Positions 1 through 64,000 are shown, numbered from the stretch's first letter. The stretch: 64,000 nucleotides of DNA from Lepidodermella squamata (GCA_047495785.1 JBLDXI010000030.1:248001-312000), one strand, 5' to 3'. Translations and numbers: made by a program. Notes: a model not told the origin generated them from the letters alone.

Positions 1-287
1 AGCTTTGCAAAAGTCGGAGCGAGTCCTCTATCATTCTATCTAATTCGAAACTATCGATTCAGATGCTCAAACATGATGTTATGTCGGATACTCGGCGGCG
101 ATATGACGTCGTTTCTATGACCTATGAAAGATTCCAAGCACAAAGAATTGCTGATAAAACATTGTGCAGACTAAGTATAGAGCAGTGTTGAACAATTTTA
201 ATATCCGCACAAATAAACTGGCAATTTTGTACGTCAAACATTTTTGAATTATGTTCACGATAATCATAACATGAGCATTGATGAAAA

Positions 288-3200
288 ATGAAAATGGATA
301 TCCTAGCTTTTATGACCATTCTTTTGGGTGTTTACATAGTTTCCGCGCAAGTTTGTACGAACAAAAACGGCTGTCCAACTGTACAGTCGGAAGGTAACTT
401 GACTTTTCAATCTTGAGTTCAGTTTTATGCTTTCGGTTCCAATAGATCCACCACCGACGTCCTCAAGCGCTACAACAGTAGAAAATGCAACCACTGTGCT
501 GTCGTCAATACAAAATGAATCTTCAGCTCAAGACGCTACCACTCAGTCATCGACAAGTGGTAACGTTACAGATACCGGAGGATACACTACCCAGCAGATG
601 ACTACGATGGACGAATCTACCGCTGTTGAATGGACAACAGGACCGGAATCTTCGACCGAAGGATACACCACTCAGCGTATGACCACAACAGACGCACCCA
701 TCACATTAGAACCGACAACTGAAACTACAACAACGCAGCAGCCACCGACACAGAAACCCGCATCTTGTGAGCCTATCAGAACATTCGGTGGCAATCATAG
801 TGTGCTAACAGATGCTGATCGAATTTATATCAAGCCATACTACGCAGATGCCAATTTGACTCACGGCTCAGTCATCATTGTTGAATGTCCCTGGTATGCC
901 GGACCTACGACTAATCACACGTGTAATGCAGGAGTTTGGCAACCGCCACCTAGACCAACATGCTATCCCGGTCAATGTGCGAATAAGGGCAACTACGACG
1001 GTAGCAAATGTTCCTGCGCGTGGGGCTTCATCGGATTCTACTGCGACATTCGTTAGTTTGAAAATTCTGGCTTTCTATTAACTGATTTTCCCGCATTATA
1101 GCTTCCCCGGGCGATTATTCTTGCTTGAACGGCGGCATTCGTAACGTCAACGGTCTATGCATTTGCCCACAGAGTGTTCACGGCCCGAACTGTCAGTTCA
1201 GAGGAGGGGTACGCGTTGATACCAGTTTTGGAGAAACCTGCGGAACAGAAGTTGTCGATCTGAGGCCGAAAAATATAGGCTCACCGTCTTATATTGAGAT
1301 CTATAATACAGTCAATACGACAAATTTGCAACCTGATGGTTTGCTGTGTCAGTGGATGGTTGAAACAGCATTTGGAAACTACCTTCAATTTTCGAACATA
1401 AGTCTTCAAGTTTTCTATTACTCGCTACCTGTCAATAACGGTAACTTTAGCCTGTAGTTCTACGGCCCGTACATATAGCCGGGCTATATATTTTTCTTAT
1501 AGCCACTGTGAGCATTCACGATACTGGCTATAGACCAACAGCACTTGAGATCGGAAGCTGGAATTCATGGCAATTAGTGCAGGACAACAGTTATTCTGCC
1601 TCCTCGAAAATGAACTCCTCACTTCTAGTTCTTCGATTACCGGATGGCTTCACGTGGGACTATGCGATTTCCTTTCACTTTCACGTTAACATCGAGGCCA
1701 GTTAGTTCATTCGATTTCTTTTGAATGAGAGTGAAGTCTTGCGAATTTCTTTTATCAGAGCCTACATCGGCAACTGGCATGCTGAATAATGGAGAAATAA
1801 AAGATTGCTCGGCGCTGACAGTCATCGATCAAAAAATTGATAACGAAATTATGTTGGAACAAGCATCTACGGCTTACAAGCCCTTAACGTTCTGTCAATG
1901 GAGAATTAAAGTTCCCTCCGACCGATTATTCGAGTATGTTACATTTCTCCGCTCAGAAATTGTAAATCATCTGGATGCAATTTGTTAGGTTCCGAATGAG
2001 AAATTTTACACTCAGGCAAGGTAAAATGTTCGATCAGAGAGCGAAGTACCGCTAGGGATGGTAGGGATCATCCCTACCAGTTCCATCGATCCGTACATTG
2101 AGCTCGTTCAGCAACCAAATGGGGGACCCTTATGTCGATTTTTGCGATCCCTACCAGATCCGCGGTCCTACTTCGCTCTATGTGTTCGATAGAAAAACTA
2201 AGCCTGTTAATTGAAATGCTTTACAGGCCAGGCTCGTTTGATGATGATATCTAGCGATTTGACCAATGTCGGCACGCCAAGGTTCTATTTGATCAATCGC
2301 CTAAGTAATCCTGCGAAACAGAATGAGCCAGTCACCGATTGGCAGCGGCTTTGGATGGTTAGAGTTGACCAAAATTCAGCAGATTTCGTTATTCAGTTTG
2401 TTGGCTATGGGCCAAACAAAGACAGAAGTGCGGCTGGATTCCAAATGCAAATTAGAGAAAGTTGGTTACTGAATGATAACATTTCGTGAATATTTTTTTT
2501 CTGGTATCTTAGCTCACGCTTGTCTGGACTCTTGTAAAAATAACGGATTTTGCGTTTACGAGAAAACATGCTGGTGCCCAAAGCAGTACTTCGGACCTGT
2601 CTGCGAGCGGCAAATTGGTATGCTGCCTCTCATGGCTAAATTGTTCGTAGCAATTCTGTTGCAGGTTCTGTTGCACGTCAGCTGAGTTTTATACCGCAAA
2701 ATATAGGCAGGCTGACTTTAGCCATTATGAGCTGCGTGGAGTGGAAGTTTCAAGAAAACGGGGTTGCAGCTTGGCTTCTAAACGTCAACCAGGGAAAAAG
2801 TGTTCAAATTCATGACATCATAGTGAAAAGCGTATCTGGGAATAGCAGGACAGATGGAGGTGGGTTATTTTACAGCAAAATTTAGCTCTTAATTGGTGTC
2901 ACTTCCTATCAGTGAGGTTTACTTTTTACGACCTGGCTGAAGAGCTTAGAATAGGAGATTTCAACGCAACCAGCGCCGAGACAGGAAATTCTCTATCACT
3001 CAGTTCAGTGACAGAAAAAACAATTCTGGTGTTACACGTTAAAGCCCCCAATATTCTCGCACAGCTCTCGTTTTGCATCAAAGAAGGTGAGTAGAATTTC
3101 ACCATGTTTAGCATTTTAGTTTCTCTCAATTCGAATTTTTTGGTTCAGTTCCCTATGCTGGAAACGCCGTTTCGAATATTTACAGAAACGGCAGTTGCTC

Positions 3201-5020
3201 TTTGTACAGCGCAGGTTTAGATCTGACCGAGGAACGCTCAGTTGCGAATGCGCCTCAATTTTCGAAAAATTACGAATTTTGCTGGTATGAATTCAGGCCA
3301 ACGCCAAATGTGCCAACGAGGTGAATTTCAGCTATTTTGAAAGACCATGCAAGTGTTAAATACATTTCAGAGTTCATGTAAATTCGATAAAAATGATCTC
3401 TGATGGAATTGTTCAAATATTCTCCCGCCCAAATCCGAACACTGCATGGAAAGCCGAGGACTTCAAGCTAACCAAAGCTAACCAAACCAACGCCCAACAA
3501 ACGTCAGACACATTTATACCTGCTACCGATTCATCACAGGCTGAGCTATTAGTTTTATTTTATTCAATGGAAAACCCAATGTATTCCAACGACTTTAACA
3601 TTACCTTAACGGGTGGTAAGTATTTCAAAGTATTTCAAATTCGATTTAGAATTTAACCGATCCTTTTCGAAAACCTATAGAAATCGCTTCAACTACGTTG
3701 CCGACAACAACGTCCACGTTTACAACTACGACTGCAACTACAGAAACTGCGACTACAACTGTTACTACATCAACAAGAGAACAAACGAGTATGGTTACGT
3801 CGAAAATGGCTATTCAGACGATAGATACTACAGATGAGCCCATACTTCAACCTCTTGAAGATTTTGACCCTACGAAACCTCCGGAAGAATCCGGGCTGTT
3901 GAGGCGAGACTCTGAGCAGATGGAGTCAGGCCCAGCTCTACCGGACGCTTCGCCCTTATCGTCAGATCTCTCCGATAGTACTCTGGCTGATCAGTGCAGC
4001 TCTGTGTCCCCACTGAACCGCAGCCCTCCGCCATATCAAGGCGAGCCTATTGTGATTCAAGTGAAATTTGCGATCGATCGGATCAACTATCTACGCGACA
4101 AAGACCAAGCTTTGAGCGTGATGGGGCAACTCAGCTTGAACTGGTCTGTTTCAACGTGTTACGGGTTAGAAACTTTCAACCTCAACGAAAGAGTCAAAGC
4201 GGATCTTCACAAAATCTGGCACCCAGACGTCGTTTTTCGCAATAGTTTGGACGACGTCTCTATGTCGAAAAGCAACACATATTCAGATAGATTCGAGTTT
4301 CTCTTCATTCCGGGAGCTAATACAACAGGTAAAATGCCTCGTCAGAAGAACAAAATCTACTTCTACTGGAAGCGAAGGGCTATGTTTAACGCGAAATGTT
4401 CGATTGAGCTCACAAAATTCCCATTTGACACTCAAAATTGCGTTTTTGAGTTTGGTTTAGCCGAGTCAATTCGGCTGGCAACTTTCACGGGACGAAATAT
4501 TCAATTCATTGTTTCAAACTCGGAATCTGCAGTTGGGCAATGGATTTTGATGAATTCAACTAAAAAGTGGGGATCTTACAAACTCAGCCGTACAGAATGG
4601 GGGAGCGTCGCTAATTTCTTCGTCGCCTTGAAACGCCGCCCGGATTATTTCCTCTTCAACAGCGTCGGATCTTGTTTAGTTCTAGTCTTGCTTTCCTTCA
4701 TGACAATGTTCATAAAACCCGACGTCAGCGATCGAGCCTGCTTCAATGTTTACATAGTACTGGCGTTTGCCCTGCTCATGTCGCAAATACAAGGCGCGAC
4801 TCCGCAAACATCGAGTCGAATCCTGCTCGCCGATTATTTTCAACTCATGGTAGCTGTTTGCGTTTCGAACACCGTTCAATCTCTTGTTCTACTTTGGCTC
4901 TTCTGCAAAGAGGCAAGCGGCAAAACATTGAAAGTCGTCAACTTTATTTGGTTTGGCGCGAATATCCTAGGTTTTATTGGCGCAACTTCATATGCTTTAT
5001 TCACTGCATTTTCAAACTGA
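288..5020 (+). CDS. Multi-exon Cys-loop pLGIC subunit ('LGIC-A') with extended ectodomain: signal peptide, S/T mucin, sushi/CCP, 2 EGF, 2 CUB-like, EGF, 2 degenerate CUB-like, S/T linker, ligand-binding domain, M1-M4
   Basis: ATG 288 gives signal peptide MKMDILAFMTILLGVYIVSA; intron 394-445 joins it in frame to the 427..1056 ORF. Short GT-AG introns link the EGF exons (CANKG..CSCAWGFIGFYC, CLNGG..CICPQSVHGPNC, CKNNGFC..CWCPKQYFGPVC) and CUB-like exons (LCQWMV, FCQWRI, FCWYEF). The last exon (3681-5020) has WHPD, the Cys-loop C-SIELTKFPFDTQN-C, KRRPDYF and four TM helices. Some internal exon borders are approximate. Confidence 0.85.
2035..2182. mobile_element. hAT-like MITE (148 bp) in an LGIC-A intron
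   Basis: TIRs CAGAGAGCGAAGTA / TACTTCGCTCTATG (1 mismatch); perfect 8-bp TSD TGTTCGAT at 2027-2034 and 2183-2190. Confidence 0.85.
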
Positions 5021-5168
5021 CTCTATCGATGTTGTTTGATCTTGATCTTCATCAAATTTCAGCTGGTAACTGGTAAAACAATCCAAAATAAACCATGTAA
5101 ATTTTTATTAGGAAAATTCACAACATTGTATTTAATAAAAAGATGCAATTTAATAAATTCGAGTTTTT

Positions 5169-8100
5169 TTAATTAATTCGAACAGCAAGAAAAACAATGT
5201 GAAGTGCGATACAGGCGCCCGTAGCAACGGCGGCTACCATGAAATCAAACACACGGGCGTGTTTAATTTCCTTGCGGAAAAGCCGCATCTGAGCCGGTAG
5301 CTTCGGCGAGCAAAGGCAACAAGCCACCAGGTGATAAAGCGTTATAGCCGCCGCGAAAAGTGTCATTGCCTGAACATATTCCTGGAGCAAGATTCGCTGC
5401 GATGTTTTCGGAATCACATTCATAACATCAGAGTTGGCTACAGTCAGAGTCAACATGATAGTCACAGCGAAAGCAGCTCGATCTGACAATTCAATAGGTA
5501 GGAGGAACGAAGAACAAGCGAGAAAAGATAGAACACCAACAGGTTGAATCAAATTCTTCATGTAGTAGTCAGGAATTCGAGAGACTAATACGGAAAAAGT
5601 GACAACACTTGAGTTAGACCCTTTGAATTTGCTCAGCCCGACCGTGACAGAAGTGTTGAGTCTGCGAAATTCACTCGTAACTTCTTCATTCCAGAAAACA
5701 AAAGAAGCGTCATCGAGGAATTTTGCAACAGGCAGTGATCGAACGAGTGCGAATGAGAAGTAGCAAGTTTGTTGGTCGAAAGGGAAGTTCCGCAGGTCCA
5801 GAGAGCATCTTGAGGTGTAGTAGCCTTCTCGAGACATGTAAAACTCGAAAACATGGTTATGCTTGTCCCCATTTCGCCTCACCACGGTTATGTCATCGTC
5901 GAAACCGTCTCCACTCGAAAAGCCACTTGTCACCCCATTTATGAAGCGCATTTTCGGGGTCCAAACTTCATCTGCGGTAGCTACGAAGACCCTTTCATCA
6001 GCACGTTCGTCCAAAACACTTACAGAGTCCTTAGGGCAGGTATCAACGTTCCAAATCAATAGCAAAATGCCGTAGGCCTGAGCAGTTTGATCGACGTTGT
6101 TGATCGAAGTTAGAGCCGTGATTTGAAAGGCGATTTTAACCTCGTTACTTGCGTTGTTATTCGGTGGGGCCGCGCGATATGCTGCGAAATCGTCGCATTC
6201 ATTGTCGATGAAGTCTTTGATTTTGAAGTCGGAGTCGGCTGTTTCTTTCGGCAGAGGCGGGATGAGAGAATCTAACCCAGTCACAGGCGCGGTCGTTCCT
6301 TTCGGAATATTCATAACCGGCGCCGTCGTGGCTTTTGTATCAGCGTTACTTGGCGATGAGGGCGTCGACTCGTCAGTGGCGGCATTGTATGATTGGGGAT
6401 CAGATGAGCCTACAACTGAAGCAGCTGTAGATCCCGCAACACTTGCAAGATTAGATTTAGAGCTTATCGTCGCTGCATTTTGAATGGTAGATGCAATTCT
6501 AGGGGCTACAGTTTGTGATGAAGCTGCGCTCGCTGCTTTTCCGCTAGTTGTTGCTGTAGGTGCTGCGGCTGTTGCGGCTTTTGTTGTAGTTGTCGTTGTA
6601 GTTGGTTTTGAAGTTGTTGTGGGTTTCGGCAGTTCGAAATACCTGAATGAAACGAATCCTGGCCCGTTGTTTGCGGTACTGTCGACCTTTGTTCCCAAGC
6701 TACCTCCCATCCCGAATCGCATCATCAAGTCAGGGCTTTGAGTCAGCGATTTTACAACTGGGTCACTTATTGGGAAGTAGGCGAGTTCCTTGTACTGGAA
6801 TTCGCCGTTCTTTGTGCCTCTGTCATTCAGCCAGAGATGGAGGTCTCCATCAATATTTTCTAGGACCAGCAAATTAGGCAACCATGAGTTGCCGATAGCC
6901 CATTTATTTGAGTCAGAAACTGCTCCCAAAAGTGAGTTCGTCCATTTGCTTTTATCCGTAGTCTTCGACGCGCATGCCAGTTGGACCGTCGACGATTCGG
7001 TGTCAATGATAATCGCAAAGCCTACGAAGGCTGAGAGGTCGAGGCCGAAATCTATCTCGCTATTCGCACTTGCAGCACTCGGAATGCCTCCTTCTGTCCA
7101 GAAAACAGCATAGCGACTTTGCTGAGGCCCGCGATAGTAAGCTTCGATGTGCCAATTTGTATTTGCCGGGATAGGTTTGTTCTAAGATAGATTGAAAATA
7201 ACTTTGTCAAGAGTATAACGAAGCTTGATGCCATCTTACATTCCACAGGCTGCCATATTGAAGGCGGGCTACTTGTGCGGCCTCAAATGCCACTGCCTTT
7301 GAGCCTGTAACCGTTCCTTGGCCAACCCAAGTATCTGATCGGAAAAGTTATTGAAGAAGCACAAATTTTGCTAAATCAATACTTACCCAAATTTCCCAGA
7401 TCGAATGACCGAATGCGATTATAATCGAAAGTACCTGTCCATTTCGTGTAATCACTAAATGGTTGAATAGCTACACTCCGTTTCACGTGAACAGTGGTGA
7501 GATAAATGTCGTTGTATGACCAAGAACCTGACACAAACTCGGGGCTTACGGCGGTGTTAAGGAACAGAACTCCAGCGACTGATCCGTCGAGATCATCAGA
7601 TCCCCCAGATCTGTTGACATGAATGACTATTCTATAGAAAAAATCCTTTAAAACTTACGAGTTCCCAATTTGCACGGTTGTTGGCGTATTGAAGTCGAAA
7701 TCACCCGCCGTAGTTGATTTTGGCGAAGTAGGTGTATTGTAGTCATTACAGTAAAGCATGAGCTTATCTTTAGCTTTCAGGCTGTCGTAAGAAATTACGA
7801 TGTAAAGCCACTTCTGAGAAGCAATTGTGCATTTGAATGTAGCACTACCGGACGCCTTTACGACTGTTATGGTATTTGCATAAACGTCACATTTCACATA
7901 TACATTTCCGAAAGTGAAGAGAGTTCCGGACTTCCCCGCAGTCGCTGGAGCGTAATAAAATGCCAATGTCCAGCTGTTAGCGTAATTACCATTCATGATC
8001 CCTGTTTCGAGGTAACTGCCGTCGGCGTTGTTGATCGAGAATGAAGTTTTCAATTGGTCTAGAGGCCCCTTGAGGCCTGCCATTAGAGTTGATTTCCCAC

Positions 8101-8464
8101 GCACTTGAAGGTCACTTTTACCCGCGTAGTCAGATAGATACATTTCTGCAGTCAACGGCCAGAATCCGATGAGAGGAGCAGCGTCCAATTTAAACGTGGT
8201 TGAGCCACACGTGTCGAAAGTAGCCGGAGACCACGCGGCAGCCGCGCAGCTGTAGGCTCTAGCCAAGCCATTATTACACGTTCCGCGAAACCAAGATCCA
8301 GATGCTATCTTTGCCCCTGCCGTGCATGGAATAATGGCTGGTGCTGTAGCTGCCGCGGCGATTGTTTCGCACTTTACGAAGGTGTTACTAGGAAGCGCGC
8401 AGTCGCAGTTAACAGATCCCTTCAGGCACCCAAAGATTACGAAAATTATACAGATTCGCTTCAT
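5169..8464 (-). CDS. Cys-loop pLGIC subunit ('LGIC-B', about 1045 aa) fused to a sushi-like / LamG-like / L-type-lectin-like / mucin ectodomain
   Basis: Exons 8464-7659, 7610-7387, 7334-7240 and 7181-5169 join in frame (3138 nt) via GT-AG introns of 48, 52 and 58 nt. Signal peptide MKRICIIFVIFGCLKGSVNC; LamG-type start LIGFWPL; WTPK; Cys-loop C-SLDLRNFPFDQQT-C; RIPDYY; M1 with Pro; M2 SDRAAFAVTIMLTLTV. Confidence 0.88.
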
Positions 8465-8838
8465 TTTCAGCAGCTGGAGTAAACAATTAGAATAGTCGAA
8501 GCCTTCCAGCTATTCGCGAGTTCATTTAATTCCAGGGGTTTTCGTCGAATTTAATATAACCTTTCCGTTTACAGATCCGTCGACCGAGACGAAGAGCAAA
8601 CATTAAAAAATACCCATGCAACTTTGAGCCCCGTGCCTTTGTAGTTTTTATTATTTTATCTGCAATTTCAAGCTCTAAAATTTACTGCATCGTATTTACT
8701 CAATTCGTAGTTGCAACACGCTTACAGGATATTAACTGAGAGCAAGTCAGGCCTGGGATTTTCTCCGATTTAAGAGATGAGAGTAAACACATTTATTCGA
8801 AAAACCTTCGCGAACATCAACGCGAAATAGTATTGCCA

Positions 8839-11510
8839 TCATTGAGGAAGATTCGGTCTATCTTTAGATGCGAGGGTGGAGTTCTCTTCTCGCCGTGGCA
8901 TCGGCTGACTCTGAAATATCCATACAAATGAATTGTTATAATCGGAATATAATGTAATAGATTACGTGTTGAATGAATGCATAGTTCGCAACAGCGCAGT
9001 AACTCCAGGCAAAAACTGCGGATATGATCGCGGTTTGGTCAGGAATGATTAAAACCAACATGATCGATGCAAGGCCCAGTACGAGTACACAGTAGAAACT
9101 CATAACTAGTGTTCTATCTCGCTTTGTTGCTCTTCCCTTTCTCTGTGATAAAATGAATGAATTTATATGTAGGGCGATTAAAAAGTACAACGAACATTTT
9201 GCAGTTTGTAGCACATAACGCATAGGCGTAAAACGCCTATACCTGTTATCAGGCTGATAATTGAAAACAATACGAGAGATGCAGAGCTGGACGCAATATT
9301 TAGGTAACATTCGATTCGATATGGCTGGTAGATTCGAGTATTGTCACTCGAGTGATCAGTTAGGCCTCGCTCTGTTTCGATGAGAGGCTGGGCGAATATC
9401 AGCCAACAAATCGAAAGAATGACGGCCAATGCATACAACTTCAGGGGCATCCTAGTGATCCATCTTGATTTCGAGAAATAGGTTACACTCGAGTCGACTC
9501 TCAAATAGTAAGCGAACAAAGAGGTAAGAATCCCGATGACGTAGACCAACGGCATTGCGATACACGATACGGAATAGCTGAGAGATAAATTTGTAGGCGG
9601 TAACAGAAATAGGCTGATCAGCAAAGCCATACTACCACTGATCATCAATTTTTCACCCCTAACATATTTCACACCTGAAACTGCGAGGGTCGAGGACGGT
9701 TTTGCTGGGGGGTACATAGTTTGGTAGACACTCGTTATGGTTTGACGTTGATCCTCTTGCATTGAATCTGAACGAGTTTGAACGGCCCCCTTTCGTGCTG
9801 ACAAATACTTTCTGAACCAAAGGTACATTACCACAAGCAATGTGATTGAAGTCAAACTGAGGATGAAGGCGTAAAGGCTCAGAGGTATGATTGGAACTTG
9901 AACTCTTATGTAGCGCTTTGAATCAAGTGGAGCATTGCCATCCTCAGTCAACCATTTGAATCGATCTGGAAACAGATTCATTACTCCGTCGCTATCAGAT
10001 AGACCAGCATTGTAGATAGCTATAATTCTTGGACCTCCTAGAACTACGTTACCGCTCCCATCTCTCGAATAGTCTAATCGACCAATCGTGAGCGGGATAA
10101 AGCCTTTTGAGTTCAATTTTGTTGATCTCTCAAACGAATATCGCCCCTTCATTCCAGTCATATTGATGCTGTAGATATTTTCCTTCAATATCTCAACGAG
10201 ATCAGAAGGGCGAGATAACAAGTCGAGCAGATTTTGATTCGTGGCCTTGAGATCGGTTTCAGTTTTGTTGAGTAATAACCCAGCAAATAGGATCACGTCG
10301 TAGATTGTGTGGCGATAGTAACCCCAGAACGGACTTTCCTCTGGCTTCGCAATCTTTCTCCTCATTTCATTATCCCATTCAAGTGCTGAAAGGCCAGTTG
10401 AGTCCTTATGCCCCGGTCCGTATAGGTCTACAAGTGTTGAATCGCCGAAGAACACTGCACTGGCCATTACCTCGTTTATCATGTTCATAGTGCACCAAGA
10501 TTGCTGCTCAGGGGGTACAAAAGCGGTAGGGTAATTGTCGGACCAGTACCAGAAAATTGGGACGTAGTTGGACCCAAACATGCCGAAGCGATGTAGCCAA
10601 CAAGCTCGTCCAGATGCTCTATCTGCGTCAAATATGACAATTCTAGCATCGATCTGTTTCAGCTCGTCGAAAACAGGCGTCATATCCTCGTCATAGACAG
10701 CGGCGTGAGACGACTTACTCAGGTGAGTCACCGATATGTTCTTCCTCTCAAGCATAGGAAGCAGCAGTTTTTGAAGGATATCGTAGAGCAGGAAGCTTTC
10801 TGAGACTATTGCTACCTTCCGCCAGCCCATCAAATGAATAAACTCAACAGCAGCGAGATGCCCGCCTTCAAAACGTTGAAATAGCCCGAAATAATTGGGG
10901 AAACGGTTCCGCTGGTAGTAAGGCTCGGGTGAGGTGATAGAAACTGTGATCGCGAGTTGATCAAAGTACTTGGCTGATTCTGCTATAGTCCGGATCCCGA
11001 CCGATTCGCAGGCTGTACTCAGGAAAACTGGCAGCCGATTGATGCCAGGATTAGATCCTCTAAAATAAGAGAAAGCTTTTGGAATGGTGACGTGGTCCAA
11101 GCACTTGAAGGGATAACGATTATGAAATGCTCAGGTCAGAAGTTATGTATTACCTGGTCGTCAAAAAGCTCGATAGCGATTTCGTAATCTGTGAGAAAAT
11201 TAGGCATAGATTTCAGTCGATCTAATGCGAGTTCGATGGCTTTGGTAGCAAGTGGTCCCAGGGGCATCTCCCCACCATAACTAACACCAGCGAGTAAAGT
11301 TATTAAAGTTTTGTTTCGGCGTGTTCCACTATTCCCATAATTGGCAGCAGTAGCGTAGTCTGGTAGCTGCAAGTCGTCTAAGGAGATTCCCTGCTTAAAT
11401 GCAGTGGTTCGATTTAAGGGTAACAAATCTAGCGGATCAGCCGATGTGACGAGACTTGATAGAAACGATGAAGATGCGATCAGTAACGTGAGCATTATCG
11501 AATGAACCAT
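8839..11510 (-). CDS. Class C GPCR, GABA-B-like (Venus flytrap/ANF-receptor domain + 7TM, no cysteine-rich domain)
   Basis: Exon 1 11510-11154 (signal peptide, AIELALDRLK..FLTDYEI..DDQ) splices over a 50-nt intron to C-LDHV. VFT motifs RFPNYFGL, MGWRKVAIV, DARIVIF, GMKGRYSF. Seven hydrophobic segments across the 9178..11100 ORF and the next exon; short last exon ending TGA at 8839-8841. Confidence 0.82.
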
Positions 11511-12340
11511 TTAACTGATTATTGAAAGCAATGTTTAAAAATTGCGAAGATAAAGTGTGCTGGGGGTGCGAAATATGAGCGTTTTAGAACTCGTAAACTG
11601 TCTGCTGTAAAAAGAGTGGGAGTATGAGGAGAATAATCAAGTTTCAGCTGCATGTATTGAAAACATCGTACAAAAAGACAAATCAAAACAGACATCAACG
11701 CCAGAAAATTGAAGAATTTCTATGTCATTCCGCTATGAGTCATTGAATTATTAGGAGTTTCGCCGCTTCGTCGTGCCGGCTGCAAAAATAAAGACTGTTT
11801 GATGCGAGTTTCAGTGAATTCGAGTCCCCGTATTTCCGACGATTTTCAGTCCACAATAAGGAAAAAAATTGAGATATTTTTAGATGTGCGTGTTTTTAGA
11901 AGTTTCCGGCGTTCGAAAACATTTGCGTCGAATTACGCACAGTTCGGCGTGGGACGTTTGAGCTTAAGATACTCTGTCACCGTTGAATCCAAGCAAAAAT
12001 CGCTAGCTTGTTTGCCCGGATTAGACGAGAAGAGAAATCGGTATGGTTCGCTGGAAAAAGTATTCGCTGGAAACAACGAAAAATTCCATAAATTGACGAT
12101 TCCATAAACAAATCATCAGTAGAAGAGCGCGAGCTGGATTTGTTTTTATTTAAAAGACTTGAAAAATACGTGATCGGATACCACGTGAGAAGAACCGGCA
12201 CGTGTGTTATTTATGTTATTTTAACAGCTGGTGCGCGATTGAATTTTTCGAAAAACAAGCGTCCATTCATTTATTCAATAATCACTTTTTAAACTCTCAA
12301 GTTTCAAGCTCTTTCGAGGTTTGATTTATTAAACTTTTAA

Positions 12341-15300
12341 ATGCGAGAATCATTCGCGATTGCGATACTGTTTGTGCTGACCTGCGACATGGTGCTATGC
12401 GGCGACTGGGCTCGCTGTTTCTCACAATTCGACGACACATTCACTAATTGCCGAGAGCTGCCTAACGGTTGTCAGCAATTGAGCGAATATCAAGTTTGCA
12501 GTTTGCCCAAAGTAATTTTTGGATTTATCTAATATCTTATGCGTTTCTTGATCAGATTGGAAAAAGCCTTTCTGATAAAAGCAGTTGTTCGGCGGCGGTA
12601 GGCTTATTTGAATATTAAATTTGGCCTTTTGTCCAGAATATCTCAAATTTAGACTGCTAGAATGTGCTACAGATATGATACAAAGGCAACAACATGTCGA
12701 CCGGGAATACCAGGATGCAGCAAAACTAACGAAGTCATGGCAAGTTTATGCCGCCATAGACGACACTGTAACAGATAGAAAACTATCGATTTTTCCGTAG
12801 TAAAATTATTCGAATTTATTTTGCAAAAAGCGCGGCACGCGACCACTTTTAAGGCAACCAAATCCGGCCGTAATTATTTTTATTTATTTAAAAATGCCAC
12901 ATGTAACTTATTCACACATATTTTGATTTTCTGCCAGTGTTTTTTTTAAGCATGTTACACATGTTACAATGTAACAACCAATCGGAGCAAGTGTAACAAC
13001 CAAAATCGAAGTAACGCATGGAAAAGACTGCTGTAACCTCATTTTTAGGAGGTTTCAGAGCCTTTTCTAGTGGAAAATCCTCAAAAATTCCTCGCTTCGC
13101 TCGTATTATTGATAAAAATTACATTTAATTTTCACCAATGCAGCACAAAAATTTCGCTTTCGAGCGAGGTAACTACCAAAAAATCATTTGTAACAACCAA
13201 TCGTTTGCTTAAAAAAACCCTGTTTCTGCTCAGAAGTACTCACAAATCTAATGATGCCAGTATCATTTCAGGTTCTACGATAGATAATGATTAACAATTA
13301 ACTGAAAGGCCTTTGATTGGCGATTTTTGGTATCCGGTGACTTTTTGAAACTTCTAGAGTTTCGGAATTTCTCTATCCGCCAATATAAATTTTGTCCCGT
13401 AAACATTTCATCTTGATATTCAATATTTTGTTGGCCCAACATTTTTGTTGTTGCTAGAACACTTCTGAATAGAGCAAACCAGCGAATGATCTAAAAGTCC
13501 AATCAACAAGTCGTAAAAATTAAGGAAAATCAAAAGAAACTGTCCACCGGACACATTTTACGTAGGTTCTTTTTCAAATTGTTGCTGGATGGCGGCTCGT
13601 ATAAATTCACAATGTGAAGATCGCCAGTTTCCTATCTGTTACAGTGCTGTCAATTCCGACTACTGTGATAAGCTGCGTCATTTTTTTAAAGTTTTATTGC
13701 ATTTTTGAAACATTATTTTTTTGAATTTTTCATTTATTAAATGACGAGTTCTGTTCTATGGTTCTCTTATTTTAAGATTGGAAATTCCTACAATGGTTAT
13801 ATTCCGTTCAAGATAAATGCTGCGAATTGTACCACGGCTTCTAACTCCTTCATTGTATGAAGAAAAATTTTTACATGCATTACTCATGGAAATATTCTCG
13901 GTTTTTTGAACAGAGTGGAAAATTCGACACGTGTTTTAATTCAGCTCAACAGTTTGTGACCTGCTTTCCTAGCGGACTCTCCTGCCCCAGTGATTCAGTA
14001 TGATAACTGCTTTACTGGTTCCTCGTTGCTGCAATATATCTTATCGTGAATTCAGGTTTTGAAATCGACGGGATTTCTGAGCCTGGACGCATGCCTGCGA
14101 AGTATCAACAGTGAGTTCACCGCATGCCATATAGACAGGGTTAGTTTTGTACCTCGAATTCAGGCGAACAAGCTGACTCTGTGAAGCCGCACATTCGCTG
14201 CTTCAACGCAGTCACTCGTCAATTCACGGCTTGCCGATTGAGCACATTGCGATGCATCGCAAACGAGACCGCTGAGTTCTCTACTGGGGTCTACCGTAAC
14301 AAAGCCAACTGCTTATCATGGGTGAGCAAATTGTTTGACCTTTGGTTGATTACCTAGATTTTAGTAAGAAGTGACTTTTTCCTATATTAGATGCTCGGCT
14401 TTCAATCACTCTTTATGAAAGAAATGTTTATTGATTCTAGCATGACTGTGATTTTGAATTTTAACAGTTTTTTATTTTTTGGGATTGCGCAATGTGCATG
14501 GCTGGAAGGCTGAATTCTGCATCCCCTTACTTTCGTGCCGCGATCATAGGGTAAAAGTGGACTTGAAAAAATGCGCGGTCTTGCGCTAATGTCGCGATTT
14601 GCGCAATCATTTATGGGGCCCTGCGCGAACCTAAGGGACTAAGGGGATCCGAAATTGAGTAGTTAGGAGCCTTGAAGGACCATAATAGGCGGAGACTATA
14701 CTAATATGTATACCCGCAAATAAATATTTTCCAGTTCGCTGCGTGGTGTCGAGCGGGCAGTGCCGATCAGTGTTACAACCAATGCCCTGCAGGATCTCAA
14801 CGCGTAAGTATATGATCGCCGATCCCAATATTGGCTCAGTCTTTGTTAACAGCTCGTCATTTATTCTGCATCTCGTGATTTTGCTAGCAACTACGCCAGT
14901 TGTTTGGCCGACTTAGCTCAGAAAGTATATACATGATTAAGGCGGTCTTTTGAGATTTTTTCGTGAATCTCTTCACAGCTTCAGTGTGTAAACGGCATCT
15001 ACAATCCAGTGACACGAGCTTGCGACTGCTTCTCCGGATTCAATGGGACATATTGCGAGAAAAGTACTTGAGTTATTTTTCCATTTTCCAGCCAAGCTAA
15101 AACAGGACTCTATTTTTTCAAATCGACCGTTTGTTTTATTGCGTCGAAATATTTTTACTTTTTACCGTTCACAGTTCTATGCACGCTGAATTGCCTAAAC
15201 GGTGGAACTTGTGTCAATAATGGAACCGTAAACGTTTGCAACTGTACCCGTGGATTTACAGGCTTGGATTGTAATGGTAAGTTGGCGAGATGCATAATCA

Positions 15301-16317
15301 TAAGTTGAAGATAACGCTGTTTGCGCTCGTCACGGCTAGTCACAGCTGCCTCAACAAAGCTGGTCCTTACGGCAGAGAGGCTTTTATTTTTTAAAGCCAT
15401 TCGTCAGTGCAGGCTGCTGGGAGGGGCGCTTGCGAAGATCATGACAAACGCCGATCTTTCTGCTGCAAAAGATATTGCCGGCGGGACTATGGTTTGGTTC
15501 AGCGGGCAAAGCGTATGGAAGTGGGTGGATGGTGCGCGGTTCGTCTGGAATGTGGCAGACAGCGCCAATGATTCAGAGATAACACCTGGCTTTTACACCC
15601 CGCCGGGTCTTACTGCTTCTGTGGCTGGCGGATGTAATTCTCACCTTTCCATCGTCATATTGTTCTGTAAGGATCAACTCAGATTGGTGTTTTCTGACTT
15701 TTTGCAGGCATCGCTCTGGCATCCGATGCAACATGGTCAGGTTACAAGATCATTTCTTGCGAAGAAAAAATGGCCAACATGGCTGCATGCCAAAACGAAG
15801 TGAGTTCGCCGCTCTCTTGGGTGCCTGGTCTATTTTCTGTGAACAGGCTGGTGCGATTACAATTTCGCCGAGCTCAGCTATGACTTGGATAGACAATCAA
15901 GTGGCATGCAATCAAACGGGCTCGAGTATGCTGAACTTGAAAACAACACAATCTTATGCTCAAGCGGTATCGCTGATGAAGGCTCAGTCGGTAAACGTGA
16001 TATACGTCGGCGCCAATCGCCCGGTGCCTGAAGGTGAGCGTGATCGGCAAATGCATTGATGCCTTGATCGTTAATGATTTTATTTGTTCAGCCTACAGCT
16101 CGCTTGATAGCGACGAAATCCCGACAGATATTCTAAATCTTGGCTGGAGCGATCCTAAAGACGGGCTGCGCTTTCCCTGTGAGATTCCACAGATTTTATC
16201 GCAATTTTCGCTTAGTTCTATTTTGCACTTCACATAGTTATGTATTTGGAAAGCGGTGAAGTTTATACTGTTTCCATGTTTCCACGCTTCAACGCGCTTT
16301 GCTCGATCCCAGTGTAA
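12341..16317 (+). CDS. Secreted multi-exon protein: about 5 copies of a 4-Cys ~45-aa repeat, 2 EGF domains, 2 C-type-lectin-like domains (copy X)
   Basis: Signal peptide MRESFAIAILFVLTCDMVLC. Many micro-exons are conserved with the paralogue at 20285-23635, with mostly third-position differences confirming the frame. EGF CVNGIYNPVTRACDCFSGFNGTYC and CLNGGTC..CNCTRGFTGLDC; CTLD motifs CRLLGGALA..VWFSG..WKWVDG and TWIDNQVAC..IYVGAN; stop TAA 16315-16317. Confidence 0.75.
12764..13646. mobile_element. Non-autonomous TIR (foldback) element in intron 3 of gene X
   Basis: CACTGTAACAGATAGAAAACT at 12764 vs AGTTTCCTATCTGTTACAGTG ending 13646, with degenerate extension to about 50 bp. Absent from the paralogous intron at about 20682-20774. 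No clear TSD. Confidence 0.65.
12935..13222. mobile_element. hAT-like MITE nested in the 12764-13646 element
   Basis: TIRs CAGTGTTTTTTTTAAGCA / TGCTTAAAAAAAACCCTG; TTTCTGC flanks both ends. The internal segment at about 13068-13103 is the reverse complement of a segment in the MITE at 45949-46198. Confidence 0.6.
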
Positions 16318-16819
16318 TATTACGCTCAACGGCATGCAATAACAGTGCGATCGATATGCAGAAACTTTATGCCTCCCTAAAAAATGTTAATTATATGTTG
16401 AAATAATGTGCTTAAATATAGAATTGTCTTACAACTTAAAATTCTGAATCGGTGTGACGGTGAAGAGTACCCAATGCAAAGTTGACTTTCAGTCGGACAA
16501 TTTCAGAAATAAAAATAGTAATTCGATAACCGATGGCTACATGGTTCATTTGTATTTATCCATGTTTTACTTACTTACAACGGCATATACCCCTAGGCAA
16601 AGTATATGTTAGGGCTATATGTAATTATATGTTTACATATTTTACATATTGGACAGTTGATTTTCACATATTGGACACTTGATTTTTTAAGGAGGAGCTC
16701 ATATTGGACAGTTGTCTATTGTTCAGACCCGTGAAACTCATGAAACCCAAGAAACCTGAGGCACCCAAAATAGCTTTATTATTCAAAATCAAACAATCTC
16801 TTGGAAAACCTGGGGCGGC

Positions 16820-18490
16820 TCGAAAATCTGGCAGCATTCACCCCTGATACCAAGAAAATCGAGAAGCATTCGGCCCCAATTTCGAGAAAATCGAGCTGCA
16901 TTCGGCCACAATTCAGTGAAAATCGACCAGCAGTCAGCTCCGACCCGCACAGAAAAAACTGGGTGGAAAGACGACATTTTACATGGCAGAATGTTACATG
17001 GAAACTCAGTTCATCTGGCTCCAGGGAACAAGCTGTAAATCTGTTACATGGAACAATTGCGTGTTTACATGGAACATTACTAATACTGGTTCCACCCTCA
17101 TTCCACCCTAGTTACACCTTATACCACGACCCTGTCCTAGTTTCTGTTTCCACCCGATTTCATGAAACACGACAAGTCCGTTTGAAGTTTTGTTTATTAA
17201 GCACATGCCTGATAAACACAAGTCGAAGACAGCTACATTCTGCAAGTCAGGATAACAATTTAGACTTGAGCGCCAACATAAGCAACAGTCACACACCAGC
17301 ACGCGCACAATGGTGAATTCAAGAGCGCAAAAAGACGTTCAGAATTTTAGAAGAATATCCTCGTAAATGCTTACAAGATAGACTGACAATACGATAGAGA
17401 GAATAAGAAAGTCGGAAGAAAATGCCATTTACCAGATTGACGAACAGATTCACAACATTCAGTGTTTTCGTCGGCTTCGTCCCCTTGCTTTCTGGCTCTC
17501 CAGTCGCAATTTTCCTCGGAAGCTCGCATCATCAGCTGCTTCTTGATTCTTGATCTCCCGAATTTCCGTAGTTGATACTTCAGGCTCGTCTGTTTCCGTA
17601 ATTTTCGCATAGGTAGCTGTCACCTTTCGATACTATCTGAAAGATCGGTCGGTCATCTGAAACGAGCCGGAAACTTTTCTGTATTCACTAAAATTCTCCG
17701 AGAAAATTCACTAACCTTGGCTGCCGTAAAAACACCTCGAAATTTAGGACAAATCTTCGCATGAGGAATTAAACTGCTTGTCTTACACAAATTAAACATG
17801 AATTCTAAAAAGAAAATTCATTAAAAATTGCGTTAGGAACAAAAATAATAATCATTAGAGACAAGTTAGAACAGATTGCAAACAAGTTGTGACAAAATCA
17901 TAGAGAATTGCGCCACGTGCAACTTATTTTGCCAAGTTCAAATTTTTGAATCAAACGGACCTCGGCGTGGTGTCACTTGCAAACGGCACGTTGAGGCTCA
18001 GGCTTTAACAGTAGAACGCATGCGAATATTGGTTGGAATGCGGAATGTAAAGGCGACATTTTTCCATATTATTCCACATTGTTCCACGTTAGCAAAACTT
18101 CGTGTATTCGCATGGAAAAATTGCGTAGTTACATGTCATATTTTGGGTGTAATCTCGACTAAATTGCATCTGCCTTTGATTTCACCAAATTACATGTAAA
18201 CACCTCACATTGCATCGGCAATTTTTCACGCAACTCCATGTAAACCTGTGTAAGCGCGCAATTATGTAGCCATGTAACAACAACATCCATCTCGTTACAC
18301 CCGCAGATACATGTAAAAATCGCTCCTTTACATGTCAAAATGTATTCTCTACACTTTATTACACCCAGTTTTTTCTGTGCGGGGATGTCGATAAAACCCA
18401 GAACTCCACCGGGATAATTGCGAAATCCGAGCAGCAGTCGCCCTCAATGTTGAGAAAATCGCGCAGCATTCCTCTTGGATCCTGGAAATT
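16820..18490. repeat. Degenerate ~32-bp minisatellite (about 7-8 units) split by the 16944-18383 insertion
   Basis: Units like GAGAAAATCGAGCTGCATTCGGCCACAATTCA at 16820-16943 resume at 18384-18490 (GAGAAAATCGCGCAGCATTCCTCTTGGATCCT). Confidence 0.65.
16944..18383. mobile_element. CMC/EnSpm-like non-autonomous DNA transposon nested in the 16590-18933 element
   Basis: Perfect 22-bp TIRs CCCGCACAGAAAAAACTGGGTG / CACCCAGTTTTTTCTGTGCGGG; 2-bp TSD GA; subterminal TTACATG repeats at both ends; interrupts a 32-bp tandem repeat. Confidence 0.8.
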
Positions 18491-19404
18491 GTCAAAACGG
18501 CGCCGTATTCGTCTTGTTTTCCGTGCCATTCCATCAGCCTTTGTTCCTGGCTCCAACTGGTTCAACGGCACTCTTCCTCGAACGGGATCGATACCATGAT
18601 TGAGCTTGAGATCGACAATGACCAGATCGGCGACTAGTTGCCATGAGTCGAATTCACTCGCCAGATTCTTCATTCGCCATTGTGCGATTCTTCATCGTAG
18701 CAGCGTGCCAGTTTGACGCAAAGATCCGGCGGCAAAAAAGCAAGAGTGAAAATCAAAACGAAAATCGACCGAATGAGCGTTTGATTTAAAAATGGCGAAA
18801 AGCTCGGTTTTTGATGAAAAATTAAGTTGAATGTTTTATTTTCCCATTTTCCATGATTTTTTAACCTTCGCAACGTGGGGCTAGGTATTTCAATGGAGCC
18901 CTGGCAATCGGTAGATGCTACTATGCCTCGGGGTATATGCAAATATTGAACTTAGAGTCGTAAAATGGCAATTTCTGTATAAAATTAAATGAAGAATCAT
19001 AGCGAAGTCATAACAGTTTTAACTTGGCACTGTTGCACTTTTGCAGATCGTGCCTTGAGCTATCGATATTCATAAAAATTAAGTCTGCATCTATCGGAAT
19101 GGCTTGTCCTATTTTTGGCTTTGTAACGGGCGGATGCGTAAAAATGGTGCTTAAAATGCGTTAAAAACACATTTTTTCATGTGACTTTCTTGCATCAAAA
19201 TTATTGATTTTTTTCCTGTCCAGCAGAAAGGTGGCTAGTGTCGAGTCCATAGTATTAGTCCCAAGGTTTTATGGCAGCGAGTGAACATTTTATGATATAA
19301 AAGGGCGTGCAGCGTGCACAAGCAGGCGTGAAAAAGTGTTAGTAAAATCGAATGTTTTTGTATTTCTAGCAAGCCAAGTTTTAGTAGGCCTCCAACGCAG
19401 ACGA

Positions 19405-19523
19405 AATGTCCTGCTTGAATGCAGTGGTTCGATTTACTGGTAGCAAATCTAGCAGATCCAGATCAGTAGATGTGACTAGCACGGTTAGATGCTACTGTGA
19501 TGAGTAACGTGGACATAATTCAT
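19405..19523 (-). pseudogene. Truncated, frameshifted 5' remnant of the class C GPCR
   Basis: CCTGCTTGAATGCAGTGGTTCGATTTA..CAAATCTAGC matches GPCR exon 1 at about 11390-11500; the rest of the gene is absent and the frame is broken. Confidence 0.75.
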
Positions 19524-20284
19524 TGTGTCATCGATGCTCCACTCGATCCAGTCGCCTTTTCGCCGCGGCTGTTTAACGAGAGGAAGTGAGAGAAAGCATC
19601 CTGTATTGAATGCATGGTTCAAAAGAGCGACAAACAATAACAGGAATCCAAGCCAGAAATTGGTCGATCCACTCCTTCTCATTGAATTATGAACTTCACA
19701 GCTTCTCGATACCGGCTTCAAAAATAGAAACTATAATTTTTGATCCAATAACCGCATTTTTCATGATTTTGTTGTCCATAATTGCCAAAAATGTGGATAT
19801 TTTTAGATGTGCGCTTGTGAAGAAAGTTTCGCCGTTCAAAAACATTCGCATAAAATTACGCTGAGTTCAGAGTGGGACGTTTATGAGCTAGAGATACTCT
19901 CACATCACTGAATCCCACTAAACATCGCCAGTGTGCAGGAGAGAAATTGCTATGTCTCGCTGAATGAGTATTTTCGGCTCAGAAACAATGAAAGTTCCAT
20001 AATTTGGCGAAAACAGCTAAGTATCCAAAAAATTCATCTATAAAAGAGACCAAGCTGGTTTTGTTGTTAAAAGACCAGAAAATAACATGGTCAGAAAAAA
20101 TCATTAACCACGTGAGGAGAAGAGGCACGCGTGTGTTCAGTTACTTATTTCAACAGTGTGACACCTGGTGCGCGATAGAATTGTTGTAAAATAAATCTCA
20201 TTCATTTATTCAAGAAACTCATTTTGAATTCTCTAGTAACAAGCTCTTGGCATATTCAATTTCTTCAATTTTTCTTTAGGGCAA

Positions 20285-23200
20285 ATGCGAGAATTATTGG
20301 CGATTGTGATACTGCTTTTGACAGCCAGCAAATGGGGGCTTTGCGGTCAATGGGCTCGCTGCTTCTCGCAATTCGATGACTCATTCAATGATTGCCGCCA
20401 ATTGCCTATCGGCTGCCAGCCATTGAGCGAATATCAAGTGTGAACTTTTATATTTCAGGATTTGATTAATTTCTAATTATTTGCTTTCTCCCTGGTCAGG
20501 TTGGGGGCAGCATTTCTGATAAAAGCAGTTGTTTGAAAGCGGTAGGCTTATTTGTCCAGTTTTTGTGGCTTTATACCAGTTTTTTTCCATGCAGACTGCT
20601 AGATTGTGCTACAGATATGACACAAAGGCAGCGACATGTCGGCCGGGAACACCCGGATGCGACAAAACTACGGAAGTCATGGTTAGTTACTGCCTTGGTA
20701 ACTTAACTCTTGAATTCAAACATCGTACCCATGTTTCAGGTAGAAATTAAGAAATTATGTGAAATTAATTTCAGATCGGAAATTCTTACAACGGCTACTT
20801 CCCGTTTATCATAAATTTGTCGAATTGTACCAAAGCTTTCAACTCGTTCCCGGTATGAAAAAAATTATTATCATATAGGTAATTTGGATGAAGATGAATT
20901 TTTCCATTTTATATTTTGAATAGAACGGGAGATTCGATACATGTTTAAATTCAGCTCAACAGTTTGTAACCTGCATCCCTAGCGAACTTCCCTGTCCAAC
21001 TAATTCGGTAAACCACGTTTTTTTGAATGGTTGTTATGATATGACTTCGATTGCAGGTGAAAAAATTGAAGGGATTTCAGAGCCTTGACACATGCCTGGC
21101 AAGTATTAGCAGTGAGTTCCATTCCATTTTCATTCCATATAGGTGGGCTGCGTATTGTATTTTCTAATTTAGGCGAACAGGCCGACTCTGTAAAACCGCA
21201 CATCCGCTGCTTCAACGCTGTCACTCGCCAATTCACGGCTTGCCGATTGAACACATCGCGTTGCATCGCCAATGAAACCGAAGAGTTTTCAACTGGGGTC
21301 TACCGAAACAAAGCTAACTGCTAATCATGGGTGAGAAATGCGTTAATTAAAATACCTAGAAAAGTGATTTATATTATTTATTAACTATTTTTTTTCATCG
21401 ATTCACAACTATGCTTTTCCAGTATGCCGCCTGGTGTCGAACAGGCAGTGCCGATCAGTGCTACAGCCAATGTCCTGCGGGATCCCAGCGGGTGAGTTAT
21501 AGTTTGTTGGTCTCTGTCTAGGATTTAGTCCTTGTTATCAGCTCATCATATATTCTGCGTCTCGTGAGTTTGCAAGCAACCACGGCAGTTGTTTAACTGA
21601 CCTAGCTCGGAAGGTAAATTACTCGATCTAGTCTGGTTTCGAAATGTTTTACAACATATATGCAAAGCTTCAATGTGTAAACGGCATTTACAACCCTGTG
21701 ACGCGAGTGTGCGACTGCTATTCCGGATACAGTGGGAATTATTGCGAGAAAGGTAGTTTTTGTAAATTTTGCATCATTTTCAAAGCTCGTTTTATGTTTT
21801 ATATTACGGCTAATGATAAACACCTTACATTCACGATTCACAGTTCTATGCACGCTGAACTGCCTAAATGGCGGTACTTGTGTTACAATTGGAACAATCA
21901 GTGCATGCAACTGCCCCAGTGGATTCGAAGGCTCGGATTGTAGCGGTAAGTTGGCAATATAATGATATGAAGATGCGGGTTGATTACGCCCTTTAAATTA
22001 GTAAACATAAGCTATACTGGATAGCTAGTAATGCTTTTGTTAGCCCGGTGCCCCTAACTAGCGCACAATATTCTATGTAGCCAGTTGCTAGATAATTGTA
22101 ACGAGGCGCGCTACGTAGCAGTTACGTTACTTAGAAGGCTGCGGTTGACGTTAAGCGTATATCGTAAGATTTAGATAAATACAAATACCGTATTTTACGA
22201 ATTATAAGACCCTGCCCTGTATTTTTTCAAACGAGGTTCAAGTCCTGTCCTGTATTTAGGGTCTGCCCTTTATTTCGGCTCTGCCCTTTATTTTTTCGAA
22301 CCTAATCAGTCACCTGAAGAGTACCTAGATCAACAGTCAAAACCGCCGAATAGCCACTATAGCTACTGCCTTCCACCTGTGACTACACGGCTTAAGTGTT
22401 TGCTCAAGAGGATTAAGGTGGATAAAGGGCGATTTGTGCACTCACTGACGAAAAATCTCAACCTATCCAACTCTAACCACTCACCCAGCAGGTGCTCATG
22501 TAAGCCACTTCATACAAGGCCCTGCCTATTAATACGGTTCTGCCCTTTATTGTTTCAAATGACCATTACCCTCTGCCCTTTATTCCGGTTCTGCCCTATA
22601 ATTGGGTCCTGCCTAATAATTCGTAAAATACGGTAAGTATCAATACATAAATTCATATGAAAAAACTGCTAGCTAATGACTTATTTTTACTAGTGTACAA
22701 TTCAGGCCCGGTTGAATCAAAGAATCTGGTCGTTACGGCGGTTCAAGTTACATTTGTTGAAGCCATCCGTGCGTGCCGTCAACTGGGAGGGGCGCTTGCG
22801 CAAATCAAGACAAAAGCCGACTTTTCAGATGCTTTAGAAACAGTTGGCACGGGAAATGTTTGGTTCAGCGGCCACAGCGTATGGAAGTGGCTAGACGGAA
22901 CGCGGTTTGTGTGGAATTTGGCTGACAGCTTTTACTTCACGCCAACTTTTAACAGCGATGTGGAGAGCGGTTGTAAGTATCACAGTTTATTCTGATGAAA
23001 TCAACTCTAAATGGTTTCTTTTTTTTAGGCCTCGCGCTGGCATCCGATGCAGACTGGTCTGGTTTCCAAATGGTTTCTTGCTCGGACGAAATCGTGAACG
23101 CAACGGCTTGCCAAAAAGTTAGTTTGCCACCGCTCTCTTTTGGGTGCCTAGTGTATTTTGCGTGAACAGGCCGGTGTCATTACAATCTCGCCGAGCTCAG

Positions 23201-23635
23201 CTTTGACTTGGATCGACAATCAAGTTGCGTGCGATCAAACGGCCTCTACGATGCTAATTCTCAAAACACAACAATCTTATGCTCAAGCAGTTGCACTGAT
23301 GAAAGCCCAGTCGGTGAGCCGTATCTACGTCGGTGCGAATCGCCCGGTGCTTAGAGGTGAGAATGCTCGGTTGAGTGCGTCGATAGCCGCTCCTTAAATA
23401 CTTTCACACAGCTTACAGCTCGCTTAATGGCGACGAAATACCGACGGATAACACAGTTCTTGATTGGAAAATCAACGAGCCTGACGATAACCTGCTTAAT
23501 CCATGTGAGATTTCACAGATTTGTTGCAATTATTCTTCAGTTCTTCTTTGATCAGACTTGATTTTGAACAACAGAAAAGCTGCTACGTCCAAGAGTTTGC
23601 TCCGAACTAGTGCGCTTTGCTTGATCGGAGCGTAA
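20285..23635 (+). pseudogene. Paralogue X' of the 4-Cys-repeat/EGF/CTLD gene with an in-frame nonsense codon
   Basis: Same exon series as 12341-16317; codon TTA (Leu) in X is TAA at 21322-21324 in X'. The other exons checked remain open and spliceable. Confidence 0.7.
22188..22633. mobile_element. Tc2/pogo-like (Tc1/mariner superfamily) MITE in an intron of X'
   Basis: TIRs CCGTATTTTACGAATTAT / ATAATTCGTAAAATACGG, TA TSD on both sides, multiple subterminal CTGCCCT motifs at both ends. Confidence 0.85.
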
Positions 23636-24761
23636 ACTTGCGCTCAACGTCATGATGTCGGGTCAAATTTCAAATGACTAATGCCACCCGAATAAATCTT
23701 AATTAAATCTTGAACCGATGCTTAACAAGTTTGATGTGAACTCGTGCTATTTATCTGTCAGTTTTAACAAATTGTAAAAACGGGAGCCCAAGGAGCCCCT
23801 GGCTATTCGAGAAGATTGAAATCGTACTCAATGCAAATTCGACCTTCAATCAGATTTTTCGGTGACATTAAAGCTAGTTTTGGATTTATTCTGTGGTTAT
23901 TTTGATTTTTTTTACTCTGGAGTCTGGAGTACTGGAGTCACACTGTTACACTGTACAATTGTTACCTACAAATGCACCCGTACACGCAGAAATGGTTCGA
24001 ATTCTAAGCGCGCCACAATTTCGAGCTTCCATTACTACAATTGCTAAAAGTGCAATTTCAATGACAATTGCTTTTTAAATTTTGATCAAGTGAACGCGAA
24101 TTGGCTGAAAGTTTGTTTTTAAACAAGTTTTTAAACAATGCTAAACAAGTCCGGCATCCGGCTGTCCTTTCTCGAGCTGAAATTTCCTGATGATTTGTCA
24201 CGGCATTGCGATATAATGGTTACTGATAGGCGTCAAGCTTTCAAAATCACTTGGCTTCAGTTTTTTGTTATGCATTTTGAAAGTACTTTCACCAAAGGAT
24301 GATAAGATACTTCCCGATTTTTATCGATATCTATCGCAAATATCCGTTATGCTATGTTATTTATTTCTTATGCCTGGACTACTATATAATTAATGAAACA
24401 TGGTTGATTTGGAGCGGCGGCATTGGAGCTCCGTACCGTCGGTTCAAAATCAAGTTCGTACCAAATCCTCCGAGTCTACTCTGATTAAAAGTAAATAGAT
24501 TATTATTCGTGAAGCCGGATATTCTCTCTCTGATTTTCAAAATTTCCTGATTTTTCTGAATTACTGCGGTGGCTTGTGCGCATAACGTCACGCCAGATCG
24601 ACAACAGAAATTAGGACCCGCGAGCTAGGCAAAACTCGTCAATTCACTCCCCTATAGTTTTTCCGGGTTTTTCTATTGCGCTATAAGCTGGATTGAGAAT
24701 GAGCGGTTTCCAAGATTGTCTGATTACCCTCTTTTATGAAAATAGGCCTTTCAGCTCCTTG

Positions 24762-27700
24762 ATGATCATCAAGGAAATTACCATTCTCCTTATAACAGCC
24801 CATCAATCACTAGCTTACGAACGCTGCCAATGGAATGCAACTTCGAGAAGCGAGGTAACAACTGCCATGAAGGGCAATTACATAATTACATGGAGTCTTT
24901 TCAACGGCGAAGTAAATGCTACCGTTGATTATGGGAATGTCCTGGCTGTAGATTGTGCTGTCAAAACGCAGCCGCAAACTGCTATTTTTTGCGGTGACAG
25001 CGGGCGTTGGACCAGTGAGATAAATGGCTGCTCTAGTTTTGGTAAGATTAGTAAGACTTCACATGATTATCCAAGCTAAGTTCTATTTAAGGCTCCCTAA
25101 ATCAGCATTCTAGCCTAAGTTGCAATTGGACACTCCCAAATCGAGCAGGCCATGTCTATTCGTATTCAAATGATTTGGAAAAGACTTGGACATCTGCGGA
25201 TACTCCGCCGGCATCTTTGAACCCTTTTTGCGTGATTCGTGACATTTGCCCATCTGGCGCTTACGCCCAAGCTATGTGTGTGAATGGTCAGTTCACCTTC
25301 GATTCGGCAAATGTCGACTGCGGCGATCCTTCGTCGCAGAATCCAACGAAACTCGCTGCGTTGTACCCGCTTACCGCAGACACCTTTCTGAGTGATCTAA
25401 CAGGTCAAAATGTCGATCTAACAGCAATAAGAATGGATCTGTTCAAGCCTTACGGCAATAACGGCGGAAGTGGTTACCTGCTGTCAAACCTCGTAAGTTC
25501 GTTAATTCTCGGTGACGTCAACGGCATTGAAGGGCCATCATGGACATTTGGTGGCTTGGTAACCGGCGATTACATGGGATCTTGCCTATCAATTCTCCAG
25601 CAATACATGGCCGTGGCGAATGGAGAATTATCCGTCACTCGTTCCGGATTGGAGCAGTTCAAAATAGCTGATTCTCGCATCGGCACTGTTGCCGACTGGG
25701 TTTTCTATGCAACATCATACGATAATGCGACCAATAAGCTCGCCTTACACGTAGCCGGCCCGGTGAGCATGACCCGGGTGTTCAGCACCACTAAAGACTG
25801 GAGTGCACCAAACGGGAAGCAATCATTGAGCTCGTTGCCAGGGTGATTATTTGAACACAGATAACACAATTCCAATGCATTATTATATATGACTATTTCA
25901 GCTTGGATAGGAACGTGACTTATGCATGTTGGATGGTATTTAACAGATATTTGCCACGATCGGATACGGCAGATTTGCTTTACCAACAATGCATGATCAG
26001 TGGGTCTATTTCAGTCTAAATTCACTGTATCACTTGAATTCTTCAGGTATTTCATCGCCTGATGACACTGGAAGCTCTGTCAGCGACTGGTCGTACGATA
26101 GCAAAACTTCTATCCACATCGCTAATTTCAGTAAAGAATTTTGAACATTTTATTGGGCGAAACTATTTTGGAAATTAATTTTAGACAAACACTACAGAAG
26201 GGGTGCTGCGACTATAACTGAAGATGGTTTGTCAATACGCCTCGCAGCTATGGGTCAACAAGGTGCAGTTTGGTCTTCAGAGGTGATTCATTCTTCAAAT
26301 TGTTCTGCAATTTCTCTCATGAGTTTTTGATTAAGACATTCGATCCAACAATTGATTGGCGGATCGAATTTCATCTGTCTTTCGCAACGAGCTATACTGT
26401 TCTCGAGTTTTGGGTCGTAACCAACCCAGGGTGTTTGAATCTCACTCATGGCTCACCTGCATCGCAAGATCGATATTCAATCAACATTGACACTACCAAA
26501 TTTGTCGGGATCAAATTTTGCCGATTCAACGATAGCAATTTATACTTCGCGCAGTCATCTGCTCCCATCCCGTTAAGTACGGCAAATAATGCGAATGTTG
26601 GGAAGGACTCATGTACGTCGCAGAGTTACATTTTCGAGAAAATAGGCAATCTGTTCCATGTGTACTGCAAAATGAAACGTCAGGCAGCTTCGTTAATCAC
26701 CACTCAAATGGTCTCTACATTCAATCAAATTCCTGGAAAATTCACATTTGGAATTTGGGGCCGCTATGATTACCACGCCCCGCCAGTCACAAACCTAATT
26801 TATCTTCACCAGATCAAATTCTATACAAGATTAGTCGCGACGACAACAACTACAACACAATCAACCAGCTCATCTGCTGGAACAACAACAACAACAACTT
26901 CAGCGCAATCTTCTTCTACCCAAACAGTGACAGCCTTAACACAATCAACTAGCACTTCAACTCGAACAGCTGCGACGATAACACAACCGACCGGCTCATC
27001 ATCGCAATCTTCAACTCAAACAGCGATACAATCGGCCAGCTCATCTGCAACAGTATCTGCGACAAAGATCCCATCTAGTCCAGTATTTTCCTCTTCAAGT
27101 TCAAACTCAGCTAAGGCAACAACGGTGAGCTCGCTTTCAACGAATTCTTTACAGCCAGTTGCAGCATCAAAGCCGCCTTCATGCCTAGTCACCATCTCTC
27201 AAATCTCAAACCGATTTTTCGACTACGAAATTCAAATGAATATAACTCTATTCAACGACAGCTTTTTCCTGCCTGAAGTGGGACTCAACATCAGTAGTAG
27301 CCCTTGGGATGTTACGCTGAACAATAAGACGTCGAAAAATTTCATTGCAATGTCAAACTTCGTTTCGCCGGTAGTTTGGGATTTGATGAACCAAACTGCA
27401 GCTTTGTTGAACAACAGCTGTCTCGTTTCTCTCAATATCACAAGTTTTAGGAAAGGCAGTATTATTGCGGATTACATTGTGGTTCTCAGGAGTTTGACCC
27501 AACTTACGGAGGAAGAAATCGAGGAGAAGCGACAAATTGCCTTAGTTAAGTTGAAATCTGCCTCGGACAAGAAATTAGCGAATGGGCTGGAAGCGGCGAG
27601 ACTTGGCGAGGCGTATATTGTTAAAATCACTGGGCCTCTTCTTAAAGCGGCGAAGACAATGACGAGCGATGACATTCCCAGCCAAAGTTCAGCTCGATGC

Positions 27701-27766
27701 ATAACTGCGTCGATTCTATTCACCATTGTGTCGACAATTCTGAGCGCAGGAATTCAAACTTCTTGA
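24762..27766 (+). CDS. Array gene G1 (most divergent): 2 sushi-like, LamG-like, L-lectin-like, mucin, SEA, GPI-type tail
   Basis: Signal peptide MIIKEITILLITAHQSLA; 6 exons with about 50-60-nt introns; LAALYPL; KHYRRGAATITEDGLSIRLA..QGAVWS; DWRIEF; S/T stalk; SEA motif ITSFRKGSIIADYIV; hydrophobic C-terminus without cytoplasmic tail. Confidence 0.8.
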
Positions 27767-28002
27767 AGAAATACGAACTCATGCGAAAAGCAGGCTAATT
27801 TAAACTGGAATATCGAATATATTTATTTTAGGATCTTTCAAATTTCTCCGAGGTCTCATCTAATGAAAAATAAACACGTGGCTAATCTAGTCTGGGATTT
27901 ATGGGCGTTATTTCAAAAGTTTAATGATTTGCAAAGTTCCAACGAAACGAGGGATCCTCTCGTTTCCTATTTCATTATTTAGGATTTCGCTTTCATTATA
28001 AA

Positions 28003-31000
28003 ATGTTGGCAACGGTGACGGCAGCTTTTTTCACTAGCCTAGTGCTAGTTACTCGTGCCACGGAAGTTTGCGTTTGGAATGGTACGCAATCAGGCGGTAT
28101 TGACGTCTATTATACGACACCCAGCTTCGGATACTGGTTGGGTATTCAACCGAACAGTGATATGAGCCTTCCAGTTGGGTCTTCGCTGAGGGCTATGTGC
28201 CCAACACCCCAAGGAATACAATATACCACATCCAGATGTCTCGGCAACTCGTTTTGGTCCAATTCGATAACTGCTTGCTCTAGTGTCTGTAAGTTGATCG
28301 TTCCTTTAGGCATACTTATCCTAATTGCCTGAAAATCATAACAGTGTCGTTTGAGGCTCAGTGTCAGTGGGCATCTCGTGGCACAACCACGCACTCGTAT
28401 TATTCGTCAAACGACTTTGAACAATCATGGGCGTGGCTAAGTGCGGACGGAAACGCGGTACTCTCAAATTTTCTTGCTGTTCGTGATACCTGCTCATCTG
28501 GAGCTTATCAAATATTGACGTGTATCAATGGCAATTTCGTGCCAGATCCGTCGGTGTTCGATTGTGGAGAACCTTATCCGGGCATCCGGGCGAATCTCAT
28601 CGGGTTTTGGCCTTTGAATAACAACACGAAGTTCAGGGCTGTCACCGCTTCGCCTCCTTTCACGCCCAACAGCGATATCAACCCAACAAGCGTCGGCGAT
28701 TTTGGCAATTTGGTTTACACCCTGGGCATGAATAATGCCCCATTTCTTAGTACGCAGATGACACCAACAATCACCTGGCCATCCTGGACTATTTCGATTC
28801 TAGCAATGGGGACATACCAAGGAGAAATGATCAGCGTTATGCAAAATAGCCGCACCTATACATTCTCCGTCTACATTGGTTATGCTTTCATACGATTTTC
28901 AAATGACAATTATTACAGATTCGACTACGCTGATTTCGGAAATGATTATGACTTGGTTTTATTCATGTTCGGAGTGAATGGTAGCGAAGTGACTGTGACC
29001 ACCACCGGTGCATTTTCCTACACTGGTTCAAAGCCGCTGATAGTAGGTGAAACAGGGGAAATCTCGGCAGAAGTTACGCAAGTAGATATCGGAAAACAGT
29101 GAGAATATATATGAATTAGGCTATGTTCAGGAGTATAATGTTGCAAATTTAGTTCTTCTCAAACCGGAGCGTTTTCGTGCTTCACGATATGGAATGCGCA
29201 TTATTTCGACTCGAATACAGCTAACCTCCTCTATAAGCACTGCTACTCAGGTTCGATAGTTAATAGGCAGAGTTTCCTGGTTAAATTTCCATTCTTCCAG
29301 CTGCAAGTCCGCCGGGTAATCCAAGTTCCTGCCCATTGTGCAACTGGATGTACGATGAAGATCTGTCGATTCATGTTGGCAACTACGGTAGGCGAAACAA
29401 AATATACATGTTTGAAAATATTTGAACCTTTCGACTGATAACGATAGATAAACTTTACCGCCGAGGAGCGGCAGTTGTTGCAGAGAACGGTCTCAGCTTG
29501 CGTCTAGCATACTCCCTACAAACAGGCTGTGTTTGGTCTCCAAAGGTTTGTTCCAACCAATAATAGGGTGTAAGATTTGGAATCATTTTGTTTGAAGACG
29601 CTCACCGCTGATATCGATTGGCGCGCCGAGTTTTTTATTGATTTCGACCCGCTAAAAGTGGATCTGGACTTTTACTTTGTTTCGTCGGTAAATTTGAATC
29701 AGGGAGATGTCGAAGCGGCTGGTATTAATGTTGACCTCACCGCGTTTGTTGGCATGGTTTTCCGTCGAACTTCGTCCGGGACCCACTACCTGTATCTATC
29801 CTCAACGCCGAAAGCCCTGAATGCGATTAGTTCTGTCACGACTGATAATGGTTGCAACAGTCCAACCGCAATCATTTTAGAGAAAACTGGGCCAAATTTG
29901 GCATTTTATTGCCGCATTTCAACACGGGTTGACTATGTGAATCAATATAATATTTACGATTTCACCTTGGCAAATGGTTTAATACACTATGGAGTTTGTG
30001 CTTCAAACTTGGCCAATCCATCTATTTCGAAATCGGTGACTTACCTGAGCCAAGTGAAATTTTTCAGTACTTCGCTATTGACAACGACTACTACCACTAC
30101 TTCTACAACTACAACTACGACAACGCCGGAGACAACAAGCACTGAAGTGCCGAGCACTTCGACAACCACTACAACATTTACCACATCTGGAGCGACTTCA
30201 ACAACTGCGGGGCCAAGTACCACTTCAGTTACAAGCCTGAGGAGTACTACAACGGAGACACCTGCTACCATAGCAGCCACAGCACAGACCACAAATAAAC
30301 CTTCTTTGACTTCGACTACGGCTGCAACAACCGCCATCGTCACTCAAACAACGTCTAATAACGCAAATCCCATCTCTACTCGAGTTACAGGACCAATAAG
30401 CACTGCTAAGGAAGCATCCACAACAATAACAATTGCTACACCATCATCAGCCTATGTCTCAGCTACCACCAAAAAGCTTACTGTGACAACTGAAGCTTCT
30501 TCGACTCTTCAGTCAACAGCAAAGTCCACAGGCTCTAAAGGCATGAATAGCCTATCATCCAGCGCCGCTGAATCATCGACCTCTACAGCACTGCCAACCT
30601 CATCGACAAAGATCGTTCCTAATACCACTAGCCGACCAGCAGGAAGCTCGAGCCAGTCAACTTTCACACCACGCCAACACAAAGAAGCACTATTTATTCT
30701 GCGCCTGTTTACGAGGTCAGCATGAACTTTAAAATCGAGGGCGATAACATTACAATACCCTCAAGCGGAATTAACGTGACTACAGACCCTTGGGATCCCA
30801 ACCTTAACAAATCGAGTTCGCCCGTTTTCGTAGCTTTAGCTGATTTCATGCTGCCTGTGGCGTGGCAACTAGCAAATCAAACAGCGGCGATGATGGACAA
30901 TGCTCAGGTTGAGTACGTAAACATCACAGGGTTCAGGAAGGGCAGTATCATCTCTGATTACATTGTTGCGTTGAGAAGTTTGACGCAGCTTACTGAAAAC

Positions 31001-31261
31001 GAGATTGCCGTCAAAGTTGCCGCTGCTGCTGCGAAAATCAAAGATACGATCGTCGGCAAGCTAGCGAATGGGCTGAATGTCTCTCGACTGGGTCAAATAT
31101 CCGTGCAGAAAGTTGCTGGATCTGGGAAAACCCTTTCATTATCCGTCACTCCCAAACCTATGCCACCAGCGGCGAATTCTAGATCTAATGCACTGGTGTG
31201 TTCTTTCTATGGTTTACTATCGGTTCTGATCATTGGAAAGCTGATCTACTTCGAGATGTGA
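28003..31261 (+). pseudogene. Array gene G2, frameshift at the end of the mucin stalk (~30660-30680)
   Basis: Same 6-exon layout. ORF 29577..30725 leaves the family frame just before APVYEVSMNF; SEA/GPI continues in another frame (30722..31261). Could be an assembly indel or give a secreted truncated product. Confidence 0.65.
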
Positions 31262-31691
31262 ATTGCGCTAGTCATATCTTTCGGCATCAAATGTGACCCA
31301 ATTTTAGCTAGATTGGTTTTTTTGAAGCCTTTAAAATAAAGTGCTAAAAAAGACAAATAAAAAGACTAACCAAGAGCGGTAATAGTCCTCATAGAAGTGT
31401 TTTCCTGTTTTTGTGAAACTGCAAGGCATAAGCAATGCTCCAACTGCGTAATTGCAATGTTTCTAACACACTCGTTATCCATGTTGGTGATGTTCCTGGA
31501 CGTTTTGATTCATGCCGGACAATTTTGCTGCTGGATAAAATTGCCTGAAACCGACGAAGAAAACGTAGGTTCCAGGGAGTATTTGAACATTCGCGCTAGA
31601 CATTTTTTAACAAAGAACAAACAGATCGCTCCATGCTGGAAATTAGGCATCAGACATTCAATTTGCTCGCAGTTGCTTTTTTCTCTGGAAA

Positions 31692-34562
31692 ATGATAGTA
31701 GCCCAAGCGACTTTGTTGCTGAGTTGCCTATGTTCAGTCTCACGCGCCGTGGAGTTATGCACATGGAATGCTTCGTCATATATATCAACTGACGTTTCCT
31801 TCACCTTGAGCGAACCAGCTGTAGCCGGTAAATTTATTGATTTTTCAGCTGGACAGGATTCACAACTACCGATTCGGACAATCTTGAGCGCCAAGTGTTT
31901 AAGCAACGGCGTGGATACGTCAACAAGATGCCTCAATGGTGGCGTTTGGTCTCAATCTTTTTCAGCATGTTCTTCGTGTGCAGATTCTTCATGTGCAAAT
32001 TTCAGTAGGTTCAACTACTTTTCTTCGAATACTATTCATTAAGCTGTTATCCTATGTATCACAGAGTCGCCTGTTGGCCCCTGCCAGTGGCAAGCTGCAG
32101 ACTGGGCCGGGCACACCTATTACTCTTCCAGTGATAATGAAGCGTCATGGGTGCCAGTAGGTCGCATAGAAAATAAGGTTTTCGATAAGTTCACTGTCGT
32201 CAGAGATACCTGCCAATCGGGTGCTTATAAAGTAACGGCATGTATGAATGGAAATTTCGTGCCTAGTCTATCTGACTTCGATTGTGGGGAACCTTCTTCG
32301 AGCATCCGGTCGAAACTTGTCGGGTTTTGGCCGTTGAATAACAATACGCAATTGAGGTCTATCACTAATTCGCCCCCATTCACGCCAAGCAATGATAATT
32401 TAGTGCCATCAGGCAAAGGCAATTTCGGCGACTTGGTTTACACCCTAGGCGGCGGTTGCGCCCCATATCTTAGTGTCGACATTACACCGGAGGTCGCCTT
32501 GCCGTCTTGGACAATGTCGATTCTCGCGGTGGCAAATTATCAAGGAGAATTGATCCAGTTCACGCAAGGCACCACTAGTTTCAAATTCTCAGTAGCTGTC
32601 ACGGCTGTGACTGTGCGTACAGCAGCTTATAACTACACCTTTAGTTATGGCGCGTTCGGATATGAGCCGAGATGGTTGCTATACATGTTCGGTTTCAACG
32701 GGAAAACGCTTACGTTAACAACTGCTGGAGAGTTTTCCACATCTTTAACCGCAGACCTGGCTGCTGGGGACACAGGAGCAATTCAGAATTCCCCCGTATT
32801 GCAAATAAAGCTTGGAAAGGAGTAAGTTTCTAAAATATGTTCGCTATTACCCTTAAATCTGAGACTTGCCTAAAATCAGGGCGACAAGTTGTGCTCCTAT
32901 GTCTTGCTTTGCAATATTCAATGCGCATTACTCAGACCAGAATACAGCGAAACTCCTCTACCAACACTGCGTCGCAGGTATATAGAAATCAAAGTCAAAT
33001 CAAGTCGAAATGCTAAACCATTTTAATAGCTTTAACACCACCGACAGTGCCGAGTCAGTCTTGCATGTCATGTGACTGGAAATACGATGAGAAATTGTCT
33101 ATGCACGTAGCTAACTACGGTAAAGTTTATCTATGTCAATAGAGCCGTCACGCGTCATTTCAACTCCACCAATTATAGACAAACTTTACCGTCGGGGAGC
33201 TGCATTAATTACAGAGAATAGCTTGAGTTTGCGCCTAGCTGCAACAAAGGAGCAAGGTTGCGTTTGGTCTCCAGAAGTTCGTCTTTAATTAAGTTGGATA
33301 TTAGCAATTTTCGCAAATTTTTTCAGCGATTTTCAGCAAGTGCCATGGACTGGCGAGCAGAATTCTTTCTCGACTACGACCTATCTCAAGTAGATCTGGA
33401 CCTGTACTTCATCCCAGAAACTCCTACGCTGAATTTAGCTGTTGGTAATGTCGAGACGCAGGGCATTAATTTCGATGCCAGTGCATTCGCTGGGATGATT
33501 TTCCGTCGCGCAGCCTCTGGGAATTACGAACTGTATGAATCATCTTCACCGCAGAGCTTCAGTGCTTTGAGTGCGTCGTACTCATATAAATACACCTGCT
33601 CGCCCGTTGCATTGATCTTCGAGAAGGTCGGATCGAATTTAGGATTTTTTTGCCGAACGGACTACGACATTTCGCGTATCGCAAATTTTGACATCCCCCA
33701 TTTCTTCGCAACTAGCGGCAACATTCGCTATGGAGTTTGCGCAAAAAGCAACGGTGCATCCAGCTCATTAGCGAAAGCAAATGCTTATCTGAGCCAGGTG
33801 AAATTTTTTACCGGATTGCAGAAGGTGACAACTACTACAGCTCCTGAAATAGCAAGTAGTTCACCTGCTATTTCGGATAAATCCACCACATCTACTCTTG
33901 CAACTGATGTAAAGAATTCGCAATCAAGTGCTACATCTCAGGCCATATCAATTTCGCCTAGCTATTCTGAGGCTTGGACATCGACGAAGCAGGCAGATGC
34001 CTTGTCCATTCATGAGGTCAGCATGAATTTGAAAATCTTTGGGGACAATATCACCATACCCTCGAAAGGTATCAATGTGACTACAGACCCTTGGGATTCA
34101 AATCTAGACAACTCGAGTTCACCTACTTTCATAGCCTTGGCTGAGTTTATGCTACCCACCTTGTGGCAATTGGCGAATGAAACAGCTGCGATGATGAATA
34201 ACACTCAGGTGGAGTCCGTCAAAATCACTGGGTTCAGAAAGGGCAGTATCATCTCTGATTACATCGTCGCATTAAGAAGTTTGACGCAACTGACAGAAAG
34301 CGAGATTGCCATCAAAGTAGCTGCTGCGGTAGCAAAGATAAAAGAAAGTGTCATCAAGAAACTAGCGAATGGGCTTGATACTGCTAGACTGGGCCAAGTT
34401 ACTGTCGTGAAGACTACTGAACCAGTGAAAACACCAGTAGCATCTGTGACTCCCAATCCAATGTCGCCTGCGGCAAAATCTAGGTCTACTGCTTTGACTT
34501 ATTCTCTCTATTGTTTGAAGTCAGCTCTGATAATTGGAAAACTCATTTTCATCCAAGCCTGA
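31692..34562 (+). CDS. Array gene G3, apparently intact: sushi-like x2 / LamG-like / L-lectin-like / mucin / SEA / GPI-type tail
   Basis: Exons 31692-32004, 32065-32821, 32880-32977, 33030-33119, 33179-33276 and 33327-34562 join in frame; LVGFWPLN, DWRAEFF, ITGFRKGSIISDYIV. Confidence 0.85.
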
Positions 34563-35361
34563 GACTCGTCAGCTTGTTATGGCCAGGATACTATAACGCA
34601 TTACTAATCTTGAAAAATGGACAATTCTCATTCTCATTCGCATTTCGCAATAAACGTGTTTCATCAGGACCTTTCTAGACATTTTTGAATAGGAGTTATG
34701 AAGTAGTGCGACCTTGCTGCTGAGTCACATAAAGACATAAAGACCGAGGCAGAACGAGTTACAAAATTACTCGCCGCTGAATGGTATTGATCAAATTCTA
34801 TTTGGCATATGGCCAAGTTGCAGTGATACAGGCAAAAATGTTCAAATAACGCAAAAATTACAAAGCGCCACTGAATCGACTAAAAAATTACTTTTGAATG
34901 TTGAAACAAATGACGTAATAATGGCAAATAATTTTTGCATGACATTGGGTATTGGTTTCTAGTTCTAGTTACTGCCGCCCACCATCGCCCACCGATCGCT
35001 CGTGCCAAGCGACATTAAACACACATGAAGGCATTTGTTTGATTATGAACTGTGGAAGAAATAATCCGATTCTCGATTGCTGATTCGAAAACGCTACTTT
35101 CGGAAATTGTTACCATGAAATACTAGTCCTGCTCATATCATGCGACTGGGTATATTGATTCACGTTGGCGAAATTTCGGCAGCTAACGATAGATAAGCAA
35201 TACCGGAATCTAAACTTTCGATTTCATCAAAACAAATGGTTACATCTATTGCATGGAGTTTGTGCTTAGAACTTTGGCTTTCCGAAGCCTTCAGTTTTCA
35301 ACGAGATGTATGGAAAAACGTACGTAGTTGAATGTTGTATTTATTTCAGGCGTGAAGCCTT

Positions 35362-35380
35362 TAACGAGAAACAAACAGAT
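35362..35380 (+). promoter_or_regulatory. Conserved upstream motif TAAC(G/A/C)A(G/A/T)(A/G)A(A/G)(C/T)(A/T)AACA(G/A/T)AT of the SEA family (one representative copy)
   Basis: Copies about 83-104 nt upstream of the ATG at 31609, 35363, 38058, 41550, 47046, 60796 and 63619; several contain a forkhead-type RYAAACA core. Confidence 0.5.
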
Positions 35381-35460
35381 TGATAGATTATGGTTGTTAA
35401 ACATCAGCCATCCAGCATTCAATGCACTTCTCACTTTGTGTAACTTTTTCACTGAACAAA

Positions 35461-37375
35461 ATGATAGGATTTCAAGCGTCTTTGGCGCTAGGTTGCCTAT
35501 GCTTGGTCTCACATGCAGCGGAGATATGCATTTGGAATGCTACTACAACTAATGACTTCTCGCTCAATTTCGCCACATCCGGGAGCGGCTGGACAAATCT
35601 CTCACCGCGAGAAACTACGCAACTTCTCCTTAGAACAATGTTATCAGCTACGTGCACCGACGGCACCAGCCGTGAAACTTCATCAATATGCCTGGATGGC
35701 GGCATTTGGTCTCATTCAATCTCAGGATGCGCTAGTTTCAGTAGGTCCAAATTCTAGAAAGCCTTTTCTCATGCATATAATCAAAAATGTTCAACAGCGT
35801 CATTTGCTTCCAGCTGCAGTCTCCAGAAGTTTGTTCAAAATTAGGAAGAGAAAGCTACTTCATTTTTCACGGACTTTTTTCTAGCCATTTCCAGCTTCCA
35901 TTAATTGGCGTGCAGAGTTCTTTCTCGACCTTGACGTCGATAAAGTGGATGTGGATCTATACTTCATTTCAGAAACCCCCACGCTGAATTTAACAACAGG
36001 CAATATTGAAGCCCCGGGAATCAATATCGATATGAACGCCTTTGCCGGGATGCTTATTCGTCGCGCCAATACAGGCTCTTACTTTCTGTATGAGTCTTCA
36101 ACGCCGATGATACTGGGTCAGCTAGCGGCGTCATATTCATCCTCCTACAGCAGCTGCTCGCCTACTACAGCAATGATTTTCGAAAGAACGGGGTCGAATG
36201 TAGCATTTTTCTGTCGAGTAAATTCGGATGTGACTTATGTTACAACCTTCAGCGTTCCGACTTTCGACGCAACAAGTGGTAATTTACGCTATGGCGTTTG
36301 TGCTAGAAGCAGCAGCAATGCATACAGCTCAATGGCGAAAGCAAATAGTTATCTGAGCCAAGTGTACTTCTTCACCAAAGCCCTCGCAACAACAACTGTC
36401 ACAACTTCTACGAGTACTACTACAACACCTACGACCACGACGTCTGGGGCACCAAGTACTTCGACTACGGCAGCAGCTATTACCGCCACTCAAACTCAAT
36501 CGAAATCAGTCACTACCCGTGAAATTACAATTTCAGCTGGTTCATCGACAGTTGGATCGAAGGTTCAGCCTCCAAAAGCGGCTAATCCTACCGCAGCTCC
36601 CGCAGCGCAAACTCCCGCAGCTGGGAATTCTGCGAATTCGATCATTTCGAGCGCATCACCAGTGATTGTACAATCAACAGACGCTAAACCCGCAGCTGTT
36701 TCTCCCACAAATCCATCAGGGAAGACTGTAACTCAGAGCATTACAAATTTGCCCACCTCACCGAAGGCTTCGACTCTATCATCGACGAAAGTTCCCGTTA
36801 CCCCTGTTTATGAGGTGATCATGAACTTTAAAATCGAGGGCGATAACATTACGATACCCTCAAGCGGAATCGACGTGACTACAGACCCTTGGGATCCCAA
36901 CCTTAACAAATCGAGTTCGCTCGTTTTCGTAGCTTTAGCTGACTTCATGCTACCTGTGGCGTGGCAACTAGCAAATCAAACAGTTGCGATTATGGACAAT
37001 GCTCAGGTTGAGTCCGTCAATATCACAGGGTTCAGAAAGGGCAGTATCATTTCCGACTACATTGTTGCATTGAGAAGCTTGACGCAACTGACCGAGAGCG
37101 AGATTGCCGCCAAAGTTGCCGCTGCTGCTGCGAAAATCAAAGATACGATCGTCAGCAAACTAGCGAATGGGCTGAATGTCTCTCGACTAGGTCAAGTATC
37201 CGTGCAGAAAGTGGCTGGCCCTGTAAAATCATCTGTTACTTCACCTAAGCCTGTTGAAGCCGCAGGAAACGCAAGCTCATCGACTGTTCTTGCATACAAT
37301 GTCTCTTTGTTAATCTCAGCTTTGATCATAGGAGGGCTAATCTGCCTTGCTATGTATAAAAACCAAGGGCAATAA
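35461..37375 (+). pseudogene. Array gene G4 with a ~1.1-kb internal deletion (second sushi-like and LamG-like domains lost)
   Basis: The start of exon 2 (CGTCATTTGCTTCCAGCTGC) is fused to the end of exon 5 (GTCTCCAGAA|GT) at about 35818; normal splicing gives a frameshift. Exon 1 and the last exon are intact and closest to G5. Confidence 0.7.
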
Positions 37376-38158
37376 CGCAAACTGACGCCATCGTCTTTGT
37401 TGTGACTTGATTTCCGCCAGTAAAATGGCTCTCGTGAAATTTTTGGAATATATTCTACCAACAGGACTTCTGTGATTCCTTGCATTGATTAGACCGTAAT
37501 TCCTAATTGGATAAATAAAGAGGTAAATCTTATATCTACCGAAATGTCGGCAACATATTATTTTCAAATAGTTTGATCTTGTTTTGATATTTTGATCTTT
37601 TCGTTGAAGTTCGAACTTGCTATCAATTGCCATCTGAAAAGTTGGTTTTGCTGCTTGAATATATGCGCCAATAATTAGCAGTAAGTTTCCTCAGTAAGAC
37701 ATCAGCAATATTTCAAAATGGCTGAGGTGTTTTCTACTAATTTTCTGAGGATGGAATAACCGGATCATATTAGATTCTAAAAATAGCGCAGCAGCAGGGT
37801 GTTATCGTACTATAGTCTTGCACATAATGCGACTGGGTAAATGATGAAAACTAGTTTATTTGCGTAGGCGAAATTCCGACAGCTAACGATATATAAGCAA
37901 AGCAGGAATCTGATTTGGTTAAAACAAATGGTTCCATCTATATTGTACGGAATTTTTGCTTCGAGCTAAGGCTATCCGTAGCCTTCAGATTTTGTCGACA
38001 AGTATGGGGAAAACGTACGTAGTTAAACTTCACATTAATTTCAAGCGTGTATGCTCTAACGAGAAACAAACAGATTGATAGACGGCGATTGTTAAGCGAC
38101 AGCCATCCGACATCCAACGCGCTTCTTACTTATACAGTTATACAGTTATACCCTGAAA

Positions 38159-41149
38159 ATGATAGGATTCCAAACGACTCTATCGCTAGGTTTCCTATGC
38201 CTGGTCTCACATGCAGCGGAGATATGCATTTGGAATGCTACTACAACTTATGACTTCTCGCTCAGCTTTGCTTTACCAGGGAATGGCTGGACAAATCTCC
38301 CGCCACGCGAAACTACGCAGCTTCTCGTTGGAACACTCTTATCCGCCACGTGTTCCGACAGCGGTAAAGAAATGTCCTCAATATGCCTTAATGGCGGTAT
38401 TTGGTCTCATTCAATCCCAGGATGCGCTAGTTTCAGTAGGTTCAAATGAAAGTCATTTCACCTGAATATTATCGTAAATACCACAGCGTCGTCTGTTTCC
38501 AACTGCCAATGGGGACTTGCTGACCAGGCTGCGCACAACTATTACTATTCTAATAGTAATCAGGCTTCATGGACGCCACTAAGCCCCGTTTACCATAACG
38601 TTTTCCAGAAGTACAGTATCGTCAGAGACATCTGCCAATCTGGTGCATATCAGTTATCGACATGTATCAATGGCAATTTTGTTCCGGATCCGTCAGGGTT
38701 TGATTGTGGCGAACCTGTTCAGGGCATCCGGTCGAAGCTTATCGGGTACTGGCCGTTGAATGGCAATACTAAGATGAACGCTCTTACCCAGTCCCCATCA
38801 TTCACTGCCAATACCCTAATTTACCCATCGGGCTCAGGGTTTTACACTCTGGGTGGCCTCTGTTCTGCGTATGTTAGCGTGTACGTTACACCAGCTTTAA
38901 CCGGGCAATCTTGGACCATGTCTATCCTAACAGCAGGGAGTTATAGAGGGCAACTGATTCGACTAAGACAAGGGAGTATTACTTACGAGTTTGCAATGAA
39001 CTCGAATGCTGTTTCCGTTACTATGGGCGTTACCTACGAATTCGCTAGCTCTATTTTCGGATCGAGCCCGAATCAGTTGTTATTGATGTTCAGCTGTAAC
39101 GAAACAACTTTGACTTTGACTACTGCTGGTGCGCTTTCCTCAACTACCAACGTCAACTTGGTTAACAGGGGACAAATTCAGAATATACAAACATTTATAG
39201 AAATTGGAAATCAGTAAGTTGATCGCATGAATTCAAGCCCTCAAATTTAAATGAACCCTAATTCAGGGGGGCAACCTGTGGGCCTTTGTCGTGTTTCACA
39301 ATGTGGGATGCGTATTTCGCAGACCAGAATACAGCGAATCTTCTCTACCAACACTGTATCGGAGGTATGGTTGGTCAAAGTCAAACTTTGAGTCAAATTA
39401 TTTGAGTTCTTAACAGCTGCAACACCACCGAATGTTCCAAGTCAAGCTTGCACATCGTGCGACTGGCAATACAACGAAAAGCTATCGATCCACCTAGCCA
39501 ATTACGGTATAGCATAGATTTAGACCTATTGCATAGTTCTACTTCGCTAACCATAGATAAACTCTACCGTCGAGGTGCTGCTGTGATTACAGAGAACGGA
39601 ATGAGCTTGCGCCTAGCTGCACTACGCGAACAAGGCTGTGTTTGGTCTCCTGAAGTTTGTTCAGAATTTAAATGAAAACGGGAAATTATTTGCCTATTTT
39701 TCTAAAGCCATTTTCAACCACCATGGATTGGCGGGCAGAATTCTTTATTGACTTTGACGTCAATAATGTAAATGTGGACCTCTATTTCATAGCGGAAAGC
39801 CCCACGCTGAATTTGACCACGGGCAATTTAGAGGCCGCGGGAATCAATGTCGATGTAACTGCATTTGCTGGGTTGCTTCTTCGTCGCGTTTCGACGGCTA
39901 TTACTACGTGTATCAATCTGCAACGCCGGCGATATTGAGTGGGATATCGGAGTCATATGGATCCTTCTACAGCTGCTCGCCTACTACAGCAATGATATTT
40001 GAAAAGGTCGGATCGAATTTGGCATTTTTCTGTCGAGTGGATTCGGATATTACCTCGATTACTAATTTTTACGTTTCTCGCTTCACCGGAACAAGTGGCA
40101 ACATACGCTATGGAATTTGTGCCAAAAACGGCAATGGTTACAACTCAGTGGCAAAAGCAAACACTTATCTGAACCAAGTGAAATTCTTCACCACACCTCT
40201 CTCCACGACGACTATCACCACTTCTACAAGTACAACTACTATAACACCTACGGCGACAACGTCTGGTGCACCAAGTACTTCAACTGCGGCAGCGGCTATT
40301 ACCACCACTCAGAGTGAATCACAATCAGTCACCGCCTATGATCCAACAGCAGCTCCCACAGCTCAAACTACATCGGAATCGTTTACTACCCGTGAGAATT
40401 CTGCGAATACGATAATTTCGAGCAGTTCATCTTCGATGGTTCAATCGACAGACAGAATATCCACGCCCGCTGCTGTTGCAAAACCATCAGGAATGACCGT
40501 AACGCAGGACATTTCAAATTCGCCCACCTCTCCGAAAGTTTCGACTCTATTATCGACGAAGCAAGCGACTATTCAATTTGCGCCTGTTTACGAGATCAGC
40601 ATGAATTTTAAAATCGAGGGCGATAATATCACCATACCATCAAGCGGAATCAACGTGACTACGGAACCATGGGATCCCAGCCTTAACAAGTCGAATTCAC
40701 CCGTTTTCGTCGCTTTAACTCAGTTTATGCTGCCTGTAGCATGGCAACTAGCAAATCAAACTGCTTCAATGATGGATGATGCTCAGGTCGAGTTCGTTAA
40801 CATCACAGGGTTCAGGAAGGGAAGTATCATCTCGGATTACATTGTAGCATTGAGGAGTTTGACACAACTAACTGAAAACGAGATTGCTGCCAAAGTGGCA
40901 GCTGCTGCTGCAAAGATTAAGGAAACGATCGTCGGCAAACTAGCGAATGGGCTGGATCTTTCTCGACTTGGACAAATATCCGTGCAGAAGGTGGCTGGAC
41001 CTGTGAAAGATCCGATCGCATCTGTTACTCCGTCAAAGCCTGTTAAACCTGCAGCAAATGCAAGATCGACTGCTCTTGTATATGATTTCTCTTTGTTGAT
41101 CTCAGCATTGATCATGGGAGGGCTCATCTGCTTTAAACTGCGACATTGA
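38159..41149 (+). pseudogene. Array gene G5, single-base frameshift at ~39896
   Basis: Full 6-exon layout; the frame switches between ORFs 39672..39938 and 39908..41149 at TCGACGGCTATTAC (one base short). May be a sequencing/assembly error. Confidence 0.6.
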
Positions 41150-41639
41150 GTTGTGAAACTAACTCTCCCTATTTGTTCTGACTTTATTTCCGCCAATTAT
41201 ACTGGCTTGAAATGTAATCTACCAACGTGACTCTTGTGATTCCTTGCGTTGATTGAAGCATTTATCCTGACTGAATACATAAGGAGGGCGAAGTGTTAGG
41301 TTACATATTGCCACATGGCTATTAGCTTATCCAACGCAGTGGACTAGTCTGAAGAATAAACCGAAATGCCCGTAACTGTTGATTTTCAAAAATATTATCA
41401 CTGTTAATGGATGAAGTAACCGAAATTTTCTTCAATTTTCTCACGAAGCAGATGATCATCAAAATTATACGACTTGCGAATTGCGCAATATGGAAAACTC
41501 TGGAAAATCTTACTCTCCAAGGCATACGGTAAATTTATTTGCAGATTATAACCAGAAGCTAACAAATTGTTTTTCAAAAAGTAGGCAACAGACATATTCA
41601 AAATTCTCCCCATTTCGTGTGAATTCATCGCCTAAAAGA

Positions 41640-44303
41640 ATGTTAGGAATCTCAGCGGGTTTTTTGCTTAGTTGCTTGTGGCTGGTCTCGCACGCCGTGG
41701 AGCTATGCCCTTGGAATGCTACTTCAACTAATGACATCACTACTCGCTTCTTTTCATTTAAAACTGGCAGTTGGATGATGTTGTCGGCAGATGTTGCGTC
41801 GGCTTATCCGGTTCGGACTACAATAAAAGGTTATTGTCCGGGAGGCACTCCCGAAACTTCAACAAGGTGCCTCAATGGCGGTGTTTGGTCTCATTCATTC
41901 TCCGGATGCGCAAGCATCAGTAAGTCTTAATAACTCTCCAAAGCCTTGATTTAAAAGAAAAAATTATCCAGCCACGACTATAAACAGTTGCAAATGGTTA
42001 GCAACATACCAGGCATCACATGCCTATCATGTGTCCAGAGACAATGAAGCGACATGGCAGCAAATAAATGTCACCCAAAATCAGAATTTCGAAAACTACG
42101 ATCTGATAAGAGACACCTGCCCGTCCGGGGCTTATCATGTCGCCTCTTGTATCAATGGTCAATTTTTTCCCCAACCATCATCGTTCGATTGCGGAGAACC
42201 TTTTTCGGGCATACGCTCGAAACTCGTCGGGTTTTGGCCGTTGAATAACAACACGCAGCTGAGGTCTATCACTTCATCACCCCCATTCACGCCTAGCAAT
42301 GATAATATCACGCCACAAGCCAGTGGCAACTTTGGAAATTTGGTTTACAACCTAGGTGGCGGTTGCGCGCCATATCTTAGCATGGATTTTACACCGGAGA
42401 CCGCTTGGCGATCTTGGACAATGTCCATTCTCGCTATAGGATCTTTTAAAGGAGAATTGATCCAGTTCACGCAAGGCAGTACTAGTTATAAGTTCTCAGT
42501 CAGCCTCTCGACTGTCACTGTGCGTACAGCCAGTTATAGCTATACCTTTAGTAATGGCGGGTTCGGATATCAAACGGCATGGGTGTTATACATGTTCGGA
42601 TTCGAAGGGACAACTTTTACGTTAATGACTGCTGGAGCGTTTTCCGCTTCTTTCACCGCGAACATGGCTGCAGGCGACACTGGAGCTATTCAGAATATGG
42701 CCTCAGTGATATACATCGGGAAAGAGTGAGTTTCCTGGCTATCTCCCTGCAACATTTATGATTTGAGATTATCATAAAATCAGGTCTACAAGTTGCGCGA
42801 CTTTGTCGTGTTTCGCAATGTTCAATGCGCATTACTCGGACGCAAATTCAGCGGATGTTTTGTACAAACACTGCGTCGCAGGTATGATGAGTCCAAAGTA
42901 CAACTTTGTCAAAATGTTGAACGATTTCTTGCAGCTGCCTCACCACCGACAGTGCCGAGCCAATCTTGCACGTCATGTGACTGGAAGTATGATGAAAAAT
43001 TGTCCATGCATATAGGCAATTATGGTAAAGCAAATGTAACTGAATGCCGAAAAACTTCAATTTCGCTAACGATAGATAAACTCTACCGCCGAGGGGCTGC
43101 CGTAATAACGGAGAACGGAATGAGAATACGCCTAGCCTCGACAAATGAGAAGGGCTGTGTTTGGTCTCCAGAAGTTCGTTAAAAATTTGGAAAAAATTGC
43201 TTTATTTTCATTCAATTTATCCTCAAGTCATTTCCGGCTACAATAGATTGGCGGGCAGAGTTCTTCGTTGAGTATGACCTGCCTAGTGTAGAACTGCAGC
43301 TGTAATTCATTCCAGAGACCCCAGCGCTGAATTTGACTAGTGGTGATATCGCTTCGATGGGAATGAATGTCAACAACGGCACCTTTGCCGGGATGCTTTT
43401 TCAGTGCGTCGAAAACGCGAAATGTTTCCTGTATCAGTCTTCAACGCCGATTAAAATGACGGCTTTAGTTCCATCAAATAGGGGAAGTTACGACTGTTCA
43501 ACCTCTGCATTGATTTTTCAAAAATTCGGATCGAAGTTGTCATTTTATTGTCGAACAGAAACGGAAATCACCCCAATGGTAAATTTTGACATTCCCGAAT
43601 TCGTTGCAACGAGTGGTAACATACGATATGGAGTTTGCGCTGAAAACAAAAATGCATACTCCACAGTGGCGAAAGCTATGACGTATCTGACCCAAGTGAA
43701 ATTCTTCACCTCCTCGTCGCAAATTGCGACCACTTCGTCTAGTACCACAACAACAGACGTACCAAGTACTTCGACTAGTTCACCTGCTAATACGAATCCA
43801 ACAACATCCAAATCTGTGTCCACGAGCGAAATGACGGAGAACATGTCCATTTCAACAAGTTTAAGTTCAATACCGAAGATGCAATCGACTGAGGGCGTCA
43901 TTCCGCTCTCGACGAAGCAACCTCTTATTCTTGTTAACGAGATCAGCATGAATTTGAAAGTCTTTGGGGACAATATCGCCATACCCTCGAAAGGTATCAA
44001 TGTGACTACAGACCCTTGGGATTCAAATCTAGACAACTCGAGTTCACCGACTTTCATAGCCTTGGCTGAATTCATGCTGCCTTGTGGCAATTGGCGAATG
44101 AAACTGCTGCGCTGATGGATAACACTCAGGTCGAGTCCGTCAAAATCACTGGCTTCAGGAAGGGAAGCATCATCTCTGACTACATTGTAGCTCTGAGAAG
44201 TTTGACGCAATTGACTGAAAGCGAGATTGCAATCAAAGTAGCTGCTGCGGTAGCGAAAATTAAAGATAGTGTCATCAAGAAATATAAAAATAAAGATATA
44301 TAA
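41640..44303 (+). pseudogene. Array gene G6: nonsense codon, frameshift and loss of the GPI tail
   Basis: TAA at 43303-43305 where G7 has TAC; about 4-nt deletion at 44081; SEA C-terminus replaced by AT-rich filler from 44281. Confidence 0.85.
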
Positions 44304-45140
44304 AATATAAAATAGAAATATAAAATATAATATAAAGAACGCCAGAAACGGGGTGACTTCAGCCCGCAGTAGTCGTATTTTTGAAAATGCATAAAATTAA
44401 ACAAAATATCACCTATATGTACATACATTGTGAAGCCTAAATTGCGTCAAGAAAAATCCGAAAATCAAAAAATTCATTCACTAGTAAATAATGGGTGTTC
44501 GCGCGACTTTGTTGCTGAGCAACGTTTGCTCTCGTTGAGCGTTGAGCATTGCGTTAAGAATGATATCATAGTAGCAGCGACTGCAACAGTGCACGAAGTA
44601 TGAGGGTATCGTACCTCCCAGTTCTCAAGGCCAAGGTGGAAAATTCCGGAAAAAACCAGAGGGGAGACCCTTTGGTCAGGAAATTTGGTCAGGATACCCC
44701 CTAGTTAGAGGATCCTACCTCGCGCACCGCATTAAGTTGTGCTCAGAAAAATTTGAGAGTATTTAACTCTCCGAAAACTGCGAAAGATGCTTGGGAATAT
44801 CTCGATAATGTGTCGGCTCAGAACTGTCGAGCCCTCTCACGTATAAAAGCTATAAGTTCTCTCACGAAAGTAGTCCATCATCGTCTTATCCAAGCTCCTA
44901 AATTTGTTCAATCTAGATGGGAATCTAGAATCTTTCAAGTCTGATAGTAGATGTCTCCAGACCGTTAGGGATTCGGATGAGACAATATAGCCGCCGCACG
45001 CCGTAATCCGTAATCAAAGCGCAAACATACCGACTTTTCCAAAGCTACTAACGACACGCAAGTCTGCAGCACGTTCCACTGCTTCTTTTACTGTTCTGCT
45101 TTTCTTGCCGTGATATGAAGGTTTTAACGAGACTTGATAC

Positions 45141-45884
45141 TATGAAGGTTTATAGTTTATACTTGATCTTACATGGCAATATACAAAATAGTGTGAGCGC
45201 CAAGGGCGGCACTCATGTAACGGCTGCGAAAACAACTACTCTTCGAAGTCACCGCTACCAAATCGCCGAGTACAAAAACTACTACAAAGACCACTGGGAA
45301 AGCTACGAATACTACAACGCCTGCGACCACTACAAGTACAGGTCCAGGGAAGACCAGTGTTACTACGGCTTCTTCGGATAAAACTAGTAAGCCTTTGGCC
45401 AGCTAGTTCTACTACGGCACCTACTATCACTACGACAACTACATCTGAGTCCTTCACCAGCTATGCAAATACAGTAAATCCGTCAATATCGACTGGATCA
45501 TCGACATTTGAGTCAACATTTTTCAGTCAATCTACTCAAAGTACACTCGAATCCTTTACCACCCAAGAAACTAGTAGTTTTGCGTCGAATTCATCGACAT
45601 TGGAATCGGTTGATCAGTTTTCAACAACTTTCGATTCGACAACTACTGATCTCTTAACTCAAACCAACTCTTCCACCGCAAGTGAATCTGATTCGACTAC
45701 TAACATTTCGACTGGGCCGTCGACATCGGGATCGACAGACCGGCCATCAACAGCTGACGATGCCGCTGCAGTTACAATAGAACAAGCTACATCAGAATCG
45801 ATTATTACAAGTGGGAGTACTGAGTATTCGCTTCTCTCGAACGGCTCATCAACATCGGTTCAATCCACAGCTGAGGCAATATAA
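45141..45884 (+). pseudogene. Degraded, truncated copy of the mucin-SEA gene at 60894
   Basis: GGCAATATACAAAATAGTGTGAGCGCCAAGGGCGG and the S/T stalk match 60948-61756; start region deleted, frameshifted, SEA missing. Upstream 44938-45130 matches 60615-60800. Confidence 0.85.
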
Positions 45885-45948
45885 TGAATCTAAAACAAAA
45901 GATAAGACTATGATGCGATGGCGACGGACAAAAACAGATATATGCTGG

Positions 45949-46198
45949 CAGGGTGCGATCTTCGATCCCCGAGCTCCCGGGGATGGAAAAAATTTCTTTG
46001 CTGTTTTTGCCAAAATGTCGAGTCATTTCGGCTAATAACCGAGCGAAGCGAGAAAATTTTGAAGATTTTCCACTAAAGCACGCCCCAGAAACCTTCCAAA
46101 ATTAACAAAACAGTGGGATAAATTCTCATTTTGTCGTCTGGCCCGGCCGAGCTGGGGGGGGGATGATCCCCCCATCCCCCCCTGAAAGTCGCACACTG
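45949..46198. mobile_element. hAT-like MITE (250 bp)
   Basis: TIRs CAGGGTGCGA / TCGCACACTG; perfect 8-bp TSD TATGCTGG at 45941-45948 and 46199-46206. Confidence 0.85.
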
Positions 46199-47136
46199 TA
46201 TGCTGGATGAAGAAGATCTGAACAGGGAACAGTTTGGCAGTTGACAGGAGAAGCTTCCATGGAAGCTTCGCATTTTGAAATTCAGAAAAAGTACCATGGG
46301 AAATTAATAACAAAATGCGGACGATTGATGCTCGCGATCGACGTGATCGGCATGATTTGTGTGATCGTCATGATAAAACGCCAAAATGAACGATATTGAC
46401 ACGCGGTCATTCATCACAAGAACTGGGAAAACTGATGAATCCAATCCGATTTTTTCTACGGTCGTGTCAAACACGTGCTTGTTTATGATGCGCTCGGACG
46501 CCCTTTCTGAATCACACTGTATAGTCAAGGGCGGCGATTTCAGAGGGCGTTTCAATCTCGTTAAGGTTCCAGCTACAAGCCCAGGTCGTCGATTATTTAG
46601 CAATTTCCAACACTGAGCTTATGCTTCTGAACTTTCATCTGCAAAATTCAAGTATATGTAATGTAACTTATGGCTATTTGATTTTCCGGCAATTTAACAG
46701 TCCGAAAATTAACCGAAATGCCCACAAATGTTGATTTTTTCAAAAAATATTGAGCTTTCCGTACTTCTGATAGCTGGAGTAGCAAAGCTTTGTAAGTTTT
46801 TTCGATTGCCACATACGACACAGAAGACAGAAGATCATCAAAATGTTGCTAGTAAGTATGATTTATGATTTACGATCCTATTTTTCAGATTGTATTCGGG
46901 AGATTTAGGTCGGACAGTTTTTAACGATGGATGAAATGTAAACAAAACAACATGATTGAGATTTGATTCAAGGCGCAATATGGAAAACTCTGGAAAATCT
47001 TACTCTCCAGGGCGAATTTGAATAGCTAATTAATTTGCTGGCTATAACGAAAAGTTAACAAATTATCATTCGCTAACATTCAGAAAACAGACATATTCAA
47101 AATGACGCTTATTTCCTGCGAATACAATGCCTGAAA

Positions 47137-49986
47137 ATGTTACGAATCTCAGCGACATTTTTACTTAGTTGCCTATGTTTGGTCTCGCGAGCCGTGGAGC
47201 TATGCTCTTGGAATGCTACTTCGACAAATGATGTCAATATCCGGTACTTTTCATTGAAAACTGGCAGTTGGGCGACATTGTGGCCGGATGTTCCGTCAAT
47301 TTATCCGGTTCGGACAACAATAAAAGGTTCCTGTGTCTTAGGATCTACTGAAACTTCAGCAAGGTGCCTTAATGGCGGTGTTTGGTCTCATTCATTCTCC
47401 GGATGCGCAAGTATCAGTAAGTCTTAATGTCGAAATAACTTTCGGAATCTATGATTTGATAAAAAAATACAGCTACGCCTATAGGCAACTGCAAATGGTT
47501 AGCAGCAGACCAGGCCGCTCACGTCTATCATGTGTCTAGAGATAATGAAGCGACATGGCAGGAAATAAATGTTATCCAAAATCAGACTTTCGACAATTAC
47601 GCTCTGATTAGAGACACCTGTCAGTCTGGGGCTTATCAAGTCTCGGCTTGTATCAATGGCCAATTTTTCCCTCAACCATCATCGTTCGATTGCGGAGAGC
47701 CTCATCAAGGCATCCGGTCGAAACTCATCGGCTTTTGGCCGTTGAATAACAACACGAAGCTGAGGGCTATCACTCAATCCCCCCCATTCACGCCAAGCAA
47801 TGGTACTATCGAGCCATTTGGTTTACAACCTAGGCGGTGGTTGCGCGCCATATCTTAGCATGGACATTACACCGGAGACCGCGTGGCCATCTTGGACAAT
47901 GTCGATTGTTGCTATGGGATCTTACAAAGGAGAATTGATTCAGTTCACTCAAGGCAAAACTAAATACGTGTTTTCAGTTGGCATTTCGAAAGTTACAGTG
48001 CGCACTGCAGATTATAGCTACACTTTTAGCCATGGTTCGTTCGGATATCAAACAACATGGGTGTTATACATGTTCGGGGTCAACGGCGGAACATTTACCC
48101 TAATGACTGCTGGAGCGTTTTCCGCATCTTTCACCGCTAACATGGCTGCAGGCGACACTGGAGCAATTCAGAGCATGCCCTCGGCAATATACATTGGGAA
48201 GGAGTGAGTTTCTGGGCTATTTTACCACAGCATTTTGACTTGAGATTTAAAACAAATCAGGGCGACAAGTTGCGGGCCTGTGTCGTGTTTCACAATGTTC
48301 AATGCGCATTACTCGGACGCGAATACGGCATATTTTTTGTACAACCACTGTATGGCAGGTATGAAGAGTTCGAAGTCCAACTTTTATCAAAGCTCTGAGC
48401 GATTTCTTACAGCTGCAACACCGCCGACTGTGCCGAACAAAGCTTGCACGTCATGTGACTGGATTTACGACGAAAGTTTGTCCATGCATATGGCTAATTA
48501 TGGTAAGCGTATATAAATAACTCACGAACAACTTCAATTCTGCTAACGATAGATAAACTCTACCGCCGAGGAGCTGCCGTAATCACGGAGAACGGACTGA
48601 GTTTGCGCCTAGCTTCGACAAATGAGAAAGGCTGTGTTTGGTCTTCAGAAGTTTGTTCAAAATTAGAAAGAAAATTACTTAATGTTCGCTTGTTGTTTTA
48701 TCCTTAAGTCATTTCCGGATCCAATAGATTGGCGGGCAGAGTTCTTCATTGAGTATGACCTACCTAGTGTAGAACTGCAGCTGTACTTCATCCCGGAGAC
48801 TCCAGCACTGAATTTGAGCAGAGGCGATATCGAGTCGATGGGAATAAATGTCAACAACGGCACCTTTGCCGGGATGCTTTTTCAATGCGTCGAAAACGCG
48901 AAATGTTTCCTGTATCAGTCTTCAACACCGATAAAAATGAGTGCTTTAGTTCCATCAAACAAGGGAACCTACGACTGTTCGACCTCTGCTCTTATTTTTC
49001 AAAAAATCGGATCGACGTTATCATTATTTTGCCGAACAGAATCGGCTATCAACCTGATGGATAATTTTGACATTCCTGAATTCGTCGCAACTAGGGGTAA
49101 CATGCGCTACGGAGTTTGTGCTATAAACAAGAATGGCTACAGCACAGTCTCGAAAGCTATGACGTATCTGAGTCAAGTAAAATTCTTTACCTCATCGCAA
49201 ATTGTCACCACTTCAACAAGTACCACAGCAACAACTAGTACTTCTACTAGTACAGCTGCTTATCCAACTCAAGCAACATCTAAATCTGTGTCTAACAGTG
49301 CAATGACTGTGAATATGTCGATTTCGGCAAGTTCATCACCGACGATTCAATCGACTCGGGGCGTATCAAGTTCGCTGACCTCTCCGAAAGGATCGACAAT
49401 ATATCCACCGACACCACCTCTTATTCTGGTTAACGAGGTCAGAATGAATTTGAAAATCGAGGGCGACAACATCGCCATACCCTCGAAAGGTATCAATGTA
49501 ACTACAGACCCTTGGGATGCCAGCCTCAACAACCCAAATTCACCAACTTTCATGGCTTTAGCTGAGTTCATGCTCCCTGCGGTCTGGCAACTGGCAAATG
49601 AAACTGCTGCGATGATGGATAACACTCAGGTCGAGTCCGTCAAAATCACTGGCTTCAGGAAGGGAAGCATCATCTCTGACTACATTGTAGCTCTGAGAAG
49701 TTTGACGCAATTGACTGAAAGCGAGATTGCAATCAAAGTAGCTGCTGCGGTTGCGAAGATTAAAGACAGCGTCATCAAGAAACTAGCGAACGGTCTTGAT
49801 ACTTCTCGACTGGGCCAAGTCTCTGTCGTTAAGGCTACTGAACCTGATGTGAAAAACCCTGTCGCATCCGTGTCTCCCCCTAAAACCGATAATATGCCGG
49901 CGGCGAAATCTAGATCGACTACTTTGGCGTACCCTACATCTTATCTTGTCTCGATGCTAATTTTTGGAAAACAGTTTATAATATAA
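47137..49986 (+). pseudogene. Array gene G7, 23-nt frameshifting deletion at ~47817
   Basis: Closest paralogue of G6; lacks CAAGCCAGTGGCAACTTTGGAAA present in G6, splitting ORFs 47532..47858 and 47800..48207. The remaining exons are open. Confidence 0.75.
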
Positions 49987-50089
49987 GGAACGCCAGAAAC
50001 GGGGTGACTTCAGCCCGCAGTAGTCGTATTTTTGAAAATGCAGAAAATAAAAAAATATATAAGCATCTACATACACGCTGTCACAAAGT

Positions 50090-50863
50090 GGACAGATCTC
50101 TTCTTCTCGACATTCTTTAGAAATCTGGCATACAGGGACAGTTCACGCTATGATCCGATCATTCCTGACAGACAGATACTTCCGTGTCTTGGTGGCCGGG
50201 GCGTCGTCGAGCCTTCGATCTGAAGATGCAGGTATCTGCCAAGGTAGTGCACTGGGGCCATCCCTCTGGCTCGTCTGATATAGCGGAATCAGCCGATCGG
50301 TGTCCAAAATCGTCGGCCAGCCCAATTACCACCCACCTGAGCCGTACACCTTCGCTGATGACTTTAACCTGGGAAGCACGAACCAATCAGATGTCGACAT
50401 TGGAGAAGGGAAGGCTATGCAGTGGGCGAGAGCTCACAGAGTCTCGATGGACCCGAAGAAGAGGATAGATACAAGGTTCTCCTATCCCCGTTTCAACTGT
50501 GGAAAAAGAAGACTGGATGAAGATAGCTCGCTTGAAAGCACCAACCCCTCGAAAGCGGAAACGGCCACTACAACGCTACTGGGCCTAGTACTCGACACCG
50601 GTCTATCAATGGAGGAATGCAAGAAGATCGGTCAGGCCAACAGGGCAATCACGCAGCTCCTAAGACTGAGACCTTACTTATCGACACGCCAGCTCGAAAA
50701 TGCTTACAAGACCTACGTTCTACCATACTTCGAATTCGCTATGGTACCATACACATTCGCGGCGTCGGCTAGCACCTTGGAGAAACTCGATGAAGTTCAA
50801 AACAGATTTGTGAAGATGACGGAAGCCAAATTGACACCGCTGGGCCATCGCAGATCACTATAA
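50090..50863 (+). mobile_element. Degraded CR1/L2-clade non-LTR retrotransposon reverse-transcriptase fragment
   Basis: IRSFLTDRYFRV, GHPSGS (GVPQGS-like), YTFADD, LGLVLDTGLS..ANRAITQLLRLRPYLS..AYKTYVLPYFEFA..LEKLDEVQNRF; frameshifted; absent from duplication copy A. Confidence 0.8.
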
Positions 50864-51008
50864 GCCTACTAATGATAACTGTGTGCGCCTGAATTTTTTC
50901 GTAAATGAAAAAAATAGTCCAAAGAAAAATCTGAAAATCAAAACTCATTTTTCGCCAGCTGTCCTCCAATCCCAAAATTACCACTGTGGGCCTGCGGCCT
51001 TTGACAGT

Positions 51009-51661
51009 TGACGGGGAACTCCGTGACTTTGTCAAGCGCATGTGACATTGCACATGCATAACCTACATACAACGTTTTCGTGCACCTCCTTGACTTGCTG
51101 CTCAGCTGCATTGCGCATAGCCATGTAACGTGTTACACACGCGCGACGACGGCGTAATTGCCGGATGCATTTGATCCGCCATTGGAGAGTCATTCGGTAA
51201 CCGCCACCTACACCGCTTGGCATTAGGGTTCATATCACGCAGCTTATCAAGTTACGTAGCAGCGCGTGCTATTATTCGAGATGGGCTTGCAAGTCAATGC
51301 GTCGTTGCTCAGAAGGGCTTCAATTCAAGATGAGCTACAAACCACGAATGCGCTAGTATTTGAACATTTACGTGTTAGTCACATTTTCTTATTCGGTAAA
51401 AATAGAGCGCATGCGTAGCGTAAAGGTTTTTATAAAAGAACGTTAGCGGGTCAGGGAATGTGCTACTACCGGTAGTCGCAGGCCAACAGATGCTTTTTGA
51501 CGACCGGCGGAACGACAGAACTGACAAGACTCGCGACAACTCTCATTTTTTATCGATACTTACTAATCCTCACACACACGAAAGTTTTTTAAGCTTACAG
51601 CACATCCTCCTTGACGACTGACAGACGGAACACGACCTACGACAACGGGAGTTCCACGTCA
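51009..51661. mobile_element. Possible solo LTR or TIR element (TG...CA termini)
   Basis: TGACGGGGAACTCC at the start and GGAGTTCCACGTCA at the end are inverted; TATAAAA at about 51431; no TSD found; absent from copy A. Confidence 0.35.
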
Positions 51662-52599
51662 TTAATCCTCATCATTTCATGTAAATTCATTCATTGCTAC
51701 TACGCGTTCTCGCGACTTTGTTGCTCAGCTTTGTTTGGTCTCGGTGAGCATTGCGTTTAGAATGATATGAAAGTAGCAGGACCTCAAAGTTGAGCTTAGA
51801 ACAACTTGAGAGTATATAACTGTATTCCGAAAAGAAGCCAGTTCTCTGAAGGAAGCACTTCATCGTCTCCCAAGCTCGCAAATTTGTTCAATCAGGATGG
51901 GAATCTATTATAATCTATCCAGGAAAACGGATGCAAGGATATCTTGCGTGAATTTTTAAGTATCTGGCAGCTTGGCGCTGGGCCTAACAGGAATGGGTTT
52001 ATAGTCAACTACCCCTTGCAGTTCCCCTTGTGGGTCATCTTGAAGGGGAACATTTTATCGCCCCTCCCCAAGCTTGCAATATAAATTCGGCCAATAAACA
52101 CATTCCATTTCCGAGCGACACTATCTGCAGGGTCGCTATGGTCTATCTTAATAAAATATTGCTTTACCTCTCATTTTCTGGGTCATGACCCGATTATAGC
52201 GGCGACGGCGCAAACCTTAATTACCCTCAATAAAAATCTCCTGGCCCGCAAATAATAACTTCACCCTCAAACTAAGCTGAAACGAGTAACGAGACATGAA
52301 AATGAAATAATATAAATATTGTGCATGTTGCGTTGAAAAAAACACTGGTTACTGGCTACAACGGTGCCAATTCGGCCTTCTTCGGCGTCGTTGGAAGGTA
52401 GCTGAATTTTTCAATTTTTTTTAAATTTTCATTCCAACGCTTAATGAATTAATTTTAATCGTGGCGATTCGCAATTGGTAAATGTTAAAAATCATTAATT
52501 ACAAATTGGTGAATTTTTCCGATGGTTTATATGAATATTCGAAGTTTTTTGAAAAATATTATCAATTGAAAAAAACAATTCTGGCTGTGGTAAGTAAAA

Positions 52600-54967
52600 T
52601 CTTTCACAGAATTTCCTACTGCGTCCTACTGCGAAATTTCGAAATTTTCAAGTTTTAAGATGGACTCAGCCTGAATTTTTTCGACTTTTTGTCCGCAATA
52701 ACTCCGCAATTGTGATAGCTAGAAACTCGTGCTTAGTCTCATTCGATTCCTGGTAAAATTCTGAGCATAGGGACCGCGTAATTTTTTGCACTCAAAGAGC
52801 GGGAGGCAGTTAAAAATTGCGGGTAAAATGAAAAAAGTAAGAGCAGTGCGCAGCTGGTTTTACCGCACGGTGAATAACGCCCAAGGTACGAGAGCTACAA
52901 CAACGAGTCTGGTCTCAAAATGACCAGCCGACCCCGCTCTTAGCGTTAAAATCATCATGAAATCAGCGCAAATCCACTAAAAACTGAAATGAGAGCGCAA
53001 ACTTGGTCAACAAGATTTATAAAATTTTACATCGACAAGATGTATGGCGCCAAATGGGCGCGTCCTGGGAAAATAGGGCCAATGCCATTCAATAGAGCGC
53101 CTCGAGTTACCTACTTGAATAAATATTTCTCACTGCAGTCGCAGTTAGATATTATCCGGAATTAACAAATGGAAATTTCAAAAATTTATTCGTTTGTTTT
53201 TTATCTCAGTTTTTACCGCGTGGATTATTCGCAAAAAACGGTAGGAGCTATAAGCTTGGGGTTTCGACCGTTAGATAGCCCGTGAAATTCTGCACAAGGA
53301 TCGGTGGTTTTATTTTCAGAGGACGCTTCCAGATTGCCTCGAGAATAATTACAAAACGTGCGAAATTTCGAAAATTTCAAGGTTTAAGGTGGATGTTTCC
53401 CGATATTTTTCGACTTTTTGCACCCCCAAAAACGCTTGATCCGTGATGGCTAGCAAGTCGTGCTTAGTCTCATTCGATTCCTGGCAATTTTCTGCACATG
53501 CAAAACGCGGAATAATTTGCACACAAAAACCGGAAGGCGGTTAAAACTTCAAGTGAGAATCGAAAAATGCGCATGTGTGACCGCTTTTCGGAATTCGACC
53601 GCGGCTCGCATAACTGAAAAACGGTGATGGCTACGACAACGGGCTTAGGCTCGTTCGATTCGTCTGGAAATTCTACGTCGGCCTGTATTATTTCAATGTG
53701 CGCACAGAACAAAATATGATCCGGTATTGTAGAAGCGAAATTTCAAAATTTACCGAGTGTGTTTTTTATCTCACATTTTACCGCGCGGCTTACTGGCTGA
53801 AGACGGTGAGAGTTATTAACATGCGGTTTTTACCGTTCGAAAGCCCGTCAAATTCTGTATTAGAAATGGTTATTTTATCACGCCGAGAGTCTTCCAAATC
53901 GTCGTTAAAAAATTCACAAAAACATCAAAATTCCGAAATTTTAAGGTGGATCGACCGCGCCTCTTTCACCTAAATAACTATGAGGGCTACGACAACTGGC
54001 TTAAGCTCGTTCGATTCGTCTCAAAATTCTACATCGGACAGTGTAATTGGTATATGCGCACAAAACGGGTAAAAGCGTTTTAAATTTGACAGAAATCGTC
54101 TCCGAGTGAGTGTGTGAGCGCCGTTAGCGCGATAAAAATACGCTGAAAAACGCGTTTTGCCGCGCCTCTTATATTTCAACAACCATGAGGGCTGTGATGA
54201 CCTGGCTGGTCTCTAAAAATTCAGCGGAAAGTTTGCTACATTTTATGTGTATTCACATGTGAACGCTATCAGGGTAAGGTGTCAAAATATTTGACGAAAG
54301 TCAGTAAAATTGAATTTTCCATTTTCACTAAAAATCAATCCCGCGCTAAACGTCATAGTCAAAGGAAAATTAGCGAATCTCGCGGCGGTTTTAGCACCAA
54401 AAAATCCGTCGTGTTTCAGAGTAGCTAGAAATCAACTTTGAACACGACAAATTCCGCACCTGAAAGGGTGTTGCCCGCGTGTCGAAAAATTCGCACCTCG
54501 TTTTTGAGGGTCTAATTTCGCGAAATTTCAACGTTTGAAAATTCGTAAAAAATTAACCGTTTATCCGATAATCACCGGGTTTGGACTGTTTGATAGACAA
54601 TTTTTCGACGAATTTTTTGATGTGCCCCTCCCCCCGGGGAGGGGCCCCAATGAGGTCAAAATATTAATTTCAAATTAAAATTTTGCGCTCACGCGTAATA
54701 AAGCCGTGACCTAGGTCATGAGTACGCCGGCGGCGGTGACCCAGCCGAAGTAGGTCAGGGCTCATGAATATTCATAAAATCTCATTTGCATATATGAATA
54801 AAAAATCGCCAAAAATCAGCCGTTCGATGGATTTGTCCAGAAAATCTTTGTTCCGGGTTATTTGAGAAGCGCTATCCGCTGGTATTTTTCCCGTATTTTT
54901 ACGATGAGCGGAAGGGGGGGCGCCCTCTAAAAGTCGGGGGTTGCGGTGCGTTTTTCCTCACTTTAGG
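52600..54967. repeat. Non-coding element with internal complex duplications; host of the Ginger insertion, resuming at 60539
   Basis: GCGAAATTTCGAAA..TTAAG(A/G)TGGA at 52631 and 53360; TCGTGCTTAGTCTCATTCGATTCCTGG at 52728 and 53458; GGCTACGACAAC..GCTCGTTCGATTCGTCT at 53629 and 53985. No convincing ORF; left boundary uncertain. Confidence 0.55.
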
Positions 54968-55559
54968 CCGGTGTAGTGTTGTAATAGGCCTCCCCGCACT
55001 TAAGTTCCCCCGGGGATAAGTTACTATGGGGGAACTGTTATAAAGCCACGCGATTTAACATATCCCCCTCGTATCCCCCTATTGTTACTGTGATGCTGCG
55101 CAAGTGCGCGCGCGAGTCACTTTCTACCTCTTTGTTATTATTGTTACGCGTCTAGGTGTCAAAAACATGCGGTATACACTCATCCGACTCATTGTTATTA
55201 TTCGCCAATTCACCAATGTCATAGCAAATTTTAAATTAAAAAATTGTTAAATTCACTTATTACCAGTCGAGTTAGCGCCTATTTACAGATATTTGAGAAA
55301 CGAGGACATACACATTAATTGCTGACAATTATTTTCGCGAGCGCCATCATCGACTTATTTATTATAAGATAGTCCTTATTGTAGGAAAGAGAGCGGATAA
55401 TGATATTCAGCGATTATTTTCCAGATTTACATCAATTCAAAAAATGGGACAAACGAAGTAGGACATAAAATTGGCCAAAAAGAACGAATTAAATTATAGG
55501 TGCGCCATTATCAGTTTGGTAAATATAGAAATCGCGACGAGATTTAATATAAAACTAGG

Positions 55560-57260
55560 CTAAATAGGAAGGTGAAATAAACGTGATTTCCGAGCTTTGG
55601 TAAGTTTAGTGGACGGAAAGCGCAAGAGCTGCTGCTGTTCAAGGCAGTGAACGGCCCATGGACGCAGTTGTTCGATGTCGTAGTCGACGGTGGCCGGATC
55701 CCCGCCATTAAGAATTTCGGCCAGGTTGGCAACCAAGTGGAAGCCGCAATCGCTGCCATTTTGTTGTTGCGGACAGGCGACGAACTCGATAGTGAGGCGA
55801 CTTTTCGCGTCGCTCCAATAAGCGGAGTATCGGTCCACAAGGGCGGCGCGATAAGAATTGCTTAGCCTGTTGCCCTTCGGCGTCAAGCTGTCGTAGACCC
55901 GGATGACCTTCTTGCCGTCATTCTTGTTGTTCTTGTCGTTGTCGAAACTGTGGATGGTCGAAGACAGTATCCAGTGATCGCCGATATGATGGGGATGGAT
56001 GGTGGCGAACCTGGTGGCCGTGTGTACAGGTTCGGCCAAATAGCGGTTGACTTCTGCTGCAGCTGGCTGGTTCGGCATGATTTCGGCAAATTCTGATTCA
56101 TCGGCCTGCAGGGGCATGAAGTCACGTCCATAGATTTTTACGACAGCCGTGACGACATCATCAGGCATCCAGGTACCTGATATTCAAAACATTTTTAACA
56201 AATTAATCACATAACTCTTCAATTTACCTTCTTTCAGCATGTCTCTTCGCAAAAAGTCCCAGTTTTTGATTGATATTTGCTCCAAGTGCTGCGGAACGGG
56301 TAATTGAGGCGCATCGCACAGGCGGGCTTGCTTTGGCGAATCGATGCCAAGATCGTCCGGAGATAACAGACGCTTTTTTGAGCTGGCGGTTGTAGGCCGA
56401 AGTTGAGCAAATGTTTGAGGCGAATCCTCGTTCGGCGGCGAAATTCGCGATATTCTGCGATCGCCGAAATTAGCCAGGAAGTCGTAGATCCCGGTGATGG
56501 GAGAGGAGCAGTAATGGTCGTAATTCAGGGTGGTATTGCCGTTAACCGTTGCGGATGCTGATTGCCGCTCATCTTCCCAGGGTCGAAAAGTTTTAAATGC
56601 ACTTTTTTCGGGCGTCTTCAGGTCAATGCTGGCCTGATTCGTTACCGCTCGTGGCTCGATTTCGGGTACATCGCTCGAATTTAGCGGTGAATCAGCGAAA
56701 AGGCCCGGTGACGGCTGCCTTGCTGCTGGTGCGAGACAATGTTTCGGGGCGGTTGCGAGGCGGTTGATAATTGGCGGTGAATTGAACAAGCCCATCGGCG
56801 GAGGTCTGCTGCTAACAGCAGCCGCGCGATTCTTCAGCGCAGTGGACAGGCTGGGCGGACTTGCTAGTGTTGACGTAGTAGCGATGAACACGGGTGATTC
56901 GGCGACTGGCGTTGTAGGCGATGCTGACGATTCGAGAGTAAGGCCGTTTTTCAACCGGGATTTTAAGGCGATCGATTTAACAGCTTGCTTCTTCATCGGT
57001 TTTTGTCGCGGCTTCCTCGGCTTCGAGGATTTTTTCGAGGATTTCGCAGGCGCTGTTGTCGCAGGCGGTTGAGGCGACTCCACGTCTAAGCCGAGGCTTC
57101 GCTTTTCCTCAGCTTCGCATTCCAGTAGACGAGCAACGAGCTTGCTGCTTTGTCCTAAAAAAAATTAGGCAAATTTGAAATGGATGGAAAGACATTTTTT
57201 TAATTATTCCTTAATTTTATCAAATTTATTCGTAAAGAGTGGTTTTTTTGCCCACTGCTA

Positions 57261-57293
<33 letters not shown>

Positions 57294-60088
57294 ATTTCTA
57301 AAAAAATGACCATCCCAACCTAGAGTGAATCTAAGAAATATAGGTCTAATTAATTTTAAAATTAACAATTTACCTTTGGCAACGTAAGGTTTCAGTTGAA
57401 GAACAGGAGGCTTGTAGCTCAGCGTCGTCTTACTTTCCATGTTTACGGGGTCAACTCGCGCCAGCACCGCATTTCGGCCGTCATTGACTAGATTAACGAT
57501 TCGATACGGTCCGATAAATCGCATCGTTCGAACCTTGCCACCTTTTCGATCGGCCCGCCTCATGTTGGCCAACATGACCAATTGATGGACTTTAAAGGGT
57601 TTGCCGGTGTTGTGGCGACGATTGTAGTCCCGTTGCTGCTTAGCCTGAGCTCGAGCAGTATTCTTAGCCGCTTTAGCTCTTATTTTAGTTTGGACGGTAA
57701 CTTCTTGCCGCATTGTTGTGATAATATCATCGAAGTCGAACTCCTTATTCATAGCCTTCTCAATCTCTTCCTCGTCGCTGCTTAGATCGCCATCTCGGCC
57801 GTTGTTGTTGCCGCTGTCGCCGTTGGGATTCGAGTCTGGCAATTCAGTCGGGTCCAGAGGTGGTCCCAGCGCACCCATCTTCACGTCGATCGGCGTTAGC
57901 ATTTTGTAGCTATATATGAGATCGGCGGGCCTTACGCCAGTTGTCCGATGTTTTGAAGTGCGGATCGAAAATAGGGCGCTGGTGACGTAGCGTGGCCACT
58001 CGTCGAAATCGACAACGCGAAGGCACTTCAGCAGAATGGACTTTAAGGTTCGGTTGAACCTTTCAACCAGCCCATTTGCCTAAAATAGAAAAAAAAATTA
58101 AAAAAATGAGTCTATTTATTAAAATTTTTTATTTTTGTAGACAAGTAACAATTAGGATTCGGCAAATTATCTAGATGTCAGCAAATCACAAAAAGGTTCA
58201 AACTGCTTGATTTCACGAATTTTATTTATTATTAAGTTCGATTCCCCCGTCGACGTCCCGTTAAGTTCGACGTCCCAAAAATGCAGGTATAAGAGCTTAA
58301 GTTTACAACCATTATTTTGATGACTCTCAACCTCTATTTGACCGTTATTAGGAATCGACTTAACTTAGTGTTATATATTAAGAAAAATAATAAGACAAGC
58401 GCCTCACCTGCGGATGGTAGGATGAAGTGACTCGCTGCTCGACACCGGTCCGCTCGAACAGAATCTGAACAACGGCGTTGATGAACTCCCTGCCTTGATC
58501 GTTAATCTGCACTCGATAGCAACCGTATTGACGCATGAACTCCAGCAGGGCTTCGGCGACTGATAGCGCCGATTTATCCTTGATCGGATAAGCGTGCGGC
58601 CATTTGCTGTTGTAGTCGCCAACGGACACGAAGCCGATGAAGCCATCCTCGGTCGATTTAGGCATGATGGCAATGTCTGCTCCCACCATAACCATAGGCC
58701 GGTCAGGCACTTCGATCGATTTCATTTCGGGCCTGTCCTTCGGACCAGGGTTGGTCTTTTGGCACTTGTCGCACTCCTTGACGAAGGCGCCAACATCGCC
58801 CCACAGTTCGTGCCAATAAACGCTGGCTGCGAGTTTTTCACTAGTCAGCTGTGCACCTCGGTGACCAGCGAGCGTTACGGCGTGACTATCGGCACCATCA
58901 TCTCCTCCTTAAATATTTGAAAAATTTAAAAAAAAATTTAAAAAATAGAAAATTATGCATATTTAGGTACCCTTACCCTTATAGAACCTTATAGAACCCT
59001 TACCCTTATAGAACGGAAACTTGAGAAATACTAAATTTTACTTAATATTCAAAACGCACATCAAATTAAAAAATCTTTTTACGGCTCAATTATTAGCATG
59101 TCAATTCCCTAGTTCTAACCTTCTAACGTAGCTTACAAACCTTGGTGAACGAGCTTGATCAAATCGAGTTTTTCGTGGTCGCCTTCAATGCAGCGGCACC
59201 ATTCTTCGCCGTCGCTTTGCGAAGTACCGCGCCTCCTATGGTACAAGTGACCATCTGCCTTGACGCAGTAGTAGGCTGTTGCCGACTTTCTCAACGATCT
59301 TTTCCGGTCTAAAATCATAAAAATACAACAAAAATTAAAAATAACCACATCGCTTATACGTGCAAAATCAATTCCTAACTGAAATCCTAAATCGAATCCT
59401 ATATCCTATTTCAAATAATAACCCCTAGAATAACAGTGCCAAAAACCCACCTGGGTTTTTCTCTTCTCTTGGTCAATAACAACCCGCCTCGAATAATAGC
59501 GGCTAAAAAAAAGCAGGGCGAAACCAGGAGAATCGAGAATCACGTTGACTGGGGGATACTGAATCGATACTGAATCGAAATTTTGCCTTTTCAAGGCTGC
59601 TCATACCAACTTATCGGTTTGATTAAAGTGATGATACGACGTTTTCGTGTTAATAATTGCCTCCCTAAAATTTACCGGAATTCGCCTCCTTCAATGATTG
59701 CTCAATTTTTTTCACTATTTTTCAATTTTCGAACTCGGAAAAAATACTAATATTCGATTAAATACGAAAACAGTTACTAATTCTACACGTAATTCTACAC
59801 AATATTAAATTAAAAACGCCTACCTTTACGTTTTTGAGCTTCAGGTATTGCCAAAATCCAAGCAGGATAACGCCCTTCGGACAGAAACATCTTCAGATCG
59901 GCGAACGACCAATGCTCGCCCTTCTTCTTGTCTTCCATCTTGTCACCATCATCGCCACTGCCCTCGCTCTTCGACGGTTTCTTACCACGTTTACCACGTT
60001 TCTTACAACGTTTAGACGCGGAGGTAGGCTCGGGCGAGACTTGATCGAGCGGCTCAACATCGCTCGACGACGAAATTGAGACAGACAT
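55560..60088 (-). CDS. Ginger1 transposase: HHCC zinc finger, DDE integrase core, GPY motif, C-terminal Ulp1/C48 cysteine protease
   Basis: Six exons join in frame via GT-AG introns: H..AGHRG..CDKCQK; VGADIA, INDQGREF, YHPQ|ANGLVERFN; FIGPYRI; Ulp1 motifs WMPDDVV, HWIL, VYDSL, QQQNGSDCG. Confidence 0.85.
57254..57293. repeat. (CTA)n microsatellite within a transposase intron
   Basis: CTGCTACTACCACTACTACTACTACTACTACTACTACTA. Confidence 0.9.
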
Positions 60089-60893
60089 AGCAGTTGTAGG
60101 GTGTTGTTTTAAGATTAATCGTGAAATTACAACGTCAAAAGTGGCGAGAAGAATAAACGCGGGATCCACCGCACCCGAGACAAGCGCGGGATCCACCGCG
60201 CACGAGACAAGCGCGACTTAGTTGTCACGCAAAGGTAACGCTTTGATCATTAGCGCGCGCCTACCGCCGCCTTCGACTCTCAACGCGACAAGTCGTGCGG
60301 CGCTTATCAAGTGACACCGTCAAAATTACGCGCGCATTCACCCATTTATTTGTTCATTGTTTTTCGTACAAACGTGTCAACTTTTACACCTGCATCATTC
60401 ACCTGAATGTAGGGGGATAGATCGTTCTGGGGGGAAGGGCCTTATCGGCTGGGTAGGCCATTAACACCTGTGGCTACTGTATGTTTGTTCGTAGAGGGGA
60501 ACAGTTACTGAGGGGGGCCGATTAATACGCTACACCGGCGAGCGGCCGGAGGCGCGAGCCAAAGGCCTAAGCCGCGGCTGCCGCCGCAGGACCGTTACCG
60601 GTTCGCGCAATCATCAAGTCTGGTAGTAAATGTCTCTTGACCTTTGGATTTGGATGAGACAATATAGCCGCCGCACGCTGTAATCAAAGTGTAAACATAC
60701 CGACTTTTTTCAAAGCCACTAACGACACGCAAGTCTGCAGCACGTTCCACTGCTTCTTTTACCGTTCTGCATATTTGCTGTGATATGCAGGTTTTAACGA
60801 GAAGCTAACATATCGTTATACGATAGGTATATAAGTTAGACCTCAGAAACATAAATTACAACCCAATCCATGTAACTTCGTTCCTGATTTGAG

Positions 60894-62438
60894 ATGATAA
60901 AGAATTCTGCGACAGTGTTGCTCTGCTGTCTATGCTTGATATTACTTGGCAATATACAAAATGGTGTGAGCGCCAAGGGCGGAAGTGCTGTAACGGCTGC
61001 GAAAGCAACTACTCCACGAAGCCTTCAAGTCACCGCCACCATATCGCCTAGTACAACAACTAATACAAAGACTACTGGGAAAGCTACGAATACTACAACG
61101 CCTGCGACCACTACAACTATAAGTCCAGGGAAGACCAATGCTACTACGACTTCTACGACTAAAACTACTAGTAAGCCTTTGGCCACAATCAGTGCAGTTT
61201 CAAGGGAGAAAATTATTGCTACTACGACTTCTTCGAAACCTACGGCTAAGACAACGACTACGAACACAGCCACTGCAGTTCCAACTAGTTCTACAACTGC
61301 ACCAGCCATCACTACGATAACTACATCTGGATCCTTCACCAGCTATGAAAATACAATACATTCATCAATATCGACGGGATCTTTTGAGTCAACAGTTATT
61401 AATGCTTCACCTTCAACGACACTTGAATCCTTTACCACCCAAGAAACTACCGATTCTGTATCGATTTCATCGACATTGGAATCTGGTAATCAGTTTTCAA
61501 CAACTTTCGATTCAGCAACTACTGATCTCTCAGCTCAAACCGAATCATCCACCGTAAGTGAATCTGATTCGACTACTGACATTTCGACTGGATCGCGGAC
61601 ATCGGAATCAACAGCTGACGATGCCACCACAGCGACAACAGAGCAAACTACATCAGAATCGATTATTACAAGTGAGAGTACTGAGTATTCGCTTCTCTCA
61701 AACGGCTCATCAACATCGGTTCAATCGACAGACGGAACATCTACAGCTGAAGCAATCAGCTCATCGACAGCGGCCACAACTCCAGGTGAATCGAATTTGA
61801 CCACCTCAGCCGAGGATTTGACTCTGTCATTAACGAAGCAAGCCAGCATTGCAGCTGCGCCTGTTTTACAGGTCAGTATGAATTTGAAGATTGAGGGCGA
61901 CAATGTCACCATACCCTCAAGTGGAGTGAAGGTGGTTACAGACCCATGGGATGCCGACCTAAGCAAGTCGAGTTCGCCTGTTTTTGTGGCTTTGGCTGAA
62001 TTTATGCTACCAGCGGTATGGCAACTGGCGAATGAAACTGCTGCGATGATGGGTAACGCCCAGATCGAGTCCGTCAAAATCACTGGCTTTAGGAAGGGGA
62101 GCCTCATCTCTGACTATATTGTTGCACTAAGAAGTTTGACGCAACTGACGGAAAACGAGATTGCCAGCAAAGTGGCCGCTGCCGCTGCGAAGATCAAAGA
62201 CACGGCTGTCGGTAAACTAGCGAATGGGCTTGACATTTCTAGACTGGGTCAAATATCCGTGCAGAAGGTTGCTGGACCTGTTAAAACGATTGCATCTGTG
62301 ACTCTCAAGCCTGCTGTAATGTCCCCAGCGAAAGCCGGGTCAATTTCTATCATGAAATATCCTCTATCTATTCCGATCTCTGCTTTGATTATTGGACAAA
62401 TTATCTGCTTTCAAATGCGAAGAAATGTCGCCAGCTAA
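60894..62438 (+). CDS. Single-exon mucin-SEA protein with GPI-type tail (514 aa), lacking the lectin cassette
   Basis: Signal peptide MIKNSATVLLCCLCLILL of the array-family type, about 300-aa S/T-rich stalk, SEA with ITGFRKGSLISDYIV highly similar to G2-G7, hydrophobic C-terminus. Confidence 0.9.
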   Translation: MIKNSATVLLCCLCLILLGNIQNGVSAKGGSAVTAAKATTPRSLQVTATISPSTTTNTKTTGKATNTTTPATTTTISPGKTNATTTSTTKTTSKPLATISAVSREKIIATTTSSKPTAKTTTTNTATAVPTSSTTAPAITTITTSGSFTSYENTIHSSISTGSFESTVINASPSTTLESFTTQETTDSVSISSTLESGNQFSTTFDSATTDLSAQTESSTVSESDSTTDISTGSRTSESTADDATTATTEQTTSESIITSESTEYSLLSNGSSTSVQSTDGTSTAEAISSSTAATTPGESNLTTSAEDLTLSLTKQASIAAAPVLQVSMNLKIEGDNVTIPSSGVKVVTDPWDADLSKSSSPVFVALAEFMLPAVWQLANETAAMMGNAQIESVKITGFRKGSLISDYIVALRSLTQLTENEIASKVAAAAAKIKDTAVGKLANGLDISRLGQISVQKVAGPVKTIASVTLKPAVMSPAKAGSISIMKYPLSIPISALIIGQIICFQMRRNVAS

Positions 62439-63722
62439 ACATGGCCAGACTTCAGCTCGTTGTAATTATATAATTGCGATTCGCGGAATTAAAATGCAAA
62501 ATGTGCAACTACTTGAATAAGACTATGCTATCGTACAAACTCTCGGTGAAGCCGCTCGTGCTGAATTGTATGTGACGAGGCAGCTGCCAAGTCAATACAA
62601 TTCTGACCAGTCGCTTGCCGAGTCTCAAATAAATGACGAGGCGTATTTCCTTAGCCTTCTTAGATCTGGGAAATTAGGAATAGGATTCAGGGCGGAACAT
62701 TTTACTGCTGAATGAAATAAGGTAAACAAGCAAAAGTTCGACTTTCGACTTCAATAACGCGTACGAACCAGATTGCATCTAATTGATTTGTCATAGGCAC
62801 GTTAGTATAACGAAAAGCAAATACAATTTTTAGTCGTAGGATTTGATGGAAAAGCGATATCATAATTATGACTCAAAAATGAAAAACCAGTCGCCTAATC
62901 CGACATGTTTCAGCTTTTATTCAGCCATCTTCAGGGTCTGACAACAAATAAGGAAATCAACAATCAAGTTTCGAGACTAATATTAAAACAAGTTTACCAA
63001 TTTTGTCACCAATCGTTTTTTTCGTGTAATTATCAAAAATTAATCGTATGATTAATCATACGATTAAAATCAAATATTAATCAAAAGCAAATACTAACTA
63101 CTATTATTATTTAATACACCAATAACTTCATTCAATGTAACGTTGTTCACTGATAGATGTTAGATATCCTCACGACTCTGTAGCTGAGTACCACACGAAT
63201 CCCTTACTTTTTTGTACATTAAAATGTAAAATGTACTGCTGACTTGGAAAAATTCACGATTTCTGCGGTGAGGCGCCATAACTTAATGTGAGTGTATATG
63301 ATTTTCCTTCGAAAAGCACAATTCCGAATTCTCTCGGATTTGATTAGTTCTTGGATAGTCTACTAATCACTCACCACGATCGAGCCCACTCTCGATTGCA
63401 AGCTTGCCCTCTACGAAAGCGGTTCGGCGATTTACAAGCTCATTACATTTACCCAGATGAGAACCGCTACTGGGGCTTGCGATTTAGTCATCACTTTGGA
63501 AAGTTTTTGGTTTATTAGCTCAACCAGTTTTTTCCAAGTGATTGGGAACTTGATGAGACAATTAAAATGCGGTAAAACATGTAAATATACCGACTTTTTG
63601 CTATAATTCGCCTGTTTTAACAATAAGCAAACATATTTTATTCCATATAAGTTAGACATCAGACATCAGACATTTAATGCACTACCCAATCCTTACCCAG
63701 ACGCAACTACTATCGCTAGAAA

Positions 63723-64000
63723 ATGTTTAGAAACCCACCGTCATTGTTGCTAGGCTAACTATGTTTGGCATCGCGTTGCGCCCAATATGGAGATTGCGCT
63801 AGATCCTTCGGCATCAATGACGAAGGTGGCGCCAGTTACGATCCTGCAACCTCGGCTGTGAAAGCAACTACTCCTCTGAGCCAAGCCACCACGTCGCTAG
63901 GGAATAACACTACTACCAAGCCTTTAACTAGAACCACTGCACCTTCAAGGGGGACGACCAGCGCTTCATCGACTTCTACTGTTAAAACAACTAAGCCTGT
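63723..64000 (+). pseudogene. 5' part of another mucin-type family member with an in-frame TAA in the signal peptide (runs off the window)
   Basis: MFRNPPSLLLG*LCLASRCA followed by a T/S-rich frame (AVKATTPLSQATTSLG..); TAA at 63756-63758; the family promoter motif lies at 63619. Confidence 0.6.

Follow-up and report, generated by a model that had tools for sequence, protein, structure and literature searches.

Known channels and mucins with comparable layouts

In reviews and structural papers, accessory N-terminal domains are a trait of some bacterial pLGICs, and eukaryotic subunits are described without them (PMC12664993). The closest described counterparts of LGIC-B, the gene analyzed here, are DeCLIC and further prokaryotic pLGICs that carry N-terminal domains (PMC12664993; Hu et al. 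2020, cited therein), which resemble LGIC-B in placing two jelly-roll lobes before the channel subunit and in having almost no intracellular domain. DeCLIC is, unlike LGIC-B, bacterial and devoid of a Cys-loop, and its lobes are packed against the extracellular domain itself, modulating gating. The LamG/L-lectin-type lobes of LGIC-B, by contrast, would be carried on a mucin-like stalk of ~230 residues, encoded in a eukaryotic gene with spliceosomal introns. No sequence relation was found between the heads of DeCLIC-type channels and the head of LGIC-B.

Channels with a more similar layout occur within the same genome. By its channel, LGIC-B belongs to a clade of over 100 head-stalk-pLGIC genes (2167 candidates yielded 108 scored paralogs), which carry Laminin_G_3 or EGF domains as stalked N-terminal heads; such heads are also found in metagenome proteins. 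The Laminin_G_3-stalk-pLGIC genes of contig C3 (2.80-2.88 Mb) and the metagenome proteins P0006, P0007, P0012, and P0013 belong to this clade and share the order of head, Thr-rich stalk, and channel, with channel identities to LGIC-B of 40-42% within the genome and 28-39% for the metagenome proteins. Unlike in LGIC-B, a single exon encodes their heads, which consist of one or several Laminin_G_3 domains; the second head domain (D2), the three introns, and the Cys-rich module of LGIC-B are all missing from them. The head-stalk-pLGIC layout as such is not confined to LGIC-B; it is the particular head of LGIC-B that is unique on a channel.

The proteins encoded by the neighboring gene array can be compared with SEA mucins of the MUC1 type, with which they share a Ser/Thr-rich stalk and a membrane-proximal SEA domain, and their F-R-x-G-S-(I/V)-(I/V) motif resembles the MUC1 self-cleavage site. 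They differ from the MUC1 type in having a Cys-rich/LamG/lectin-like head and, in place of a transmembrane helix and cytoplasmic tail, a short hydrophobic tail that is likely a GPI signal; cleavage is putative.

Gene structure of LGIC-B and its neighbors

The window, that is, the whole stretch of 64,000 nucleotides that was analyzed, contains LGIC-B and the array genes G1 to G7 (Table 1); LGIC-B sits between two array-family blocks on the same contig.

Table 1. Coordinates of LGIC-B and the array genes in the window
Feature	Position	Strand	Description	Basis
LGIC-B, gene	8464-5169	-	exons 8464-7659, 7610-7387, 7334-7240, 7181-5172; stop 5171-5169
LGIC-B, exon 1	7659..8464	-	signal peptide, Cys-rich module, most of D1 (predicted LamG-type jellyroll); phase 2 end after Q-I-G-N	ATG at 8464; GT donor at 7658
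LGIC-B, exon 2	7387..7610	-	final D1 strands, linker, initial D2 strands; phase 1 end after D-L-G-N-L	AG 7612-7611; GT 7386-7385
LGIC-B, exon 3	7240..7334	-	D2 segment with Q-Y-G-S-L-W motif; phase 0 end
LGIC-B, exon 4, first part	6630..7181	-	remainder of D2 (N-W-H-I-E … F-V-S-F-R-Y-F)	frame common to stalk and channel
LGIC-B, exon 4, middle	6315..6629	-	Thr/Ser/Ala/Pro-rich mucin-like stalk	composition
LGIC-B, exon 4, last part	5169..6314	-	apparently complete Cys-loop pLGIC module (ECD, putative M1-M3, ~20-aa loop, putative M4) and stop codon
G1	24693..27766	+	intact, LamG exon to stop; E2 25091-25842, E3 25902-25999, E4 26047-26130, E5 26185-26282, E6 26336-27766
G2	28003..31261	+	1-nt frameshift between stalk and SEA, inside 30632-30722
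G3	31692..34562	+	intact; E2 to 32821, E3 32880-32977, E4 33030-33119, E5 33179-33276, E6 33327-34562
G4	35422..37375	+	deletion derivative: exon 1 joined straight to last exon; lacks LamG exon, E3-E5, and first half of D2
G5	38159..41149	+	1-nt frameshift in D2 near 39896
G6	41481..44300	+	broken: in-frame stop 43303-43305, frameshift near 44090, SEA tail truncated ~44300
G7	47137..49986	+	23-nt deletion in LamG exon near 47816; last exon intact

The four exons of LGIC-B encode a product of 1045 aa and are separated by introns of 48, 52, and 58 nt, all three with GT-AG borders. Exon 4 is a single open frame that runs from the rest of D2 through the Thr-rich stalk and an apparently complete Cys-loop channel. 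From this gene model, we infer that exons 1-4 form one transcript; no spliced joints were seen in the contigs of one run guessed to be RNA, which are of low depth and contain strand-switch artefacts. Relative to a second haplotype, LGIC-B displays 22 synonymous and 15 non-synonymous differences, giving a per-site ratio of ~0.21 (calculated from 40 of 61 listed differences). There are four differences within the 48-nt intron 1, and two in-frame indels of 9 nt each are both confined to the stalk. LGIC-B is intact and appears to be under purifying selection, at a rough pN/pS of ~0.2.

The C-terminal part of LGIC-B matches Pfam Neur_chan_LBD (PF02931) at E 5.3e-11, with a score of 42.8 bits where the cut-off is 26. 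The match to Neur_chan_memb (E 5e-5, 24.2 bits) lies under the cut-off of 28.1, which is reached by paralogs of 40% identity. The translation of exon 4 contains a Cys-loop of the form C-x13-C with an F-P-F-D core (C-S-L-D-L-R-N-F-P-F-D-Q-Q-T-C), and four hydrophobic segments are seen by eye. An Asp at M2 -1' (motif S-D-R-A-A-F) suggests that the channel may be cation-selective. In the public library, 2718 sequences are related to the module at E<=0.001. Its closest paralogs are those on contig C3; these nearest relatives are single open reading frames with Laminin_G_3 above the Pfam cut-off (PF13385 at 1e-11 to 1e-16 for the C3 heads), Neur_chan_LBD, and Neur_chan_memb, and their heads are intronless.

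The array family has about 50 matches genome-wide; of about 53 hits in the genome, LGIC-B is the sole member with a channel tail, and all others end in F-R-K-G-S SEA tails. As originally predicted, the two outputs diverge after the stalk. Pfam SEA (PF01390) matches 37 of 40 array-family tails (best E 1.8e-9), and F-R-K-G-S, followed by I-I, is invariant across the 40 aligned tails. All array tails place 15-20 hydrophobic residues directly at the stop codon. The tail of G1 combines F-R-K-G-S-I-I with such a hydrophobic end, and that of G3 scores under the Pfam SEA cut-off (E 7e-4, 20 bits). The hydrophobic end is likely a GPI signal, and, given the invariant G-S, shedding of these proteins is plausible. 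Within the window, five of the seven array genes (G2 and G4-G7) are broken.

Homology between the LGIC-B head and the array heads

Every motif quoted in the original prediction (LIGFWPL, SWTLA, DLGNL followed by D, QYGSLWN, NWHIE, and LDLSAFVG, among others) is present in LGIC-B and collinear with the array genes. The same relationship is detected by tblastn of LGIC-B exon 1 against the array (2e-5), by blastp against G1 (355 collinear residues), by an HMM of the array LamG exon against exon 1 (E 6e-8), and by hhalign, in which a profile built from G1-G3 aligns with the head of LGIC-B over 369 columns at E 1.6e-7. LGIC-B was excluded from the profiles in all significance tests of head homology. 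Taken by domain, the first head domain (D1) matches the array at P 7e-10. The array D2 profile, built from 32 genes, matches LGIC-B at P 8e-5, with an hhalign score of 38 versus 14.9 +/- 2.9 and none of 200 shuffles reaching that score. This profile score, on which D2 homology is based, is moderate, and a plain D2 HMM that excludes LGIC-B reaches no more than 4.5 bits (P 0.0014). D2 of LGIC-B bears no resemblance to the heads of the channel family (P 0.76). These comparisons support the view that the heads of LGIC-B and the array are a homologous two-domain cassette.

The introns are informative in the same respect. All three had been predicted to agree with array introns in position and phase. 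Two of them do so exactly, in phase 2 after I/L-G-K/N and in phase 1 after G/A-N-Y/L/F, whereas the third agrees in phase (0 in both) and is displaced by two codons, falling after W-N in LGIC-B and two codons further, after W-S-x-x, in the array. The junction motif D-L-G-N-L of exon 2 aligns exactly with array H-V-G/A-N-Y followed by D, and exon 3 aligns with array exon E5 (…Q-G-C-V-W-S). Array genes have two extra introns, E1/E2 and E3/E4, that are missing from LGIC-B. The shared introns mark the LGIC-B head as array-type; the heads of the nearest channel relatives are intronless.

Despite this common organization, the LGIC-B head is only 11-24% identical (~20%) to the array heads. In a tree of D1 sequences, LGIC-B and the array group together against the channel-family LamG heads (SH-aLRT 99), with LGIC-B as the sister lineage of the array as a whole; its branch is very long, at 1.7-3.8 substitutions per site. 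On this topology, the LGIC-B head would have split off before the array radiated; its basal position may, however, reflect long-branch attraction.

Predicted folds of the head domains

Neither D1 nor D2 matches Pfam directly. For D1, neither LGIC-B exon 1 nor any of 40 array-family members matched Laminin_G_3, even at E<=1. The LGIC-B domain does align with the Laminin_G_3 heads of C3 paralogs (hhalign P 8.8e-6 over 158 columns), more strongly than array D1 aligns with channel-family LamG heads (P 0.004). It is still nearer to the array than to those heads (hhalign P 7e-10 versus 9e-6; phmmer 3e-9 versus 0.01). An F/Y-W-P start motif is common to all three groups. The AF2 model of LGIC-B D1 is all-beta with a low pLDDT of 59, and its top matches are all ConA-like jellyrolls (Foldseek E>=0.01, Z<=8.5).

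D2 lacks a Pfam match (Lectin_leg-like, Lectin_legB) and, with a 45-member profile, a PDB sequence match. Its fold was modeled on array member G3 and extended to LGIC-B via homology. The G3 model (pLDDT 85.7), from which strands encoded by upstream exons are absent, is a lectin-type beta-sandwich that Foldseek places with ERGIC-53, VIP36, and legume lectins at probability 1.0 and E ~5e-3. Its Z score of 12.2 to an Entamoeba legume-lectin-like domain is tied with galectins at Z 12-13. The predicted D2 fold is thus like that of ERGIC-53/VIP36, legume lectins, and galectins, but it has no counterpart among them at the level of Pfam or PDB sequence matches. Together, the models and profiles support a head in which a predicted LamG-type jellyroll precedes one that is L-lectin/galectin-like. 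Fold alone is insufficient to establish glycan binding by these heads.

Proposed origin and function of the fusion

We consider it probable that LGIC-B is an old mosaic gene, in which an array-type head was joined, within the stalk, to a channel of the head-stalk-pLGIC family, and that the head tethers rather than gates. The 5' part (signal peptide, Cys-rich module, D1, D2, and the three short introns) would share ancestry with the head of the SEA-mucin family. The 3' part (post-stalk linker, Cys-loop channel, and very short M3-M4 loop) would derive from the large, otherwise intronless family whose usual heads are Laminin_G_3. The ancient join probably lies in the Thr-rich stalk, since homology to array heads stops ahead of this region and that to channel paralogs begins beyond it. 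Low-complexity stalks of this kind are found in both parent families and would probably lend themselves to illegitimate or unequal recombination.

The transfer may also have run in the reverse direction, from an ancestral LGIC-B-like channel gene whose head and stalk gained a SEA/anchor tail and so founded the array family. This would fit the position of LGIC-B as sister to all array members when the D1 tree is rooted on channel-family heads, as well as the closer approach of its D1, relative to array D1, to those heads. We regard this direction as rather unlikely: the basal position is open to the long-branch effect noted above, the introns would have to have been gained before the split because channel-family heads are otherwise intronless, and the present data give the event no polarity.

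Returning to the mosaic with a tethering head, LGIC-B would, by inference from known pLGICs, assemble as a pentamer with five heads on disordered, O-glycosylated stalks ~230 residues long. Because a disordered stalk cannot relay a conformational change, the head most likely serves as a built-in auxiliary domain by which the channel is tethered, localized, or clustered on a partner outside the cell, and gating would stay at the canonical extracellular domain; that the tether transmits a pull is less likely. The array proteins would be SEA-type surface mucins with a distantly related head. A broader scheme, in which the Cys-loop channel became a modular surface receptor in animals of this lineage, with channels and mucins (anchored or shed) exchanging lectin-type heads through recombination in the stalk, with LGIC-B as an ionotropic or tether-gated glycan/surface sensor and its head relatives as anchored or shed competitors, is in our view improbable.

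We think it very improbable that, as the original prediction had it, LGIC-B is an ionotropic glycan/pattern receptor gated by its lectin heads and the array a set of matched GPI-anchored or shed co-receptors or decoys of the same specificity. The homologous heads with lectin-type folds, the invariant G-S of the SEA motif that makes shedding plausible, and the location of LGIC-B between two array-family blocks would agree with it. Low head identity and the long branch, however, mean that a common ligand specificity cannot be assumed, so that the heads can hardly be called the same sensor, and the split is older than the array radiation. The long low-complexity stalk argues against allosteric gating, and the pairing itself was conjecture, at odds with the defects in most of the adjacent array genes. 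A matched sensor/decoy system is not supported.

The channel lineage could itself have supplied part of the LGIC-B head, given the similarity of its D1 to channel-family LamG heads. The least probable account takes this further, reading the whole head as a divergent native one that resembles the array through common ancestry of a jellyroll module ubiquitous in the surface proteins of this genome; the D1 similarity and the F/Y-W-P motif in all three head groups would suit it, but D2 matches the array alone, D1 is closer to the array with strong clade support, and the three introns are common with the array and absent from the heads of the nearest channel paralogs.

Implications

Eukaryotic Cys-loop subunits whose jellyroll heads are borne on stalks form a large family in this genome, and what LGIC-B newly adds is a link between that channel family and a SEA-mucin family. 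Because its intron pattern and D2 tie it to SEA-type mucins, the mucin stalk looks like an exchange point of heads and outputs. LGIC-B offers a documented example of domain shuffling that links a channel with a surface mucin. Although the join is old, the gene shows how Cys-loop channels acquire outer domains, and it gives concrete constructs for asking how an extracellular head affects a pLGIC.

Head, stalk and channel of LGIC-B are predicted to form one gene

LGIC-B, a Cys-loop channel gene on the minus strand, has a predicted product of 1045 aa in a four-exon model, with a head of two domains (D1, LamG-like; D2, L-lectin-like), a Thr-rich stalk and a pLGIC module. Its three introns are short (48, 52 and 58 nt), bounded by GT-AG, and in phases 2, 1 and 0. 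Exon 4 is a single unbroken frame of 670 codons that runs from the N-W-H-I-E motif of D2 through a Thr/Ser/Ala-rich stalk into the channel module. The exon itself offers neither a usable start nor a signal peptide, and the splices contribute only the signal peptide, D1 and the first half of D2. Because D2, stalk and channel share this frame, the head-channel junction is independent of splicing. The channel module matches Neur_chan_LBD (5e-11) and Neur_chan_memb (5e-5) in Pfam. It contains four hydrophobic segments and a canonical C-x13-C Cys-loop that includes F-P-F-D, and its M3-M4 loop spans only ~20 residues. The channel may be cation-selective, to judge from an acidic -1' residue in M2.

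Contigs from a DNA run cover LGIC-B in a second haplotype, ~1.7% divergent. The 40 listed substitutions comprise 22 synonymous, 15 non-synonymous and 3 in the predicted 48-nt intron 1, which also contains the only indel in the gene that is not a multiple of 3 nt; the remaining two indels, 9 nt each, both lie in the stalk. The resulting pN/pS is roughly 0.21 per site, based on the listed substitutions with 21 further differences unlisted, and is similar for the head alone. These differences fit the intron calls and point to purifying selection acting on the mosaic as a whole. A 2015 run guessed to be RNA (X1) holds 11% of the words, but its contigs are of low depth, join opposite strands and contain no spliced joint. 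At 5685-7673 it yields many short contigs switching strand every 50-100 nt, apparently an artefact of library preparation or assembly that makes the run unsuitable as evidence of expression.

Features of the window and of related loci (window coordinates unless a contig is named)
Feature	Position	Strand	Description
LGIC-A	288-5020 (ORFs 427-1056, 3698-5020)	plus	Second chimeric channel; Thr-rich/EGF-like upstream ORF, then Thr-rich stalk in frame with Neur_chan_LBD (9.5e-16); tail-to-tail with LGIC-B, stops ~150 nt apart
LGIC-B start	8464	minus	ATG
LGIC-B exon 1	8464-7659	minus	
LGIC-B exon 2	7610-7387	minus	
LGIC-B exon 3	7334-7240	minus	
LGIC-B exon 4	7181-5172	minus	
LGIC-B stop codon	5171-5169	minus	
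Class-C-GPCR-like gene	9178-11510	minus	Directly upstream of LGIC-B; ANF_receptor (1.7e-13), then hydrophobic segments
Two ORFs	15321-15803, 22657-22995	plus	Common motif …C-R-Q/L-L-G-G-A-L-A…W-F-S-G-x-S-V-W-K-W-x-D-G-x-R-F-V-W, reminiscent of C-type lectin domains; no Pfam match at E<=0.01
Array exon 1		plus	Signal peptide, Cys-rich module
Array exon 2		plus	Second Cys-rich module, LamG-like domain
Array middle exons		plus	Three, small
Array last exon		plus	Large; remainder of D2, Thr-rich stalk, SEA-like module, hydrophobic C-terminus
G2		plus	Frameshift between stalk and SEA
G4		plus	Lacks LamG exon and E3-E5
G5		plus	1-nt deletion within D2
G6		plus	Stop codon, frameshift, truncated tail
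G7		plus	23-nt deletion within LamG exon
Region after G6	44300-45900		SEA tail of G6 ends abruptly at ~44300; unrelated sequence, then 175-aa Thr/Ser-rich ORF (45357-45884) with neither head nor tail, possibly an insertion or orphan stalk fragment
Ulp1/C48 ORF	55560-56168	minus	Peptidase domain (1.8e-5); may be part of a mobile element
Adjoining ORFs	56184-57083, 57291-57902		No family match
L003	C30:238001-248000		Just upstream of the window; two channel genes (ORFs 722-2425 + 2530-3342, 7114-8553 + 8658-9548) with differing, unclassified beta-rich heads and very long Ser/Thr stalks; no match to array D2 profile
L049	C4:1588000-1593100		Single ORF, ~1640-1660 aa; several LamG-like repeats before pLGIC domain
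L050	C64:473500-478600		As L049

The two parent families

The plus strand of the window carries seven related genes, G1-G7, between 24.7 and 50 kb, of which only G1 and G3 show no defect between the LamG exon and the stop codon. The state of this local array looks like birth-and-death turnover. A last-exon head profile has 53 hits across the 121-Mb assembly, spread over contigs C30 (which holds the window), C42, C50, C60 and C85, a count above the number of distinct array genes, and thus inflated, because near-identical pairs between C30 and C60 (L017/L042, L011/L040, L019/L043) and between C42 and C50 (L027/L033, L028/L032), all with terminal branches <0.04, may be haplotigs, C60 of C30 and C50 of C42. 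Every recovered tail except that of LGIC-B has F-R-K-G-S-I-I… and a hydrophobic end; among 40 array tails F-R-K-G-S is invariant, and 37 match Pfam SEA (best 1.8e-9). LGIC-B is the sole channel-tailed member among the recovered tails, and no close paralog of its head was found.

For the channel half, 108 paralogs were scored out of 2167 first-look candidates; the LGIC-A channel is not one of these 108. The closest, 40-42% identical, map to 2.80-2.88 Mb of contig C3. Each is a single ORF of 900-1000 aa in which two Laminin_G_3 domains (1e-11 to 1e-16, over the Pfam cut-off) and a Thr-rich stalk precede the channel. Paralogs on C4 and C64 exceed 1600 aa, and open frames of 1608-1711 aa occur repeatedly on C4, C46 and C64. 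Full HMMER against 1.8 billion representatives returned 2718 relatives of the channel. Among them are relatives at 28-39% identity, and several of these, on metagenome contigs, have an extra N-terminus of 235-726 residues with Laminin_G_3 or EGF. These heads match the C3-type head HMM (to 3e-20), not array D2. Word-indexed protein searches with the D2 or channel part of exon 4 gave no matches, a limit of the index given the 2718 relatives found by full HMMER.

The head of LGIC-B is array-type

LGIC-B was kept out of every profile used to test the homology of its head. Exon 1 matches array LamG exons at 2e-5 (tblastn), and an HMM from three such exons matches it at 6e-8 among 600 ORFs. The spliced head aligns collinearly with G1 over 355 residues (blastp), and a G1-G3 profile with the head over 369 collinear columns (hhalign, E 1.6e-7). 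The motif-by-motif resemblance of the original prediction is therefore real and collinear, with the homology of D1 firm and that of D2 moderate but in register. The D2 of LGIC-B scores 38.0 against 14.9 +/- 2.9 for 200 shuffles (maximum 28.5), and a simple HMM built from the last-exon portion of D2 gives a marginal 4.5 bits (P 0.0014). An E of 6e-60 for a last-exon D2 HMM was discarded as circular, LGIC-B being inside that model.

The C3 channel paralogs, which also carry LamG heads, would be an alternative source. In phmmer, array LamG exons rank on top (3e-9 to 1e-5), with channel-family heads at ~0.01. By hhalign, D1 reaches P 7e-10 against the array profile (39 genes) versus 9e-6 against C3 heads, and D2 reaches P 8e-5 against the array (32 genes, E3-E6 concatenated) versus 0.76. 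In a D1 tree rooted on C3 LamG domains, LGIC-B joins the array genes (SH-aLRT 99) and is sister to all 35 that were sampled (support 80). On the phmmer ranking, the hhalign P values and this tree, we assign the LGIC-B head to the array type. LGIC-B sits on a very long branch (1.7-3.8 substitutions per site), and the basal placement is possibly long-branch attraction; the concatenated tree, unrooted and with an LGIC-B branch of 3.8, is unable to place it. Two readings fit, a split older than the radiation that produced today's array or very rapid evolution of LGIC-B, and the head may have been transferred in either direction.

Array homology stops at …F-V-S-F-R-Y-F and channel-paralog homology restarts at …L-I-P-P-L-P-K-E. 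Because only the low-complexity stalk lies between, the join was probably located in the stalk.

Intron positions had been claimed as identical throughout. Intron 1 (phase 2, after I-G-N) matches the array intron that follows (I/L)-G-(K/N), and intron 2 (phase 1, between G-N-L and D) matches the one that separates (G/A)-N-(Y/F) from D/N. The third intron agrees in phase (0) but not in position: it follows W-N in LGIC-B, whereas the array intron, after W-S-x-x, lies two codons away; the spacing to the next conserved Trp is equal. The array carries two additional introns (E1/E2 and E3/E4), including in the subfamily most similar to LGIC-B. No array paralogs with lost introns, sought as a contiguous D2 reference, were found.

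Predicted folds of the head domains

Folds were modeled from exon-level pieces of the heads. The last-exon part of G3 D2 (45-row alignment; pLDDT 85.7, pTM 0.81) finds ERGIC-53, VIP36, legume lectins and related carbohydrate-binding modules as best Foldseek matches (probability 1.0, E ~5e-3), and in VIA-align galectins score Z 12-13 and a legume-lectin-like domain 12.2. The D1 model of LGIC-B (pLDDT 59) has weak top matches (E>=0.01, Z<=8.5), all ConA-like jellyrolls: the clostridial neurotoxin lectin-like subdomain, neurexin LNS, pentraxin and GH16/GH43 modules. Neither domain directly matches Pfam or PDB sequences, including PDB sequence profiles, and an ESM Atlas feature search on the heads gave no usable matches. 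The labels LamG and L-lectin are hence reasonable by predicted fold, and sugar binding is putative.

Discussion

The evolutionary half of the original prediction holds: one head type, of array homology, is attached to two different outputs, a channel and SEA tails. Its functional half, a pairing of LGIC-B with array co-receptors or decoys, is unsupported, given heads 11-24% identical, an old split and mostly dead neighbours. Because a disordered stalk separates head from channel, allosteric gating by the head is unlikely; more probably the head tethers, localises or clusters the channel, which would be gated at its canonical site.

N-terminal domains have been published for some prokaryotic pLGICs, such as DeCLIC with its two jelly-roll lobes (PMC12664993). 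Our literature searches found no paper on lectin or LamG heads in eukaryotic Cys-loop subunits, yet unannotated fusions of this kind occur among metagenome sequences and are numerous in the L. squamata genome. What is new is the link between the channel family and the SEA array family within one gene, LGIC-B.
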